In this document: piece by piece, positions 1 to 64,000 of the stretch
Layout of the letters: each line of letters begins with the position of its first letter
Numbering within the stretch: the stretch's first letter is position 1
Source: Raillietiella orientalis
Lineage: Eukaryota
Reading direction: 5' to 3'
Assembly: GCA_036172245.1 (NCBI GenBank)
Contig: JAYWIR010000029.1
Location: 1 to 64,000, forward strand
Length of the DNA stretch: 64,000 nt
Position numbers and translations under genes: made by a program
Notes under the pieces: generated by a model
The model's database searches: none
Seen by the model: only the letters and a program-made list of their open reading frames with translations
What the model was told of the DNA's origin: nothing

Positions 1-1284
1 GTTTGGAACATGTTCGCGGCTCCTCTCCTCCGTTCCTTTATTTTTGTTTGCTCCCCCACAGAGAGGATCAAAAAGCGGACGAGGGACCTCCTCCGTGTCG
101 CCCTTTGGGGCAACGGGAGGGCCTGAGTCCGCTTGAAGGACTTGTGCGCTCCGCGTCGGGACGGTGGTCTTGGCCTCCTGACATTCGAGCGGCTGAAGCT
201 GCAGCTCCAGTTCCGGATTTTGGCACTTGTGCCGGAGTTGTAGTGCATTTGTTGGTGCGTCCCTGCATGTCTCCTCCTTCAGCAAGCCACCGGCAAGACG
301 GGATTTACGTCGTTTCTCGGACTCCACCGAAGCCGCATCAAGCGATGTGGGCTTCAGCTACGGAGGGTGGCTGCGCTGGCAAGGAAAAATCAAGGATGGA
401 TCACCAGTCTCCCCGCGAACGGTAGTGCCTGGTTGCAGGAAACCGTTCGCACGTGGGGACAGTTCGGCATGCAACCCTCCCATCAGGAACGAAGGTTCCT
501 GTTTGGGTGTTACAGAAGTTGCACGCTCCGGGAGATCCTGGAGGATCCTAAGAAGAGAGCGTGGTCAGGAAGAACCCCCCTTGCTGCTGCGCTGGACTCC
601 CTAGTGGAACATCAGGACAGCGATGTTGCGGCAAAGTGGGAGGTTACAATAAAATTCTCCGGGAAGGAGAAGAAGCAGAGAGAGTGGAAGACGGGCCAGC
701 TAACTGATGCTGCGACCCCGAGTTCGCCTCCTAATGGACTTCTGCGCTGGGGAGCGCTGCTGGATGTTCCGATTGAACATCTGAAGTGGCCCCCGTTTCT
801 TATGGACACTTCCATCCTCCCCCTAAAATGGCAGAAGTCGACTTTCCTGTTGCAGCACTGGGGACTCCCCTGCAACGCCCGTCGACACCACTGGACCTGG
901 GGAGCAGTGGATCCCAATTGTGTAAGGTGCGGGGAACGGGAGTCCCTCTCCCACCTCCTAGTGGATTGTGTTGCCCTTCGGCCCCTTTGGTTCCGCTTTG
1001 CCGCGGCCATCGGTATCCCTTGCAGCAACCCCAGGGACGCACTAAAAGCCTTCTTCGTTGCCGACGCCCTGCGGCCAGCGTCCTCGATAGCAGCCTTGTG
1101 CTGCCTTCGTGGGATCGTCGCCTCCTGGAGCACGGCGACAGGAGGACCTAGCGATCAGGAAGCCATCCAGTGCGCCTCCGAATTCCTGAGGAGGGCGTTT
1201 CGATGGCGCCACCTGGATGTTCACAACAAACAAGAGCTTGCCAGCATCCTGAGAGGGATGATGCGGCCCCAGCAGCAACAGTGA
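1..1284 (+). pseudogene. ORF2 C-terminal part (post-RT region and zinc finger), in-frame stop at 124-126
   Basis: Frame 1 reads VWNMFAAPLLR...ALWGNGRA*VRLKDLCAPRRDGGLGL and continues into ORF 367-1284. Confidence 0.88.
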
Positions 1285-1502
1285 TCTCTTCCCGTTCCCT
1301 CCCACCCTTTGTTTTTTTTTGTTTAGTTTTTTTCTTTTTCCCCTTTCCCCTGCTGTCTTGGTGGACCGTACCGGTCTAGAAACCGGTGAATTGGCAGGCG
1401 CCGTGGTTCTTAGCTTCTGGCTGGAGCATTGCCACAGCCATTAATAATTTGTTTACAAAGTTTATGTTTTTAATAAACGACTCGGAGAAATCCGGGTGAA
1501 AA
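1..1502 (+). mobile_element. 3' part of an A-type L1/Tx1-like non-LTR retrotransposon (continues off the left edge)
   Basis: ORF2 C-terminus with zinc finger CVRCGERESLSHLLVDC, pyrimidine-rich 3'UTR, AATAAA at 1472 and hairpin ACTCGGA-GAAA-TCCGGGT. Homologous to the minus-strand A element ending at 18039. Confidence 0.92.
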
Positions 1503-2336
1503 TCGAAAGCTTTACGCAAATCGACTGCGACCGCAAGGGCTCCAGGCACCGCATCTTCTTCCCGGCTTCCCTCCCCCCTGTCAATGGAGAGTCTAGGACT
1601 TTCCCGACGTAGCTGCGCCTCGCGTTGTTGCAACTGCCAGAATGTGCTGGCGAGGAACGGGTTGGCCTCCATGGTTCGTCCGGGAACAGCGTATGTCTGT
1701 TCCGGACTGACCACGGACTCCGCAACCCGTCCCAGGCGCTCAGCCCATAGCTTGGGGAGCAACTTTGTGTCCGCATTCACTACAGTGATGGGATGCCAGT
1801 TGTCAACGTTGCGCAAGTCTCCTCACTTAGGAAGGAGACGTACTCTAGCTGACCGGAACGATTTGGGGACATCCCCACGTTCACGGATCAGCATACATAG
1901 TTTAAGCACCAGAGGAGCCAGCTCTGCCGCGAAGTGTTGGTAGAATTCAGCTGGCAAGCCGTCTTCCCCTGGTGCTTTGTACTTTTTCATTTTAGTGATA
2001 GCGGAGATTATCTCCGCCATCGAGAATTCTTGGAGGAATATGTTTATTTCTTCCTCCCTCATCGCTGGAGCACCCTCTGGCAGCAGGCGCTGCGCAGAGG
2101 AGCGCTCCGGTGGTCTCACCGCGTGAAGGGAGGGATAAAAATCCCGCAGAATGCGGCAAACCTGCGCTGGAGATACGTGCTCCTGGCCTTCTTCGTCGAG
2201 CAAGCAGGCAGACCCGGATTTCCAGGCCTGCCTCTCCGCTCCAGCCTTCATCTCCGCCAGGCGACGGACGTCGGGGTTGTTGGAGAAACGACGGGCCTGG
2301 AGATAGTTCCTGTCGTTCCTCACGCCTTCGCCGAAA
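1503..2336 (-). pseudogene. Middle of element E ORF2 (FGEG linker to RT motif DLRKAFD)
   Basis: ORFs 1823-2323 and 1376-1816 give KAPGEDG, NWHPITVVN, YAVPGR and DLRKAFD, with one stop at 1823. Joins in frame to 54438-55320 across the CGCCGAAA duplication. Confidence 0.88.
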
Positions 2337-2348
2337 GCCGGTGTGGGT

Positions 2349-2355
2349 GGACGTG
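2349..2355 (+). promoter_or_regulatory. Conserved 5' GGACGTG motif, putative internal promoter element (also at 7188, 8581, 10891, 37301, 39738 on +; 31448, 33760, 35155, 51408, 59129 on -)
   Basis: Present 5-13 nt inside all 11 element 5' ends and followed by a T-rich run. The function is inferred. Confidence 0.6.
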
Positions 2356-2444
2356 TTTTTTGGTCGCTCCGCCAGCGCCTGTCTGGGAAGCAACCGGAGT
2401 TTTTTTAGTGTAGTCAGGTGTTAAGTGTGGGTCGTCGGTGTCCG

Positions 2445-4195
2445 ATGGCAGCCGTGCCAGAGGACACCGCGATGGATGTGGTTGTGGGGGAGGCAAGTCC
2501 TACCACAGGACCTACATCTATGGGGGCAATAGTCCCTGGAACGTCTTCGCAGCCGGCGAAGACTTGGAGTGAAATGGTCGCCGCCCCATTGCGGAGGCCA
2601 TGGCCGAGGAAGCCGCCTATCGGGCCTCTGAATACAAGCCATCGCTTGTATACAAGGTAGGCCCTTTGTTTGAAGGAAACACGGCGCGCTCTTTCAGCAG
2701 AGCGCTACAAAATGCTAATGTCCGTGAGGAAGATCTGGACGGTCTGTGCGTGCTCAGCGGGGCGCAGCGGGTTGAGCTGATGTGCAAGAGCATCAGCCTA
2801 GCCGATCGCCTTATAAATACCACGCTGATCATGGACGGCCGTAAGATCTTCCCGGTGTCAATGGACCACTCGGTAGTGGTCCACTTGACAGGAATATCCA
2901 AGCGCATGTCGCGCACTGCCGTAAAAGCAGAATTAAGTAAGTACGGGGACGTACACGTGCTGTGGCCGAAGCCCACAATCTTTGAGGGCTACGGACGCCA
3001 CTTCGGGGGCTTGGCTGCGGCACACGTAACCCCAAAAAACGAAGCGAAGCTACCCCACAAACTTGAGGTCGCGGGAGAACCAGTAGACCTCTGGTATGCT
3101 GGCAAGCCACGGTATTGCGGCTACTGCGATGCGGTCGGACACATCCGTAAGAGGTGCCCGAACATCGTATGCTACTTGTGCGGGGAGAAGGGACACGTCC
3201 GTCGCGTGTGCCCTAAACGCCCCACCCCAATTTCCTCGGCCGCCAAAAAGGCGCAAGCGAAACGCGCGGGGAAAGAAAAATTAGAAAACCGTGAAACTGG
3301 CCGAGAAAAGCTGCCAATAACCCAAGCTCCAAGCGCGGCATCGGAGAAAAATCTTCCCGAAACCGCAGAGGGTGAACAGGGCTGGCAGCTAGTCAAAGCC
3401 AAAAAAGAAAAAAAGGACAAGCATGTCCCGAAGAAAGGAGAGAAGGCGGCGGCCGGAACAAAAGCTCAATCCGTGTCGCGCGTAAAAACTCTCCGAGAAT
3501 GCACGGTTACGCTGGAGCGCATTGACGTTCCCGCCGACACCACCGGAGGCGATACGGCTTCGATCGATTTTCCCGCCGCGACGAATGCGCGCGAAAACCC
3601 ACCCCCCGTTTGCGAAGAGGGTCAGCCGGACGACAAAATCGCCGAAACCAAGGACGCAGCCTTCGAGAAGGCCGCCGAGGAGCTTGCGGCAACGCTTGCC
3701 GAACGCGAGAACCCTTCGCGAAAGGGGTTGCGTAGGCCGGCAGCGGCTAAAGTGGCCCCCGCAGGTGAGTCGGACCGGGAGGCCGGAAGTGCATCCTCCT
3801 CTGCGGAAGCACCACCAAGGAAAGCGGGGCGAAAATCCCAGAAACCCCGAAGGTGCATTGCGCCTCCGCGCGAGGGGGATGCAATGGTGGAGGAACCAGT
3901 GGATGGCAGCGTGGGAGCCCAAGTCGGGCATCACCCACGTGCGGAAGCCGACGAGGAGGCGACTCCAATGGAGGAGGGTAACCAGGGGTCAGCAATGCCC
4001 TCTGAAACCGCCGAACCTGAACCACCCGCACCAATGGATGTGGGCCAACAGGTACGAACAACACCCCCTTCGCACGGGCAGCCGGAGACGTCGGCACGAA
4101 AGAAGGATGGGGAGTTGGTGGGCAAGACGCCAACCCCGTCCAGCGACCCGCCCCAAAAGGTGGCGGGAGCTCCACCGCCAGGTTCCCAGGAATAA
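2445..4195 (+). pseudogene. B0 ORF1, zinc-knuckle nucleic-acid-binding protein, one frameshift near 2585
   Basis: MAAVPEDTAM start in ORF 2418-2660, continuing in ORF 2600-4195 with knuckles CGYCDAVGHIRKRC and CYLCGEKGHVRRVC. Confidence 0.88.
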
Positions 4196-5077
4196 CACCT
4201 GGACTCGCCTGTCGCCGTCGGATCCGCGCGGCCAGTTGGAATGTTAACGGGCTGCGCGACGACGGAAACAGACGAGATACAGCCGCCACCTTGCGAGATT
4301 TCGACCTGGTACTTTTGCAGGAGATCCACGTGATCACCGCAAAAGACGCCCAGGAGATCGAAACGATTGCGGGAGGGCGGTTGTACTGGCGATGCGGCGC
4401 CCGCAACACTTGTGGGGTCGCGTTCTTCCTAAAGCCAGCCATTAACGCGGCCGTGAAGGGCGTGCGCTTTGGGGACGACGGACGGATCGGCCAACTGATT
4501 CTCAGATGGTCCGATTCGATCGACCTCATCGTCACCAATGTGTACGCTCCTAGCGGTAAACAGGGATACCAGCAGCGCAACGCGTTACTGGAAACCTTGA
4601 AGCGCGAATGGCTGGTGGACGCGGACGTGCGAAAGGCGCATCTGATAGCAGGGGATTTCAACGTCCGTCTGCTCTCAGATCAGCCCGGAGCACAGGGTAA
4701 CGCGATCAACGAGTTGTGCGCCGCCATGCGCGCGCGCAACTTGTTGACAGAAATAAGCGGGATGGTCAGCAGCGTGGACCACGTCTTCCTCGACGAAGAC
4801 CTGTGCACACGGGTCGGAAAACGAGGGACACTTGGATCGACGCTGTCGGACCATTCCCGGTTAGTTTTCGAGATGCGCCCGCGCGACAAGGGACCGCCAT
4901 CCAGGGATTGGCGTATGCCAGGGGACTAGACGCGCCTGTCAGGAGCGAAAGAACATCTTCGCGAATTCCTGCGAGGCGTCAGCCTCCAGAGTCTCGCGGA
5001 TTCCGACCTATTTAAGGACTTGGTAAGGGAGTTCTGCGAACAGTTCCCTATGCAACGTCTGCCCCGGGGATTCGGCG
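4195..5077 (+). pseudogene. B0 ORF2 N-terminus, APE endonuclease (no ATG; stop at 4927)
   Basis: Reads TPGLACRRRIRAASWNVNG, LLQE, TNVYAP, AGDFN, VDHVFLD, LSDH, LPRGFG. Confidence 0.88.
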
Positions 5078-7176
5078 TTATCACCCGGGTACGCCCGGGC
5101 CGTTTATTAATGAACTTTACATGCGTGGTACAAAGCCCCACCACGGCCGTAAACACAGAACCTGTCGGGACACCGGGACGCAGCCCGGCGTGGCACTCCC
5201 CGACAGCGAAGGGGGATGGGGATAAGACAAAAAGTAAAATAAAAAGAAACAAACAAAAAGAAGTTGGAGGGCAGGGAAGGGATCACTAGTCGCTGTGGGG
5301 AGGGCCCATCCGTCGAACGAAGCCCTCGAGGTCAGTCTGCATATTCCCCAGTTGGGGCCATCCGGCAGCTCTTCGCAAGAAGCGTTTGGCATACGGGATG
5401 ACATCCCTCGCCTGTGGACCCACTCCTTCGTTGTTGGCGTTGCTCCATGCCCCCACAATGCCACGGACGCAGCACAAGGCTGCGATGGCTGCGGCTGGCT
5501 GCAGTGCGTCCTTCACGAAGAGGGGCCGAAGAACGTCTCTGGGGGTGCTGCCCGTAGGGAGCCCGAGGGTCGTCCCGAACCGTTCCCAAAGGGGTCGTAG
5601 GGCAGCAGAATCCACAATAAGGTGGGGAAGCGACTCCCGCTCCCCGCACCTGGCGGACGCAGGATCCACAGCTCCCCTCGTCCAGTGGAAGAGGCGCGCG
5701 TTGCAGGGTAGACCCCAGTGCAACAAAAGAAACGCCGACTCTTGCCACTTGAGAGGCAGGATCCTCGATTCTTTCATCATCGGGGGCCACTTCAGCTCAT
5801 CCCAGGGGATGGCGAGCAGCTCGCCCCATCTTAATAATCCTCGCGGCTGGACGCTCAAGGTCGTGGCGTCGGCCAGTTCTCCTGTTGTCCAGCCGCTGAT
5901 CAACTTCTTGCGTCCCTCGATGCAGCAGGAGACTTGCCACCTTGGCGTCCGGGTGCTGTGAAGTGCCCGTCTTAGGAAGGGCAGCGCCGTTGCTAGGCAG
6001 GTCGTCTCTGCCCACGTGCATCTTGCTGGACTCTCCAGGAGATTCCGCAGTGTGCAGCGGGCGTAGGGGCTGCATCGGAGAAGATTCCACGTCTCCTGGC
6101 TTCTCTGGTTAACTACTGCCCACGTTCCAATATTCTCCTCCAGCCAGGCGGGAAAGTTGGCGGGGCAGCAAACCATCCAGCTGTTCTCCTTGGCCAATGT
6201 TACCATCCGCCCGAGCAGTAGGCCGCATCTTCGCATCTTCCGGCCACGGCTCAGAAGAAAAGACGCGAGTCCATCGCACCGGGACACACGGCTGGCCAGG
6301 AGGCGGGCCGGAGTGCACCAAGGGGTACTCCACATCTTCGCTGCGATGGCGAGGGTTCGCCACCGCAGCTGCCATGGGCTCCAGCGTCTGGAGAATAAGA
6401 CCGTCGTCCCGACGCGGATCGCGCAAGTCCTTCAGAGGGACTCGGGGCCTCCCCTTGCCCCAAAGGGCGTTGCAGAGGAGTTCCTTTCTCCTCTTTTTAA
6501 TTACTCCTGGGGCGGGGCAAACAAAAAGCAAGAAGCGGAGGATGAGGGCCGCAAAATCGTTCCAAACCGCGGCCCGTTCCGGCAAGTGAAACTTGCCTTC
6601 CAGGAACGGGCCGATCGCCGTGTCGACTTTTTGAAGACAGCTGGACCACGCTTCCGCAGGGGAGTAGTCACCCAACAACACACCAAGGTACTTGAGGCAC
6701 CTCGCCGTGGGGATCCCCAAACGGAACCAGTCCTGCTGCCCTGCCCACGCTGCACCTACTGGCACCAACGACGACTTCGCCCTGTTGACCTGCAGTCCGG
6801 TACCATGGATGAGCAGATCGAAGAAGTCTCCGGCCGCCTTCGCCGGGGTGGACATTGGCAACAAAAGCAGAAGATCGTTGGCGTTCCCTGCTACCGCGGG
6901 AGTGCCGGGGCACGAGATCGGCAATGGGGCCAAAGTCACCCTGTACGCTCTCAGCACCAACTCAAAGTAGGTGCTGAAGAGCAGGGGGCTGAGGCTATCT
7001 CCCTGCCTTATGCCCCGCCGCATTGGCACGCCATACACCTTTTGTCCGCTGAAAGAGACGATAATTATCGCATTCTGCCAGCAAGAGCGCAGGTAGGAAA
7101 TCAGGGAGGGTTGAAAGCCCATGCGACCCAGAAGCTCCAAGAGGAGTTCCTGGTCTACACAGTCGAACGCCTTGTG
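5078..7176 (-). mobile_element. 3' half of a B element (HKAFD to 3' end), frameshifted ORF2
   Basis: ORFs 6109-7140 and 5286-6335 (RRGIRQGDSLSP, YLG, zinc finger) plus the 3' AATAAA-hairpin at 5078-5108. Near-identical to 35173-37276. Confidence 0.92.
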
Positions 7177-8567
7177 CGCTCTAGGGTGGACGTGTTTTCT
7201 CGGTGCTCCTCGTGCCAGGAAGTCTCCCCCAGTGCAAGCGTCGTGTGGTTCGCTGGTCGATCAGGCGGCGATGCCTGACGCGACCACCAGGGATAGCCAG
7301 GGGGCAGCGGCAACGCATCCCCCAGAGGCGATGGAGAGCCAGAAAGCGGCGGAAACGTCGCCCCCAGAGGCGATGGAGATGGGGGCATCCGCCCCCACAG
7401 AATCGGTCCCCGCTGCAGCGCGGGCGTGGAGCGCCGTTGTGTCGGCGCCATCGCCTGCAGCCGCGGCGGAATTGTCGGCCTATGTAGAGGAGGGGTACAA
7501 CCTCTTATTGTTCTACAAGGTAGGCAATTTATATTCTTTAGAGAGCGCGCGCGCCTTCTCGAAGGGCATGCGCGCTCTCGATGTGAAAGAGGAGGAGCTC
7601 AGCGCTATGACCATCCGCAGCGGGAATCAGTACGTTGAAGTCATCTGCAAACAAGCAGAGCTGGCCCAACGACTGCTTAAAACACCCGTGGTGATGGGGA
7701 CGCACAGGCTGCTCCCTATTACGGCGGACCGCAGCATGGTGGTCCACCTGTTAGGTGTTACCACGCGGATGCGCAAGGAACAGGTTCGCGCCGCGTTGGA
7801 GGAATACGGAACGGTCCACGCGCAGTGGACGAAAGTTAGTCCTTTCGAGGAATACACGGGGCTGCAACACGGCCTCACTGCTGCGCGCGTGACCGTTCGG
7901 GAAGGGAGCACTCTTCCGCACAAACTGGTGCTCGAAGGCGAAACCGTCGACCTCTGGTATGTGGGGAAGCCGAAATACTGTGGCTTCTGCAATACGTCGG
8001 GCCACCTCAAAAAGAGGTGTCCCAATGTGCAGTGCCAAGTATGCGGCACAATGGGCCACACGAGGGAGGTGTGCCCAAAAGCAGCAGTGCGGGTGGTTTC
8101 CAAGAGAAACCTAAAAAACGCGCCCGGCTTCTGCAGAAAAGACTGGCGGCGAAAGCTGCCGCGAAGGCTGTGCCACCCGCGCCCAAGACCCAGGCCGCAC
8201 CCGAGACCCCGGCGACCAACGCCGAAAAAGTTGAGGGAGCCGGCCAGGAGACTGAGTGGCAAGTGGCAACAGCCAAAAAATCAAAGAAGGAGAAGAGGAT
8301 GGAAAAGAAAATCGCCTACCAGCAGAAGAAGAAGGAGCAGGGTAGCGCGATAATTAAAGAGTGCAGCGTCGTTGTCGAACGCGTTCTCGATGTTGCCGAA
8401 CGCTGCCGGAAAGAATTCGCCGCTACCGACGACCTCCCTCTGTTGACACAGTCAACAGCGAGGGGAGCGAGCCGGCGGCGGCGTCCGTCATCGACACCAC
8501 CATCGATGACGTAGCCTTCGCGCGAGCCGCGGAGGAGCTGGCAGCCTCGTTGCAGCCAGAACCCTCC
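7177..8567 (+). mobile_element. 5' part of an A element: 5'UTR and ORF1 from ATG 7271 (MPDATT...), frameshifted, cut at LQPEPS by B1
   Basis: GGACGTG at 7188; knuckles CGFCNTSGHLKKRC and CQVCGTMGHTREVC; inverted copy of 33780-35172. Confidence 0.9.
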
Positions 8568-10884
8568 GCGATCAGTTGGAGGACGTGTTTTTCCTTCACT
8601 CCTCAAAGGGTAGTAGGAAAGCGCTTTCTTCTGTGTGGTGTTTTGTGTACATCGTCGGTGTCCAATGGCCACGACGCCAGAGGACACCGCGATGGAGGTT
8701 GGAGTGGGGGAGGCTAGTTCGCCCCCACAGCCTACTGGAGCAGGGGCAGCCGCCCCGGAATCATCCCCGGCCACGCCGAGGACATGGAGCTCCATGGTGG
8801 CCGCGCACAGCGCAGAAGCCATGGCGGAGATGGCCGCATACAAGGCCTCCGGGTACAAGCCATCGCTTGTCTACCAGGTAGGCAACTTGTTCGACGGCCG
8901 GACAGCGCGCGCCTTCAGCAAAGCGTTGAAGCACGCGAATGTTGCAGAGAAGGATCTGGACGGCCTCTCCGTCCTCAGCGGCGGGCAGCGGGTCGAGGTG
9001 GTCTGCAAAGATGTCACCTTGGCTCACCGCCTAATCCATGCGCCGCTGAACGTAGACGGCCGCAAGATCCTGCCAGTATCTATGGACCGCTCCGTGGTGG
9101 TCCACATGACTGGCATCACCAGCCGCATGACGCGGTCAGCGGTTGGTGAGGAACTAAGAAAGTACGGTGAGGTGCACGCACTGTGGCCGAAACCCTCCAT
9201 TTTCGACGGCTTCGATAGCCTTTTTGGTGGGCAGGCTGCAGCGCGGGTCACCGTACGGGAGAATTGTGGGCTTCCCCACAAACTACAGGTGGCGCAAGAA
9301 AACGTCGACCTGTGGTATGTAGGGAAGCCCCGGTATTGCGGGCATTGTGATACCGTGGGACACCTACGTAAAAGGTGTCCCAATATACAATGCCATTTGT
9401 GCGGGGAGCGGGGCCACGTTCGGAGCGTGTGTCCCAAACGCCCCACCCCGGTTCCCCCTGCCGCGAAAAAAGCGCAGGCGAAACGTGCTTCGAAGGTCTC
9501 TAGACCTAAAGTAGAAAAGGGCCAGCACAAGCTACCAACACCTCAACCTCCGGAGCGTAAGCCGGAGGATAAACCTTCTGAAACGGTGGAAGGCGAAGAG
9601 GGATGGAAGCTTGTAGAGGCCAGAAAGCCGAGGAAACTCCCTCCCGCGGAGAGCAAAGAGCGCAAGACGGCCGGTAAGCCGAAAAAACCCGGTCCGCGCT
9701 CGAAAACTCTGCGCGAGTGCACGGTGGCACTAGAACGAATCGTCGTTCCCGAGATTGCCACCCGGAGCGTCGATCCTCCCCTTGCCGCTTCCGCTGCGCC
9801 CGAGGCTCGCGACGGCGAACCCTCTGTTTACACAGAGGGTGAGCCGCGCGACATAGCGGCGGTCGAAGCCGCGGACGCCGCGTTCGCGCAGGCGGCGGAG
9901 GAGCTCGCGGTCACGCTGGCCGAGCGCGAGAACCCCTCGCGCAAGGCCGTGCGAAGGCCGGCTCCGGCGAAGAAGGCCCCCACAGGTGAGTTAGACCTGG
10001 GGGCCGGAAGTACATCCTCCTCCTCGGAGGCACCCTCCAGGAAGTCGGGACGCAAGTCCCAGAAGCCCAGGAGGCGCCTCCCCTCCACCAGCGAGGAGGA
10101 GAAGACGGAAGCCGTCGCCAGCGTGGGAAATTCGGAGGAAGAATTCCCACGCTCGGAAGCCGTCGATGCGGCCACCCCCATGGAGGAGGGTGAACAGGGG
10201 GGTGAACTCCCCCCTGCAGGCGCCGACCCTGAACAGCCCGCCCCCATGGAGGAGGGCGAACAGGTAGGCGCGACTCCACCTGCGGGTGATCCGGCCGACG
10301 CGCCGGCACCGATTGGGGAGGGGGACCAGGTGCCTTCAGCACCTGACCCCCCTGCTCCACCTAGCGTCCCGCCTCAGCAGGTGGCGGACGCCGCACTGCC
10401 ATCTTCCCAGGAGTAACACCTGGGCTCGCCAGTCGCCGTCGGATTCGCGCGGCCTGTTGGAATGTCAACGGGCTGCGCGACGACGGTAACAGGCGAGATA
10501 CAGCCGACACCCTGCGGGAGTTCGACCTGGCCCTGTTGCAGTAGATCCACGTGATCACCGCGGCAGACGTCCAGGAGATCGAGACGATCGCGGGGGGTCG
10601 GCTGTACTGGCAATGCGGCATCCGCAACACCTGCGGGGTCGCGTTCTTCGTGACGCCGGCCATCGACGCTGCCGTGAAGGGCGTGCGCTTCGATGACGAC
10701 GGTCGGGTCGGTCAGCTGACTCTCGGCTGGTCCGACTCGATCGATCTGATCGTCACGAATGTGTACGCCCCAGCCGGTCAAAAGGGATACAGCAACCGTA
10801 CCAGGCTGCTTGAATCCCTGAAGCGCGACTGGCTGGCGAACACGAGCGTGCGGAAGGCTCACCTGATAGCGGGCGATTTCAATC
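8568..10884 (+). mobile_element. 5' part of B1 element (5'UTR, ORF1, endonuclease to GDFN)
   Basis: GGACGTG at 8581; ORF1; ORF2 starts TPGLASRRRIRAACWNVNG at 10416 with a stop at 10541; ends at ATTTCAATC. Confidence 0.92.
8665..10416 (+). CDS. B1 ORF1, intact gag-like zinc-knuckle protein (583 aa)
   Basis: Uninterrupted frame from MATTPEDTAMEV with knuckles CGHCDTVGHLRKRC and CHLCGERGHVRSVC and a PMEEG-repeat tail. Confidence 0.9.
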   Translation: MATTPEDTAMEVGVGEASSPPQPTGAGAAAPESSPATPRTWSSMVAAHSAEAMAEMAAYKASGYKPSLVYQVGNLFDGRTARAFSKALKHANVAEKDLDGLSVLSGGQRVEVVCKDVTLAHRLIHAPLNVDGRKILPVSMDRSVVVHMTGITSRMTRSAVGEELRKYGEVHALWPKPSIFDGFDSLFGGQAAARVTVRENCGLPHKLQVAQENVDLWYVGKPRYCGHCDTVGHLRKRCPNIQCHLCGERGHVRSVCPKRPTPVPPAAKKAQAKRASKVSRPKVEKGQHKLPTPQPPERKPEDKPSETVEGEEGWKLVEARKPRKLPPAESKERKTAGKPKKPGPRSKTLRECTVALERIVVPEIATRSVDPPLAASAAPEARDGEPSVYTEGEPRDIAAVEAADAAFAQAAEELAVTLAERENPSRKAVRRPAPAKKAPTGELDLGAGSTSSSSEAPSRKSGRKSQKPRRRLPSTSEEEKTEAVASVGNSEEEFPRSEAVDAATPMEEGEQGGELPPAGADPEQPAPMEEGEQVGATPPAGDPADAPAPIGEGDQVPSAPDPPAPPSVPPQQVADAALPSSQE

Positions 10885-10962
10885 GAGTGCGGACGTGTTT
10901 TTCTTCGCTCTCGTCTCCGTGCTTTCATCCGCTTCATCTTGGCGTCGTACATTTTGACGACG

Positions 10963-12885
10963 ATGTCGACCCAACCCGAAGCTACTGAAGTTGGAGGAAC
11001 AGCATCCGGATCTGCAATCGCGGAACCAGCGGCCGCCTCCACTTCGTCTTTCTCGCCAATGGAGAGGAGTTTTGCTGACGTTGCTGCCACAGCAGCCGTC
11101 AAAGGGAAACCACTCGACGAGTCGGAGTTGCGGGCATACGTAGCCCAAGGCTATAGACCTGCTCTCCGATATAAGGTGAGTGGCTTTCTTTCTGCGCGCG
11201 ACGGAAACCAGTTCAACGATGAACTGACCCGTGTTGGCGTGCGGGAGCATGACCTTCTCGCCATTATGCCCGTAAAAGACATGGGCTATTTCAAGGTGCG
11301 TTGCAAAGACGCTGCACTTGTGCAACGCTTGCTGCACACCCCGTTGTCGATCCGTGGCCAGAAGGTCTTCCCGGCCGCCATGGACGACTCATTTGTGGCG
11401 GAGATTTTCGACATCGAGTCGGAAATCTCCGATATTGATATTCGGAACGCGTTGGCGAAATTCGCCACGGTCCATGCGCTGTGGAGGGTGCGTAGCAACC
11501 TCAAGGACTTCCCGTCCATACACAGCGGAGTCGCTGGAGTCCGGCTTACAATGCCGGACCGCCGTCTGCTGCCCACCAAAATACAGTTGAAGGACACGGT
11601 CGTTCACCTGTGGTTCGTGGGCAAAGTAAGAACGTGCGAGCAATGCGGGAAGGAGGGGCATTGTTTGGATAAATGCCCCTCTGGAAAATGCCGTTATTGC
11701 AAACTATCCGGGCACCAATTGAAAAATTGCCCGGATCTTTTGCGAAAAAAGGCAGCCGCGGAGCTCCATCTTAAAAAACAAAGCGCGGATAAAAAGAAAA
11801 AATCTGCGAAAAACCTGGAGACCCCACGGCAGAAATTCCGAAAAAACGCGAGGCGGAATGTCGCCCCAAAGCAGCAGGAAACCTCGCACGCGAAGCCCTG
11901 CGCGCCCCCTCTCGCGGCAGGGGAGCCGCAAAAGAAAGGGTGCGGGGAATCCGGGGCAATGGTAAGTCCCCCTAGGCGCAATAGCTGTCCTTCCCAAGCA
12001 CGCCCGGCTCTCTCTGAGTTCGAGCAACCGGCGGGGACGCCAATGCACAACGGCGGTAAGGACACTTCCAGTACCGTCAGATCCATCCCTTCACCTCCTG
12101 CAGTGTCTGAGAAGCCCAAATCGGGTAAGAAGGGTTGTGCCGTGTCGACTTCGAAAGTCGGCAAAAAAAAATCCGCGTCGCGATCCAACACCGCGAAAGC
12201 GGAGAAAAATCTCACGCCGTCGCAGTCGGAGAGCAAGCTCTCGAATGGCGCGGATGCCATGCCAACGAAGGGATTGAAAGCCCTTACGAAGGCAGCGTCC
12301 ATGACGAGCGTGTCGAAGCCATCGAAAGTGCTCCCGTCCAAAGACGAGGATGGCTTCAAAGATGGCAATAAAGCACAATCTTCATTTACGGCGCCACGCG
12401 AAGTGAGGAACCGTAATGAAGTAAAGAAGACTTCAGCAAAGGTCCCTCGTGCAACTGCGCGTGAGCACGCTGAAAACGCGCGTGCCGGGAAAGCAGCCGT
12501 CACCAAAAGCGATGCTCTGGTGACAGAAAACGAAAACAGGACAGCTGTCAATCCAGCAGAACCTGTCACTGCTTCGCGGAAGGCCGAAACCCGATCGAAC
12601 ATGCGCCGGTCGGACTCCGAAATGGATGCCGTTCCGATCACCGAGACGAGGACAAATCGTTCGAAAGCGTGTGCGCGCCGATCAAAAGTAGGCAGCCAGG
12701 CAACGCTGGCCGCGAAGCAACGCGAAGTCTCCACGAAACCCGACGGGGTTAAGCCTGGCGTGGAGGCATTACATGCATGCAGCACGACAGAGGACGGTGG
12801 CGACCGTCCCCTCCAGCCAGTCGTGCTGCTCGCCGTCTGCTCGCCGGATAAAGCGAGCAAAAAGCTGCCACCTACCCAGCAGTAA
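10963..12885 (+). CDS. C ORF1, intact gag-like zinc-knuckle protein (640 aa)
   Basis: MSTQPEATEV start; knuckles CEQCGKEGHCLDKC and CRYCKLSGHQLKNC; long Lys/Ser/Ala-rich tail. Confidence 0.88.
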   Translation: MSTQPEATEVGGTASGSAIAEPAAASTSSFSPMERSFADVAATAAVKGKPLDESELRAYVAQGYRPALRYKVSGFLSARDGNQFNDELTRVGVREHDLLAIMPVKDMGYFKVRCKDAALVQRLLHTPLSIRGQKVFPAAMDDSFVAEIFDIESEISDIDIRNALAKFATVHALWRVRSNLKDFPSIHSGVAGVRLTMPDRRLLPTKIQLKDTVVHLWFVGKVRTCEQCGKEGHCLDKCPSGKCRYCKLSGHQLKNCPDLLRKKAAAELHLKKQSADKKKKSAKNLETPRQKFRKNARRNVAPKQQETSHAKPCAPPLAAGEPQKKGCGESGAMVSPPRRNSCPSQARPALSEFEQPAGTPMHNGGKDTSSTVRSIPSPPAVSEKPKSGKKGCAVSTSKVGKKKSASRSNTAKAEKNLTPSQSESKLSNGADAMPTKGLKALTKAASMTSVSKPSKVLPSKDEDGFKDGNKAQSSFTAPREVRNRNEVKKTSAKVPRATAREHAENARAGKAAVTKSDALVTENENRTAVNPAEPVTASRKAETRSNMRRSDSEMDAVPITETRTNRSKACARRSKVGSQATLAAKQREVSTKPDGVKPGVEALHACSTTEDGGDRPLQPVVLLAVCSPDKASKKLPPTQQ

Positions 12886-15800
12886 TGCGGGGAATCGGGT
12901 CTTCTCGTCGTCTGTCCGTAACGTGTTGGAACGTGAACGGACTGCAGAACGACGAGAAGAGGCGATTAGTAGCCAACGCCCTGCGCCCCTTCGACCTCGC
13001 GCTGCTGCAGGAGATTCACGTAATCTCCGACGAGCAGGCAGCCGAAATCGAGGAGAGCGCAGGCGGAACGCTACATTGGCGGTGCGGCGGCGCACACACG
13101 TGCGGCGTCGCGTTCCTCATAAGAGGAAAAATGGCGGAAGCGGTGCGTAGTGTTCGTTTCGATGACAACGGACGGATAGGCCAGCTTGTCATCAAGTGGT
13201 CCGAGTCCATCGTTCTCGTCGTTACGAACGACTACGCGCCGAGTGGCTCTCGCTACCTCGAAGAAAGAGTAGCTTTCTTTGGTGAGGTGCAGAGCCACTG
13301 GCTCAACAACTCCGGTTTCCAAGTGGCGCACCTCGTCGCTGGGGACTTCAACGTCCGCCTGCTCTCCGACGATTGGAGCCGCCCGAGGGAGCGCGCGCTG
13401 CCCCTCGAGATGTGCGCGTCCGTGCACGCCGCCAACTTGATGGTCAGCGAACCTGGAATGGAAAGATCGCTCGATCACGTTTTCCTCGATGAAAACCTGC
13501 ATTCGCGTGTGGGTAGGAGAGGAAGATTGTTGACTAGGCTCTCTGACCACCACAGGTTGGAGTTTGAGATCCTTCCGCCAGTCAGGGGGCCTCCGTTGAG
13601 CAGCTGGAGGATGCAGGCGGATTGGCTTAGCCAACCGGAGGCTGCGGAGCATCTACGTGGGTACCTCTGAGGCTTTGCCATTCAAGAACTTGAGGACTGG
13701 GACGATCTCAAAAGATCTGTCCGCGAGTTCTGTTGTCAATTCCCTTTGCACCGGCTTCCACGCGGTTTCGGAGAGGGCGTGGCCAACAGTAAAGACTTTC
13801 TGCAGGCCCGCACGTTTTCGAGACGCGCGGATGTCGGGCGTCTCGTGCAAGCGAGAGGCCGAGCGCCAGGTCCTGGCGGTCCGGGGCAGCATGTTGGACG
13901 GCAAAGGGCCGAAATGTTCGGCCCCAGCCGAAGTACGTTACGTGTGAGACGCTACTACTCCTCGCTCTACGCGGAATCCCCGACGAAGGATATTCTTTCT
14001 GAGATACTCGTGTCTCAGGACGCTCGTGTTGTCGGCCGGAGGAACGCGAAAGTCTCGCTGAGCCCTTCACGGCAGAGGAAATTTCCTCGGCCATCTCGGG
14101 GCTCAAGAGACGAAAAGCGCCAGGCGAAGATGGGCTCCACCGAGGTTTATCGATGCCGGTGGAGCTCATTCCTTTGATGCTGAAACTCGCGACGCTGATG
14201 AGTGAATCCGGGAATGTCCCGGAATCCTTCCGCTCAGCGAAGGTGCGTCTACTGCCGAATGGCGGAGACTTGCGCCAACTTAACAACTGGCGTCCGATCA
14301 CCTTGGTGACCTCGGACGTCAAGTTGTTTTCCAAGCTGTGGGTCGCGCGGTAAGGAAGAATCGCGGAATCTGTGGTGAGCCCGGAACAAACCTACGCGGT
14401 TGCGGGACGATCCATGGAGGCGAACATCCTTTCGCGCGTACATGGCAGCAGCAGGAAGTTGTGGCGCAGCAAAGCCAGGCTGCTGAGAAAGTCACTGCCG
14501 CAGGCAAGAACAGCAGCTGCAGGCAAGAACAGGCGCCGACGGCAGGAGGGAACGCCAGGTGCCTTGGCGGTCGTGGTCGATCTCCACAAGGCGTTCGACT
14601 GCGTAAACCAGAAGCTGCTTTTGGAGCTTATGGAACGCCTTGGGTTCCCGGCGCAACTCCTGCTGTATTTGCGCGCGTGCTGGCGCCACGCGCTAACCTG
14701 CATCACTTTTAGCGGCTGCCGCGTGTATGTTATTCCCGTTCGTAGGGGCATCCGACAGGGCGACAGCTTAAGCCCGTTGCTCTTCAGCATCTTCTTTGAG
14801 TTGGTGCTAAGAGCATACAGGCTGACGCTGTCTCACTTGCCAAGCTCCTGCCCGGGAACGCCTGCCGTGGCCGCCTACGCTGATGACCTGCTTCTTCTAC
14901 TCCCCATGTCCACCCCGGCGTCCAGTGTCGAGGATTTCTTCGACCTGATTCGTCGGGGAGCGGGCGTGAGCGTGAACAGAGAGAAGAGCGTGGTCGTTCC
15001 TGTGGGTACGTCGTGGGAGGGGCAGTCCGACTGGATCCGCCTGGGGATCCCCACGGGCGAGTACTTTAAGTACCTTGGCGTTCCGTTGGGCGCTTTCGGC
15101 GCAGCCGAAGCGTGGGCGGACTGTCTTCAGAAAGCAGAGTTGGCCATCAGCCCGTTCTTTAACGGCAAGTTTACCTTGCAGGAACGGGCGACTATTTGGA
15201 ACACCTTTGTGGCCCCCTCCTCCGTCCCCTGTTTTTTGTTTTGGACCCCCCCTATGCGGCAAAACAGCGGGCTAAGCGCCTGCTCAGGAACGCTCTCTGG
15301 GGTCCGGCGAGATCCAGGAACCGCCTTAAAGATTTGTCAGCTCCGCGTCGGGATGCTGGTTTGGGTATCCTGACAATGGAGCGAATCGGACTGCAGGTGC
15401 AGTTTCGACTGCTGGCACTGTGTGCCCAGCTATGGACATCCCCCCTGTGTGTGCCAGCTCGCATTCTCCTGCGGAGATGCGCCGGCAGCGGAGGATTTCT
15501 CTCGCTTTTGCCGGGCACTCAATACAGGAAGCGGGGTTTCGGGTTTCCATTGCGGCAGTTGACCGCACTTCTGGAAGCACACACTTGGATCTCCTGCCGC
15601 CCAATGAACTTTGAAGCTTGGCGGCAGGAGTATGTTGAATCCTGGGCGGCGTTCCAAGGAATACGCCCTGAAGATCTTCGCTTCCTGCGCCAATTTTTTC
15701 CACGATCCTTGGAAGAAGTACTGCAGGACGAGGTGAAGTTTTCTACCATGACTGCCACGCCTCTTGCCGCAGCGCTGTCTGCCCTCAGGGCAAGTAACGA

Positions 15801-16473
15801 CAGTTACCAACCGGCGAGGTGGGAGGTTTCCTGCACGATAGCGGAAAGAACCAAACTCCTTGACACCTGGAAGACAAGTGAGTTGGCGGACGCCGCCACT
15901 CCTCGTGTTACTGCAAAGGGACTCCTCCGGTGGGCAGAAGAACTTGCTGTCACTCCCGAAGAACTTGTAGTCCCTCTACAGTGTATGGACAGTTCGCTGC
16001 TCCCTCTTGCTTGCAAACAAGCCGTGCTGCTTTTCGTTCACTCTGGTTTTCAGTGCAACGAGCGTTGGCATCGTGACTCCGTGGGACTTGCGTCTGCGAA
16101 CTGCGTTCGGTGCGGATCGACGGAGTCGATTCCGCACCTACTTCTGGACTGCGGTGTCCTACAAGGACTGTGGCGTAGGCTGACAACAGCACTATTGCAT
16201 CCCGTGGACACCGCAAGAGACTTGCTGCGACGATTCTTCACGCCGAGCGGGCTTTCACTAAGCGCAAGGATTGCAACCATCGGTTGCATACGCGCGATAG
16301 TTTCCGTCCGCCAGGCGTTGGTAATCAGCGGACAGCACCAAGAGGTAATCAGCAAAGCATCCTTCTACATGGGAGCATCCGCTAGATGGCCTCATTTGAC
16401 AGAGGAGACAAAGAGGAATCTCGCCGCAATACACCGCCGGTTTACACACCCTCATCAGTTGCCAACCCGGTGA
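12885..16473 (+). pseudogene. C copy 1 ORF2 (APE-RT-zinc finger), several stops and frameshifts
   Basis: Fragments 12885-13670, 14153-14353, 14372-15373 (KAFD, RQGD, YADD, YLG) and 15196-16473. Confidence 0.9.
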
Positions 16474-16786
16474 TCATTGCCCTACCCTCCATAAACTAAA
16501 TTTGTATTTTCTTTTTACACCCGCGTCCCCATAGGCTCCGGAACATTTAAGGTGCTCATCGTATAAATCCCCGTGAGTACGGAGCCTAACCAAAAACCCG
16601 TTACCCTTCCCTCCAGTTTTTGATTTTTGTTTGTTTCCCGTCATTCCTCCCGCGCTGCGAGCGGTTTGTTTACCAGGCCTGCGTGCCTGTAATTTTTCTA
16701 TGTTCTCTGTCGTTCTGTTGGTTAAGGACATTGTCCCTGACCAGTTTATCATTATTAATAAACGCCCCGGCGTGACCGGGTGATAA

Positions 16787-18038
16787 ATTTCAATCTCCGC
16801 CTGCTAACAGGTGAGCCGGAAACACAAGTGAACGCGATGAACGAGTTGTGCGTTGCCATGCGTGCGCGCAACTTGTTCGCGGGTGAGAGGGGAATGGTCC
16901 GCAGCATCGACCACGTCTTCCTCGACGCTGACCTGTGTTCACGGGTCGGCAAACGGGGGAGGGTTGCGTCAACGTTGTCGGACCATTCCCGGTTAATTTT
17001 CGAGATGCGGCCTCGCGACAAAGGACCGCCATCCAGAGACTGGCGTCTGCCGGGGGACTGGACGCGACTCTCAGGTGCGAAGGAACACCTTCGCGACTAC
17101 CTGAGAGGCGTCACGCTCCGGAATCTCCAAGACTGGGACCTTTTTAAGGAATCGGTCCGGGAATTCTGCGAGCAGTTCCCCCTGGACCGCCTGCCCTCCG
17201 GATTCGGCGAGGGTCCTCGCAACCATCGGGCGTATTTACAGGCCCGTAGGTACGAGCGAACCCCTAATGTCCGTCGCCTGGCCGAGTACCGCGCCGGGGC
17301 CGAACGCCAAGCCTGGCAATCCGGGTCGGACAGCTTGCTGGACGACCAGGGCCGGGAATGTTCTTCCCCGGCGTCGGTACGGCATCTCTTGCGGAGTTTT
17401 TATTCCTCCCTTTACGCCAGGGAGCCCCCGGATCGAAACGCCTCTCGGCGCTTGCTTCCGGATGGCGCCCCGGCAATAGGGGAGGAGGAGATGGAAAGCC
17501 TCGACGAGCCTTTTGCCACCGGCGAAATTCTCGCCGGTATCAAAAGGCTCAAGAGGCGTAAAGCTCCAGGGGAAGACGGCTTGCCCGCGGAGTTCTTTCA
17601 GAGCTTCGCGGAAGAGCTGGCACCCCTGCTGCTCAAGTTGATCAGGCTGATCCGAGACGAAGGCGATGTTCCCGCCTCGTTTCGGTCAGCCAGAGTGAGG
17701 CTCCTTCCGAAAGGGGGAGACCTCAGGGATTTAAAGAACTGGCGTCCGATCACGATCGTGAATGCGGACGCCAAGTTGATCGCAGGGCTATGGGCTTCGC
17801 GTCTAAGGCAGGTGGCAGAATCCGTAATTAGCCCGGAGCAGACTTATGCTGTTCCCGGGCGAAGTGTGGATGCCAACCTCTTCTTCGCAAGCACATGGGT
17901 GCACCTGCAGAGAAGAGAGAAGAAAGGGATAGGGAAAGTCGGCAACCCCACATTGGGGCCGCCAGCCGGGCTGGGAAACGACCCCCGGGCGGGGAAGGGG
18001 GCCCTAGCGCTCGCAGTCGATCTCCACAAGGCGTTCGA
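16787..18038 (+). pseudogene. B ORF2 continuation (FN... to DLHKAFD), open frame truncated by the A insertion
   Basis: ORF 16780-18078 minus its junction-derived ends: IDHVFLD, LSDH, GFGEG, KAPGEDG, NWRPI, DLHKAFD. Confidence 0.9.
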
Positions 18039-18256
18039 TTTTCACCCGGATTTCGCTGGGGCGTTTATTGTAAAATAAACTTTTACAAAGACGTGCGGTG
18101 GCTGGACCATTGCTCCAGCCACGCACGAAGAAACACAGAGCCTGCCGGGTCAACGGTTCGCAGACCGGTACGGTCCACCACGGCAGCAAAGGGAAGGGGG
18201 GAAAACAAAAAACAAAACAAAAAAGAAAAGAAAAGTTGGGAGGGTAAGGGAGGGGA

Positions 18257-21200
18257 TCACAGTTGCTGGTGGGGCCGTTGCATCCTTTGCAGGATGCCGG
18301 CAAGCTCCTTCTGTATTCCTGGATCCAGGTGGGGCCATCGGGACGCCCTCCTCAGGAACTGGAAGGCTGGCTGGATGGCACCATGGTCGCGTTGTCCTCC
18401 CGTAGCCTTGCTCCAAGCGGTGACGATCCCGCGTAGGCAGCACAAAGCTGCTAACGAGGCCGCTGGCCGAAGGGCGTCGGCAACGAAGAGGGCTTTCAGT
18501 GCGTCCCTGGGGTTGCCGCAGGGGATTCCGATGGCCGCGGCAAAGCGAAATTAAAGGGGCCGAAGGGCAACACAATCCACTAGCAGGTGGGGGAGGGACT
18601 CCCGTTCCCCACACCTGACGCAATTGGGGTCCACCGCTCCCCAGGTCCAGTGGTGTCGGCGGGCGTTGCAGGGGAGTCCCCAGTGCTGCAACAGAAGTGC
18701 CGACTCCTGCCATTTTAAGGGGAGGGCGGAAGTGTTCATGAGCACCGGGGGCCACTTCAGATGTTCAATGGGAACATCGAGCAGCGCGCCCCAGCGCAGA
18801 AGTCCATTGTGAGGCGTACTCGGTGTCGCAGCGTCTGTTAACTGGCCCGTCTTCCACTCTCCTATCTTCTTCTCCTTTCCGGAGATTGTTACTGTAACCA
18901 CCCACTTCGCCGCAACATCGCTGTCCAGATCTTCCATCAGGGAGGGCAGCGCAGCAGCGAGGGGGGTTCTTCCTGCCCACGCTCTCTTCTTCGGATCCTC
19001 CAGGATCTCGCGGAGCGTGCAACTTCTGTAATTCCCAAACAGAAACCTTCGTTTCTGTTGGGAGCGTTGCATGCCGAACTGTCCCCACGTTCGAACGGTT
19101 TCCTGCAACCAGGCACTACCGTTAAACGGGCGACAGGTGAGCAATCCTGGGTTTTTCCGATACAGCGCAGCCACCCTCCGTAGCTGGAGTCCGCATCGGT
19201 TGACGCGGCGACGGAGTGCAAGAAACGACGTCAGTCCCGTCTTGCCGGTGGCTTGCTGGAGAAGGAGACGTGCAGGGACGCACCAACAGGTGCACCACAA
19301 CTCTGGAACGAGTGCCGACAAGCGGAACTGGAGCTGAAGCTCCAGCCGCTCCAGCGTCAGGAGGCCCAGACCACCATCCCGACGAGGAGCGCACAAGTCC
19401 TTTAAGCGGACTCGGGCCCTCCCGTTGCCCCAAAGGGCTATACGGAGGAGGTCCTTTGTCCGCTTTTTAATCCTCTCTGTGAGGGGGCAATCAAAAAGCA
19501 GGGGGCGGAGAAGAGGAGCCGCGAACGTGTTCCAAACCACGGCCCGTTCAGGCAGGAAAAACCTGCCGCCTCGGAACGGGCCGATCGCCGTCTCTACTTT
19601 TTGAAGGCAGTTGGACCACGCTTCCGCAGGGGAGTAGTCCCCCAGCGGCACACCAAGGTACTTGAAGTACCTCACCGTGGGGATCCCCAAACGGACCCAG
19701 TCCTGCTGCCCTGCCCACGCCGCACCAACTGGCATCACGGACGACTTCGACCTGTTCACCGTAAGTCCGGTTCCCCGATGCAGCAGGTCGGAGAACTCCT
19801 CGACCGCCGCATTCGGGGTGGACATAGAGAGCAGCAGCAGAAGGTCGTCCGCGTATGCTGAAACGGCCGGCGTACCGGCACAGTCGTGCGGCAGGTGCGC
19901 CAGAGTTCCCCTGTACGCTCTCAGTACCAACTCAAAGTAGGTACTGAAGAGCAAGGGGCTCAGGCTGTCTCCCTGCCGGATCCCACGCCGCACCGGCACG
20001 CTGTGCACGGTCTGCCCGCTGAAAGTAACATTGATGAGCGCGTCGCGCCAGCAGGAGCGCAGATAGGCCACTAATGAGGCCAAGAAGCCCAAGCGTTCCA
20101 GAAGCTCCAGAAGGAGATTCTGGTCGACGCAATCGAATGCTTTTCGCAAGTCGATTGCGACCGCAAGGGCTCCCTCCATCACCCGACCATTCAACCTTTT
20201 GCCGGCGCACCCACCGGAATTCCGGCTGCGCACCAAGCTCCTTTCATGTTGGAGCTCTAGCCAGGTGGAAGCGTGGAACAGGTTCGCCTCCATGCTTCGC
20301 CCGGGAACAGCATATGTCTGTTCCGGGCTGATGAAGATGTTGGCAACCCGTCCCAGACGCTCTGCCCAAACCTTAGCCACCAACTTGTCGTCCGCATTCA
20401 CTATTGTGATGGGACGCCAGTTGTTCATGCTCCTCAGATCTCCTTTCTTAGGGAGGAGCCGCACCTTTGCCGAACGAAACGAGGCGGGAACGTCACCTGT
20501 TTCGCGTATCAGCAAGGTGAGTTGCTGTACCAGGGGGGTAAGCTCAGCCGCGAAAGTTTGATAAAACTCCGCGGGCAGGCCGTCCTCCCCTGGAGCCTTT
20601 CGCCTCTTGAGCTTTCCGATGGCCGAGAGGATCTCGTCCATCGTGAAAGGCTCGTCGAGGGTCTTTCTCTGCTCCTCTTCGATCGCTGGAGCGCCTTCCG
20701 GAAGCAGGAGTCGTGAGACGTTCCTCTCCGGAGGTGCCCTGGCATACAGGGAGGAGTAGTAACTCCGCAGCAGGCCGCGGATTTGGGCAGGTGTTCAGTG
20801 CTCCTGGCCCTGATCGTCCAGTAAGCTGGCCGATCCGGACTGCCAGGCTTGCCTCTCGGCTCCCGCTTTGTATTCCGCCAGCCTGCGGATATCGGGGGTT
20901 CTGGCGTAACGACGGGCCTGCAGGTAGGCTCGTTCGTTACGGACCCCGGTCCCAAAACCCGTAGGTAGGCGGTGCAGAGGGAACTGGTCGCAGAACTTTT
21001 GGATCGACCGCTTCAAGCGGTCCCAATCCTGGAGTGTCCGCAGCCTGAAGCTCCGTATGAACGTGCGGAGATGTTCAGCCGCGTCCGGGAGCTTCATCCA
21101 GTCCCCTGGGAGACGCCACGCTGACGAGGGGGGGCCCCTGTCGCGCGGATGGATCTCGAGGACTAGCGGGCGATGGTCGGACAGCTCGCACGGTAACTTG

Positions 21201-21838
21201 CCGCGCCTGCCCACGCGAGGGCACAGGTGCTCGTCAAGAAACACGTGGTCAATGCTGTCTTCCATCTTCGGTGCACTGGCCAACAGATTAAAGGTGTGCA
21301 CCGCCATGCACACCTCGTTGACCAGGTCACGCTCGGGATTCTGCTCATCTGGTTTCAGGCGAACGTTGAAATCGCCTGCAACCAGATGGGCATTCTGCAC
21401 GCCTGCTTCGGTCAGCCAGTCTCGCCAGAGGGCAAGGAAAAACTCTTTCCTCGCCCTCCTGTTCATCAGGTCCTTGCCGCTCGGTGCGTACACGTTCGTG
21501 ACGATCAGATCGATCGAGTCGGACCACCTGAGAGTCAGCTGGCCGACACGACCGTGATCGTCGAACCGCACGCCCCGAGCCGCGGCCTCGACGGCTGGCC
21601 GAAGCAGGTAGGCGACACCGCAACTTTTCGCTCTCCCACACCTGTACCATAGCCGCCCTCCGGAGATCCTTTCGATCTCTCTCGCTTGTTCTGCAGAGAT
21701 CACGTGGATCTCCTGCAGCAGCGCAAGGTCGTAGGACTCGAGAAGGGCGGCCATGTCTCGTCTACTGCCGGCGTCTGTCATGCCGTTCACATTCCAAACG
21801 GCGATGCACAGACGACGGCGGGAGGAGATTCCCGGCAT
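18257..21838 (-). pseudogene. A ORF2 (APE-RT-zinc finger), frameshift near 20800 and stop at 18551
   Basis: ORFs 20795-21838 (WNVNG, GDFN, SDH), 18551-20641 (KAFD, YADD, zinc finger) and 18257-18445. Confidence 0.92.
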
Positions 21839-22220
21839 TACTGCTGGGAAGATTAAGGTGTGGGGGAGCCCTCCTCTTGCGAGGCGGGCGGGATGTCCAT
21901 GGGGGTTTCGGCCTTCTCAGGCACCTGAGTCACCTGTTCGGCCTCCACCCCCTCCATCCCCTCCGTGTTGGTGCGTGGGAGTTTCTCGGGCGACGGGTTC
22001 CGAGAGTTTCCCACGCTCATGGCACCCTCGCTTGCGGAAGCCATCTCTTCCCCTTCGACGGGGGAGACGAGCTTCCTTGGCTTTGTGGACTTACGTCCAG
22101 CCTTCTTGCGCGGTGCCGTGGAAACGCAGGCTGCGCTTCCGGCCTCCACCTCGGGGTCGGAAGTGAGGGACTCCTGAGGGGAGGCCGGACGCCTTACGGC
22201 CTTCTTGCCAGCCTTGGAGG
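21838..22220 (-). pseudogene. A ORF1 C-terminal part
   Basis: SKAGKKAVRRPASP...RKKAGRKSTKPRK, colinear with the ORF1 tail of element D (49679-50326). Confidence 0.8.
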
Positions 22221-22431
22221 TTTACACCCAAGTACGCCCGGGGCGTTTATTTTAAAAAAACTCGACATCCGCGGTACAAGGCCCCGCTCACGGCCATATG
22301 CACTGGACCTGCCGGGACACCGGGACGCAGCCCAGCGTAGCGTTCCTCAGCAGCGAAGGGGGATGGGGATAAAACAAAAAGAAAAATAAAAAAAATAAAC
22401 AGACAAAAAGAAGTTAAGGGCAGGGAAGGGA

Positions 22432-25400
22432 TCACTGAACGCTGTGAGGAGGGCCCATCCGTTGAAGGAAGCCCTCGAGGTCCGTCCGTATATTCCCCAG
22501 TTGGGGCCATCCGGCAGCTCTCCGCATGAAGCGTTGGGCGTATGGGATGACATCCCTCGCAATTGGATCCACTCCATCGTTATTGGCGTCGCTCCATGCC
22601 GCCACGATGCCACGGACACAGCACAACGCTGCGATGGATGCGGCTGGCTGCAGTGCGTCCTTCACGAAGAGGGGCCGAAGAACGTCTCTGGGGGTGCTGC
22701 CCGTAGGGAGCTCAAGGGTCGCCCCGAACCGTTCCCAGAGGGATCGGTTGGTAGCACAGTCCACAATAAGGTGGGAGAGCGATTCCCTCTCTCCGCACCA
22801 GACACACTCAGGATCCACAGTTCCCCTTGTCCAGTGGAAGCGGCGTGCGTTGCAGGGTAATCCCCAGTGCAGCAGTAGCAACGCCGACTCTTGCCACTTA
22901 AGGGGCAGGATCCTGGATTCCTTTAGTACCAAGGGCCACTTCAGCACATCCGTAGGGATGGCGAGCAGCTCGCCCCATCTCATTAATCCACGCGGCTGGA
23001 CGCTCGGGGTCGTGGCGTCCGCCAGTTTTCCTGTGGTCCAGCCGCTTAACATCTTCTCTCTGCCTGCGATCTGGCAGGTGACTTGCCACCTCGGCTTCTG
23101 GCGGTCCTGGAGCGCCCTCAGGAGGTAGGGCATCGCCGTAGCAAGGGAAGTCATCAACGCCCACCTGCGACTCCGAGCAAATTCAAGTATTTCCCGCAGG
23201 GTGCGGTTGGCGTATGGGCCGATTCGCAGGCAGTTCAGGTGGTTTTCACTCCTCCGGTTCAGCTTAGCCCATGTGCCAGCAGACTCCTCTAACCAGGCGG
23301 AGGAGTTGGCGGGGCCACAAACCATCCAACCGTTCGTCTTCGCCTAGGTTGCTATGCGTCCGAGCATAAGGCCGCATCTTCGGATCTTCCGGCCAGGATA
23401 CAGAAGAAACGACGCGAGTCCTTCGCGTCGGTACACACGCCTGGCGAGGTGGCGGGCCGGAACGCACCAAGGGGTGCTCCACATCTTCGCTGCGATGGCG
23501 AGGGTTCGCCACCGCAGCTGGATTTCCACGCGCACCAGCGTCAGGAGGCGAAGGCCGCCGTCCAGACGCGGAGCGCACAAGTCCATCAGAGGGACTCGGG
23601 GCCTCCCCTTGCCCCAAAGGGCGATGCGAAGGAGTTCCTTTCTCCTCTTTTTGCATTCTCTGGGGGCGGGGCAAACAAAAAGCAAGGGGCGGAGGATGGG
23701 GGCCGCGAAGGCGTTCCAAACCGCGGCCCGTTCCGGCAAGTGAAACTTGCCTTCCAGGAACTGGCCGATAGCCGTCTCAACTTTTTGAAGACAGCTGGAC
23801 CACGCTTCCGCAGGGGAGTAGTCACCCAACGGCACACCGAGGAACTTGAGGCACCTCGCCGTGGGGATACCCAGACGGAACCAGTCCTGCTGCCCTGCCC
23901 ACGCCGCACTTATTGGCACCACCGACGACATCGCCCTGTTGACCTGCAGTCCGGTCCCATGGCTGAGCAGATCGAAGAAGTCTCCGACCGTTTTCGCCGG
24001 GGTGGACATAGGTAACAGGAGCAGAAGGTCGTTGGCATAGGCTGCTACGGCAGGCGTGCCGGGACACGAGCAAGGCAAGGAGGCCAAAGTCACCCTGTAG
24101 GCTCTCAGCACCAACTCAATGTAGGTGCTGAAGAGCAAGGGAATCAGGCTATCTCCCTGCCTGATGCCCCGCCGCACCGGCACGTCATGCACTTTCTGAC
24201 CGCTGAAAGAGACGGAAATTATGGCATGGCGCCAGCAGGAGCGCAGGTAGTTGAACAAGGAGGGTGGGAAGCCCATGCGACCCAGGAGCTCCAACAAAAG
24301 CCCCTGGTCAACACAGTCGAACGCCTTATGGAGATCGACTGCGAGCGCTAAGGCCCCCTTCGCCGCCCGGGAGTCCATTCCCTACCCTGCTGGCGGCCCC
24401 AAAGTGGGGTTGCCGATTTTTCCTTTCCCTTCCTTTTGACACCTCTGCGCGTGCATATACGTGCTCGCGAAGAAGAGGTTGGCATCCATACTTCGCCCGG
24501 GAACAGCATATGTCTGCTCCGGGCTAATAATGGATTCTGCCACCTGCCCCAGACGCGAAGCCCATAGCCCGGCAACCAACTTGGCGTCCCTATTCACAAT
24601 CGTGATCGGACGCCAGTTGTTCAAATTCCTAAGGTCTCCCCCTTTCGGAAGGAGCCTCACTCTGGCTGACCGAAACGAGGCGGGAACATCGCCTTCGTCT
24701 CGGATCAGCCTTGTCAGCTGAAGCAGCAGGGGTGCCAGCTCTTCCGCGAAGATCTGATAGAACACCGCGGGCAAGCTGTCTTCCCCTGGAGCTTTCCGCC
24801 TCTTCAGCCTTTTGATACCGGCGAGAATTTCGCCGGTGGTAAAAGGCTCATCGAGGTTTAACGACTCCTCCTCCCCTATTGCCGGGGCACCATCCGGAAG
24901 CAAGAGCCGAGAGGCATCTTGATCCGGAAGCGCCCTGGCGTAAAGGGAGGAATAATAACTCCGCACGAGATGCCGTACCGACGCCGGGGACGAACATTCC
25001 CGGCCCTGGTCGTCCAGCAAGCTGGCCGACCCGGATTGCCAGGCTTGGCGTTCGGCCCCGGCGCAGTACTCGGCCAGGCGACGGACATTAGGAATTCGCT
25101 CGTACCTACGGGCCTGTAAATAGGCCCGATGGTTGCGAGGACCCTCGCCGAATCCGGAGGGCAGGCGGTCCAGGGGCAACTGCTCGCAGAATTACCGGAG
25201 CGATTCCTTAAAAAGGTCCCAGTCTTGGAGATTCCGGAGCGTGACGCCTCTCAGGTATTCGCGAAGGTGTTCCTTCGCACCTGAGATTCGCGTCCAGTCC
25301 CCCGGCAGACGCCGTTCTCTGGATGGCGGTCCTTTGTCGCGAGGCCGCATCTCGAAAATTAACCGGGAATGGTCCGACAACGTTGACGCAACCCTCCCCC

Positions 25401-25568
25401 GTTTGCCGACCCGTGAACACAGGTCAGCGTCGAGGAAGACGTGGTCGATGCTGCGGACCATTCCCCTCTCACCCGCGAACAAGTTGCGCGCACGCATGGC
25501 GGCGCCCAACTCGTTCATCGCGTTCACTTGTGTTTCCGGCTCACCTGTTAGCAGGCGGAGATTGAAAT
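22432..25568 (-). pseudogene. B1 ORF2, 3' portion (end of APE, RT, zinc finger) with in-frame stops
   Basis: Colinear ORFs 25192-25575, 24382-25179, 23344-24378 and 22432-23325. Confidence 0.9.
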
Positions 25569-25881
25569 TTATCACTCGGTCACGCCGGGGCGTTTATTAA
25601 TAATGATAAACTGGTCAGGGACAATGTCCCCAACCAAGAGAACGACAGAGAACATAGAAAATTTACCGGCACGCAGGCCTGGTAAACAAACCGCTCGCAG
25701 CGTGGGGGGAATGAGGGGAAACAAACAAAAATCAAAAACTGGAGGGAAGGGTAACGGGTTTTTGGTTAGGCTCCGTACTCACGGGGATTTAAACGATGAG
25801 CACCTAAAATGTTCCGGAGCCTATGGGGACGCGGGTGTAAAAAGAAAATACAAAAATAGTTTATGGAGGGTAGGGCAATGA

Positions 25882-28800
25882 TCACCGGGTTGCCCGCTGC
25901 TGAGCGTGTGTAAACCGGCGGTGTATTGCTGCGAGATTCCTCTTTGTCTCCTCTGTCAAATGAGGCCATCTAGCGGATGCTCCTATGTAGAAGGATGCTT
26001 TGCTGATTACCGCTTGGTGCTGTCCGTTGATTACCAACGCCTGGCGGACGGAAACTATCGCGCGTATGCAACCGATGGTTGCAATCCTTGCGCTTAGTGA
26101 CAGCCCGCTCGGCGTGACGAATCGTCGCAGCAAGTCTCTTGCGGTGTCCACGGGATGCATTAGTGCTGTTGCCAGCCTACGCCACAGTCCTTGTAGGACA
26201 TTACCCAGTCCGTGGGATGGGGTCTCAGACCGTCGAATCCTTTGCCTGTTCTGTAATGCCGTCCCCGGGTCACGATGCCAACACTCGTTGCACTGAAAAC
26301 CCCAGTGAACAGCAGCTTGCGGCTTGTTTCCAAGCAAGGGGGAGCAGCGAACTGTCCATACACTGTGCAGGGACTACAAGTTCTTCGGGGGTGACAGCAA
26401 GTTCTTCTGCCCACCGGAGGAGTCCCTTTGCAGTAACACGAGGAGTGGCGGCGTCCGCCAACTCACTTGTCTTCCAGGTGTCAAGGAGTTTGGTTCTTCC
26501 CGCTATCGTGCAGGAAACCTCCCACCTCGCCGGTTGGTAACTGTCGTTTCTTGCCCTGAGGACAGACAGCGCTGCGGCAAGAGGCGTGGCAGCCAGGGTA
26601 GAAAACTTCACCTCGTCCTGCAGTACTTCTTCCAAGGATCGTGGAAAAAATTGGCGCAGGGGGCGAAGATCTTCAGGGCGTATTCCTTGGAACGCCGCCC
26701 AGGATTCAACATACTCCTGCCGCCAAGCTTCAAAGTTCATTGGGCGGCAGGAGATCCAAGAGTGTGCTACCAGAAGTGCGGTCAACTGCCGCAATGGAAA
26801 ACCGAAACCCCGCTTCCTGTATTGAGTGCCCGGAAAAAACGAGAGAAATCCTTTGCTGCCGGCGCATCTCCGCAGGAGAATGCAAGCTGGCACACACAGG
26901 GGGGATGTCCATAGCCGGGCACACAGTGCCAGCAGTCGGAGCTGCACCTGCAGTCCGATTCGCTCCATTGTCAGGATACCCAAACCAGCATCCCGACGCG
27001 GAGCTGACAAATCTTTAAGGCGGATCCTCGATCTCGCCGGACCCCAGAGAGCGTTCCTGAGCAGGCGCTTAGCCCGCTGTTTTGCCGCATAGGGGGGGTC
27101 CAAAACAAAAAACAGGGGACGGAGGAGGGGGGCCACAAAGGTGTTCCAAATAGTCGCCCGTTCCTGCAACGTAAACTTGCCGTTAAAGAACGGGCTGATG
27201 GCCAACTCTGCTTTCTGAAGACAGTCCGCCCACGCTTCGGCTGCGCCGAAAGCGCCCAACGGAACGCCAAGGTACTTAAAGTACCCGCCCGTGGGGATCA
27301 TCAGGCGGATCCAGTCGGACTGCCCCTCCCACGACGTACCCACAGGAACGACCACGCTCTTCTCTCTGTTCACGCTCACGCCCGCTCCCCGACGAATCAG
27401 GTCGAAGAAATCCTCGACACTGGACGCCAGGGTGGACATGGGGAGCAGAAGAAGCAGGTCATCAGCGTAGGCGGCCACGGCAGGAGTTCCCGGGCAGGAG
27501 CTTGGCAAGTGAGAGAGCGTCAGCCTGTATGCTCTTAGCACCAACTCAAAGAAGATGCTGAAGAGCAACGGGCTTAAGCTGTCGCCCTGTCGGATGCCCC
27601 TACGAACGGGAATACCATACACGCGGCAGCCGCTAAAAGTGATGCAGGTTAGCGCGTGGCGCCAGCACGCGCGCAAATACAGCAGTAGTTGCGCCGGGAA
27701 CCCAAGGCGTTCCATAAGCTCCAAAAGCAGCTTCTGGTTTACGCAGTCGAACGCCTTGTGGAGATCGACCGCGACCGCCAAGGCACCTGGCGTTCCCTCC
27801 TGCCGTCGGCGCCTGTTCTTTTTGCCTGCGGCAGTGACTTTCGCAGCAGCCTGGCTTTGCTGCGCCACAACTTCCTGCAGCTGCATCCATGTACGCGCGA
27901 AAAGGATGTTCGCCTCCATGGATCGTCCCGGAACCGCGTAGGTTTGTTCCGGGCTCACCACAGATTCCGCGATTCTTCCTAACCGCGCGACCCACGGCTT
28001 GGAAAACAACTTGACGTCCGAGTTCATCAAGGTGATCGGACGCCAGTTGTTAAGTTGGCGCAAGTCTCCGCCTTTCGGCAGGAGACGCACCTTCGCTGGG
28101 CGGAAGGAATCCGGGACATTCCCGGACTCACTCATCAGCGTCGCGAGTTTCAGCATCAAGGAAATGAGCTCCACTGGAAAGCACTGATAAAACTCTGCAG
28201 GGAGCCCATCCTCGCCTGGCGCCTTTCGTCTCTTCAGCCCAGCGATGGCGGACGAAAATTTATCCGCCGTGAAGGGCTCGTCGAGACGTTCGCGTTCCTC
28301 CTCGCCGACAACACGAGCGTCCTGAGACACGAGTATCTCAGAAAGAATATTTTTCGTCAAGGATTCCGCGTAGAGCGAGGAGTAGTAGCGTCTCACAAAG
28401 CAACGTACTTCGGCTGGGGCCGAACATTCCTGGCCCTTGTCGTCCAACAGGCATGCTGCTCCGGACTGCCAGACCTGGCGCTCGGCCCTCGCTTTGTACT
28501 CTGCGAGACGCCCGACATCCGCGCGTCTCGAAAACGTGCGGGCCTGCAGAAAGTCTTTACTGTTGGCCACGCCCTCTCCGAAACCGCGTGGAAGCCGGTG
28601 CAAAGGGAATTGACAACAGAACTCGCGGACAGATCTTTTGAGATCGTCCCAGTCCTCAAGTTCTCGAATGGCAAAGCCCCGGAGGTATCCACGTAGATGC
28701 TCCGCAGCCAACGGTTGGCTGAGCCAATCCGCCTGCATCCTCCAGCTTTGCAACGGAGGCCCCCTGCCTGGCGGAAGGATCTCAAACTCCAACCTGTGGT

Positions 28801-29464
28801 GGTCAGAAAGCTCAGTCAACAATCTTCCTCTCCTACCCACACCCGAATGCAGGTTTTCATCGAGGAAAACGTGATTGAGCGATCTTTCCATTCCAGGTTC
28901 GCTGACCATCAAGTTGGCGGCGTCCACGGACGCGCACATCTCGATGGGCAGCGCGCGCTCCCTCGGGCGGCTCCAATCGTCGGAGAGCAGGCGGGCGTTG
29001 AAGTCCCCAGCGACGAGGTGCGCCACTTGGAAGCCGGAGTTGTTGAGCCACTGGCTCTGCACCTCACCAAAGAAAACTACTCTTTCTTCGAGGTAGCGAG
29101 AGCCACTCGGCGCGTAGACGTTCGTAACGACGAGATCGATGGACTCGGACCACTTGATGACAAGCTGGCCTATCCGTCCGTTGTCATCGAAACGAACACT
29201 ACGCACCGCTTCCGCCATTTTTCCTCTTACGGAGAACGCGACGCCGCACGTGTGTGCGCCGCCGCATCGCCAATGTAGCGTTCCGCCTGCGCGCTCCTCG
29301 ATTTCGGCTGCCTGCTCGTCGGAGATTACGTGAATCTCCTGCAGCAGCGCGAGGTCGAAGGGCCGCAGGGCGTTCGCTACTAATCGCCTCTTCTCGTTGT
29401 TCTGCAGTCCGTTCACGTTCCAACACGTTACGGACAGACGACGAGAAGACGCGATTCCCCGCAT
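25882..29464 (-). pseudogene. C copy 2 ORF2, longest open ORF2 in the window (1064 aa), frameshift near 26310 and damaged zinc finger
   Basis: ORF 26270-29464 carries all APE and RT motifs; the C-terminus continues in ORF 25882-26337. Confidence 0.92.
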
Positions 29465-31382
29465 TACTGCTGGGAAGGTGGCAGCTTTTTGCTCACTTTA
29501 TCCGGCGAGCAGACGGCGAGCCGCACGACTGGCTGGAGGGGACGGTCGCCACCGTCCTCTGTCGTGCTGCATGCATATAATGCCTCCACGCCAGGCTTAA
29601 CCCCGTCGGGTTTCGTGGAGACTTCGCGTTGCTTCGCGGCCAGCGTTGCCTGGCTGCCTACTTTTGATCGGCGCGCACACGCTTTCGAACGATTTGTCCT
29701 CGTCTCGGTGATCGGAACGGCATCCATTTCGGAGTCCGACCGGCGCATGTTCGATCGGGTTTCGGCCTTCCGCGAAGCAGTGACAGGTTCTGCTGGATTG
29801 ACAGCTGTCCTGTTTTCGTTTTCCGTCACCAGAGCATCGCTTTTGGTGACGGCTGCTTTCCCGGCGCGCGCGTTTTCAGCGTGCTCACGCGCAGTTGCAC
29901 GAGGGACCTTTGCTGAAGTCTTCTTTACTTCATTACGGTTCCTCACTTCGCGTGGCGCCGTAAATAAAGATTGTGCTCCATTGCCATCTTTGAAGCCATT
30001 CGCGTCTTTAGACGGGAGCACTTTCAATGACTCCGACACGCTCGTCATGGACGCTGTCTTCGAAAGGGCTATTAATCCCTTCGTTGGCATGGCATTCGCG
30101 TCAGTCGAGAGCTTTTTCTCCGACTGCGACGGCGTAAGATTTTTCTCCGCTTTCGCGGTGTTGGAACGCGACGCGGATTTTTTTTCGCCGACTTCCGAAG
30201 ACGACACGGCACAACTCTTCTTACCCGATTTGGGCTTCTCAGCCACTGCACGAGGTGAAGGAAAGGATCTCACGGTACTGGAAGTGTCGTTACCGCCGTG
30301 GTTTATCGGCTTCCCGCCGGTTGCTCGAACTCCGAGAGAGCCGGGCGTGCTTGGGAAGGACAGCTAGTGCGCCTAGGGGGACTTACCATTGCCCGGATTC
30401 CCCGCACCCTTTCTTTTGCGGCTCCCCTGTCGCGATAGGGGCGCGCAGGGCTTCGCGTGCGAGGTTTCCTGCTGCTTTCGGGCGACATTGCGCCTCGCGT
30501 CTTTACGGAATTTCTGCCGTGAGGTCTCCAGGTTTTTTGCGAATTTTTTCTATTCATCCGCGCTTTGTTTTTGAAGATGGAGCTATGCGGCTGCCTTTTT
30601 TCGCCAAAGATCCTCCAATTTTTCAATTGGTGCCCGGATAGTTTGCAATAACGGCATTTTCCAGAGGGGGATTTATATAAACAATGCCCTTCCTTCCCGC
30701 ATTGCTCGCACGTTCTTACTTTGCCCACGAACCACAGGTGAACGACCGTGTCTTTCACCTGTAGTATAATGGGCAGCAGACGGCGTTCCGGCATTGTAAG
30801 CCGGACTCCAGCGACTCTGCTGTGTATGGACGAGAAGTCCTTGAGGCTGCTACGCACCCTCAACAGCGCATGGACCGTGGCGAATTTCGCTAACGCGTTC
30901 CGAATATCAATATCCGAGATTTCCGACCCGATGTCGAAAATCTCCGCCACAAATGAGTCGTCCATGGCGGCCGGGAAGACCTTCTGGGCATGGATCGAAA
31001 AAGGGGTGCGCAGCAAGCGTTGCACAAGTGCAGCCTCTTTGCAACGCACCTTGAAATAGCCCATATCCTTTACGGGCATAATGGGGAGGAGGTTTTCCTT
31101 TCGCACGCCAGCACGGGCCAGTTCATCGTTGGACTGATTCCCGTCGCGCGCAGAAAGAAAACCACTCACCTTATATCGGAGAGCAGGTCTAGAGCCTTGG
31201 GCTACGTATGCCTGCAAATCCGACTCGTCGAGTGGTTTCCCTTTGACGGCTGCTGTGGCAGCAACGTCAGCAAACCTCCTCTCCCTTGGCGAGAAAGACG
31301 AAGTGGAGGCGGCCGTCGGTTCCGCGATTGCAGATCCGGATGCTGTTCCTCCAACTTCAGTAGCTTCAAGTTGGGTCGACAT
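29464..31382 (-). pseudogene. C copy 2 ORF1, frameshifted
   Basis: ORFs 30303-31406 and 29464-30273 match 10963-12885. Confidence 0.88.
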
Positions 31383-31928
31383 CGTCGTCAAATTGTACGA
31401 CGCCAAGATGAAGCGGATGAAAGCACGGAGACGAGAGCGAAGAAAAACACGTCCGCACTCGATTGAAATCTCCCGCTATCAGGTGAGCCTTCCGCACGCT
31501 CGTGTTCGCCAGCCAGTCGCGCTTCAAGGATTCAAGCAGCCTGGTACGGTTGCTGTATCCCTTTTGACCGGTTGGGGCGTACACATTCGTGACGATCAGA
31601 TCGATCGAGTCCGACAAGCCGAGAGTCAGCTGACCGACCCGACCGTCGTCATCGAAGCGCACGCCCTTCACGGCAGCGTCGATGGCCGGCTTCACGAAGA
31701 ACGCGACCCCGCAGGTGTTGCGGATGCCGCATTGCCAGTACAGCCGACCCCCCGCGATCGTCTCGATCTCCTGGACGTCTGCCGCGGTGATCACGTGGAT
31801 CTCCTGCAACCGGGCCAGGTCGAACTCCCGCAGGGTGTCGGCTGTATCTCGCCTGTTACCGTCGTCGCGCAGCCCGTTGACATTCCAACAGGCCGCGCGA
31901 ATCCGACGGCGACTGGCGAGCCCAGGTG

Positions 31929-33680
31929 TTGCTCCTGGTAAGATGGCAGTGCGGCGTCCGCCACCTGCTGGGGCGGGACGCTAGGCTGAGCAGGGGGGTC
32001 AGGTGCTGAAGGCACCTGGTCCGCCTCCTCCATCGGTGGCGGCGCGTCGGCCGGATCACCCGCAGGTGGAGTCGCGCCTACCTGTTCGCCCTCCTCCATG
32101 GGGGCGGGCTGTTCAGGGTCGGCGCCTGCAGGGGGGACTTCACCCCCCTGTTTACCCTCCCCTATGGGGGTGGCCGCATCGACGGCTTCCGAGCGTGGGA
32201 ATTCCTCCTCCGAATTTCCCACGCTGGCGACGGCTTCCGTCTTCTCCTCCTCGCTGGTGGAGGGGAGGCGCCTCCTGGGCTTCTGGGACTTGCGTCCCGA
32301 CTTCCTGGGGGGTGCCTCCGAGGAGGAGGATGTGCTTCCGGCCCCCAGGTCTAACTCACCTTTGGGGGCCTTCCTCGCCGGAGCCGGCCTTCGCACGGCC
32401 TTGCGCGAGGGGTTCTCACGCTCGGCCAGCGTGACCGCGAGCTCCTCCGCCGCCTGCGCGAACGCGGCGTCCGCGGCTTCGACCGCCGCTATGTCGCGCG
32501 GCTCACCCTCTGTGTAAACAGAGGGTTCGCCGTCGCGAGCCTCGTGCGCAGCGGAAACGGCAAGGGGAGGATCGACGCTCCGGGTGGCAATCTCGGGAAC
32601 GACGATTCGTTCCAGTGCCACCGTGCACTCGCGCAAAGTTTTCGAGCGCGGACCGGGTTTTTTCGGCTTACCGGCCGTCTTGCGCTCTTTGCTCTCCGCG
32701 GGTGGGAGTTTCCTCGGCTTTCTGGCCTCTGCAAGCTGCCATCCCTCTTCGCCTTCCACCGTTTCAGAAGGTTTATCCTCCGGCTTACGTGCCGGAGGTT
32801 GAGGTGTTGGCAGCTTGTGCTGGCCCTTTTCTACTTTAGGTCTAGAGACCTTTGAAGCACGTTTCCCCTGCGCTTTTTTCGCGGCAGGGGGAACCGGGGT
32901 GGGGCGTTTGGGGCACACGCGCCGAACGTGGCCCCGCTCCCCGCACAAATGGCATTGTATATTGGGACACCTTTTACGTAGGTGTCCCACGGTATCACAA
33001 TGCCCGCAATACCGGGGCTTCCCTACATACCACAGGTCGACGTTTTCTTGCGCCACCTGTAGTTTGTGGGGAAGGCCACAATTCTCCCGTACGGTTACCC
33101 GCGCTGCAGCCTGCCCACCAAAAAGGCTATCGAAGCCGTCGAAAATGGAGGGTTTCGGCCACAGTGCGTGCACTTCACCGTATTTCCGCAATTCCTCACC
33201 AACCGCTGACCGCGTCATGCGGCTGGTGATGCCAGTCATGTGGACCACCACGGAGCGGTCCATAGATACTGGCAGGATCTTGCGGCCGTCTACGTTCAGC
33301 GGCGCATGGATAAGGCGGTGAGCCAAGGTGACATCTTCGCAGACCACCTCGACCCGCTTCCCGCCGCTGAGGACGGAGAGGCCGTCCAGATCCTTCTCTG
33401 TGACATTCGCGTCCTTCAACGCTTTGCTGAAGGCGCGCGCTGTCCGGCCGTCGAACAAGTTGCCTACCTGGTAGACAAGCGATGGCTTGTACCCGGAGGC
33501 CTTGTATGCGGCCATCTCCGCCATGGCTTCTGCGCTGGGCGCGGCCACCATGGCGCTCCATGTCCTCGGCGTGGCCGGGGATGATTCCGGGGCGGCTGCC
33601 CCTGCTCCAGTAGGCTGTGGGGGCGAACTAGCCTCCCCCACTCTCACCTACATCGCGGTGTCCTCTGGCGTCGTGGCCAT
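31929..33680 (-). pseudogene. B1 ORF1 (second copy), early TAG and mutated stop (TAA>CAA)
   Basis: ORF 31791-33647 is nearly identical to 8665-10416. Confidence 0.88.
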
Positions 33681-33779
33681 TGGACACCGACGATGTACAC
33701 AAAACACCACACTGAACAAAAAGCGCTTTCCTACTACTCTTTAGGGAGTGAAGGAAAAACACGTCCTCCAGCTGGCCGC

Positions 33780-35078
33780 GGAGGGGGCTGGCTGCAACGA
33801 GGCTGCCAGCTCCTCCGCGGCTCGCGAGAAGGCTACGTCATCGATGGTGGTGTCGATGACGGACGCCGCCGCCGGCTCGCTTTTCTCGCTGTTGACTGTG
33901 TCAACAGAGGGGAGGTCGTCGGTAGCGGCGAGTTCTTTCCGGCAGCGTTCGGCAACATCGAGAACGCGTTCGACAACGACGCTGCACCCTTTAATTATCG
34001 CGCTACCCTGCTCTTTCTTCTTCTGTTGGTAGGCGATTTTCTTTTCCATCCTCCTCTCCTTCTTTGATTTTTTGGCCGTTGCCACTTGCTACCCAGTCTC
34101 CTGGCCGGCTCCCTCAACTTATTCGGCGTTGGTCGCCGGGGTCTCGGGTGCGGCCTGGGTCTTGGGCGCGGGTGGCACAGCTTTCGCGGCAGCTTTCGCC
34201 GCCAGCCTTTTCTGCAGAATCCGGGCGCGTTTTTTAAAGTTTCTCTTGGAAACCACCCGCACTGCTGCTTTTGGGCACACCTCCCTCGTGTGACCCATTG
34301 TGCCGCATACTTGGAACTGCACATTGGGACACCTCTTTTTGAGGTGGCCCGACGTATTGCAGAAGCCACAGTATTTCGGCTTCCCCACATACCAGAGGTC
34401 GACAGTTTCGCCTTCGACCAGCAGTTTGTGGGGAAGAGTGCAGCCCTCCCAAACGGTCAAGCGCGCAGCCGTGAGGCCGTGTTGCAGCCCCGTGTAGTCC
34501 TCGAAAGGACTTACTTTCGTCCACTGCGCGTGGACCGTTCCAAACTGTTCCAAAGCGGCGCGAACCTGTTCTTTGCGCATTCGCGCGGTCACGCCTAACA
34601 GGTGGACCACCATGCTGCGGTCCGCCGTAGTGGGGAGAAGCCTGCGCGTCCCCATCACAACGGGGGTTTTAAGCAGTCGTTGGGCCAGCTCTGCATGTTT
34701 GCAGATGACCTCAACGTACTGACCCCCGCTGCGGATGGTCATAGCGCTGAGCTCCTCCTCTTTCACATCGAGAGCGCGCATGCCCTGCGAGAAGGCGCGC
34801 GCGCTCTCTAAAGAATATAAATTGCCTACCTTGTAGAACAATGAGGGGTTGTACCCCTCCTCCACATAGGCCGACAATTCCGCCGCGGCTGCAGGCGATG
34901 GCGCCAACACAACGGCGCTCCACGCCCGCGCTGCAGCGGGGACCGATTCTGTGGGTGCGGATGCCCCCACCTCCATCGCCTCTGGGGGCGACGTTGCCGC
35001 CGCCCCCTGGCTCTCCATCGCCTCTGGGGGCGGCATTGCCGCTGCCCCCTGGCCATCCCTGGTGGTCGCGTCAGGCAT
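33780..35078 (-). pseudogene. A ORF1 N-terminal part (MPDATT... to LQPAPS)
   Basis: ORFs 34119-35228 and 33741-34085; zinc knuckles; in-frame stop at 34119. Confidence 0.88.
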
Positions 35079-35172
35079 CGCTGCCTGATCGACCACCGAA
35101 CCACACGACGCTTGCACTGGGGGAGACTTCCTGGCACGAGGAGCACCGAGAAAACACGTCCACCCTAGAGCG

Positions 35173-37276
35173 CACAAGGCGTTCGACTGTGTGGACCAGG
35201 AACTCCTCTTGGAGCTCCTGGGTCGCATGGGCTTTTAACCCTCCCTGATTTCCTACCTGCGCTCTTGCTGGCAGAATGCGATAATTATCGTCTCTTTCAG
35301 CGGTCAAAAGGTGTATGGCGTGCCGGTGCGGCGGGGCATAAGGCAGGGAGATAGCCTCAGCCCCCTGCTCTTCAGCACCTACTTTGAGTTGGTGCTGAGA
35401 GCGTACAGGGTGACTTTGGCCCCATTGCCGAGCTCGTGCCCCGGCACGCCCGCCGTAGCAGCGAGCGCCGACGATCTTCTGCTTTTGTTGCTAATGTCCA
35501 CCCCGGCGAAGGCGGCCGGAGACTTCTTCGATCTGCTCAGCCGCGGAACCGGACTGCAGGTTAACAGGGCGAAGTCGTCGGTTGTGCCAATAGGTGCGGC
35601 GTGGGCAGGGCAGCAGGACTGGGTCCGTCTGGGGATCCCCACGGCGAGGTGCTTCAAGTACCCTTGTGTGCCTTTGGGGGACTACACCCCTGCGGAAGCG
35701 TGGTCCAGCTGCCTCCAAAAAGTCGAGACGGCGATCGTCCCGTTCCTGGAAGGCAAGTTTCACTTGCCGGAACGGGCCGTGGTTCGGAACGCCTTCGCGG
35801 CCCCCATCCTCCGCCCTTTGCTTTTTGTTTGCCCTCCCACCGTGGAATCCAAGAAGAGGACGAAGGACCTCCTCCGTATCGCCCTTTGGGGCAAGGGGAG
35901 GCCCCGAGTCCCACTGAAGGACTTGTGCGCTCCGCGTCGGGTCGGCGGTCTTGGCCTCCTGACGCTGGAGCGCGTGGAGAAGCAGCTGCGGTGGCGAATT
36001 CTCGCCATCGCAGCGAAGATGTGGTGCACCCCTTGGTGCACTCCAGCCCGCCTCCTGGCCAGCCGTGTGTCCCGGTGCGATGGACTCGCGTCTTTTCTTC
36101 TCAGCCGTGGCCGGAAGATGCGAAGATGCGGCCTACTGCTCGGGCGCATGGCAACATTGGCCAAGGAGAACAGCTGGATGGTTTGCTGCCCCGCCAACTC
36201 CCCCGCCTGGCTGGAGGAAAATATTGGAACGTGGGCAGTGGTTAACCAGAGAAGCCACGAGACTTGGAATCGTCTCCGATGCAGCCCCTACGCCCGCTGC
36301 ACGCTGCGGAATCTCCTGGAGAGTCCAGCAAGATGCACGTGGGCAGAGACGACCTGTCTAGCTACGCCGCTGCCCTTCCTGAAGAGGGCACTTCAAAGCA
36401 GCCGGACGCCAAGGTGACAAGTCTCCTGCTGCATCGAGGGACGCGAAAAGTTGATCAGCGGCTGGACAACAGGAGAACTGGCAGACGCCATGACCCCGAG
36501 CGTCCAGCCGCGAGGACTAAGAAGATGGGGAGAGCTGCTGGCCATCCCTATGGATGTGCTGATGTGGCCCCCGCTTCTTCAGGAATCCAGGATCCTGCCT
36601 CTTAAGTGGAAAGAGTCGGCGTTGCTGTTGTTGCATTGGGGTTTACCCTGCAACGCACGCCGCTCTCACTGGACAAGAGGAGTTGTGGATCCTGCGTGTG
36701 TCAGGTGCGGAGAGCGGGAATCGCTCTCCCACCTTATTGTGGACTGTGCTGCCCTTCGTCCCCTTTGGGAACGGTTTGGGACGATCCTCGGTCTCCCAAC
36801 GGGCAGTTGCCCTAGAGACGTTCTTCGGCCCCTCTTCGTGAAGGACGCCCTGCAGCCAGCCGCAGCCCTTGCAGCCTTGTGCTGCGTCCGAGGCATCGTG
36901 GCGGCATGGAGCGACACCAACAAGGAAGGAGTGGGTCAACACGCGAGGGATGTCATCCCATATGCCCAACGCTTCTTGCGAAGAGCTGCCGGATGGCCCC
37001 AACTGGGGAATATGCAGACTGACCTCGAGGGCTTCGTTCGACGGATGGGCCCTCTCCACAGCGAACAGTGATCCCTTCCCTGCCCTCCAACTTCTTTTTG
37101 TTTGTTTCTTTTTATTTTACTTTTTGTCTTATCCCCATCCCCCTTCGCTGTCGGGGAGTGCCACGCCGGGCTGCGTCCCGGTGTCCCGACAGGTCCTGTG
37201 TTTACGGCCGTGGTGGGGCCTTGTACCACGCATGTAAAGTTTATTAATAAACGCCCCGGGCGTACCCGGGTGATAA
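35173..37276 (+). mobile_element. 3' half of B element (HKAFD to 3' end); resumes the ORF2 broken at 18038
   Basis: ORFs 35311-36417 and 36451-37071; 3' AATAAACGCCCCGGGCGTACCCGGGTGATAA. Confidence 0.92.
37246..37276 (+). terminator. 3' terminal module AATAAA + GC hairpin (11 copies across all families)
   Basis: AATAAA-CG-CC-CCGGG-CGTA-CCCGGG-TGATAA here; variants at 1472, 5078, 16757, 18039, 22221, 25569, 45514, 45884, 54407 and 57962. Confidence 0.7.
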
Positions 37277-37288
37277 CGCCGAATCCCC
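37277..37288. repeat. 12-bp isolated target sequence CGCCGAATCCCC between two head-to-tail B elements
   Basis: Exact reverse complement of 5066-5077 (GGGGATTCGGCG, the RGFG codons). Confidence 0.85.
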
Positions 37289-37388
37289 GCTGTGGAGAGC
37301 GGACGTGCTTTTCCTGCGCTCCGCCTGCGTGGCAAAGCGAGTGTTTTTTCTTCTTGAGTGATTTGTGCGTGCACATCGTCGGTGTCCG

Positions 37389-39263
37389 ATGGCAGCGTTG
37401 CCAGAGGACACCGCGATGGAAGTAGGCGTGATGGAGGCTTGTTCGTCCCCACAGCCTACTGGATCAGCGGCATCCGCCCCGGAATCGTCCCCGGCGACGC
37501 CGAGGTCATGGAGCGCCATGGTGGCCGCGCCTAGCGTGGAAGCCATGGCCGAGATGGAAGCCTACAAGAAAGCGGGGTATAAACCCTCGCTAGTCTACAA
37601 GGTAGGCAACCTTTTCGATGGGCGAACTGCACGCGCCTTTACGAATTTCGCTGCAGGACGCCAATATCTTTGAAAAAGATCTCGACGGCCTCTGCGTCCT
37701 CAGCGGCGGGCAGCGGGTCGAGGTGGTATGCAAGGATATCACCTTGGCCCGACACCTGATCACCGACCCGCTGATCGTTCATGGTCGGAAGATCTTGCCG
37801 ATAACGATGGACCGCTCGGTGGTGGTCCATCTCACTGGGATCTCCAGTCGCATGACAAGGTCAGCGGTTCGAGAACAGCTACAGAAGCACGGAGAAGTGC
37901 ACGCGTTGTGGCCGAAGTCCACGATTTTCCAAGGCTACAATAGCCTTTTCGGAGGTCAAGCTGCGGCGCGTATCACAGTAAAAGAGGGTGGTGCGCTTCC
38001 CCACAAGCTGGAGGTCTGCCAAGAAGCGCTGGACCTCTGGTACGTTGGGAAACGCCAATTTTGTGGCTACTGCAATGCAGTAGGGCATCTACGAAAAAGG
38101 TGCCCGAACATTGTGTGTCACCTATGCGGCGAAAAGGGTCACGTTCGGCGGGTGTGCCCCAAGCACCCCACCCCGGTGCCCCCTGCCGCCAAAAAGGGGC
38201 AGGGAAAACGTGGAAAGCTGGTAGAAAGACCAGCTCGCGAAAATGGCCGTTCCCAACTGCCAGCCTCCCTTCCTCCCGTACAGACGTCGGAGGAAATAGC
38301 TCCCGTGGACGCGGGAATAAAGGAGGTTTGGCAGCTGGTTCAGGCCAGAAAAGAGAAAAAGAAGAAAGTGATGCCAGAAGAAAAGCCGGAGAAGAAAACC
38401 GCCGGCAACAAGAAAAAAGCCGCGCCGCTTTCAAAAAAAAAATCCGCAAATGCTCGGTGGGACTGGAACGCTTAGCCGTTCCTGCCGAGTCCGCCCGCGG
38501 CAATGTTCGCGGAACAGCTGATGCGGACGCGATGAATACTCGCGTGGACGAGCCCAATCTACGTGTAGAGGGTGAGACGCGAGTCTCGCGCGGCGACAGC
38601 CAGGACGCCGCGCTCGATTAAGTCGCGGAGGAGCCCGCGGCAACGTTCGCCGTCAACGATGACGCCGCGCTCGATAAGGTCGCGGAGCAGCGCGCGGCAA
38701 CGGTCGCCGCTGGCGAAGACGCGACCTTCGAGAAAGCGGCGGAGGAGCTCGCAGCAACGCTCGCCGAGCGCGAAACCCCGTCGCGCAAGGGCGTACGCAG
38801 GTCGGCTCCGACGAAGAAGGCCCCCGCAGGTGAGTGCGACCTGGGGGCCGGAAGCGGATCCTCCTCCTCGGAGGCACCCCCCAGGACGTCGGGACGCAAG
38901 TCCCAGAAACCCAGGAGGCGCCTCCCCTCCACCAGCGAGGAGGAGAAACCGGAAGGAAGCGGCAGCGTGGGAATCCCGGAGGGGGAAATCCTACGCTCGG
39001 AAGCCGTCGAGCCGGCCACCCCCATGGAGGAGGGTGAGCAGGGGGGCAAAGTCCTGCCTGCAGTCGCCGAGCCTGAACAGCCCGCCCCCATGGAGGAGGG
39101 CCAACAGGTAGGCGCGACCCCACCTAAGGGTGACCCGCTCGACGCGCCGTTACCCATGGAGGAGGAGGAAAAGGTGCCTTCAGTACCTGTCCCTCCTCCC
39201 CCTCCACCTAACGTTCCGCCGCAACAGGTGGCGGACGCCGCATCGCCATCTTCCCAGGAATAA
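37389..39263 (+). pseudogene. B2 ORF1, frameshifted
   Basis: MAALPEDTAMEV start; ORFs 37365-37673, 37618-38475 (two knuckles) and 38967-39263. Confidence 0.86.
38604..38774 (+). repeat. 3 x 57-bp in-frame tandem repeat in B2 ORF1
   Basis: Units start GACGC at 38604, 38661 and 38718, each a variant of DAAFEKAAEELAATLAERE. Confidence 0.8.
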
Positions 39264-39731
39264 CACCTGGGCTCGCCAGTCGCCGTCGGATTCGCGCCGC
39301 CTGTTGGAATGTCAACGGGCTGCGCGACGACGGTAACAGGCGAGATACGGCCGACACCCTGCGTGAGCTCGACCTGGCCCTGCTGCATGAGATCCACCTG
39401 ATCACCGCGGCAGACGCCCAGGAGATCGAGATGATCGCGGGGGGTCGGCTGTATTTGCGGTGCGGCCTCCGCAACACCTGCGGGGTCGCGTTCTTCGTCA
39501 AGCCGGCCATCGACGCGGCCGTGAAGGGCGCGCGCTTCGATGACGACGGTCGGGTCGGTAAGCTGATTCTCAGCTGGTCCGACCCGATCGAATTGATCGT
39601 CACGAATGTGTACGCCCCCAGCGGTAAACAGGGATACAGCGACCGTACCAGGCTGCTGGATTCCCTGAAGCGCGACTGGCTGGCGAACACGAGCGTGCGG
39701 AAGGCTCACCTGATAGCGGGAGATTTCAATC

Positions 39732-42700
39732 GAGTGCGGACGTGTTTTTCTTCGCTCTCGTCTCCGTGCTTTCATCCGCTTCATCTTGGCGTCGTACATT
39801 TTGACGACGATGTCGACCCAACTTGAAGCTACTGAAGTTGGAGGAACAGCATATGGATCTGCAATCGCGGAACCGACGGCCGCCTCCACTTCGTCATTCT
39901 CGCCAATGGAGAGGAGTTTTGCTGACGTTGCTGCCACAGCAGCCGTCAAAGGGAAGCCACTCGACGAGTCGGAGTTGCGGGCATACGTAGCCGAAGGCTA
40001 TAGACCTGCTCTCCGATATAAGGTGAGTGGGTTTCTTTCTGCGCGCGACGGGAATCAGTACCTTCTCGCCATTATGCCCGTAAAAGACATAGGCTATTTC
40101 AAGGTGCGTTGCAAAGACGCTGCACTTGTGCAACGCTTGCTGCGCACCCCGTTGTCGATTCGTGGCCAGAAGGTCTTCCCGGCCGCCATGGACGACTCAT
40201 TTGTGGCGGAGATTTTCGAGATGGAGTCGGAAATCCCCTTTATTGATATTCGGAACGCGTTGGCAAAATTAGCCACGGTCCATGCGCCGTGGAGGGTGCG
40301 GAGCAACCTCAAGGACTTCCCGTCCATACACAGCGGAGTCGCTGTAGTCCGGCTGACGACCAGTTGGTAGAACAATTACCTGGTTCGTGGGCAAAGTAGA
40401 AACGTGCGAGCAATGCGGGAAGGAGGGGCATTGTTTGAATAAATGCCCCTCTGGAAAATGCCGTTATTGCAAACTATCCAGGCACCCATTGAAAAATTGC
40501 CCGGATCTTTTGCGAAAAAAGGCAGCCGCGGAGCTTCATCTTAAGAAACAAGGCGCGGAGAAAAAGAAAAAATCTGCGAAAAACATGGAGACCCCACGGC
40601 AGAAATTCGGTAAAAACGCGAGGCGGAATGTCGCCCCAAAGCAGCATGAAACCTCGCACGCGAAGCCCTGCGTGCCCACTCTCGAGGCAGGGGAGCCGAA
40701 AAAGAAAGAGTGCGGGTAATCCGGGGCAATGGTAAGTCCCCCTAGGCGCAATAGCTGTCCTTCGCGAGCACGCCCGGCTCTTTCGGAGTTCGAGCAACCG
40801 GCGGGGACGTCAATGGACAACGGCGGTAAGGACACTTCCAGTACCGTTAGATCCAATCCTTCACCTCCTGCAGTGACTGAGAAGCCCAAATCGGGTAAGA
40901 AGGGTTGTGCAGTGTCGACTTCGAAAGTCGGCAAAAAACAATCCGCGTCGCGATCCGACACCGCGAAAGCGGAGAAAAATCTCACGCCGTCGCAATCGGA
41001 GAGCAAGCTCTCGACTGGCGCGGATGCCATGCCAACGAAGGGATTAAAAGCCCTTCCGAAGGCAGCGTCCATGACGAGCGTGTCGAAGCCATCCAAAGTG
41101 CTCCCGTTGAAAGACGGCTTCAAAGATGGCCAGGCAATGGAGCACAATATCCATTTACGGCGCCACGCGAAGTGAGGAACCGTAATGGTAAAGAAGACTT
41201 CAGCAAGGGTCCCTCCGCGCAACTGCGCGTGAGCAGCTGAAAACGCGCGCGCCCGGAAAGCAGCCGTCACCAAAAGCGATGCTCTGGAGACGGAAAAGAC
41301 AACAGGACAGCTGTCAATCCGGCAGAACCTGTCACTACTTCGCGGAAGGCCGAAACTCGATCCGAACATGCGCCGGTCGGACTCCGAAATGCGTACCGAT
41401 CACCGAGACGAGGACAACTCGTTCAAGCGTGTGCGCACCGATTAATAGTAGGCAGCCAGGCAACGCTCGCCGCGAAGCAGCTTGAGTTCCTCCCAATATC
41501 CAAGAAGGACACACAAGGGGTGGGCACCTCAACTGCATGCAGCACGACGGAGGACGGTGGCGACCTCTTCTCCAGCCGGTCGTGCTGCTCGCCGTCCGCT
41601 CGCCGGATAAAGCGAGCAAAAAGCCGATGCCTTCCCAGCAGTAATGCGGGGAATCGCGTCTTGTCGTCGTCTGTCCGTCGCGTGCTGGAACATGAATGGA
41701 CTGCAGAACGACGGGGAGAGACGATTAGTAGCCAACGCCCTGCTTCTCTTCCACCTCGTGTTTCTGCAGGAGATTCACGTAATCTCCCACGAGCAGGCTG
41801 CGGAAGTATAAGATCACGTAGGCGGAACGCTACATTGGCGGTGCGGCGACGCCCATACGTGCAACGTCGCGTTCCTCGTAAGAGGAAAAATTACAGAAGC
41901 GGTGCGTGGTGTTCGTCTCGACGACAAAGAAAGGGTAGGCCAACTTGTCATCAGGTGGTCCGAGTCCATCGATATTGTCGTTACCAATAACTACGCACCC
42001 AATGGCTCTCGCTACCTTGAAAGAAAAGTACCTTTCTTTGGTGAGGTGCAGAGCCACTGGCTAAAAAAACTCCGGCCACCAAATAGCACACCTCGTTGTA
42101 GAGGACTTCAACGTCCGCGTGCTCTCCGACGATTGGAGCCGCCGCAGAGAGCGCGCGCTGCCCATCGAGATGTGCGCGTCGGTGCACGCCGCAAACTTGA
42201 TGGTCAGCGAACCTGGAATGGAAAGTTCGCTCGATCACGTTTTCCTCGATGAAAACCTGCATTCGCGTGTGGGCAGGAGAAAAAGGTTGTTGACTGGGCT
42301 TTTTGGCCACGACTGGTTGTCGTAAGTGCTCCTTCAGTTAAATAAGGGGCCTATGTTGCAAAACTGGAGGATGCAGACGGATTGGCTTAGCCACCCGGAG
42401 GCTGCGGAGCATCTCCGTGAACACCTACGAGGCTTCGCCATTCAAGAACTTGCAAACTAGGACGATCTCAAAAGATCTGTTCGCGAGTTCTGCTGCCGAT
42501 TCCCCTTGCATTGCCTTCCACGCGGTTTCGGAGAAGACGTGGCCAACAGCAGACACTTTCTGCATGCTCGCACGTTTTCCAGACGCGCGGATGTTGGATG
42601 TCTTGCGGAGTACAAGGCGAGGGTTGAGCGTGAGGTTTGGCAGTCCGGAGCAGCATGCCTGTTGGACGAAAAGGGCCATAAATGCTCGACCCCAGCCGAA

Positions 42701-45543
42701 GTACGCCGGATTCTAAGACGCTACTACTTTTCGCTGTACGCGGAATCCCCGACGCAGGACATTCTCTCTGAGATACTCTTGTCGCAGGATGCTCCTGTCG
42801 TCGGCGAGAAGGAACGCGACCGTCTCAACGAGCCCTTTACGGCGGATGAATTCTCGTCCGCCATTGCTAAGCTGAAGAGACAAAAGGCGCTATGCAAGGA
42901 TGAACTGTTTGCAGAGTTTTACCAGTGCTTTGCAGTGGAGCTCACCTTCTTGATGCTGAGACTTACGACGCTGATGAGGGAATCCGGGATCGTCATGGAT
43001 TCCTTCCGTTCAGCGAAGGTCCGTCTCCTGCCAAGAGGCAAAGACTGGCGTCAACTTAACTAGCGTGCGATCACCTTGGTGAACTCGTACGTCAAGTTGG
43101 CTTGTGGAGTCGCGCGGTTGAGGAGAGTATCGCGGAATCTGTGAGTGAGCCGGAACAAACCTACGCGGTTCCGGGACGATCCATGGAGGCGAACGTCCTT
43201 TTCGCGCGTACATGGATGCAGCTGCAGGAAGTTGTGGCGCAGCAAACCAGGCTGCTGAGAAAGTCACTGCCGCAGGCAAGAAGAACAGGCGCCGATGGCA
43301 GGAGGGAACGCCAGGTGCCTTGGCGGTCGCGGTCGATCTTCACAAGGCGTTCGACTGCATAAACCAGAAGCTGCTCTTGGAGCTTATGGAACGCCTTGGG
43401 TTCCCGGCGCAACTCCTGCTGTATTTGCGCGCGTGCTGGCGCCACGCGCTAACCTGCATCACTTTTAGCGGCTGCCGCGTGTATGGTATTCCCGTTCGTA
43501 GGGGCATCCGACGGGATGACAGCTTAAGCCCGTTGCTCTTCAGCATCTTCTTCGAGTTGGTGCTAAGAGCATACAGGCTGACGCTGTCTCACTTGCCAAG
43601 CTCCTGCCCGGGAACGCCTGCCGTGGCCGCCTACGCTGATGACCTGCTTCTTCTGCTCCCCATGTCCACCCCGGCGTCCAGTGTCGAGGATTTCTTCGAC
43701 CTGATTCGTCGGGGAGCGGGCGTGAGCGTGAACAGAGAGAAGAGCGTGGTCGTTGCTGTGGGTACGTCGTGGGAGGGGCAGTCCGACTGGATCCGCCTGG
43801 GGATCCCCACGGGCGGGTACTTTAAGTACTTTGGCGTTCCGTTGGGCGCTTTCGGCGCAGCCAAAGCGTGGGCGGACTGTCTTCAGAAAGCAGAGTTGGC
43901 CATCAGCCCGTTTTTTAACGGCAAGTTTACATTGCAGGAACGCGCGACTATTTGGAACACCTTTGTGGCCCCCCTCCTCCGTCCCCTGTTTTTTGTTTTG
44001 GACCCCCCTTTTGCGGCGAAACAGCGGGCTAAGCGCCTGCTCAGGAACGCTCTCTTGGGTCCGGCGAGATCCAGGATCCGCCTTAAAGATTTGTCAGCTC
44101 CCCGTAGGGATGCTGGTTTGGGTTTCCTGACAATGAAGCGAATCGGACTGCAGGTGCAGTTCCGACTGCTGGCACTGTGTGCCAAGCTATCGTCATCCCC
44201 CCTGTGTGTGCCAGCTCGCATTCTCCTGCGGAGATGCGCCGGCAGCGGATGATTTCTCTCGCTTTTGCCGGGCACTCAATACAGAAAGCGGGGTTTTGGG
44301 TTTCCATTGCGGCAGTTGACTGCACTTCTGGAAGCACACTCGTGGATCTCCTGCAGCCCAATGAACTTTGAAGCTTGGCGGCAGGAGTCTGTTGAATCCT
44401 GGGCGGCGTTCCAAGGAATACGCCCTGAAGATCTTCGCCCCCTGCGCCAATTTTTTCCACGATCCTTGGAAGAAGTACTGCAGGACGAGGTGAAGTTTTC
44501 TACCCTGGCTGCCACGCCTCTTGCCGCAGCGCTGTCTGCCCTCAGGGCAAGAAATCACAGTTACCAACCGGCGAGGTGGGAGGTTTCCTGCACGATAGCG
44601 GGAAAAACCAAACTTCTTGGCACCTGGAAGACAAGTGAGTTGGCGGACGCCGCCACTCCTCGTGTTACTGCAAAGGGACTCCTCCGGTGGGCAGAAGAAC
44701 TTGCTGTCACCCCCGAAGAACTTGTAGTCCCTCCACAGTGTATGGACAGTTCGCTGCTCCCCCTTGCTTGGAAACAAGCCGTGCTGCTTTTCGTTCACTG
44801 GGGTTTTCAGTGCAACGAGCGTTGGCATCGTGACTCCGGGGGACTTGCGTCTTCGAACTGCGTTCGGTGCGGATCGACGGAGTCGATTCCGCACCTACTT
44901 CTGGACTGCGGTGTCCTACAAGGACTGTGGCGTAGGCTGGCAACAGCACTATTGCATCCCGTGGACACCGCAAGAGACTTGCTGCGACGATTCTTCACGC
45001 CGAGCGGGCTTTCACTAAGCGCAAGGATTGCAACCACCGGTTGCATACGCGCGATAGTTTCCGTCCGCCAGGCGTTGGTAATCATCGGACAGCACCAAGA
45101 GGTAATCAGCAAAGCATCCTTCTACATGGGAGCATCATCTAGATGGCCTCATTTGACAGAGGAGACAAAGAGGAATCTCGCCGCAATACACCGCCGGTTT
45201 ACACACGCTCAGCAGCGGCCAACCCGGTGATCATTGCCCTACCCTCCATAAACTATTTTTGTATTTTCTTTTTACACCCGCGTCCCCATAGGCTCCGGAA
45301 CATTTTAGGTGCTCATCGTTTAAATCCCCGTGAGTACGGAGCCTAACCAAAAACCCTTTACCCTTCCCTCCAGTTTTTGATTTTTGTTTGTTTCCCCTCA
45401 TTCCTCCCACGCTGCGAGCGGTTTGTTTACCAGGCCTGCGTGCCGGTAATTTTTCTATGTTCTCTGTCGTTCTGTTGGTTAAGGACATTGTCCCTGACCA
45501 GTTTATTATTATTAATAAACGCCCCGGCGTGACCGGGTGATAA
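39732..45543 (+). mobile_element. Full-length but decayed C element, copy 3 (ORF1 39810-41644, ORF2 41644-45230), 9-bp TSD
   Basis: ATTTCAATC at 39723-39731 and 45544-45552; TAATG at 41642; ORF fragments match copies 1 and 2. Confidence 0.93.
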
Positions 45544-46099
45544 ATTTCAATCTCCGCCTGCTAACAGGTGAGCCGGAAACACAAGTGAACGCGATGAACG
45601 AGTTGTGCGCCGCCATGCGTGCGCGCAGCTTGTTCGCGGGTGAGAAAGGAATGGTCCGCAGCATCGACCACGTCTTCCTGGACGCTGACCTGTGTTCACG
45701 CGTCGGCAAACGGGGTAGGGTTGCGTCAACGTTGTCGGACCATTTTCGGTTAATTTTCGAAATGCAGCCTCGCGACAAAGGACCGCCATCCAGGGACTGG
45801 CGTCTGCCGGGGGACTGGACGCGACTCTCAGGTGCGAAGGAACACCTTCGCGAATACCTGAGAGGCGTCACGCTCCGGAATCTTTATTGAAACCCGGGTG
45901 CGCCGGGACGTTTATTCTAACGAATAAACTTATACAATCTGTGACTGGACCAGTAGTCCAGCCACGCCCTGGAAAGATATAGCCTGCCGGGCTACCGGTG
46001 CGCAGACCGGCGCGGTCGACCTCGGCAGCAGAGGGGAGGGGGAACGAAACAAACAGAAAACAAAAAATAAACAAAAATCAGGGAGGGAGCGGGAAGGGA

Positions 46100-49000
46100 T
46101 CACAGTCTGCTGGGAGGGTCCGTCATCCTCTGGAGGATGCCGGCAAGCTGTTTCTGCTTGTGTGGTTCCAGATGGGGCCATCGCGTCGCCATCCTGAGGA
46201 AACGGGCAGCATACACGTTGGCATCCCTGTCGCTGGATCCTCCCGTCGCTTTCCTCCATGCCACGACGATCCCGCGTAGGCAGCACAGGGCTGCAAGCGA
46301 GGCCGCTGGAGGCAGGGCGTCACGGACGAAGAGGGAGCGCAAAGCGTCTCTGGGGTTGCCTCCGGGGATCCCCAGGGCTGCGGCAAAGCGTTCCCACAAG
46401 GGACGGAGGGCAACACAATCCACTAACAGGTGGGGGAGGTATTCCCTCTCCCCGCACCTGACACAATTAGGGTTGACACCCCCCGCGTCCAGTGGTGTCG
46501 GCGGGCGTTGCAAGGAAGCCCCCAATGCAACACCATCAGTGCCGACTGTTGCCACTTCATGGGGAGGGTGCGCGAGTCCATGAGCACCTTAGGCCACTCG
46601 AGATGTTCCTCTGGAACATCCAGTAGCTCTCCCCAGCGCAAAAGTCCATTTGGGGTGGTCCTCGGGGTCGCAGCGTTGGTGAGCTGACCCGTTCTCCATT
46701 CCCCGATCTTCTTTGCCCTGCTGGCGATCTTCACAGTTACCTCCCATTGTGCTGCGACGTCGCTGCCCAGATGTTCCCGTAGGGTAGGTAGTACCGCAGC
46801 AAGGGAGGTTCTTTGTGCCCACGCTCTCCTTCGGGGATTCTCGATGATTTCTCGGAGCGTGCGGCGGGCTGGTGGCCCGAACAGAGCTATTCGCTCGTGT
46901 TGCGGGCTCTGCTCCTGAATCATCGCCCACGTGCGGACGGTTTCCTGCAACCAGGCAGGACGGTTCGCGGGGCGTACGAGGATCCGCGCCGAGTTGTTCT
47001 TCACGAGCTTGGCCGCCCTCCGAAGTTGAAGTCCGCAGTGGCAGATGGAGCTTCGGAGTGCAAAGTAGGACGAGAGTCCCGCATTGCCGGTGGCCCGCTC
47101 GACGAGGAGACGTGCAGGGAGGCACCAAGGGGTGCACCAATTTCCTGCCATAAAGGCAACAACTCGGAACTGGAGCTGTAGCTCCAGCCGCTCCAACGTC
47201 AGGAGGCCCAGACCACCATCCCGACGAGGAGCGCACAAGTCCGAAAGACGGACTCGGGGCCTCCCTCTGCCCCGAAGGGCGATCCTCAGGAGGTCCTTCG
47301 TCCTCTTCTTTGACTCCGCTGAGGGGGGCAAACAAAAAGCAAGGGGCGAAGGAGGGGGGCCGCAAACGCGTTCCACGCCGCGGCCCGTTCCTGCAGGTAG
47401 AACCTGCCGTCCTGGAACGGGCCGATCGCCGCCTGAGCCTTCTGAAGGCAGCCGGACCACGCTTCCGCAGGGGAGTACTCCCCCAACGGCACACCAAGGT
47501 ACTTGATGTACCTCACCGTGGGGATCCCCAAACGGACCCAGTCCTGCTGCCCTGCCCACGCCGCTCCGACTGGCATTACGGACGACTTCGCCCTGTTCAC
47601 CGTCAGTCCTGTTCCACGACTCAGCAGGTCGAAGAAGTCCTCGACCGCCGAGGCCGTGGTGGACATAGGCAGCAGCAGCAGAAGATCGTCCGCGTACGCC
47701 GAAACCGCAGGCGTACCGGGGCAATCGCACGGCAGGTGCGCAAGAGTCTCCCTGTACGCTCTCAGCACCAATTCGAAAAAGGCGCTAAAGAGCAGGGGGC
47801 TCAGGTTGTCTCCCTGCCGTATGCCGCGTCGCACCGGTACTCCGTGCACGGTTTGCCCGCTGAAAAGAACATTAATGAGCGCGTCGCGCCAGCTGGAGCG
47901 CGGGTAGGCCAACAAAGAGGCCGGGAAGCCCAAGCGTCCCAGAAGCTCCAGGAGGAGATTCTGGTCGACGCTGTCGAATGCTTTACGTAAGTCGACAGCG
48001 ACCGCAAGGGCTCCCTTCCCCACCCAACCGTTCCGTCTCCCGCCAACGGACGCACCGGAATTCCGGCTGCTCAATAAGCCCCTTCCTTGTTGGAGCTCTA
48101 ACCATGTGGAAGCGTGGAACAGGTTCGCATCCATGCTCCGCCCGGGAACAGCATAAGTCTGTTCCGGGCTGATGAAGATGTTGGCGACCCGTCCCAGACG
48201 CTCTGCCCACATCTTGGCTATCAACTTGGCGTCCGCATTCACTAGTGTGATGGGACGCCAGTTGTTCATGCTCCTTAGGTCTCCTCCCTTCGGGAGGAGC
48301 CGCACCTTTGCTGAACGAAACGAGGTGGGAACGTCACCTGTTTCACGGATCAGCAAGGTGAGCTGATGTACCAGGGGAGTACGCTCAGCCGCGAAAGTTT
48401 GGTAAAACTCCGCGGGCAGGCCGTCCTCCCCTGGAGCCTTCCGCCTCTTGAGCTTTCCGATGGCCGAGAGGATCTCGTCCATCGTGAAAGGCTCGTCGAG
48501 GCTTCTTTTCTCCTCCTCCTTGATCGCTGGAGCACCTTCCGGAAGCAGAAGTCGTGAGACGTCTCGCTCCGGAGGCGCCCTGGCGTACAGGGAGGAGTAA
48601 AATTTTCTTACTATTCCGCGTTTCTGAGCGGGAACCCAGTGCTCCCGGCCCTGGTCGTCCAGCAAGCTGGCCGATCCGGATTGCCAGGCTTGCCTCTCGG
48701 CTCCCGCTCGGTACTCTGCTAACCTGCGCATGTCGGGGGTTCTCGCGTAACGTCGGGCCTGAAGATAGCACCTTTCGTTACGCGGCCCCTCCCCAAAACC
48801 CGCAGGTAGGCGATGCAGGGGGAACTGATCGCAGAACTCCTGGACCGACCGCTTGAAGCGGTCCCAGTCCTGAAGTGTCTGCATCCTGAAGCTTCGAATA
48901 AACGCGCGGAGGTGCTCCGCCGCGTCGGGAAACTTCAGCCAGTCCCCTGGCAGACGCCACGCTGACGAGGGGGGGCCCTTGTCGCGCGGACGCACTCCGA

Positions 49001-49679
49001 ACATGATCCGACCATGGTCCGACAGCTCGGATGGTACCTTGCCGCGCCCGCCCACCCGAGAGCATAGGTGCTGATCAAGGTACACGTGATCGATGCTGCT
49101 TTCCATGGCCGTGTCCCCGGCCAACAAGTTGCGCGTGTTCATTTCTGCGCACAACTCGTTGACGCGGTCGTTCAGTGTATCCGGCGCACCTGAAAGCAGG
49201 CGCCGGTTGAAATCACCTGCGATCAGGTGCGCTTTGCGAACTCCTGCATCGGTCAGCCAATCGCGTCTCAGGGCAAGGTAGAATTCCCTTCTTGCCTTCG
49301 CCTTCAACGCGTTATTTCCGCTAGGAGCGTATAGGTTGGTGACGACCAGGTCGATAGAGTCGGACCAGCTGAGAGTCAGCTGACCCACGCGACCTGCGTC
49401 ATCGAACCGAACGTCCTTTATTGCGGTGTCGATGGCTGGCCGAAGCAGGAAGGCGACACCGCTTGATTTCGCGGTGCCGCAACGCCACAACAGCCGCCCA
49501 CCCGAGATCCGTTCGATCTCCCGGGCTTGATCTGCGGAGATCACGTGGATCTCCTGCAGCAGCACCAGGTCGAAGGATGCCAGGGTGGCGGCCACGTCAC
49601 GCCTCTTGCCGTCGTCGCTTAGCCCGTTCACGTTCCAACAGGCGATCAGAAGACGACGCCGAGAGGCGATTCCCGGCAT
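46100..49679 (-). pseudogene. D ORF2 (APE-RT-zinc finger), two frameshifts in the C-terminal third
   Basis: ORF 47286-49679 (797 aa; WNVNG, GDFN, SDH, KAFD, YADD), then 46423-47730 and 46100-46555. Confidence 0.92.
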
Positions 49680-51337
49680 TATGGCTGGGAAAGTGGCGTC
49701 GCGGCACCTGCCGCGGGGCAGGTGTACGAAAGGTCCATCGGTACGAGGACCATCGGAACGAGGACGGAGGCCTCTTTAGGCGCCTGGGGTACCTGTTCGG
49801 CCTCCATCCTCACCATCCCCTGCGTGTCCGAGCGTGGAATTCTCTCGGGCGACGGGTCCCGGGAGTTTCCCACGCTCATGACACCCTCGCTACCGGAAGC
49901 CATCTCTTCCCCTTCGTCGGGGGAGACGATCTTCCGGGGCATTGTGGACTTTCGTCCTGCCTTTTTGCGGGGTGCCGCGGAGATGGATGCTGCGTTTCCG
50001 GCCTTCACCTCGGGGTCGGAAGTGGCCGAATCCTGAGGGGAAGCCGGACGCCTGACGGCCTTCTTGCCAGCCTTGGGGGCAACCGGCTGCAACGAGGCAG
50101 CCAGCTCCTCCGCAGCGCGCTCGAAGGCGACGTCATCGAGCGTGGGCTCGATGACGGACGCCGCCGCCTCGCTCCCCTCCTTGTTGACTTTGTCAACGGA
50201 GGGTTGAGCAGCGGCAGCAGCGAGTTCTTTAGCGCCGCATTCGTCGATGGCGGGAATCCGCTCCACAACGACGCAGCAGCTTTTAATTTTATCGCGGCGC
50301 AGAGCGGTTTCACTCCGATTCGCCACGTTCTTTCCCTTCTTATGGGAGTTTTTCTTGGGGTCGACCTTTTGCCACCCTGGCTCTTGACCCTCGCCCTCGA
50401 CCTTTTCGGCGTTTTTCGCCGAAGTCTCGGGGCTGGCCTTCGACTTGGTGGCGGAGGTGACCTCCTAAGCAGCAGCACGAACTGCCAGCTTATTTCTTTT
50501 TTTTGCCGCGCGCTTTCTCGCGTTTTTCGCGGACACGACGCGGACTGTGATTTAGGGGCACAACAGACGGGTGTGCCCCGCTTGTTTGCATTGCTGGCAC
50601 TGCACTCTCGGACACCTCATTTTAAGGTGACCAAAGCTGCTGCAGCAGCCGCAAAACTTGGGTTTCCTGACGTACCACACGTCAACGGATTCACCGTTGA
50701 CGGTGAGTTTGTGGGGAATCTCACATCCCTCGCGAACCGTCACTCGCGCTGCACCCAGGCCGCCAAGCAACCCGTCGTAATCGACACAAGGAGTAGGCTT
50801 TCCCCACAGCGCGTGGACAGTTGAGAATTTTTCCAATTCGTTCCGGACGGCCTCCTTCGTCATCCGGAACGTGATACCGGTCAGGTGAATGATCACCGAC
50901 CGGTTTTCAGGAATTGGGAGAAGCCTCCGGCTGCCCATACTTACGAGGGTTCGCAGAAGTCTCTGCGCAAGAGTTGCCTCCTTGCAGATAACTTCCACAA
51001 ATTGACCCCCGCTTCTGACGGACATAGCCAGAAGCTCCTCTTTCTGTACGCCGAGAACGCGCATCGCCTGTGAGAAGGCGCGCGCGTTCTCGGGAGAATA
51101 TAAACCGCCTACCTTATATAGAAGGGGTGGGTTATACCCCTCCTCCAGGTAAGCGCGCATTTCCGCCATAGCCGCTGGCGTAGGTGCCGCAGCCACGGCG
51201 TTCCAAGCCCTAAGTAGGGCCGGGGGCGCATCCGTGCTGGCGGGAGCCTCCACTGATGCGGGAGCTCCCACCTCCATCTGCTCCGTGGGCAATGAGGTCA
51301 TCGCCCCCGGATCCTCACCGGTGGTGGTATCAGGCAT
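49679..51337 (-). pseudogene. D ORF1, stop at 50552 and a frameshift
   Basis: ORFs 50552-51337 (CGCCSSFGHLKMRC, CQQCKQAGHTRLLC) and 49679-50326. Confidence 0.88.
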
Positions 51338-51419
51338 TTCTGCCTAATCCTCCACCCACACCACGCACAAGCACCAACGGAAATGGAACTCAGGAGCAAC
51401 GAAAAGACACGTCCGCTCG

Positions 51420-54230
51420 ACGCTCCGGAATCTCCAAGACTGGGACCTTTTTAAGGAATCGGTCCGGGAGTTCTGCGAGCAGTTCCCCCTGGATCGCCTG
51501 CCCCCCGGATTCGGCGAGGGTGCTCGCAACCATCAAGCCTATTTACAGGCTCGTAGGTACGAGAGAACCCCTAATGTCCGTCGCCTGGCCGAGTACCGCG
51601 CCGGGGCCAAACGCCAAGCCTGGCAATCCGGGTCGGCCAGCTTGCTGGACGACCAGGGCCGGGAATGTTCGTCCCCGGCGTCGGTACGGCATCTCGTGCG
51701 GAGTTTTTATTCCTCCCTTTACGCCAGGGAGCCCCCGGATCGAAACGCCTTTCGACGCTTGCTTCCGGATGGCACCCCGGCAATAGGGGAGGAGGAGATG
51801 GAAAGCCTCGACGAGCCTTTTACCACCGGCGAAATTCTCGCCGGTATCAAAAGGCTCAAGAGGCGTAAAGCTCCAGGGGAAGACGGCTTACCCGCGGAGT
51901 TCCTTCAGAGCTTCGCGGAAGAGCTGGCACCCCTGCTGCTTAAGTTGATCAGGCTGATCCGAGACGAAGGCGATGTTCCCGCCTCGTTTCGGTGAGCCAG
52001 AGTGAGGCTCCTTCCGAAAGGGGGAGACCTCAGGAATTTAAAGAACTGGCGTCCGATCACAATCGTGAATACGGACGCCAAGTTGATAGCAGGGCTATGG
52101 GCTTCGCGTCTGGGGCAGGTGGCAGAATCCGTAATTAGCCCGGAGCAGACTTATGCTGTTCCCGGGTGAAGTATGGATGCCAACCTCGTCTTCGCAAGCA
52201 CATGGGTGCACCTGCAGAGAAGAGAGAAGAAAGGGATAGGGAAAGTCGGCAACCCCACATTGGGGCCGCCAGCCGGGCTGGGAAGGGACCCCCGGGCAGG
52301 GAAGGGGGCCCTAGCGCTCGCAGTCGATCTCCACAAGGCGTTCGACTGTGTAGACCAGGAACTCCTCTTGGAGCTCCTGGGTCGCATGGGCTTCCCACCC
52401 TCCCTGATTTCCTACCTGCGCTCTTGCTGGCGGAATGCGATGATTACCGTCTGTTTCAGTGGACAGAAGGTGTATGGCGTGCCGGTGCGGCGGGGCATAA
52501 GGCAGGGTGATAGCCTCAGCCCCCTGCTCTTTAGCACCTACTTTGAGTTGGTGCTGAGAGCGTACAGGGTGACTTTGGCCTCCTTGCCGAGCTCGTGCCC
52601 CGGCACGCCCGCCGTAGCAGCGTACGCCGACGATCTTCTGCTCTTCTTGCCAATGTCCACCCCGACGAAGGCGGTCAGAGTCTTCTTCGATCTGCTCAGC
52701 CGCGGGACCGGACTGCAGGTTAACAGGGCGAAGTCGTCAATTGTGCCAATAGGTGCGGCGTGGGCAGGGCAGCAGGACTGGGTCCGTCTGGGGATCCCCA
52801 CGGCGAGGTGCTTCAAGTACCTTGGTGTGCCGTTGGGGGACTACTCCTCTGCGGAAGCGTGGTCCAGCTGCCTCCAAAAAGTCGAGACGGCGATCGGCCC
52901 GTTCCTGGAAGGCAAGTTTCACTTGCCGGAACGGGCCGCGGTTTGGAACGCCTTCGCGGCGTCCATCCTCCGCCCTTTGCTTTTTGTTTGCCCTCCCACC
53001 GTGGAATCCATGAAGAGGACGAAGGACCTCCTCCGTATCGCCCTTTGGGGCAAAAGTAGGCCCCGAGTCCCACTGAAGGACTTGTGCGCTCCGCGTCGGG
53101 ACGGCGGTCTTGGCCTCCTGACGCTGGAGCGCGTGGAGAAGCAGCTGCGGTGGCGAACCCTCGCCATCGCAGCGAAGATGTGGTGCACCCCTTGGTGCAC
53201 TCCAGCCCGCCTCCTGGCCAGCCGTGTGTCCCGGTGCGATGGACTCGCGTCTTTTCTTCTCAGCCGTGGCCAGAAGATGCGAAGATGCGGCCTACTGCTC
53301 GGGCGCATGGCAACATTGGCCAAGGACAACAGCTGGATGGTTTGCTGCCCCGCCAACTCCCCCTCCTGGCTGGAGGAAAATATTGGAACGTGGGCAGTGG
53401 TTAACCAGACAAGCCACGAGACGTGGAATCGTCTTCGATGCAGCCCCTACGCCCGCTGCACGCTGCGGAATCTCCTGGAGAGTCCAGCAAGATGCACGTG
53501 GGCAGAGACGACCTGTCTAGCTACGGCGCTGCCCTTCCTGAAGAGGGCACTTCACAGCAGCCGGACGCCAAGGTGGCAAGTCTCCTGCTGCATCGAGGGA
53601 CGCGAAAAGTTGATCAGCGGCTGGACAACAGGAGAACTGGCAGATGCCACGACCCCGAGCGTCCAGTCGCGAGGACTAAGAAGATGGGGCGAGCTGCTGG
53701 CCATCCCTATGGATGTGCTGATGTGGCCCCCGCTTCTTCAGGAATCCAGGATCCTGCCCCTTAAGTGGAAAGAGTCGGCGTTGCTGTTGTTGCATTGGGG
53801 TTTACCCTGCAACGCACGCCGCTCTCACTGGACAAGAGGAGTTGTGGATCCTGCGTGTGTCAGGTGCGGAGAGCGGGAATCGCTCTCCCACCTTATTGTG
53901 GACTGTGCTGCCCTTCGTTTCCTTTGGGAACGGTTTGGGACGATCCTCGGTCTCCCAACGGGCAGTTCCCCTAGAGACGTTCTTCGGCCCCTCTTCGTGA
54001 AGGACGCCCTGCAGCCAGCCGCAGCCCTTGCAGCCTTGTGCTGCGTCCGAGGCATCGTGGCGGCATGGAGCGACACCAACAAGGAAGGAGTGGGTCAACA
54101 CGCGAGGGATGTCATCCCATATGCCCAACGCTTCTTGCGAAGAGCTGCCGGATGGCCCCAACTGGGGAATATGCAGACTGACCTCGAGGGCTTCGTTCGA
54201 CGGATGGGCCCTCCCCACAGCGACCAGTGA
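51420..54230 (+). pseudogene. B2 ORF2, RT and C-terminal part (two stops before a 685-aa open stretch)
   Basis: ORFs 51642-51995 and 52173-54230 (KAFD, RQGD, YADD, YLG, zinc finger). Confidence 0.92.
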
Positions 54231-54437
54231 TCCCTTCCCTGCCCTCCAACTTCTTTTTGTTTGTTTCTTTTTTTATTTTACTTTTTGTCTCATCCCCATC
54301 CCCCTTCGCTGTCGGGGAGTGCCACGCCGGGCTGCGTCCCGGTGTCATGACAGGTCCTGTGTTTACGGCCGTGGTGGGGCCTTGTACCACGCATGTAAAG
54401 TTTATTAATAAACGCCCCGGGCGTACCCGGGTGATAA

Positions 54438-55657
54438 CGCCGAAACCTGTAGGGAGACGGTTCAGGGGAAACTGGTTGCAGAACTCGCGGACTGAGCTCT
54501 TCATGTCGTTCCAGTCCGCGAGCGACTGCAGATGGAAGCCTTGCAGGAACGAGCGAAGATGTTGCGCTGCTCCTGCGAGGCGCAACCAGTCTCCTGGCAA
54601 ACGCCACGCTGTGGAGGGTGGACCTCTAGCACGCGGGTGTATTTCTAGCACGAGCCAGGGATGGTCGGAAAGTTCGGATGGCACTACCTGTCGATTTCCC
54701 ACCCGCGAACACAGGTGGTTGTCGAGGAACATGTGGTCGATCCTCGTCTCCGTCCCGGCGTCACCGGCCAACAAGTTGCGCGCGTGCATGGCAGCGCACA
54801 TCTCGTTGACCAGCTGTGCGCGAATGTCGGGCGCACCTGCCAGCAGGCGGACGTTAAAGTCCCCGGCAATGAGGTGCGCCTTTCGCATGTCTGCTTCGGC
54901 CAGCCAATCTCGCCGCAGGCCTTCGAAGAACGCAGTGCGTTCCCCGCGCCTGTGGCTCGTGCCGGGCGCGTACACGTTGGTCACGACGAGGTCGATCGCG
55001 TCGGACCACTTGGCAACAAGCTGCCCGATTTGACCTTCCCCGTCGAAGTGCACGTCGCGCAGCGCATTAACGACGGCTGGCTTCAGCATGAAAGCCACAC
55101 CGCGGGTGTGGTCTCTCCCGTTTTGGTATACGAGCCGCCCGCCTGCGATCCGTTCGATTTCCTGGGCCTCCCCTGCGTGGAGAACGTGCGTCTCCTGCAG
55201 AAGCGCCAGGTTGAAGTCCCGCAGGCTGGCGGCCACTTCTCTCCTCTTGCTGTCGTCGCGCAACCCGTTGACGTTCCAACAGATGACGCGCAGTCGCCGG
55301 CAGGAGGAGAGTCCACGCGTTGGTGTGTTTATTGTGCTTGCTTACCGTCCTCCGCCTGCTGTTCAGCAGGCGGGAGTTGTGTATCCATTGCGACGGGCTG
55401 TTGCTCGCAAGGAGGCGGTCCGTCGGTGGTTGTGGTGGTGGTTGGAGGATCCTGCTTGGCCAGGGACGTCTCCGGCGTGGAGTCGCGAGACCTCGCGGAC
55501 ATCGCCTCCCCGTCGTCGTGGTCCGACCGCATTTCCTCCTCCGCCGGTGGAGGTGCGGAGCGCCGCGGGTTGCCTACCTTGCGGCCCGCTTTGCGCTTCG
55601 GGAGAGCGACAGCCGGAGCGCGTGTCTGCCGTTCGCCGCCTGCTAAGGCGCTACTAA
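54438..55657 (-). mobile_element. Element E: ORF1 tail (stop at 55329) and ORF2 endonuclease up to LPTGFG
   Basis: RKAGRKVGNPRR tail; CWNVNG, LLQE, VYAP, GDFN, IDHMFLD and SDH in ORF 54112-55263. Confidence 0.9.
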
Positions 55658-57991
55658 GCCGATCACCTTGGTGAAATCGGACGTCAAGTTGTTCTCCAAG
55701 CTATGGGTCGCGCGTCTGGGGAGAATCGCGGAGTCCTTGGTGAGTCCGGAACAGACGTATGCTGTTCCGGGGCGGTCCATGGACGCGAATCTCTTCTTCG
55801 CGCGAACATGGTTCGAGTTGCAGCAGCGCGTGGCGCAGCAGAGCCAGGCAGCCGAAATCGCCGCTGCCAAAGGCAGGCGGCGGTGTTCAAGGCACGATGG
55901 AACGCCGGGAGCCTTAGCGGTCGCCGTCGATCTCTGGAAACCGTTCGACAGCGTAAACCAGCACCTCCTTCTGGAGCTTCTGGGACGCCTAGGCCTCCCG
56001 ACGCACCTCATCGCCTACTTGCGCTCCTGCTGGCGCCACGCGTTATGCTGTATCTCTTTTAGCGGGCGCCACGTGTACGGCATTCCCATACGGCGGAATA
56101 TCAGGCAGGGAGACAGCTTAAGCCCCCTGCTCTTCAGCGTCTTCTTTGAGTTGGTGCTGAGCGCGTACACGCTGACGCTGGCCAACCTGCCGAGGTCCTG
56201 CCTGGGATCACCGGCCGTGGCCGCCTATGCTGACGACCTTCTCTTGCTGCTGCCCATGTCCACGCCGGCGTCCAGGCTCGAGGACTTCTTCGAGCTCATT
56301 CGTCGGGGAGCGGGCCTGAGCGTCAACAGGACGAAATCAACCGTTGTACCGGTTGGCTCTACGTGGGAGGGGCAGTCCGACTGGATCCGCCTGGGGATCC
56401 CCACGGGCAGGTGCTTGAAGTACCTCGGCGTTCCCTTGGGCGCCTTCTGTCCAGCAGAAGCGTGGCCGGACTGCCTTCACAAGGCCGAGACTGCTCTGTG
56501 CCCGTTCCAAAGCGGCAGGTTACTCCTGTCGGAACGGGCCTTCGTGTGGAACATTTTCGTTGCCCCCCTCCTCCGTCCCCTCTTTTTTGTTTGTCCCCCT
56601 CCCTACTCGGCTAAGCGCCGGGCGCAACGCCTGTTGCGTTACGCCCTTTAGGTCCAGGATACGCCTGAAGGAGTTGGCGGCTCCTAAGCGGGATGCAGGA
56701 TTGGGCATCCTGACGCTGGAGCGGATCGGGCTTCTAGTGCAGTTCCGCATGCTGGCACTTTGTGCGCAGCTCTGGACTACTCCCTGGTGTGCTCCAGCGC
56801 GGCTGCTGCTGCGGCGCTGCACGGGTGGCGACGGACTACGTTCGTTGCATCTGCGCACGGAGCGCGCCCAGAGAGGATTCGGCTTCCCTTTGAAGCAGCT
56901 CGCCACGCTTCTGGGAAAGCATGAGTGGATCTCCTGCCGGCCGACGAACTTCAACGCCTGGAGGCAGGAAGCCTTATCGTCCTGGGCAGCGCAACAGGAT
57001 GTGTCCCGTTTGGAACTCCGTTGCGTGAAACTTTCCCCATACTGTCCAGTGGGGGAGGTGCTGGAAGACCAGGACCAGTGGACACGCCTAGCCGCTACGC
57101 CACTCGCCGAAGCACTGTGTGCACTGATGGTGCGAGATGACAGTGACCTGCCGGCGAGGTGGGAGATCACTTGCGAAATCGCAGGCGAAAGCCGACTGCT
57201 GGGCGGCTGGCGGACTTGCGAAGTGGCAGACGCTGCCACACCTCGCCTTCGTGCCAAGGGACTTCTCCGGTGGAGTGAGCTCCTCGGGGTGCCCACCGAT
57301 GAACTTGTGGTCCCTTCTGCGTGTTTGGACGCGACTCTCTTCCCCCTTCGGTGGAAACAGGACGCTTTTCTGCTGGTGCATTGGGGTTTGTACTGCAACC
57401 AGCGGGCGCACCTAATTTCCGGGGGAGTTGCTTCCCCGAACTGTGCCCAATGCGAAGCGGTGGAATCGCTTCCGCATTTGCTGTTTGAGTGCGGTGCCCT
57501 CCAGGATCTGTGGCAGCGGCTGTCTTCAGCGCTCCTGCACCCCGGACACACCGCACTCGATTGGATGCGCCGCTTCTACACGCGTGGCGGTCTTTCTCTT
57601 GGAGCGGTCGTCGCAATCATCTGCTGCGTCCGCGCCATTGTCAGGGCTTGCCACGTATTGCAGATGCGAGCAGTCCCAACATCGGTCCCCGACACCGCAG
57701 CCTGCAACCTGCAAATGGCTGCCGGGTGGCCACACCTGGGAGCAGAAGTGAGGACGGAGATCGGCGGCATTCACCGCCGGTTCTGAGAACAGGAACGGTT
57801 AGATGTATACCCCTATCCCCGCCCTCCCACCCAATTTATTTATTTATTGTCCCACCCCCTCCCGTTCCGAACTCTCAGTGTACCCGGCCTGCGTTCCGGG
57901 AAATCTACTCCCCATTTCCTGTTCCCCTTGTCTGGGAACACAGTTCCCAGTTGATATTCAGAATAAACGTTTCGGCGCAACCGGGTAATAA
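55658..57991 (+). mobile_element. 5'-truncated F element (C-related), ORF2 RT to zinc finger (stop at 57786) plus 3'UTR
   Basis: ORFs 55668-56651 and 56560-57786; 3' AATAAACGTTTCGGCGCAACCGGGTAATAA. Confidence 0.9.
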
Positions 57992-59146
57992 ACGACAACG
58001 CTGCATTCTTCAATTTGCTCACTTGCCTGCTGTTTTTTCTGGCGGTGTGCGAGCTTTTTCTCTAATCTTCTGTCCTTCTTTGATTTTTTAGCCGTTGCCA
58101 CTTGCCACCCAGTCTCCTGGCCGGCTCCCTCAACTTTTTCGGCGTTGGTCGCCGGGGTCTCGGGTGCGGCCTGGGTCTTGGGCGCGGGTGGCACAGCCTT
58201 CGCGGCAGCTTTCGCCGCCAGCCTTTTCTGCAGAAGCCGGGCGCCTTTTTTAAGGTTTCTCTTGGAAACCACCCGCACTGCTGCTTTTGGACACACCTCC
58301 CTCGTGTGACCCATTGTGCCTCATACTTGGCACTGCACGTTGGGACACCTCTTTTTGAGGTGGCCCGACGTATTGCAGAAGCCACAGTATTTTGGCTTCC
58401 CCACATACCAGAGGTCGACGGTTTCGCCTTCGACCACCAGTTTGTGGGGAAGAGTGCAGCCCTCCCGAACGGTCACGCGCGCAGCCGTGAGGCCGTGTTG
58501 CAGCCCCGTGTAGTCCTCGAAAGGATTAACTTTCGTCCACTGCGCGTGGACCGTTCCGAACTGTTCCAGAGCGGCGCGAACCTGTTCTTTGCGCATTCGC
58601 GCGGTCACGCCTAACAGGTGGACCACCATGCTGCGGTCCGCCGTAGTGGGGAGAAGCCTGCGCGTCCCCATCACAACGGGGGTTTTAAGCAGTCGTTGGG
58701 CCAGCTCTGCATGTTTGCAGATGACCTCAACGTACTGACTCCCGCTGCGGATGGTCATAGCGCTGAGCTCCTCCTCTTTCACATCGAGAGCGCGCATGCC
58801 CTTCGAAAAGGCGCGCGCGCTCTCTAAAGAATAAAGGTTGCCTACCTTGTAGAACAATGAGGGGTTGTACCCCTCCTCTACATAGGCCGACAATTCCGCC
58901 GCGGCTGCAGGCGATGGCGCCGACACAACGGCGCTCCACGCCCGCGCTGCAGCGGGGACCGATTCTGTGGGGGCGGATGCCCCCACCTCCATCGCCTCTG
59001 GGGGCGACGTTGCCGCTGCCTTCTGGCCATTCCTGGTGGTCGCGTCAGGCATCGCTGTCTGATCGACCACCGAACCAAACGACGCTTGCACTGGGGGAGA
59101 CTTCCTGGCACGAGGAGCACCGAGAAAACACGTCCACCCTGGAGCA
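57992..59146 (-). mobile_element. A-type 5' end and ORF1 N-terminal part (ATG 59052), probably the 5' end of element E
   Basis: GGACGTG at 59129-59135; ORF1 nearly identical to A until KKSKK; abuts CGCAAGGCGTTCGA. Confidence 0.85.
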
Positions 59147-60561
59147 CGCAAGGCGTTCGATTGCGTGGACCAGGATCTCCTTCGGGAGCTCCAGGGACGC
59201 ATGGGCTTCCCTGCCTCCCTACTGACCTACCTGCGCTCTTACTTGCGCAGCGAGCTAATTAATATCTCTTTCAGAGGTCAAATGGCGTACGGCGGGCCGT
59301 ACGGCAGGGCGATAGCCTGAGTCCCTTGTTCTTTAGCACCTAGTTCGAGTTGGTGCTGAGAGCGTACAGGGCGACTTTGGCTGCCTTGTCGTGCTCGTGC
59401 CCCAGCACGCCCGCTGTAGCAGCATACGCCGACGATCTTCTGGTGATGTTGCCTATGTTCGCCCCGGCAGCCTCAGTCGTGGGCTTCTTCGATCTGCTAA
59501 GCCGTGGTACTGGACTGCGGGTGAACAAGGCAAAGTCCTCGGTGGTGGCGACATGAGCTGGACGGCCTTACTGGTTCCGTTTGGTGATCCCCACGGTCAG
59601 GTACCTGAAGTACGTGGGCGTCCCGTTGGGGGACTTCTGCTTCGCATAAGTCTGGTCAGGTCGTCTCCGAAAAGTAGAGTTGGCGATCAGCCTGTTCTTT
59701 GAAGTCAAGTTTCTCCTGTCGGAACGGGCTGCGGTGTGAAACGCGTTCGCGGCTCCAATCCTCCGCCCCCTGCTTTTTGTTTGCCCCTTCCCGCGCCAGT
59801 TGAAAAAATGGACGAAGGACCTCCTGAGGATCGCCTTTTGTGGAAGAGGGAGGCCCCGATTCCCGTTGAAGGACTTGTGTGCTCCGCGTTAGGATGGCGG
59901 TTTCCGCCTCCTGATGCTGGAGCGAATGGAGATCCGGCTGCGACGGCGCACCATGGCCATTGCAGCGAAGTTATGAAGCACCCCATGGTGCATTCCGGCC
60001 CGCCTCCTTGCCAGCAGTGTATCTGGGACGCAAGGTCTTGCTTCGTATCTTCTGTGCCGTGGCCGGAAGATCTATAGATGCGGCCTTCTCCTGGGACGCA
60101 TGGCCTCTCTGGCTAAGGAGAACGGCTGGATGGAATGCAGCCCCGCCAACTCCTCCGCATGGCTGGAGGAGACAACTTGCACGTGGGTGAAGATAAACGA
60201 GAGCAGCCACGAGATGTGGAACTGCCTGCAACTCGGCGCCTACTCCCTCTGCACTCTAGGGAAGATACTCGATTGTCCCGCGTGGAGCACGTGGGCAGAA
60301 ACAACCCCCCTAGCTACGGCGTTGCCCTTCCTGAGGAGGGCGCTCTCCATCAGCCGCATGCCTAGGTGGCAAGTCTCCTGCCGTATCGCAGGCAGAGAGA
60401 AGCTGATGAGCGGCTGGACCATAGAAGAACTGGTGGATGCCACGACCCAGGGTGCCCTCCCGCGTGGACTAGAAAGATGGGGGGACGAGCTGCTCGGCAT
60501 CCCTATGGATGACCTGAAGTGGCCCCTGGTTTTCATTGGTTCCAGGATCCTCCCTCTGAAG
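59147..60561 (+). pseudogene. Decayed B-like ORF2 (RKAFD to post-RT region), outermost host on the right
   Basis: RKAFDCVDQ, AYADDLL (ORF 59350-59556) and ORF 60100-60645; many stops and deletions. Confidence 0.82.
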
Positions 60562-60695
60562 CTGGCCGATCCGGACTGCCTGGCTTGTTTCTCGACTCCC
60601 GCTTTGTATTCCGCTAGCCTGAGGATGTCGGGGGTCCTTGCTTAACGCCGGGCCTGTAGATAAGACCTTTCGTTACGGACTCCGTCCTCAAATTT
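60559..60695 (-). pseudogene. Short inverted A-like ORF2 linker fragment
   Basis: Reads FEDGVRNERSYLQARR*ARTPDILRLAEYKAGVEKQARQSGSAS. Confidence 0.75.
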
Positions 60696-62090
60696 GAGGT
60701 AGGGAAAACGCAAACTGCGGTTTTCTTACATCTTTAGGCTTTTTGCCACATGTCGATTTCGAGATCCTCGCATCCGTTTTTTGTTTTCTACTGGTGTCAT
60801 GCGGTTCTGTCTACAAAAAAGGACAACGCATCTTGCTGACCCACCTGCCTTGGAGACCGATTTTTCAGGATACTGATGTCTGGTAATCCATGCCGCACAC
60901 ATGACATGAACTTTTTTGTTTCCATGTGCTACGCTTTGAGAATTAGTCAGTAATTTCCAAGGCATGGAGTGAGATTCTGAGTTTCCTGTTTAGTGTCTTT
61001 GCTAAATGTCTCCCCAAGAATTCAGCAAGACAAGAAACTTAGCCGTGAATTACTCACAGCTTGTTTTTTTTTTTCCTATGCAGAAGGATGCTCTTTGAGA
61101 GTATTTCGTTTGTTTCTGAGTTACATGTCGTTTGTTTGGAGCGGATGCCTGCAGATGTCTTGAACGATGCCTGATGCGTGAAAAATATTTGTTCAGATAG
61201 CTCACGCTGCTCCCCGTGAGACATGCATCACGACGTTTTCCGTGCGTCCTCGCGCCTTCCTAGTATTAAGAAGAAAGCGTTGAATGTGAAGTGACCTCTA
61301 CACACTTTGTAGATTCGAAAATACTCCGTACAAAATGCTATCTCTACGAATAGTCTACAACCTGCTTCTGTCTTTAGGCACGGTGTTGCTTTCCTAAGAG
61401 ACTTCGACGAACAGTTCTTTGCAAGGAACTGCGTTCCATTCAGGGACATGAACCGTTTCTGGGCTGGCCCCAGGCTTCGATTGCAGTGCAGCGTTTGAAG
61501 CTCTTTACTTCACCCGGAATCTGGTACAGTGAGCGAACGACTGAGCATGGTCCATTGACCAAACAACTTGCTGCTCGCAGACGACGATTCTTGCAGCTTT
61601 TTCGGAAGTGCAGGAACATCAACTGTCCGGTCGATCGATATGCGGACGACAAGCAGAGGAAATCGTGAAAATGCGTGCAACAGCGTGATTTCATGCACTA
61701 AAGCGCCGTTGGGGGGAAGTTTTCTGTGCAGGCAGTTGCGAAGCACGCTAGTTGACCCTGGACACATTTCCTTTAATAATCATCTTTCTTCTTTAGTAAT
61801 GGGTCAAATCTAGTTCATCACCTACATCTTTGTCTTCCGGAACGCTGGAATCCGAAGGAGTGTGTCTAAGCAATGCAGCCGAGCTGGGAGTATCAGCAGC
61901 GATTGCTGTACTTCTTTGGTAATGGCTGATCGCTGCACTTTACCGTGTATCGCAACAAGTGTGGGTGGGTGAAAAGAAGCTCTCTCGCTGCAGCGCTGCT
62001 CTTCTTGAGGGAGCATTTCGGAAGCAACCTCCTGGAAAAATGAGTGGTCTTCCGTGAAAGACGCGCAAGATGGTAGGACCACATGCCGTC

Positions 62091-62815
62091 TCAAGGGACG
62101 CTGATAAACAGCGAGATCACCCTGACTGATTCTTTGTCCCAGAGCTCCTTGCTCCTCGGCACTATTTGCAATTTGATATTCTCAACGAGTTGCTGCATTC
62201 GTGCCCACATAAGGTCCACTTGTTTCCAGTCACTCGCGGTGAGTGCCATGGCTGACGTCAGGCCGTCAGTTCCGTGCACCAGCCTTGAGAGGGCGTAGTG
62301 GAACGTAAACGACCAGTCATTCCATGTGCTGACAATTCGGACCAGATGTTTCAGGTCCTGGGGTTTCACGGCAGTGGCGACGCAGCGCACGCCGGTGCCT
62401 CCTTCCGTCCGCAGGCGACACAGGTACTTCAGTTTCGCTTTGGATCTTCTGCTGTTCCATACGAGGTTGCTTCTGATGTCGGCTAGCTGTTTTGCTGTCT
62501 TCGGGGGAATCGTCTGAAAGGACGCAATGAAGAGAAGCTTCGGAACCATCACCCTATCCCAAGGATTGGCCTTGTCCTTATGAGAGAAGTGAGTCCCGAC
62601 GTACTGAGTGACTTCTTAGCGCAGCTTGGCCAGGATAGTTGACCAACTCTGCAGCTCCAGGACTGGTGTTTCATCGCCGAGAAGTACCCCGAGGTACTGC
62701 CCGCTGCCCGCAATCCTGAAGCCGCGCGGGTGTGGAGGACGGTGACGTCCAGTATTCCGACGGAGAGCAGATGCGACTTGTTGGGGTCTACCTTGAGTCC
62801 GAGGCCACACTCCAT
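62091..62815 (-). pseudogene. Old, divergent L1/Tx1-like RT C-terminal fragment
   Basis: GLKVDPNKS, QYLGVLLG and VPKLLFIASF...LVW...LCRLRTEGGTGV across several frames. Confidence 0.65.
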
Positions 62816-63109
62816 GGCCTGAACGTGCTAGAAATTCTCCCTCGACGAAATACTCTGCTTTCTAAACAAATTCTTACCCTCCTCTATGCCGTGGGCATCA
62901 GTGGGACCAAAATTTTTCCGCCAGCTGCAGTGAGTGAGTGCTCCATGTTAGAAGAGGAGGACCTTGATGAGTTTTTTTGCTATCAGAAGCTTCCCGACAT
63001 CGCAAAGCTTAAGGGGCATAAAGTCGAGAAGCGAACCTTCTTCTGGAGGAATTCCTCCAGAACTTCGCTAAAGAACTGTTCTTCCTGATGCGTAGAGGTG
63101 CCACACTGG

Positions 63110-64000
63110 TATGGGAGACGGACGAGAACCAAGACGAGACGGACGAGAATTCCTTTATGGAAAAGTTACACTTTGGTTGAACCTAAAGAACTGGCTTACA
63201 CAATCTCAGCAGCAGGCTCCCATCACTTTACTGAATGCGAATGCGAAGTTGCTGTGGAAATTGTGTACTGCTCGACTCAGGAAGGTGAGGGACTCCTTGG
63301 TGAACCTGGAGAAGACTTGCACTATTCTCAGACGAAACATGATGTCAACCTGCTCTTCGCTTAAGTGTGGTTTCGGCTGCAATAAAAGGTTGCATAGGAG
63401 AGCTGCAGGACTGACAAGAATCCAAGCTGGACCTGAAAAGCGGGAAAAAAAGGTGAATTCAGATGCCTGGAGACCTTATTCGATCAGCAAAAAAAATTCG
63501 ACTGCATAAATCTGCATTCCCTCTAGGAGCACTAGAAGGCCTATCTAGATCTCTCATCCTCGTGGTTCGCGAATCTGAGTTCCATCTGGTACAATGATAA
63601 ATGTTTGTTTTAGCGATCTCCACGCTTACAACGTGCGAGTAGAGTGAAAACCAGGCGAAGGAATAGCTTGAGGCGCATGCTATTCAGCAAAGGACTCAAG
63701 CTACTTCCAGTTGTGCTGCACGCGTATGGGGAAACTCTGGAGTCCCTGTAGTCCGTGCACACCGGCCGTGGAGGCTTATGATGACGACCTGCTTCTCCGA
63801 CTTTCGTTTACGCCCGACAGTGAAGCTGGAAGGGTTCAATTTGGTCCGCGGGGGAATGGTCATGTGTACAGGTAGAAAGGCATGGTTGTACCGTAGGTGC
63901 GTCGTGTGGTGGGAGACCGTGGGACTGGATCCGTCTGAGGATCCCCATGGGAATACTTTCAAGTACCTGAGCTTCCATGGGCGACTTCTGCTCTACAGAA
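63110..64000 (+). pseudogene. Old, decayed RT fragment related to the nest families
   Basis: PITLLNANAKLLWKLCTARL, KKFDCIN, AYDDDLLL and DWIRLRIP...KYL remnants. Confidence 0.65.

Follow-up and report, generated by a model that had tools for sequence, protein, structure and literature searches.

The question raised by this locus is whether LINEs that lie inserted in one another have landed at chosen positions, or whether their shared junctions are copies of single events. The window, that is, the whole 64,000-nucleotide stretch that was analysed, is tiled end to end from position 1 to 60566 by about 23 L1-type LINE fragments, as seen by tblastn with two ORF2s, blastn with three reference elements and junction read-outs, and the sequence-only reading of some 60 kb built wholly of mutually inserted LINEs was thus borne out. 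At least five related L1-type lineages make up the nest (A, B, C/D, E/X and the older host H1), and its GC content over 60.6 kb is 0.593 versus 0.493 in the flank. The right edge at 60695 is not a GFG junction: a minus-strand fragment continues there into lower-GC sequence, in which positions 63000-63990 contain a degenerate RT.

Domain scans placed an APE endonuclease before the RT in ORF2 (Exo_endo_phos and RVT_1 in two of the eight long ORFs scanned, RVT_1 alone in two more, zf-RVT weak), and the catalytic motifs CWNVNG, LQE, GDFN, SDH and YADD are legible in the ORF2 translations. A zf-CCHC domain was found only in the ORF1 of A1, and the Pfam scan returned no match for the ORF1s of B, C and E/X. 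The closest solved protein by sequence is human L1 ORF2p (8sxt, E 5.8e-43, query RT region 349-728), and the best public relative is P0001, at 75% to the ORF2 of X3. Element 3' ends consist of AATAAACG..CCGGGT and a short GAWAA-type tail without poly(A); AATAAACG has 13 matches in the window versus 0.63 expected, one of them inside the X3 ORF2, one overlapping the D tail and the other 11 at element 3' ends, all of which carry A-rich tails of 5-9 nt (GAAAA, GATAA, GTAAA, AATAAA or TTCAATAAA). Every one of the 11 matches to GGACGTGYTTTY (1.55 expected) stands at an element 5' terminus, and the terminal GGACGTGTTTTT motif marks 11 of the 12 visible 5' ends as full length, D being the sole truncated one. 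An N-terminal APE followed by RT, together with TSDs (14 bp for E/X in Q1, 13 bp for X3, 9 bp for C, about 5 bp for R) and a defined 3' end as footprints of TPRT, agrees with APE-type elements of the L1 superfamily. The pieces are as follows.

1-1502, plus strand: X1, 3' part of an E/X-lineage element (ORF2 C-terminus, 3'UTR, tail GAAAA), its 5' part outside the window; 3' end adjoins the KAFD site of H1
1503-2341, minus strand: H1, fragment of an older LINE ORF2 running exactly from GFG to KAFD (aa ~305-584), cut by X1 at KAFD and by A1 at GFG; 74% nucleotide identity to B, X2 and X3
2342-5077, plus strand: A1, A-type, with full 5' end next to the GFG site of H1, ORF1 (CCHC knuckle) and ORF2 aa 1-307; stops at its own GFG, the site of the P insertion
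5078-7176, minus strand: P, B-type 3' part from KAFD to the 3' end, tail GATAA; antisense in the GFG of A1, itself cut at KAFD by E_L
7177-8567, plus strand: E_L, E/X-lineage 5' part, with 5' end adjoining the KAFD site of P and ORF1 as far as LQPEPS
8568-18038, plus strand: 5' and middle parts of Q1 (8568-10884 and 16787-18038), B-type, ending at KAFD; C1 (10885-16786) lies sense in its GDFN with TSD ATTTCAATC
18039-22220, minus strand: X2, the 3' 4.2 kb of the E/X element to which E_R belongs as 5' part; its tail, GAAAA, adjoins the KAFD of Q1, and the 14-bp TSD CACAAGGCGTTCGA recurs at 35173-35186
22221-33779, minus strand: R, complete B-type element, tail GTAAA, with C2 (25569-31460) at its GDFN; sense insertion in E ORF1 (LQPxPS), TSD of ~5 bp (CCTCC)
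33780-35172, minus strand: E_R, which with X2 makes up one E/X element and supplies its 5' part; 5' end adjoins the KAFD of Q1-3'
35173-37276, plus strand: Q1-3', 3' part of a B-type element, starting at KAFD and ending in the tail GATAA
37277-37289, no strand given: GFG target remnant of 13 bp, CGCCGAATCCCCG, flanked by the tail of Q1 and the 5' end of Q3
37290-45882, plus strand: 5' and middle parts of Q3 (37290-39731 and 45544-45882), B-type, with C3 (39732-45543) at GDFN
45883-51419, minus strand: X3, full-length E/X-lineage element (5.5 kb) that ends in the tail TTCAATAAA; it lies antisense within Q3, at ~aa 280 rather than KAFD, 13-bp TSD GATTCCGGAGCGT
51420-54437, plus strand: S, remainder of Q3 from aa ~277 to tail GATAA, unbroken across KAFD; 3' end adjoins the GFG of A2
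54438-55658, minus strand: A2, A-type, ORF1 C-terminus and ORF2 aa 5-307, stopping at GFG; 73% identical to A1
55659-57992, plus strand: D, relative of C (~70% nucleotide identity), with its 5' end truncated at ORF2 aa ~486 and a 3' tail of AATAAA; the flanks are non-contiguous (left A2 ORF1, right E3 ORF1)
57993-59146, minus strand: E3, a third E/X-lineage element, represented by its 5' part; 5' end adjoins the KAFD of P3
59147-60566, plus strand: P3, divergent 3' part of a B-type element, beginning at KAFD; identity with P, Q1-3' and S is 78.5-80%
60558-60700, minus strand: old LINE fragment from aa ~350 back through GFG into lower-GC sequence, with no GFG junction

Junctions recur at two blocks of ORF2 codons, and in both cases the read-outs agree with the counts proposed from the sequence alone. 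Twelve AAR-GCN-TTY-GAY strings encoding KAFD occur in the window, and five of them are at junctions: two 3' junctions (1502/1503 and 18038/18039), both reading as the tail GAAAA followed directly by TCGAA.GC.TT, and three 5' junctions (7176/7177, 35172/35173 and 59146/59147). All five inserts are antisense to their hosts and at the same phosphodiester; the element made up of E_R and X2 in Q1 is the only one with both ends visible, and its TSD is the 14-bp CACAAGGCGTTCGA. The other seven strings are uninterrupted, among them those of S and C1-C3, which bear the identical 14-mer. At the linker GFG, the four predicted loci are all antisense and comprise a 5' junction (2341/2342), two 3' junctions with tail GATAA followed by CGCCGAA (5077/5078 and 54437/54438) and the 13-bp remnant, which has a B tail on one side and a B 5' end on the other. 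The nick TTCGGCG^ is common to all four, both 5' junctions are 13 bp from it, and one locus is a tandem sandwich of tail, 13 bp and 5' end. GFG is uninterrupted in each of the three B copies and in every C copy, and R retains both its own KAFD and its own GFG.

Whether these junctions are independent could be judged from the identity on either side of them. When same-site junctions are set side by side, identity jumps at the junction, the inserts being about 91-94% alike and the hosts about 68-75%. Over whole pieces, in three pairs, the values are these: at KAFD, E_L and E3 are 93.5% identical in hosts (P and P3) of 78.5%, and X1 and X2 86.2% in hosts (H1 and Q1) of 74.2%, and at GFG, P and S are 91.3% identical in hosts (A1 and A2) of 73.0%. 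In 100-bp bins the step falls at the junction itself, from 69-85% to 88-100% across 7177 and from 58-71% to 79-99% across 5080. By our own arithmetic (about 5.5 kb and two orientations per host), the chance of two further independent insertions at one nucleotide is about 1e-8 per site. There are therefore at least three independent E/X-type insertions at ...TTCGA^ in KAFD, antisense and with a 14-bp TSD, and at least three independent A/B-type insertions at ...TTCGGCG^ in GFG, antisense and with a 13-bp TSD.

Among the alternatives, homing-like spread at the DNA level, in which ectopic gene conversion or recombination through homologous ORF2 flanks copies an insertion to the same position, would likewise yield identical junctions with inserts more similar than their hosts, and the B copies are mosaics by their identity pattern, so conversion or recombination does occur in the cluster. 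We consider this explanation unlikely, since host identity in the 100-bp bins beside the compared junctions is no more than 58-75%, which makes a poor substrate for homologous repair, no co-converted host tract was found in such bins beside 7177 or 5080, and the TSDs together with the tandem sandwich of one TSD are signatures of TPRT.

It is also conceivable that each site received a single insertion that was then multiplied by segmental duplication within the cluster, so that site specificity would be unnecessary. Duplicated DNA is indeed abundant: a 13-kb inverted duplication relates 5065-18038 to 37289-24317 at 94% (84-99.6% identity per 250 bp), a second duplication relates 9874-17126 to 38718-45883 at 90%, the composite of B and C is present in three copies, and these duplications carry the GDFN, LQPxPS and one of the KAFD junctions without an identity step. 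A duplicated block, however, should diverge equally on either side of a junction, whereas the compared KAFD and GFG junctions show a gap of 15-23 percentage points between host side and insert side, with the step exactly at the junction. H1 moreover is a different host at one KAFD and one GFG junction, and that GFG junction also has a different insert family. Asked beforehand whether all same-site junctions are duplicates of single insertions, the test was run, and KAFD and GFG withstood it; the unequal divergence of host and insert, with its step at the junction, indicates that recurrence at these two sites is not a duplication artefact, and we hold this second alternative to be very improbable.

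The best reading of the window, which we consider probable, is that two lineages integrate by sequence-specific TPRT, their targets being conserved codons in the ORF2 of sibling LINEs. E/X-type elements would nick the sense strand in the RT motif-A codons ...AAG GCG TTC GA^C (KAFD), and A- and B-type elements in the codons ...GGA TTC GGC G^A (GFG) of the linker between EN and RT, giving antisense insertions with TSDs of 14 and 13 bp, respectively; these TSD lengths and the constant orientation fit TPRT. No microhomology of the tails GAAAA and GATAA with the primer ends ..TTCGA and ..GGCG was found by sequence inspection, so base-paired priming does not account for the site. By analogy with R1Bm and Tx1-clade elements, the choice would be made by the APE endonuclease. 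Targeting could instead be regional, for example by tethering to centromeric chromatin, as proposed for centrophilic retroelements, with the positional coincidences due to chance or to a loose endonuclease preference. Three insertions here at non-recurrent sites favour it, and Zepp and ZeppL are described as confined to one cluster per chromosome, with CENH3 associated with ZeppL (PMC3446292; bioRxiv 10.1101/2025.03.28.645958). Regional targeting cannot, however, put at least three independent insertions on one phosphodiester in the same orientation at two sites; it seems hardly credible as a replacement for sequence specificity, on top of which it could operate. Mis-joining of repeats at short conserved stretches by the assembly is scarcely conceivable even in so repetitive a region, since the joins link element termini (tails and 5' ends) to internal host codons with TSDs, whereas a collapsed or chimeric assembly would join two homologous conserved stretches.

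The wider network proposed from the sequence alone stands for these two lineages at conserved ORF2 codons, where identity steps, TSDs and constant orientation concur, and shrinks to single events at the remaining sites. The three GDFN insertions of C into B are present (sense, 9-bp TSD ATTTCAATC), and identity runs smoothly across the junctions between copies, so that one event is demonstrable. At LQPxPS, in E ORF1, the B 5' end occurs twice (8567/8568 and 33779/33780) with a matching 3' junction at 22220/22221, and again one event is demonstrable after copies are collapsed. On the favoured reading, these junctions were multiplied afterwards by duplication, recombination or gene conversion at the DNA level, and possibly by trans-mobilisation of the composite of B and C. 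Orientation is constant at each site, as had been claimed. D, however, is not inserted in B: the 3' flank of D is E ORF1 and its 5' flank A ORF1. As to reciprocal targeting, there are at least two events of E into B and one of B into E (5-bp TSD), of which only the former fall on a recurrent site. Support for a fully reciprocal network of five families is only partial. The same lineages have also used non-recurrent sites, three in number: X3 entered B at about aa 280 (13-bp TSD), R entered the ORF1 of E (about 5-bp TSD) and D that of E3. Specificity is thus not absolute; with X3, of the E/X lineage, at another site with a clean 13-bp TSD, it is a strong preference or depends on the subfamily. 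The nests are not closed: A1, P and E_L each lack their other half; the flanks of Q1 are mismatched (5' LQPxPS, 3' GFG), and the two flanks of Q3 differ at 5 of 13 bases.

Each new insert would carry its own ORF2 and hence fresh copies of the target, and such re-supply could allow the cluster to grow inward with host genes untouched. The choice of constrained codons may be adaptive, and the sequence-only reading proposed that a site which relatives "cannot easily mutate" is exploited while a competitor is inactivated, which might be so. More tentatively, and rather doubtfully when taken as one joint claim, the LINEs might form a closed, self-renewing community in which each lineage has an endonuclease adapted to its own block of constrained codons in the relatives, a centromere-type cluster is built and kept without a host-encoded target, and synonymous changes next to the nick allow escape from an element's own nuclease. 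The blocks in question would be RT motif A, the EN-RT linker, the EN GDFN motif and the ORF1 site; an example that could be offered for self-escape is GGCG^AGGGT at B's own uncut GFG sites versus GGCG^AAGGCG at the cut site in H1.

It is already known that LINEs can be target-specific in rDNA, small RNA genes, microsatellites and other transposons, and that Zepp-type LINEs nest in one cluster per chromosome; for the cause of that clustering, the relevant statements in PMC3446292 offer only "hotspots" or chromosomal function. Insertion at the same spot in relatives' enzyme genes could explain how LINE piles build and renew themselves. If true, the cluster would be its own target and grow only into itself, and the self-confinement of centromere-associated LINE islands in green algae would have a simple mechanism that can be tested. 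It would then also be a case of parasites competing with one another at the level of codons, and would supply natural APE endonucleases, directly assayable, with 13-14-bp specificity.

Among known systems, human LINE-1 ORF2p resembles these elements as the nearest solved structure by sequence, with the same order of APE and RT. Human L1 has loose TTTT/A nick sites and uses poly(A), unlike the fixed 3' end (AATAAACG..CCGGGT and GAWAA) and long specific sites found here. Zepp of Coccomyxa subellipsoidea C-169 and ZeppL of Chlamydomonas, likened here by description and not by RT sequence, are also L1-type LINEs nested in each other in a GC-rich island (Zepp 61% GC against 53% in the genome, PMC3446292; 59% against 49% in the flank here). 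The Zepp tail is listed as (A)n (PMC3747384), and 3' ends truncated at their 5' side are said to predominate in Zepp arrays (PMC8226300, citing Higashiyama 1997), whereas the elements here lack poly(A), have 11 of 12 visible 5' ends at full length, and comprise several lineages with nucleotide-exact sites in ORF2 codons. R1/R2 in 28S rDNA and Utopia/Keno in U2 are reported as lineages coexisting in one conserved multicopy target, on which unrelated families converge (PMC4640811), and the APE of R1Bm is reported to be sequence-specific in vitro (PMC1919474). The cluster here likewise keeps several lineages side by side in a conserved multicopy target; theirs is a host gene under host selection, whereas constancy here would come only from the elements' own protein constraints. 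Tx1-clade LINEs, likened by behaviour and not by RT phylogeny, are APE-type and insert recurrently at one site of another repeated element, a trait found here in at least three events each at KAFD and GFG in one window. Described cases include Tx1L in Tx1D, Tx1-Mar in Mariner-N4_AMi, Tx1-8_Crp and Tx1-4_AMi in LTR retrotransposons and Keno in U2, with tandem copies that sandwich a TSD (PMC4494074) and a target choice ascribed to the endonuclease. That clade inserts into DNA transposons, LTR elements, microsatellites or genes for small RNAs, whereas at this locus the targets lie in sibling LINEs, at catalytic or linker codons, so that each insert re-creates targets.

The cluster map, drawn from tblastn with two ORF2s, blastn with three reference elements and the direct read-out of 23 junctions, comprises about 23 fragments that tile 1–60566 with no gaps, in a window whose GC content drops from about 60% to about 50% at about 60.6 kb. 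The long ORFs encode Exo_endo_phos (APE endonuclease) and then RVT_1, plus a weak zf-RVT; one ORF1 carries a CCHC knuckle, and the nearest solved protein is human LINE-1 ORF2p (8sxt, E 5.8e-43). By these ORFs and the best structure match, the elements are L1-superfamily, APE-type LINEs. Rfam gave 0 matches. Nesting and GC contrast allow no more than a guess at a Coccomyxa-like green alga as the source.

LINE lineages of the window and their copies or fragments
E/X lineage: X1, E_L, E_R+X2, X3, E3
B lineage: P, Q1, R, Q3/S, P3
A lineage: A1, A2
C lineage: C1–C3, with D as a relative
Older host: H1

E_R and X2 are halves of a single element with R between them, the homologous positions adjoining in the uninterrupted X3. 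Inside ORF1 of Q3, a tandem repeat with a 57-bp unit in about 3 copies (38587–38774) sits where identity to Q1 shifts from about 70% to about 89%. The sequence-only reading had closed the LINE-derived region at 60695. The right flank (60700–64000; GC 0.49, CpG o/e 0.84 vs 1.0 in the cluster) contains a degenerate RT at 63000–63990 (tblastn E down to 7e-9), so that region reaches further right, and Pfam found no match in the right-flank ORFs.

All lineages share a 3′ end composed of AATAAACG, 11–12 nt, CCGGGT and an A-rich tail of 5–9 nt (GAAAA, GATAA, GTAAA, AATAAA or TTCAATAAA), poly(A) being absent. AATAAACG matched 13 times in the window vs 0.63 expected, and element 3′ ends account for 11 of the 13. 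Also common to all lineages is the 5′-terminal GGACGTGTTTTT, with 11 matches vs 1.55 expected, each at a 5′ terminus (2349, 7188, 8581, 10891, 37301 and 51403, for example), which may be an initiator or a 5′-end processing signal. It is preceded by 5–13 variable nt and kept across lineages otherwise about 65–72% identical. For the 3′ terminus, a hairpin of just 4 pairs was predicted, without compensatory change or covariation, and is not claimed. The X3 tail TTCAATAAA (45883–45891) includes TTCAAT, part of the C target ATTTCAATC, and these few bases may represent 3′ transduction from a progenitor at a GDFN site.

Codon-string counts and junction read-outs bore out the earlier observation that junctions fall at codons for KAFD (RT), GFG (linker), GDFN (endonuclease) and LQPxPS (ORF1). 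At KAFD, where 5 of the 12 codon strings in the window are at junctions, every insert is antisense; the tail GAAAA is followed by host TCGAA(A/C)GC(T/C)TT at the 3′ junctions (n = 2), and the host restarts 14 nt upstream of the nick at the 5′ junctions (n = 3). The sole KAFD insertion with both ends visible, E_R+X2 in Q1, has a 14-bp TSD, CACAAGGCGTTCGA. Four GFG loci lie in the window: two 3′ junctions, in A1 and A2 (GATAA followed by CGCCGAA), one 5′ junction, where A1 begins within H1, and a 13-bp remnant with a B tail on one side and the following B 5′ end on the other, the same pattern as the "tandem copies sandwiching a TSD" of Tx1-Mar-mobilised SINEU-3 (PMC4494074). At GDFN, C is inserted in sense in three copies with TSD ATTTCAATC, and at LQPxPS in E ORF1 the 5′ end of B occurs in two copies, with one matching 3′ junction and a TSD of about 5 bp. 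This junction anatomy, with the TSDs and orientation, is typical of TPRT, and it recurs at one phosphodiester.

The cluster also holds a 13-kb inverted duplication (5065–18038 vs 37289–24317, 94%) and a B+C composite present three-fold. The sequence-only reading had set against itself the possibility that all same-site junctions are single insertions multiplied by duplication; for junctions copied as DNA from one insertion, host and insert must diverge equally, and at KAFD and GFG their identities were unequal.

Identity of inserts and of hosts between same-site junctions
KAFD, K3 vs K4: insert E_L/E3 93.5%, host P/P3 78.5%
GFG, G2 vs G4: insert P/S 91.3%, host A1/A2 73.0%
KAFD, K1 vs K2: insert X1/X2 86.2%, host H1/Q1 74.2%

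In 100-bp bins, identity steps at the junction base from 69–85% to 88–100% at 7177 and from 58–71% to 79–99% at 5080, and no co-converted host tract was seen beside either junction. These unequal identities, with a step at the junction, show at least three independent insertions at KAFD (X1 in H1, E_R/X2 in Q1 and E3 in P3) and at least three at GFG (A1 in H1, P in A1 and S in A2), so that at these two sites the sequence-only reading withstands the objection it had raised. The insertion of E_L in P may be a copy of the E_R/X2-in-Q1 event, and the Q3 5′ end at the GFG remnant would mark a fourth event or else belong to S as its other end.

In the mirrored 13-kb copies, identity does not step at the KAFD, LQPxPS and GDFN junctions, so that reading the copies as recursive independent insertions was rejected and they were counted once. 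Their identity of 84–99.6% per 250 bp throughout is patchy and suggests patches of conversion or clustered mutation, not uniform ageing; the inner boundary of the duplication is exactly a KAFD site (18038/24317). Across the C junctions of the three B+C composites identity is smooth, and GDFN and LQPxPS were counted as one demonstrable event each. The C-in-GDFN composite (10885–16786, 25569–31460 and 39732–45543) lies in three different flank contexts, R, with a TSD of its own, being located in E ORF1 and Q3 being enclosed by GFG flanks; a B+C composite of 11.5 kb may have been retrotransposed in trans, or C may have struck the same nucleotide more than once.

We infer that the APE endonuclease of each lineage would recognise about 13–14 bp and nick the host sense strand, giving an antisense insert, and that for C the antisense strand would be nicked, giving a sense insert. 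Endonuclease-set specificity has analogues in R1Bm and Tx1-clade elements (PMC1919474 and PMC4494074, respectively). Junction read-outs showed no microhomology between tails and primer ends, so RNA–DNA pairing probably does not account for the site. The putative targets are codons of the region around RT motif A, of the linker between EN and RT and of the GDFN motif in EN, which stay alike across lineages otherwise about 65–72% identical, and each insert would supply new targets, so that the cluster would confine itself.

Several placements argue against strict specificity. X3, of the E/X lineage with a different tail, interrupts B near aa 280 and has a clean TSD of 13 bp, and R, of the B lineage with tail GTAAA, is located in E ORF1. 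D is located in E3 ORF1 with two non-contiguous flanks (55658/55659 and 57992/57993); this sole 5′-truncated element is flanked by A2 ORF1 and E3 ORF1 sequence, which implies deletion or rearrangement at its insertion. Seven of the 12 KAFD strings are uncut, S and C1–C3 with an identical 14-mer among them, and none of the GFG sites of B and C in the window is cut. The uncut GFG sites of B (17200, 25155 and 51507) read TTCGGCG^AGGGT (^, nick; Glu GAG), H1 has TTCGGCG^AAGGCG (Glu GAA) where it is cut (2338), and the sole D target matches GTCG^AACGCG in E_L; a shared CG^AA(G/C)GCG core, with self-immunity through synonymous change, may be involved.

Furthermore, the nests do not close, the flanks of Q1 disagree, those of Q3 differ at 5 of 13 bases, and the B copies (8568–18038; 22221–33779; 37290–45882 plus 51420–54437) are mosaics; the locus has therefore been reshaped by recombination, gene conversion or duplication. 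Along the element, identity is 97/94.9/97.9/91.3/84.1% between Q1 and R and 69.8/89/91.8/95.9/96.4/96.8% between Q1 and Q3. The 5′ two-thirds of Q1 are thus nearest R (97%) and its 3′ third nearest Q3/S (96–97% vs 84% to R), and the first 1.4 kb of Q3 has just 70% identity to Q1 and R; this pattern suggests gene conversion or elements of recombinant origin.

Only two close public protein relatives were found, P0001 (75% to X3 ORF2) and P0168 (65%), and neither ends at a junction. P0001, of 619 aa, is 75% identical across the RT with KAFD intact and comes from a 2.9-kb JGI metagenome contig; relatives of the window elements therefore occur in an environmental sample. Another candidate, P0093, proved to be an unrelated LINE with internal repeats. 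By tblastn and blastn, 0 of the 120 loci listed in a metagenome scan with the shared, unspecific 14-base 3′-end pattern were related; a protein scan of genome contigs gave only two distant endonuclease-like matches, in bacterial MAGs, one of viral contigs gave no match, and one public read run contained 12% of the words.

LINE lineages homing to RT/EN motif codons of other LINEs were not found described in the literature searched, and the original Zepp descriptions, outside that search, could bear on the point. Sequence-specific insertion into sibling-LINE ORF2 codons by two lineages is well supported in this window. The five-family reciprocal network that had been proposed, with its adaptive reading, is only partly supported: its recurrent independent hits at KAFD and GFG stand, and GDFN and LQPxPS contribute a single demonstrable event each. 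Among known systems, Tx1-clade LINEs have DNA transposons, LTR elements, U2 and microsatellites as their targets (PMC4494074, PMC4640811), and Zepp clusters are described in PMC3446292 as nested, GC-rich and one per chromosome.

Follow-up and report, generated by a model that had tools for sequence, protein, structure and literature searches.

A nest of LINEs and its A-type elements

The 64-kb window, by which we mean the whole stretch of DNA that was analysed, is a dense nest of APE-type non-LTR retrotransposons, which occupy it almost throughout at a GC content of about 0.59. A Pfam scan of 41 long frames retrieved PF03372 endonuclease, RVT_1 and C-terminal zf-RVT domains together with CCHC-knuckle ORF1s, on both strands, and an Rfam search of the same 64 kb recovered no RNA families. 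The element map was built from self-comparison, end-signature searches, junction read-outs and mapping with reference elements and proteins, and all the elements in it sit within other LINEs. A 5′ motif, GGACGTGTTTT, is common to all families in the window, as is a 3′ end design consisting of AATAAACG, a short hairpin and GTGA(A/T)AA; poly(A) runs, sought at 11 3′ ends in the window, were seen at none of them.

The left edge of the window truncates the 3′ part of an A-type element (A#0; 1..1502, + strand) that shows 84.8% identity to positions 4083-5581 of A2, the complete A-type copy described below. This part comprises the RT C-terminus, a zf-RVT domain (recovered by Pfam) and a 3′ UTR with AATAAA, a hairpin and the end ...CCGGGTGAAAA, with the 3′ signature at 1488-1502. 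It abuts host E (1503..2340, − strand), a piece of ORF2 from a distinct LINE family. This piece extends from an insertion site that we term q (2340) to the KAFD codons (1503) exactly; tblastn covers residues 147-436 of Q1_up in host E, and its nucleotide identity to the B and A families is 70-71%. Beyond it lie E2, a B-like element with 73% identity (2341-5077, + strand), and the stretch from the KAFD codons to the 3′ end of a B-type element (B-down#1; 5078..7176, − strand), which bears a copy of a target-site duplication (TSD), CACAAGGCGTTCGA, at 7163-7176 (junction J3). An A-type 5′ part follows (P#1; 7177..8572, + strand; 94.8% identity to A2 positions 1-1396; 5′ signature at 7184-7198), running from the 5′ end to a site p in ORF1, where a B-type insertion cuts it off. 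The next B-type host (Q#1; 8573..18038, + strand) covers the element from the 5′ end as far as the KAFD codons, contains a full C-type element (C#1, 10883-16786) and terminates in the left TSD copy at 18025-18038 (junction J2).

The center of the window is taken up by A2, whose 3′ part (18039..22221, − strand; APE, RT, CCHC and 3′ UTR), with the end ...CCGGGTGAAAA at 18039, is separated from its 5′ part (P#2; 33775..35172, − strand; 5′ end at 35172) by a complete B-type element, B2 (22222..33774, − strand). B2 is nested in the A2 ORF1 at site p, has an intact KAFD site of its own (24317-24327) and itself holds a C-type element (C#2, 25569-31462). A second B-type host segment running from the KAFD codons to the 3′ end (B-down#2; 35173..37276, + strand) begins with the right TSD copy at 35173-35186 (junction J4); over 900 nt it is 91.3% identical to B-down#1 and 95.1% identical to the intact element B#3. 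The latter (37291-54437, + strand) lies beyond a 14-nt spacer (37277-37290), has C#3 (39730-45543) and the A-type relative A#3 (45884-51422, − strand) nested inside it, and retains an unoccupied KAFD target (52322..52365, + strand; GTCGATCTCCACAAGGCGTTCGA followed directly by CTGTGTAGACC) used here as the reference for an empty site in B hosts. The remainder comprises an E2-like endonuclease fragment (54438-55341, − strand), a 5′-truncated C-like LINE termed D (55656-57990, + strand), a 5′ part belonging to a third copy of the A-type (P#3; 57991..59146, − strand; 5′ end at 59146), which the 3′ end of D cuts near A2 position 1122, an old, decayed B-like RT fragment (host J5; 59147..60561, + strand) that begins at the KAFD codons with CGCAAGGCGTTCGA at 59147-59160, and, from about 60.7 kb, decayed sequence of lower GC. 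P#3 shows 94.97-96.5% identity to A2 in two pieces and 96.6% identity to P#2 over 900 nt; host J5 is 77.5% identical to B-down#2 and forms the deepest branch in the B clade. Besides the recurrent insertion sites discussed below, the window has sites that were used once, namely p, r and s.

Joining its halves (35172 to 33775 plus 22221 to 18039) makes A2 a complete element that is collinear with the uninterrupted A#3, including across site p. Its Pfam matches are PF03372 (E=2.5e-13), RVT_1 (E=1.4e-22) and zf-RVT, with the APE domain at 20798-21916 (− strand), and its ORF2 has kept the GDFN, SDH, KAFD and YADD motifs and the CCHC finger, with a single in-frame TGA. As in APE-type LINEs, an N-terminal APE-like endonuclease and an RT are combined in ORF2; the complete copy (35172 to 18039 minus the two nested elements) is flanked by a TSD and has no LTRs. 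The A-type 3′ end shows AATAAA followed by a hairpin and GTGAAAA and lacks a poly(A) run. In our reading, the A-type is an autonomous APE-type non-LTR retrotransposon of ~5.6 kb, with an ORF1 and an ORF2 encoding APE, RT and a CCHC finger.

Junctions of A-type elements with the KAFD codons

All the A-type ends in the window, comprising 2/2 3′ ends and 3/3 5′ ends, fall at the same KAFD nucleotide of another element's RT, with the insert antisense to it. A 15-nt search allowing up to 3 mismatches retrieved the two true 3′ ends and one spurious internal match (3821). At the first of these (junction J1), the A-type 3′ end ...AAATCCGGGTGAAAA at 1488-1502 is followed from 1503 by TCGAAAGCTTTACGCAAATCGAC, the reverse complement of GTC GAT TTG CGT AAA GCT TTC GA (V D L R K A F D). 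At the second (J2), the + strand from 18015-18038 reads GTCGATCTCCACAAGGCGTTCGA (V D L H K A F D) and continues from 18039 with TTTTCACCCGGATTT, which is the A-type 3′ end reverse-complemented; accordingly, the translation of the host proceeds through ...LAVDLHKAFD and then runs into the antisense A end (FHPDF...). Read in the sense of the insert, the sequence after the 3′ end is TCGAAAGC at 1503 and TCGAACGC at 18038 (other strand), and read in the sense of the host, the sequence up to the junction is GTCGATTTGCGTAAAGCTTTCGA (1503) and GTCGATCTCCACAAGGCGTTCGA (18038), both of which encode V-D-L-(R/H)-K-A-F-D. On the 5′ side, the A-type end (CGCTCTAGGGTGGACGTGTTTTC...) adjoins CACAAGGCGTTCGA at both 7163-7176 (J3) and 35173-35186 (J4), and a variant 5′ end, TGCTCCAGGGTGGACG, adjoins CGCAAGGCGTTCGA at 59147-59160 (J5). 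The original prediction had placed junctions at 1503, 18038, 7163, 35173 and 59147, and each of these was found in the sequence; likewise, its claim that insertion is antisense and hits the same nucleotide within the D-L-x-K-A-F-D codons held for 5/5 A-type ends in the window.

The 3′ and 5′ junction classes share an overlap of 14 nt, which corresponds to a TSD. The earlier pairing of 18038 with 35173 as the two sides of a 14-bp TSD agrees with what we find around A2: 18025-18038 and 35173-35186 are identical 14-nt copies that flank it, rejoining the flanks restores a single open RT frame (LAVDLHKAFD continuing into CVDQELL), and both flanks show 95-96% identity to the uninterrupted copy in B#3 (51420-54437). 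With its 14-bp duplication, A2 bears the signature of target-primed reverse transcription. The R1 target duplication is also 14 bp. Directly observed here are the junctions with their common orientation, an overlap of 14 nt between the two junction classes, an insert that is full length and whose ORF2 motifs are nearly intact, and repeated use of the site in hosts that have diverged; within the 64-kb window, the A-type copies proper occupy one sequence-defined site in one orientation.

The frequency of the motif at the junction bears on the length of the site. TTCGA is present 140 times on the two strands of the window, 13 of these in KAFD codons, and the longer GC[GT]TTCGA 14 times, which points to a recognition sequence of more than 5 nt, about 8 nt or more, and agrees with the 8-10 bp given for the R1Bm, TRAS1 and Tx1L endonucleases (PMC1919474). 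The KAFD codons of the A family itself read AAAGCATTCGA, as against the KAFD-coding target form GTCGATCTCCACAAGGCGTTCGACTGTGTGG, and every hit site has G or T at the variable position; in this small sample, the difference in its own codons may reflect self-avoidance by the A family. Eight KAFD sites in the window are unoccupied, so that occupancy is partial. Among these, the empty site of B#3 is identical to the hit B host for 30 nt leading up to the nick and for 6 nt beyond it. The three C copies match over the 14-nt duplicated stretch (13/14 in C#3) and diverge further upstream and past the third downstream base.

The rule does not extend to every relative of the A family. A#3, an uninterrupted full-length element of 5539 bp (45884..51422), has entered B#3 elsewhere, again antisense, and is flanked by a 13-bp TSD, GATTCCGGAGCGT; its 3′ end is ...CCCGGGTTTCAATAAA, and the KAFD site of its host (52335-52345) is intact. 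A#3 has 80% identity to A2 over ORF2, and the 3′ ends of the two differ. The original prediction had attributed use of the KAFD site to A/E-type elements: this applies to the A-type ends in the window and fails for A#3. In this window, the site specificity is a property of the A family proper and not of every relative.

Independence of the insertions and competing explanations

To count events, we compared the two sides of the junctions. Between J4 and J5 the insert side shows 96.6% identity and the host side 77.5%; between J1 and J2 the corresponding values are 83.7% and 70.4%. A maximum-likelihood tree of the hosts, calculated from the 1300 nt downstream of the KAFD site in 11 copies, recovered the topology (hostJ5,(B2 intact,(Bdown1,(Bdown2,B3 intact)))) with supports of 83-100, in which the hit hosts are paraphyletic. 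Because the intact B2 and B#3 thus lie inside the hit-host clade, a single ancestral insertion would require two precise losses, which, to our knowledge, LINEs do not undergo. In 100-nt bins counted from the junction, similarity between hit hosts is no greater than that between hit and intact copies (e.g., the first two bins of host J5 show 80 and 77% identity to hit hosts, and 82 and 75% to intact B3), and this lack of extra similarity beside the junction speaks against spread by duplication or gene conversion. The distances among the inserts also disagree with the host tree: the closest inserts are P#2 and P#3, the closest hosts B-down#1 and B-down#2.

These comparisons indicate at least three insertions into different target copies that look independent, namely those at 1503, at 18038 with 35173, and at 59147. 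We accept all three as events. At 1503, host E belongs to a different family (70% identity to the B hosts versus 84% between inserts), and at 59147 the old B-like host is 77.5% identical to the host at 35173 and the inserts 96.6% identical. The pairing of 18038 with 35173, in a young B host with 95-96% identity to the intact copy, is likely but not certain as a single event, since the array is rearranged and any 3′ junction gives the same 14-nt overlap with any 5′ junction. J3 is ambiguous as a fourth: it and J4 lie in the two arms of an inverted repeat, and the two junction sequences, at 7163 and 35173, are letter-identical, so that they may derive from one event. The count in the window would then be three, at most four. 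The claim of at least three independent events made in the original prediction is thereby upheld by the identity breaks at the junctions, the paraphyly of the hit hosts and the lack of a co-conversion signal, and the host phylogeny, which it had proposed as a check on whether the hosts are recombinants of one insertion, instead places intact copies among the hit hosts. Its five junctions yield three events, with 7163 and 35173 possibly a single one.

The rearranged array includes a 13-kb inverted repeat (5065-18038 versus 37289-24317) with 94% identity between its arms and a 6.3-kb spacer. The arms diverge by 8.35% in B-down, 5.1% in the A 5′ part, 2.9% in the B 5′ part, 4.7% in C and 6.9% in the upstream part of B, and divergence is also patchy within components (1.75-13.75% per 400 nt); site-specific nesting that took place repeatedly would account for this pattern, and so would a duplication with later gene conversion. 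B elements have discordant flanks, as in the complete B spanning 8573-37276, which is bordered by A-type sequence to the left and by sequence of site q to the right. Patchy arms and discordant flanks imply that both recombination and gene conversion operate in this array and might copy junctions. We also considered a twin-priming inversion of the L1 type as the source of an inverted RT half beside the 5′ end, and rejected it: the segment starting from 7177 or 35172 belongs to the A family and is collinear with A#3, rather than with the B host.

A competing account does without any target specificity: one or two chance A insertions in an RT gene were multiplied and transferred to further host copies by segmental duplication, unequal recombination and gene conversion. 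The 13-kb inverted duplication does contain the same nested junctions, those at 7163 and 35173 match letter for letter, the duplicated arms diverge patchily as expected of conversion, and the B flanks fail to match as a pre-insertion site. We nevertheless regard such spread as unlikely: divergence is 22-30% among the hosts of J1, J4 and J5 but 3.4-16% among their inserts, intact copies nest among the hit hosts, no co-converted host tract lies beside the junctions, and the grouping of the inserts (P#2, P#3) conflicts with that of the hosts (Bdown1, Bdown2); conversion of a 5.6-kb heterology between hosts of 70-77% identity would itself be improbable. Somewhat less probable still is a loose preference for nicking at TTCGA-like sequences combined with guidance to LINE islands, either by chromatin or through tethering to a factor of heterochromatin or the centromere, under which the recurrence at KAFD would be a small-sample coincidence involving an abundant motif. 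The location of every element of the window within another LINE, the different site of A#3 and the single-use sites p, r and s are all in keeping with it; however, only 13/140 TTCGA occurrences lie in KAFD codons, and with recognition of these 5 nt alone the probability of three independent hits all falling there, here at the same base and on the same strand, is by our own arithmetic (13/140)^3 ~ 8e-4.

The junctions could also be false joins produced by fold-back or chimeric assembly in a repeat-rich region. Mis-assembly is able to produce a layout such as the inverted repeat and its 6.3-kb spacer, and among the matches listed for public contigs of the sequencing run X1, 399 of 527 pieces have less than 95% identity (212 of them less than 90%) and none spans the stretch. 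We hold this to be very improbable, given that the arms differ by ~6% where a fold-back would give 0%, that the same type of junction is found with three host sequences and two diverged insert subfamilies, a combination beyond what an assembler could create, and that the TSDs are clean and the element termini complete. X1 contains 0.36 of the sampled words of the window, and the runs X2 and X3 match only a low-complexity segment (1297-1351). Two weak hints from X1 fall short of the threshold for a bridging record and were not counted as evidence: a single contig joins 10875 to 16787, skipping the C-type element, with a shorter side of 21 letters, and another single contig, at depth 2, joins 7136 to 1501 with 23 letters between them, giving an uninterrupted VDLRKAFDSVDQEL frame.

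Proposed mechanism, wider pattern and known systems

We consider it probable that the A-type is a sequence-specific APE LINE, R1- or Tx1L-like in its behavior, with the KAFD codons of the RT of other LINE families as its target. The target would span ~8-11 nt, AA(R)GC(K)TTCGA, and in this genome would be essentially equivalent to the stretch of RT motif A that encodes K-A-F-D in LINEs of other families. Judging from the junction geometry, and by analogy with R1Bm, TRAS1 and Tx1L, the element's endonuclease would nick the host-sense strand directly 3′ of TTCGA; the freed 3′ OH would then prime reverse transcription of the A RNA at its ...GUGAAAA end, and priming from a host-sense nick leaves the insert antisense to the host RT gene. 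A cut of the opposite strand 14 nt upstream would finally generate the 14-bp duplication, (C)ACAAGGCGTTCGA. The order of the nicks, the endonuclease itself as the source of the specificity and the extension of the rule genome-wide are inferred.

Two further sites in the window recur in conserved ORF2 codons. At site q, B-like elements are repeatedly found antisense at the G-F-G/E-G codons (TTCGGCG/A, the slash marking the insertion point) between APE and RT, with the flank CGCCGAA(A/T)CC in insert sense at 2340, 5077, 37277-37290 and 54438. Comparison of 5077 with 54438 gives 90.5% identity for the inserts and 68.9% for the hosts, and so the site q events look independent too. C-type elements, for their part, interrupt the B endonuclease in sense orientation at its G-D-F-N codons, each time with the duplication ATTTCAAT (n=3), though these three insertions may be copies of one event. 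Tentatively, and with rather more doubt than confidence, one might extend the reading of the A-type to a guild of related APE LINE families, in which each endonuclease is tuned to conserved ORF2 codons of its rivals (A-type to K-A-F-D antisense, B-like to G-F-G/E-G antisense, C-type to G-D-F-N in sense). Such mutual parasitism and inactivation, at sites kept by purifying selection on active rivals, would build self-nesting LINE islands.

The endonuclease profile that best fits these elements is PF03372, with zf-RVT at the C-terminus, a pairing that we take to be that of L1/Tx1-type elements. Protein relatives from fish show about 35-37% identity, and one of the nearest named relatives shares a cluster with a member labelled by NCBI 'transposon TX1 uncharacterized 149 kDa protein'; the domain set and this one TX1-labelled cluster member hint at a position on the L1/Tx1 side. 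The closest protein relative (P0001; 619 aa, from one metagenome contig) has 66-75% identity and an intact DLRKAFDCVDQ, and all other protein relatives have at most 41% identity. The best-scoring entry in one protein search (P0071) was set aside as a sea-turtle gene model of tandem LINE pieces that is unrelated to the question. Further copies of these elements, sought in public sequence collections, were not recovered. A metagenome scan for 3′ ends of the form AATAAACG-N11-12-CCGGGTGA gave at least 120 loci, and none of the 120 listed has nucleotide similarity to the window; one of them (L115) has tblastx similarity at the RT level and was discarded as a chance pattern match in an unrelated AT-rich RT. 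A search with the junction peptide (...KAFDFHPDF..., the final 44 residues of the host ORF as it runs on into the antisense A end) yielded five candidates with shared words, none of which scored.

The known targets of site-specific LINEs are rDNA, telomeres, small-RNA genes, microsatellites and one DNA transposon, and a literature search of open-access full texts (Repbase reports being outside its scope) found no description of a LINE that targets the RT motif of another LINE. If our reading is correct, a block of codons for the RT active site in other LINEs would join these as a new class of target, kept both conserved and multicopy by selection on the rival elements themselves, and every hit would destroy a copy of a competitor and leave host genes unharmed. 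It would thereby provide a concrete system for competition between transposable elements, a mechanism for the growth of nested LINE islands, and a naturally occurring APE endonuclease of long recognition sequence that could be set beside those of R1Bm, TRAS1 and Tx1L.

In the excerpted source, target-specific APE LINEs are listed with rRNA and small-RNA genes, microsatellites, telomeric repeats and transposons as targets, R1, TRAS and SART being assigned to the R1 clade and Tx1L, Keno and others to the Tx1 clade (PMC4640811); the R1Bm, TRAS1 and Tx1L endonucleases recognise about 8-10 bp around the nick, as given in an excerpt of PMC1919474. Like R1, TRAS1 and SART1, the A-type is an APE-type LINE at one precise sequence of a multicopy target; unlike these, which insert into rDNA and telomeric repeats, its target is the RT-motif codons of another retrotransposon, and its insert is antisense and without poly(A). 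It resembles Tx1L and Tx2L of Xenopus laevis, as described in the excerpts, in being a site-specific APE LINE with a target inside another transposable element, and differs in that Tx1L inserts into the DNA transposon Tx1D (excerpts of PMC1919474 and PMC6719617), whereas the A-type target is the catalytic-motif codons of LINEs. With Zepp and ZeppL of green algae, which according to an excerpt of PMC8226300 insert into existing LINE copies and form nested islands thought to be centromeric, the A-type and its neighbours share nesting in existing LINEs. The self-nesting of Zepp and ZeppL, with 5′-truncated copies, poly(A) and insertion into the own family, is nevertheless distinct from what is found here: as portrayed in that excerpt, Zepp arrays are mostly 5′-truncated 3′ ends within their own family, and the present nest has several full-length copies, inserted between families at fixed ORF2 sites, with TSDs and without poly(A). 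What sets the A-type apart from all of these, as seen in one rearranged 64-kb window, is thus its target, the catalytic-motif codons in the ORF2 of other LINE families, entered antisense by full-length inserts without poly(A).

A second recurring target site in ORF2

We found a second recurring target (hereinafter site q) at the G-F-G|E-G codons of ORF2, which in the window is occupied by the B-like elements E2 (2341-5077), B#1, B host and B#3 (37291-54437), each inserted antisense to the ORF2 of another element (junctions at 2329-2340, 5065-5077, 37277-37290 and 54438-54447). The flank at these insertions is CGCCGAA(A/T)CC. Comparison of two of the junctions showed 90.5% identity between the inserts versus only 68.9% between their hosts. 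At 37277-37290, a 14-nt spacer, CGCCGAATCCCCGC, is all that lies between two B-type elements in head-to-tail order; its first 13 nt are identical to site q of E2 (5065-5077) and mismatch the far-side flank of B#3 at 4 of 13 positions, so that the two flanks of B#3 do not form a simple duplication pair.

Further insertions into element coding regions

B#3 also hosts A#3, a relative of the A-type elements that is full-length at 5539 bp (45884-51422, minus strand); A#3 is antisense to B#3 and bounded by a 13-bp duplication, GATTCCGGAGCGT (junctions at 45871-45896 and 51410-51435). Its insertion point, some 90 nt upstream of site q, adds a third antisense site to the same region of ORF2. The C-type elements (5.9 kb), in turn, interrupt the B-type endonuclease in the sense orientation, within its G-D-F-N codons, and are flanked by an 8-bp duplication, ATTTCAAT. 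There are three such insertions (left/right junctions at 10875-10890/16779-16794, 31455-31470/25561-25576 and 39722-39737/45536-45551), which may be copies of a single event. In A2, the complete A-type copy (18039-35172, minus strand), ORF2 is interrupted by a single in-frame TGA (20795-20797) between the parts coding for the endonuclease and the RT, and is otherwise open; the B-type frame has a cysteine where the two align.

Shared termini and A-type 5′ junctions

Common to all LINE families in the window are a motif, GGACGTGTTTT(T/C), located within a few bases of the 5′ end, and a 3′ layout in which AATAAACG is followed by a 5-7-bp hairpin and GTGA(A/T)AA (e.g., termini at 7177-7200, 10883-10905, 16750-16786 and 18039-18075). 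A poly(A) run was seen at none of the 11 LINE ends read out in the window. The ORF1 frame runs without a stop through all three A-type 5′ junctions to an ATG 56 nt into the antisense strand of the host (7121-7176, 35173-35228 and 59147-59202), which may be due to chance, the DNA being GC-rich. LINE D (3′ end AATAAACGTTTCGGCGCAACCGGGTAATAAA) terminates at 57960-58010, antisense within ORF1 of P#3, the 5′ part of a third A-type copy; its insertion spot in intact copies, ...GTTGTCGAACGCGTTC, resembles the KAFD target, namely the K-A-F-D codons of RT motif A where A-type copies sit antisense.

Large-scale arrangement of the window

Toward the right end (60700-64000), GC content is lower (0.51) and the sequence contains only weak, decayed RT remnants (e.g., 62241-62699, minus strand, with 25% identity to the RT of A2); this stretch may represent either an older stratum of elements or the border of the LINE island. 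Elsewhere, we recovered a 13-kb inverted repeat with arms at 5065-18038 and 24317-37289 that are 94% identical and whose ends coincide exactly with the KAFD site and site q. The arms diverge patchily (1.75-13.75% per 400 nt), and thus both duplication accompanied by conversion and repeated nesting fit the inverted repeat.

Follow-up and report, generated by a model that had tools for sequence, protein, structure and literature searches.

Mammalian L1 elements carry a short conserved 5' box, the YY1 box, amid unrelated 5'UTRs, and their transcription starts inside the element itself. HeT-A has a tandem promoter, which lies in the 3'UTR of the upstream copy, and its function is shared with the upstream neighbouring DNA. 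R2 elements have a restriction-like endonuclease. The 5' end of R2 RNA is described as including up to 36 nt of upstream target, with uniform junctions (PMC3774820). The insect LINEs jockey, Doc, G, I, F, SART1 and TRAS1 have internal promoters composed of an initiator (Inr) and a downstream promoter element (DPE), and the trypanosome L1Tc has a CGTG element (PMC4748587, PMC1636488). In Drosophila, the DPE consensus is given as RGWYV(T), which occupies +28 to +32/33 at a strict distance from the A+1 of the initiator (PMC5580651). A box of this kind is present in several insect LINEs and in L1Tc (PMC4748587, PMC1636488), and the LINE consensus is given as RGWCGTKY (PMC1636488). Positions G+24, Y+17 and C+27 are named as Drosophila DPE context in PMC8384218, which also lists Inr and DPE-like motifs in 6/6 animals examined.

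For the junction pattern described below, the nearest precedent is the melanogaster-type R1A. There, 7-28 bp of the upstream 28S accompany full-length copies that inserted off target, the target RNA is described as annealing to give precise 5' junctions, and truncated copies have plain duplications (PMC2718515). Like R1A, the LINEs studied here are site-specific APE elements whose off-target full-length copies carry upstream target sequence. R1A, however, targets 28S rDNA in one species group and makes a 9-bp target deletion, whereas the present elements use about two dozen target classes in sibling LINEs; neither R1-clade membership nor the 28S target and deletion were found, the targets being LINE codons with 7-17 bp duplications. 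In the portion of PMC2718515 cited here, the DPE is not named as the cause.

With the insect LINEs and L1Tc the present elements share the box at a non-LTR 5' end and the inferred TFIID mechanism. In those systems transcription starts within the element and the box is at about +25 to +36 (PMC4748587, PMC1636488), but here it lies 1-13 nt inside the element, so that the start would fall in target DNA. Furthermore, unlike them, our elements belong to the L1 clade and have a T-run and a YRCTC motif after the box. The original prediction spoke of an internal promoter, which is incorrect in the jockey sense: an initiator and a DPE were not both found within the element, as the box is 1-13 nt from on-target junctions. 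In the literature covered, mainly open-access main texts, no LINE DPE completed by its target is reported.

The LINE nest

The window, i.e. the whole stretch of DNA analysed, comprises 64,000 nt (C29:1-64000) of the 210-Mb genome; loci elsewhere are named as contig:position. About 60 kb of it consists of nested LINEs, whose ORF1 has a zinc knuckle and whose ORF2 codes for an endonuclease and an RT (Pfam). The zinc knuckle of ORF1 and the APE endonuclease, RT and C-terminal zinc motif of ORF2 are those of the L1 clade, and ORF2 matches human L1 ORF2p best (E 7e-47), compared with 1e-11 to 1e-13 for R2 proteins. The best database relatives are 23-29% identical, except for one metagenome protein at 75%. 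The families of the window are 51-82% identical to each other in ORF2 and 31-65% in ORF1, and they insert at fixed codons of sibling LINEs.

All families have a common 3' end composed of AATAAA, a short hairpin, GGGT and a few A, without a poly(A) tail. One example is at 1472..1503 (+), and further such ends are at 5083-, 16781+, 18044-, 22226-, 25574-, 37271+, 45538+, 45892-, 54432+ and 57986+. The pattern had 116 matches in 728 kb, a few of them spurious.

Head-to-tail copies are common (window 37246-37323; C9:35911, C26:862055, C3:1946) because the duplication regenerates the target, and at their junctions the tail of the upstream element takes the place of the DNA at -27 (27 nt upstream of the box). 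Several nested elements have 5' and 3' flanks from different hosts. These flanks, together with a 13-kb inverted duplicate (5065-18038 is an inverted copy of 37289-24317 with 94% identity), point to recombination within the nest. Elsewhere in the genome, LINE nests of 50-250 kb are found at many contig ends and at a few internal sites (C5:2.34-2.58 Mb, C13:2.45-2.53 Mb); they are possibly centromeric or subtelomeric.

In the element flagged in the original prediction, ORF1 with the zinc knuckle spans 2445..4195 (+), the ATG at 2445 being out of frame with the long frame 2573-4195. The endonuclease part of ORF2 (4192..5080, +) has a stop at 4927-4929 and is cut short by the 3' end of another LINE at 5083. 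The element's own 3' end is not contiguous.

A bipartite motif at the LINE 5' ends

At the flagged 5' end, GGACGTG (2349..2355, +) is directly followed by TTTTTT (2356..2361, +) and, 9 nt past the box, by YRCTC(C) (2365..2370, +). GGACGTG alone is not enriched in the window (13 matches versus 9.97 expected); 11 of the 13 are at LINE 5' ends, and those at 3194- and 4623+ are internal chance matches. The box with a T-run occurs 11 times, compared with a mean of 0.11 and a maximum of 2 in shuffles, and the box with YRCTC 8-9 nt further on also occurs 11 times (shuffle mean 0.13). This second box, present on 11/11 window ends, had been overlooked. The claim that all 11 ends carry GGACGTG and a T-run 5-13 nt from the junction was borne out, the leaders in the window being 5-13 nt long. 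The motif had also been called invariant, which is true of the 11 window ends but not of other loci, where ends with one mismatch exist.

Genome-wide, GGACGTGTTTTT was found 543 times versus 43 in the reversed control, and the bipartite pattern of GGACGTG and YRCTC 812 times versus 20. Of the first 30 loci picked by the T-run alone, 18 were LINE-end-like by eye, and these had the second box at 8-9 nt in 17 cases and at 5 nt in one. The wider sample consisted of 145 ends in 872 kb and 19 further short stretches, out of more than 800 genome-wide, and was drawn mostly from the first-listed contigs. The 11 window ends represent six 5'UTR types (2349; K, three copies; B, two; D, three; 37301; X) rather than 11 independent cases, and the 13-kb inverted duplicate inflates their count. 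Over the 60 nt past the box, alignment between the types gave 0.34-0.53, versus 0.38 for shuffled sequence.

The distance from the box to the junction, measured from pairs of both ends in the window, is 6 nt in D, 5 nt in X and 11 nt in K. In B it is 13 nt, or 8 nt if the duplication is read 5 nt longer, and the target type gives about 12 nt at 37301 and about 9 nt at 2349. Leaders outside the window families go down to 1-2 nt.

The three K junctions are at 7161..7210 (+; CA at -27 in host RT codons, 14-nt duplication, 11-nt leader, box at 7188), at 35139..35188 (-; box 35155-35161, duplication 35173-35186 equal to the 3' copy at 18025-18038) and at 59113..59162 (-; box 59129-59135, duplication differing from the nearest hosts at 4-5 positions). 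The B junctions are at 8554..8603 (+; within K ORF1, CA at -27, box at 8581) and at 33744..33793 (-; box 33760-33766), where two bases beside the leader differ from the 3' flank 22211-22220. The D junctions are at 10864..10912 (+; 9-nt duplication, 6-nt leader, box at 10891, 8-nt spacer, no YA at -27), 31433..31481 (-; box 31448-31454) and 39711..39759 (+; box at 39738). The X junction at 51392..51441 (-) has CCAGTC with its A at -27, a 14-17 nt duplication, a 5-nt leader and the box at 51408-51414. The head-to-tail junction (37246..37323, +) runs from an element 3' end through a duplication and a 12-nt leader to the box at 37301.

The K leader at 7177-7187 resembles host sequence about 15 nt downstream of the K target, like a relic of an older junction. 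One 5'UTR was found with three different targets and leaders (L213, L214, L212 vs C1:8035522), which suggests target switching or 5' end swapping. A search of metagenomes for the same 5' architecture gave seven pattern matches, none of which resembled these LINEs; two of the contigs (L244, L245), unrelated to these LINEs, have about 120 nt in common around the match.

Resemblance of the box to the DPE

With the first G of the box numbered +28, GGACGT in 11/11 window ends satisfies the consensus RGWYV(T), which comes from Drosophila, and the box also agrees with the LINE consensus RGWCGTKY. The box of the flagged end spans +28 to +34 if +1 is 2322. Three context positions outside our search patterns are also conserved in 23 groups of equal weight, G+24 at 0.82, Y+17 at 0.86 and C+27 at 0.71, figures that are not fully independent because the groups are related by descent. 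In nine groups added afterwards, the same positions were found in 7/9, 5/9 and 7/9, respectively. The fit to the DPE context is poor elsewhere, C+18 (0.30) not being conserved and R+22 (0.60) only weakly so. In the flagged end, +24 is G 2345 in the approximately 9-nt leader (2340..2348, +) between target and box, and +17 is C 2338, which falls within the target. The DPE-like identity put forward by the original prediction is thus backed by three flanking positions, and the box probably acts as a DPE. The T-run and YRCTC (+35 to +49; the second box of the flagged end is at about +44 to +49) are outside the known DPE parts.

A TAF9 gene is present. Among solved structures, human TAF9 comes nearest to one of its exons, and the Atlas clusters nearest to it are for the most part arthropod. 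We take the host to be an animal. A plant-type reading of the motif (G-box, Y-patch) was dropped, as TAF9 is animal-like. Two copies of the gene were found, inverted relative to each other, at a distance of 76 kb and with the same score (L061, L062; C106); they are either a duplication or an assembly artefact.

In host DNA, TCAKTY-RGWCGT occurs 267 times at the canonical spacing versus 351 times at a spacing 2 nt shorter, i.e. without excess, in a comparison with one shifted spacing whose counts are dominated by chance and repeats. The reversed control (468 and 482) is biased by CG content. Repeats with a TCATT initiator and GGACGT at canonical spacing were seen at C12:830061, 905812 and 953893, C3:3245629 and 3265703, and C4:3680289 and 3790886; they are possibly other retroelements with ordinary internal Inr+DPE promoters.

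It could also be that the box and YRCTC form a bipartite transcription factor site with a loose start 20-30 nt upstream, the match to the DPE being coincidental. The position of YRCTC beyond the usual TFIID footprint is in agreement with this explanation, and so is the lack of an Inr-DPE spacing excess in the host genome. The conservation of three DPE-context positions argues against it.

The predicted start in target DNA

The position 27 nt upstream of the box is outside the element at every on-target junction, where leaders are 1-13 nt long. At the flagged end, this position is A 2322 in TCACGC (2320..2325, +) on the antisense strand of the host element, the putative +1. The adjacent target site (2329..2339, +), antisense of host ORF2 GFGEG-type codons, is a probable 5' target-site duplication by comparison with sister families. 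In the window, CA is found at -27 in 7/11 ends, including the TCAC of the flagged site; the ends without it are the three D copies and the tandem 37301.

When each target site was counted once and tandem copies were excluded, YA was found exactly at -27 in 7/24 target classes, compared with a background of 8%. The weighted count of 6.5/24 classes versus 2.0 ± 1.3 was matched by 0/77 background offsets (binomial p 0.003). Within 1 nt of -27, the count is 11.6 versus 5.8, about half of the classes, and was matched by 1/76 offsets. Against a DPE-type start, the other 17/24 classes have no YA at exactly -27, and the spacing of the Drosophila DPE is strict. D never has it (absent in 20/20 non-tandem copies), and D accounts for 24/145 ends.

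As to the prediction that the target could complete the promoter, an exactly spaced initiator is available in 7/24 target classes and not in the other 17. The sequences support the predicted distance of 15-22 nt between the junction and a start that lies upstream, in the target. If the box were instead a factor site, the CA at -27 would be a footprint of the endonuclease site and the duplication length. The absence of an exact initiator in D and several other families fits this explanation, as do the codon constraints that place CA beside the nick site of K, whose CA at -27 is forced by host Asp-Cys/Ser codons. However, YA at -27 recurs at seven unrelated target sites with differing duplication and leader lengths, and we consider the factor site unlikely.

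Donor flank at mis-targeted copies

We read mis-targeted insertions as records of the RNA template. These copies have 19-27 nt upstream of the motif that include the donor's target. The copy at C8:1297450, which lies in unique DNA, has an exact 12-nt duplication at both ends, and the 22 nt between the duplication and the box are made up of 15 nt from the usual target of the family and a leader of 7 nt; its on-target sister has a 6-nt leader. The copy at C5:2440138, inserted in a D copy, has the local D site as its 3' flank but the 14-nt site of another host on its 5' side; 16 nt of the local D host are lost, and the template end is 25-29 nt upstream. At C32:177051, the 5' and 3' duplications differ at four bases, all of donor type, and the 5' allele in this host context has a single match genome-wide, at that junction. 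The last two copies, both checked at both ends, thus combine a donor-type 5' with a local 3' duplication. Two more were read at the 5' junction: C5:320009 in unique DNA with 25-27 nt carried, its 3' end not found, and C33:580345, a sense-orientation insert, with 19-21 nt. Four junctions would bound the template start at 19-29 nt from the box.

A more systematic comparison was possible for K, in which a close host match made 24/48 junctions and 34/48 hosts usable. The 5' duplications differ from the nearest hosts at 34/336 positions versus 7/476 between hosts, whereas the 30 nt upstream of them are alike (47/720 versus 61/1020 between hosts). Six K 3' junctions differ at 4/84 positions. For all families, the mismatch to the host is 29/434 from -27 to -21 and 128/751 from -20 to the leader; the excess in the mean begins only near -23, inward (62/123 junctions usable). 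In most on-target pairs the duplications are identical or one base apart.

In 3/125 non-tandem ends, a longer target-like flank of 63, 92 or 182 nt lies next to an unrelated repeat. The 63-nt flank (C1:7563987, 5' junction) has a fold-back, and the 92-nt flank (C5:3575550, 5' junction) stands beside an unrelated repeat; these two may be later rearrangements or longer upstream starts. The third (C5:2547277, -182) looks like a deletion inside the host and was rejected as carried flank. Of the seven flank breaks, four are at 19-29 nt; random deletions would be unlikely to give this result (p ~1e-4, post hoc). We also rejected C27:2974974 as off-target (it is a decayed tandem junction), C40:130250 (-231) as a flank break (diverged host) and C5:1946924, which is not a LINE end and was removed from the counts. 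The flanks of C13:2477990 belong to two different hosts, and the locus was therefore not counted as a pair.

Since the mis-targeted copies carry donor flank, the RNA probably starts in neighbouring DNA, and that the template begins somewhere in the flank at all is, from these junction sequences, very likely. The homology of the RNA 5' end to the target, also predicted, is shown indirectly by this carry-over. An ordinary internal promoter with a start at element base 1 would require that the leaders differ because 5' ends are ragged and because nested copies later underwent gene conversion with each other. The nests are indeed heavily rearranged, and the near identity of the duplications in most on-target pairs is what one would expect. 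Such a promoter, however, cannot account for C8:1297450, where the usual target stands in unique DNA, flanked by an intact duplication and the leader; it does not explain donor-type 5' with local 3' duplications, and leaders of 1-2 nt are too short for an internal start at DPE spacing. The off-target and mosaic junctions appear largely to refute it already, and we regard it as highly improbable.

A start in the flank can also be reconciled with an RNA end produced by processing of nest read-through or by RT template switching, the box being an RNA signal for self-cleavage or for ORF1p/ORF2p binding, as in R2. This accounts for the carry-over equally well, nests and head-to-tail copies permit read-through, and the 63- and 92-nt flanks agree with it. 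In R2, an HDV-like ribozyme makes the 5' end from an rRNA co-transcript, cutting within 28S up to 36 nt upstream (PMC3774820), whereas no ribozyme fold was found here. Rfam gave 0 matches at any 5' end and three weak ones elsewhere, folding past the box is without excess (mean z -0.17 over 23 groups, control -0.63), and an HDV-like core was seen in 1/23 groups by a simple pattern scan, which unusual ribozymes could escape. A GAGYG/YRCTC hairpin pairs fully in 12/23 groups, but without compensation, the invariant T facing T or C in five groups; we rejected it as a feature and retain it solely as part of the processing explanation. Processing also does not predict G+24, Y+17, C+27 or YA at -27, and it seems to us an unlikely origin of the RNA end, slightly more so than the factor site.

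Full-length copies in and outside the nests

Nearly all copies had been described as full length, which is the case inside nests but not genome-wide. Even in the window there is an exception, 55650-57990, which begins inside ORF2. Exact K matches, 195 for the 5' and 197 for the 3' end genome-wide, are unevenly placed. Among the matches listed for C1-C13 (to C13:4.37 Mb), 21/48 K 3' ends have no 5' box within 30 kb, a box of any 9-nt-spacer family being accepted. Fifteen of these 21 were examined by eye: 10 are at short off-target sites, one at a partial site and four at the usual site, and four of the 15 copies stop within 570 nt. Truncated K copies L228 and L235 have exact local duplications, and truncation has left another two copies with lengths of 2.3 and 3.9 kb. 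As dispersed K copies are largely truncated, full-length copies are a feature of nests. This fits completion aided by homology; selection against dispersed full-length copies predicts the same picture.

The RT codons that K uses as its target are near-palindromic around TCGA, and K is also found there in sense orientation (C33:580345, C1:11508088, L238). At dispersed sites (L226-L240) its endonuclease seems to require just a short TCGA-like word and to be far looser than the nest implies.

Discussion

The reading we favour, and hold to be reasonably probable on the sequence evidence, is that the element contains half a promoter of DPE type, that transcription starts in the target, and that target-derived RNA primes the second strand. 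Each LINE would hold just the downstream half of a TATA-less Pol II core promoter, as its DPE-type box with the G+24/C+27 context sits 1-13 nt inside the 5' end. By Drosophila rules, TFIID would measure 27 nt back from the box and thus place the start in flanking DNA, either within the duplicated target or slightly upstream of it. At the fixed sibling-LINE sites this start would often be on YA, exactly in 7/24 classes and within 1 nt in about half. The RNA would then begin with 14-26 nt of the donor's target. At a correct site, the cDNA end may pair with the cut top strand and prime the second strand, and the precise full-length junctions would be mosaics of donor and local bases, such as those observed. 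At an incorrect site, the donor flank would be carried along or the copy 5'-truncated, both of which were seen. The variable family leaders may be relics of flank fixed in earlier jumps.

More tentatively, and with somewhat less than even confidence, we suggest that this LINE radiation has outsourced its transcription start to the target: nuclease site, duplication and leader would be tuned so that sibling codons supply an initiator 27 nt off, and target-derived RNA bases would complete full-length integration. The sharp prediction is a start exactly 27 nt upstream of the box, in target DNA. The same logic suggests that melanogaster R1A transcripts may owe their 6-27 nt of 28S to a DPE, and it has a bearing on the design of 5' homology in LINE-based insertion tools.

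Two questions about LINEs have long stood open: how the 5' end and the promoter survive retrotransposition, and how priming of the second strand comes about. The present system would tie both to the choice of target via one short box, across diverged families. If this is true, completeness and good transcription would come together solely in copies nested at the right place; this loop would reinforce itself, building up LINE-only islands while strays stay dead.

Follow-up and report, generated by a model that had tools for sequence, protein, structure and literature searches.

The window, a stretch of 64,000 nucleotides from Raillietiella orientalis, is an island of nested LINEs from at least four related families, characterized by an APE endonuclease, a reverse transcriptase (RT), and a CCHC knuckle in ORF1. 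At least 10 nested junctions were mapped over 60 kb, and copies are nested in earlier copies in a Zepp-like manner. Among 10 ORFs scanned against Pfam, the endonuclease (PF03372) is found with E values of 8.8e-16 and 1.4e-9 and the RT (PF00078) is found in five with E values of 1e-17 to 1e-22, a sixth ORF staying under the Pfam cut-off; zf-RVT matches the island ORFs weakly with 20–21 bits at a cut-off of 27.5. The GC content is approximately 55–63% in the island and approximately 51% in the last 4 kb of the window. As is characteristic of LINEs, complete copies lack LTRs and are flanked by target-site duplications (TSDs): ATTTCAAT (three times), CACAAGGCGTTCGA, and ACGCTCCGGAATCT. Full-length copies with conserved 5′ ends are F1 (three copies), F2b, B#3, and E_inner; the single clear 5′-truncated copy in the window lies at 55656–57990. 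All 11 LINE 3′ ends inspected are devoid of a poly(A) or simple-repeat tail and feature two stem-loops—both common to all families—followed by a fixed ...GGGT(G)A(T/A)AA-like end. Such an architecture, which is consistent with the RT starting at a defined RNA terminus, resembles that of "stringent" LINEs, which recognize 3′ structure.

The B-type elements are distributed over several segments. The host fragment S2 at 1502–2336 (−) covers ORF2 from approximately residue 294, just past L-P-x-G-F-G, to KAFD (approximately residue 570), as judged by a tblastn map and the junctions; its bases 2329–2336 (+ coordinates) are CGCCGAAA, one copy of a TSD. Adjacent to it lies S3, termed B0 in the original prediction, the 5′ part of a B-type element at 2337–5077 (+). 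S3 features a 5′ end with GGACGTGTTTTT; an ORF1 at 2600–4195 with a CCHC knuckle; and residues 1–296 of ORF2, which end in LPRGFG and include one in-frame stop. The B-type 3′ part B_Y at 5078–7176 (−) is inserted antisense in S3 and contains ORF2 from KAFD to its end, followed by a 3′ UTR with hairpin and GTGATAA; its KAFD site at 7176 adjoins the 5′ end of an F2-family element. Directly after the 3′ end of B_Y, the target copy CGCCGAATCCCC at 5066–5077 (−) is antisense to the (R)GFG codons of S3.

A second B-type 3′ part, S14 at 35173–37276 (+), ranges from KAFD to the 3′ end and is a mosaic, having ends like B_Y and a middle 1.5 kb like B#3. It is separated from the 5′ end of B#3 by the 12 nt CGCCGAATCCCC at 37277–37288 (+), identical to 5077–5066. 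That these 12 nt are the target copy in a head-to-tail B–12 nt–B junction, the arrangement that a second hit on a duplicated target would produce, is supported. B#3 itself is a full-length B-type element at 37289–54437 (+) of approximately 5.8 kb once two nested elements are subtracted: an F1 element at 39731–45543 (sense, TSD ATTTCAAT) and an F2 element at 45884–51419 (antisense, TSD ACGCTCCGGAATCT). It is followed by the host fragment S22 at 54438–55321 (−), which covers ORF2 residues 1–296, ends in LPTGFG, and begins (+ coordinates) with CGCCGAAACCTG. S22 and S2, both on the minus strand, join as one ORF2 and share an 8/8 direct repeat, CGCCGAAA, at 54438–54445 and 2329–2336; they are taken as the upstream and downstream halves, respectively, of one split host element, H0. 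S3 is both an insert, with its 5′ end within H0, and a host, struck at 5077.

All five B-type termini in the window abut CGCCGAA at a constant codon position, which bears out the common core of the flanks put forward in the original prediction; the strings quoted there were all found in place by a sequence check. The 3′ ends at 5078 (−), 37276 (+), and 54437 (+) all end in ...CCCGGGCGTACCCGGGTGATAA and are followed by CGCCGAATCCCC at 5077 (−) and 37277 (+) and by CGCCGAAACCTG at 54438 (+). The 5′ ends at 2337 and 37289 carry a conserved GGACGTGYTTTT motif and are preceded by CGCCGAAA and CGCCGAATCCCC, respectively. Read in antisense, CGCCGAA corresponds to the G-F-G codons within L-P-x-G-F-G, a stretch located between the endonuclease and RT domains of the host ORF2. 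The host frame reads ...FPMQRLPRGFG at 5059–5076 (+) and ...FPLNRLPTGFG at 54456–54439 (−), and the host fragment running from 2336 to 1502 (−) resumes with (G)FGEGVRN according to our own reading of the sequence. The inserts lie antisense to the host in every case, and the predicted antisense insertion exactly after TTCGGCG of these codons is supported by two clearly independent junctions. The other three GTGATAA matches, at 16786, 25569 (−), and 45543, are 3′ ends of another family and are followed by ATTTCAAT, not by CGCCGAA. A candidate fifth junction at 60692 was rejected; the host copy runs on there in degenerate form.

The same seven bases follow three of three B 3′ ends and might be taken for the terminus of the B element itself, or for an assembly artefact, rather than for a host target. 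This is highly improbable: The host ORF2s contain the 7-mer in frame, uninterrupted homologues have it too, and because the host frames cross it and these homologues keep it, it represents host sequence. It is also situated ahead of the 5′ ends, as a duplication would be, and another sequence follows the 3′ end of the related E_inner. An artefact is at odds with the divergence of the repeated copies, which differ by 3–16%, unlike a collapsed or chimeric assembly.

The junctions derive from two to three independent events, all in one window, versus the four to five suggested by the original list. The stretch 5065–18038 matches the reverse complement of 24317–37289 at 86–98% per 400-nt window and thereby forms a 13-kb inverted repeat. 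The junctions at 5077 and 37277 lie inside this repeat, 12 flanking bases included, and are therefore related copies and not independent. One ancient insertion could on this basis have spread in the island by segmental duplication and gene conversion, the recurrence reflecting copying and not target choice—a model with which the mosaic S14, formed by conversion, and the blockwise recurrence of the composite junction of B 3′ part and F2 5′ end at 7176, 35173, and 59147 are in line. However, the host families differ between 5077 and 54438, as had been claimed (4201–5077 versus 54438–55317, 66.8% identity over 877 aligned bases), whereas the inserts share 90.9% identity. A copied block should diverge evenly, and these two junctions are hence not copies of one event. 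In addition, at 2336 a 5′ end adjoins yet another, third host fragment, whose 8-nt repeat matches that at 54438, and hosts sharing only 67% identity are unlikely to undergo conversion with each other. The assignment of the two 5′ ends to different subfamilies holds as well (2432–3264 versus 37376–38210, 69.1% identity). Copying from one insertion is, on balance, an unlikely source of the pattern, and the island features what sequence-specific LINEs display: independent copies entering one target sequence at an identical nucleotide.

Gene conversion operates in the cluster and could propagate or obscure junctions. The flanks of B#3 agree at 7/7 bases and at 9 of the first 10; the 12 nt preceding it (CGCCGAATCCCC) and its 3′ flank (CGCCGAAACCTG) differ at 3/12 positions. 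The 12–13 nt following S14 are of the S3 type, and the 3′ flank of B#3 is of the H0 type. Because of this mismatch, with the 5′ flank matching the S3-type site, B#3 departs from a textbook insertion with a TSD of 12 nt. Several scenarios fit the order of insertion, e.g., one in which H0 received two elements in tandem, one homologous deletion took place, and the middle target copy was converted. Likewise, the 13-kb inverted repeat fits a duplication as well as repeated site-specific nesting combined with conversion.

As a word, CGCCGAA is not enriched in the window: 22 copies are present versus 16.8 ± 4.6 expected, and 15 of 100 shuffles yield at least 22. It is the adjacency, not the word count, that is beyond chance—all five B-type termini touch one of 22 copies among approximately 128,000 strand positions. 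The exact 7-mer is also present at three homologous sites that are unoccupied: 17191–17209 (+) in E_outer, which reads CTGCCCTCCGGATTCGGCG and then AGGG; 25146–25164 (−) in E_inner, with exact TTCGGCG; and the LPPGFG site of B#3 at 51498–51516, likewise with exact TTCGGCG. E_outer and E_inner are E/B-family copies. A further 15 CGCCGAA copies are unoccupied, two being the 10-mer CGCCGAAACC. The 7-mer alone is thus insufficient. The proposal that variant codons are never hit is true in the window, where zero of five intact variant sites are occupied, but compared with two of five exact sites the difference is not significant (hypergeometric P ~0.2, our own arithmetic).

The target could also be selected by nucleic-acid pairing instead of endonuclease specificity. 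Here, the CGCCGAA... flank of a read-through B transcript, or its LPxGFG region, would anneal to nicked or open LINE DNA and set the priming. GGATTCGGCG is present in the B elements themselves, and E/B copies that are nearly identical reside in two different sites, LPxGFG and the ORF1 of F2, the latter being the location of E_inner, whose 3′ part is 84% identical. The copies are mosaic, which weakens the argument of the same endonuclease acting at a different site. The read-through RNA is hypothetical, and no insertion is seen at the exact homologous sites of E_outer, E_inner, and B#3; pairing is accordingly considered an unlikely determinant.

Site-specific antisense insertion by target-primed reverse transcription, with a nick after TTCGGCG, is the best reading and probably the correct one. 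The B-type elements, LINEs of approximately 5.8 kb without poly(A), would integrate preferentially at a single site, namely the G-F-G codons in related LINE ORF2s. With the junctions, the orientation, the duplications, and at least two independent events observed, a sequence of steps with inferred nick positions can be proposed. The APE-type endonuclease of B would nick the host sense strand at 5′-GG(A/T)TTCGGCG^AAGG, and the freed 3′-OH would prime cDNA directly at the defined RNA end (...hairpin-UGAUAA). Priming from the 3′-OH of the host sense strand at the RNA end would place the element antisense to the host. The different site of the related E_inner speaks against this model, as does the primer terminus (...GGCG), which has no microhomology to the RNA terminus (...UAA). 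A second nick in the other strand, putatively 8–12 nt off, would duplicate CGCCGAA(A/T)(CC). Since this duplication regenerates the target site, a second element could land beside the first, giving the B–12 nt–B tandem.

The L-P-x-G-F-G site is distinct from the KAFD site, in agreement with the original prediction: KAFD is used by a different family with the 3′ end GGGTGAAAA and the 14-nt TSD CACAAGGCGTTCGA. The other families have their own sites in the window—the GDFN codons, the HKAFD codons, and one further ORF2 site at approximately residue 269—and their insertions are clean and site-specific, with perfect TSDs of 8 or 14 nt. Precise targeting is thus general to this LINE group. A nick-site consensus common to the sites of B and of the other families was looked for and not found. 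The island may tentatively be viewed as a guild of sibling LINE families homing on each other's conserved codons. F1 would then be assigned to the GDFN codons of the endonuclease in sense orientation; F2 to the HKAFD codons of the RT in antisense orientation; B to the LPxGFG codons in antisense orientation; and E to a site in the ORF1 of F2. The targets would be motifs that the host element cannot alter without functional loss, a logic analogous to that of homing endonucleases but exerted by retrotransposons on other retrotransposons. Transcripts carrying flanks might permit a lineage to switch its target.

The B-type elements can be regarded as a variant of sequence-specific LINEs, resembling Zepp in their nesting. 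Known targets of sequence-specific LINEs are rDNA, telomeric repeats, small RNA genes, and microsatellites. Tx1-group elements are APE-type LINEs of the L1 group with strict sequence specificity, and the transposon Tx1D contains the single site at which Tx1L inserts. Tx1L is similar to B in being a transposable element that targets another one; unlike for B, its target is a DNA transposon or repeat and not the ORF2 codons of related LINEs. We know of no reciprocal targeting among sibling LINE families. R1 (R1Bm and Drosophila R1), an APE-type LINE with one 28S rDNA site, shares with B the nucleotide-precise insertion, the conserved multicopy target, and the TSD. The R1Bm endonuclease is reported to cut both strands of its target specifically (PMC1919474), and between R1 copies in tandem lies duplicated target sequence, which has been attributed to double insertion (bioRxiv 10.1101/158386). 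The latter spacing matches the B–12 nt–B junction. Unlike in R1, the B target is a coding stretch of sibling LINEs instead of a host RNA gene, and the insertion is antisense to the target gene. The likeness to R1 lies in insertion behavior; the closest named proteins to the island ORF2s are plant LINE-like RTs with zf-RVT at 23–33% identity.

Zepp and ZeppL of green algae resemble the island in arrangement, with LINE copies nested in one another in a GC-rich island. In these algae, such nested clusters are candidates for centromere DNA. Zepp has a poly(A) tail, unlike the LINEs of this island. The available accounts describe Zepp arrays as mostly 3′ ends after 5′ truncation; in contrast, most insertions here are full length and belong to several distinct families. 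Each family here uses a defined 7–14 nt site, unlike Zepp as described in these accounts, and the two are likened by arrangement, not by sequence. Zepp has a GC content of 61% versus 53% for its genome (PMC3446292). Nucleotide-level targeting of "existing copies" in Zepp or ZeppL clusters is not given in the literature found, the original Zepp papers aside; a codon-level target may already be described in the latter.

Antisense insertion of B into the codons of sibling LINEs helps explain the build-up of LINE-only islands. If sibling families each recognize short conserved-codon sites, this would explain how such islands stay gene-free, why identical composite junctions recur, and how tandems and Russian-doll arrangements come about. 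It would also add short defined targets of 7–14 nt for APE-type endonucleases, i.e., natural specificity variants to compare. Should the families indeed home on each other, this would provide a sequence-level mechanism for self-assembling LINE-only islands that are Zepp or centromere-like.

A protein search with the peptide spanning a B junction (host ...LPTGFG and antisense B 3′ UTR; P0129 residues 280–374) returned no match, and the shared 3′ hairpin pattern AATAAACGNCCCGGN{4,7}CCGGGTGAWAA has zero matches in metagenome, prokaryote genome, and viral contigs. A protein atlas search yielded generic RT clusters only. An ORF2-alignment search found 23 loci, with a best-segment identity of 21–36% in 21 and of 45% over 33 residues in two, none being usable as junction-informative loci. 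One close protein relative, P0001, was found on a 2.9-kb contig with 56–65% identity, the remaining matches being distant LINE RTs. The sequencing run X1 contains 17% of the sampled words of 52001–62000.

All sequence strings underlying the original prediction, which placed antisense B-type LINE insertions at the LPxGFG codons of LINE ORF2s, are present in the window. B-type 3' ends lie at 5078 (− strand) and 37276, each followed by CGCCGAATCCCC, and at 54437, followed by CGCCGAAACCTG; B-type 5' ends lie at 2337, directly preceded by CGCCGAAA, and at 37289, directly preceded by CGCCGAATCCCC. The CGCCGAA 7-mer—the antisense of the G-F-G codons—is host sequence: the host ORF2 translates to LPRGFG at 5059–5076 and to LPTGFG at 54456–54439, and in both hosts the frame continues past the motif into the insert's antisense 3' UTR (...GFG-VITRVRPGRL). 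The host fragment left of 2337, in our reading of the sequence, picks up with (G)FGEGVRN on the − strand. All five termini adjoin a CGCCGAA copy, every time at the homologous codon and with the host frame running through the 7-mer, and the inserts are antisense to the host in every case, which confirms the junction observation. In the numbering of a 1064-residue ORF2 (29464→26270), the site comprises residues ~291–296 and falls between the endonuclease (Pfam 15–222) and the reverse transcriptase (RT, 463–734). The KAFD codons are occupied by elements of another family, F2, instead, and the B lineage hence has, as predicted, a distinct specificity for LPxGFG.

The CGCCGAA word is not enriched in the window (22 copies observed, 16.8 ± 4.6 expected), and by our arithmetic (22 sites among ~128,000 strand positions) chance would account for two independent events with a probability of ~1e-8. 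The predicted B-type junctions all exist, but the independent events among them are fewer, since those at 5077 and 37277 are related: both belong to a 13-kb inverted repeat (5065–18038 versus 24317–37289, 86–98% identical per 400-nt window), whose shared stretch takes in 12 (13) of their flank bases. This repeat may stem from duplication or from repeated nesting and conversion; both of its ends are element target sites, namely an LPxGFG target copy and a KAFD site. The junctions at 5077 and 54438 are independent on sequence comparison, with hosts 66.8% identical (877 bases) and inserts 90.9%. The second host, H0, occurs in two pieces, both on the − strand, which cover residues 1–296 and ~294–570 and are each ~64–71% identical to every other lineage. 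The same CGCCGAAA ends or begins these pieces (54438–54445 and 2329–2336), and the 52-kb block 2337–54437 has a B 5' end at its start and a B 3' end at its finish. The simplest reading is a single host ORF2 split at its LPxGFG site by this whole block. From the relatedness of the junctions and the fit of the H0 pieces, at least two independent hits are counted—H0 once or twice, and once S3, a B-type 5' part at 2337–5077 (+) carrying the inserted 3' part B_Y at 5078–7176 (−)—and their number is probably three.

The full-length element B#3 (37289–54437, +) is a coherent element of ~5.8 kb without its two nested elements, an F1 and an F2 copy with the target-site duplications (TSDs) ATTTCAAT and ACGCTCCGGAATCT, respectively. 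CGCCGAA flanks it exactly on both sides, with 9/10 of the first bases identical, and a gap of 12 nt separates its 5' end from the 3' end of S14, a further B copy. This layout is as would be expected from a second hit on a duplicated target; for tandem R1 copies with a duplicated target between them, the same double-hit explanation is given in one study (10.1101/158386). The 12 nt before B#3 are of S3 type (the same as 5077–5066), and its 3' flank is of H0 type. Compared with 5066–7176 and 52332–54449, S14 (35173–37288) has a mosaic structure, with the first ~350 nt and the last ~100 nt plus flank tracking B_Y and the middle 1.5 kb tracking B#3 (informative sites: 55 with B_Y = S14, 148 with S14 = B#3, and 24 with B_Y = B#3). 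This mosaic points to active gene conversion between copies 17–30 kb apart, which may also have overwritten the short target copy in the middle, at S14/B#3; alternatively, the S3-type 12 nt may derive from an inverted duplication ending at the target site.

Junctions and duplications can be read directly, and nick positions are deduced from them. The first nick would cut the sense strand of the host at GG(A/T)TTCGGCG^AAGG, cDNA would be primed at the fixed 3' end of the element RNA, and a second nick 8–12 nt away would duplicate CGCCGAA(A/T)(CC). The 7-mer is insufficient as a target because exact homologous sites and other copies stand empty: three homologous sites with exact TTCGGCG, followed by AGGG and not AAGG, and 15 further CGCCGAA copies, two being CGCCGAAACC. 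The variant sites are empty as well (F1 TTCGGAG in three copies, F2 TTTGGGA, and F2 TTTGGGG); the prediction that variant-codon hosts are never hit agrees with this 0/5 occupancy in the window, but the difference from the exact sites (2/5) is not significant. Specificity may come from the endonuclease or arise when a read-through transcript pairs with the target; the latter idea derives from a statement on R1Bm in PMC7265360. Site-specific B-type insertion is supported for this window, with fewer events than originally listed and with CGCCGAA as only a candidate determinant.

Site-specific nesting is the rule in this window. Three E/B copies each hold an F1 element in sense orientation within their GDFN endonuclease codons (GGCGATTTCAAT); these elements are full length (~5.9 kb) and bounded by TSD ATTTCAAT at 10876–10883 and 16787–16794, 25561–25568 and 31463–31470, and 39723–39730 and 45544–45551, and the empty site is visible in S3 around 4655–4661. 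The three composites may reflect retrotransposition or duplication of a composite, or three separate hits. In places, the divergence of the insert parallels that of its host. F2-family elements (3' end GGGTGAAAA) lie antisense within RT HKAFD codons at 18038/18039 and 35172/35173, with a perfect 14-nt TSD CACAAGGCGTTCGA (18025–18038 and 35173–35186), at 7176/7177 and 59146/59147, and at 1501/1502 in H0, the last being an independent hit because its host lineage is only ~69% identical. A full-length F2 copy (45884–51419) lies antisense in B#3 at ORF2 residue ~269, with its own perfect 14-nt TSD, ACGCTCCGGAATCT, at 45870–45883 and 51420–51433. Its 3' end GGGTTTCAATAA is unlike other F2 ends and includes TTTCAAT, most of the F1 TSD. 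An E-family element (22221–33789, −), itself with an F1 copy, sits in sense orientation within the ORF1 of an F2 element. A short repeat, ~CCTCC, marks this junction, which recurs at ~8580 in the other inverted-repeat arm.

By self-comparison and domain scans, bases 1 to ~60,700 of the window are nearly all nested LINE-type retrotransposons. Pfam scans identify an APE-type endonuclease (PF03372), an RT (PF00078), and a weak zf-RVT match in long ORFs, and CCHC knuckles in upstream ORFs. GC content is ~55–63% across the island versus ~51% over the last 4 kb (60700–64000), where no Pfam family was found in six ORFs and which is probably the island edge; only weak RT-like tblastn traces (22–29% identity, at ~62.4–63.9 kb) occur there. 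Four lineages, named by us, are told apart at an ORF2 identity of roughly 50–65%: E/B (B0/B2 of the original prediction); F1 (10884–16786, 31462→25569, and 39731–45543); F2 (35172→18039 and 51419→45884, with 5' parts at 7177–8580 and 59146→57992); and the host H0 (54438–55321 plus 1502–2336). All share the 5' motif GGACGTGYTTTT, fixed 3' ends without poly(A) (e.g., GGGTGATAA or GGGTGAAAA), and two 3' stem-loops, AGTTTAT...ATAAAC and then CCCGG...CCGGG (e.g., 54378–54437, 16727–16786, and 18039–18098 (−)), which differ between families by compensatory changes. AATAAA stands immediately upstream of the last hairpin. A 5'-truncated F1-like copy at 55656–57990 (+) begins at ORF2 residue ~475, and its 3' end GGGTAATAA adjoins ORF1 of an F2-like element; no clear TSD was found around it.

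The closest proteins in public collections are one metagenomic RT (56–65% identity) and plant LINE-like RTs (23–33% identity). Full-text literature searches returned no report in which LINEs target the codons of their siblings; an earlier description may exist in the original Zepp papers. Functionally, the nearest counterparts are R1-type sequence-specific APE LINEs; in structure, the nearest is the nested Zepp/ZeppL cluster known from green algae (PMC3446292; 10.1101/2020.06.13.149070; PMC9940879). Unlike Zepp as described in these sources, the island features mostly full-length insertions from several families, each with a defined 7–14 nt site in conserved codons, and elements without poly(A).
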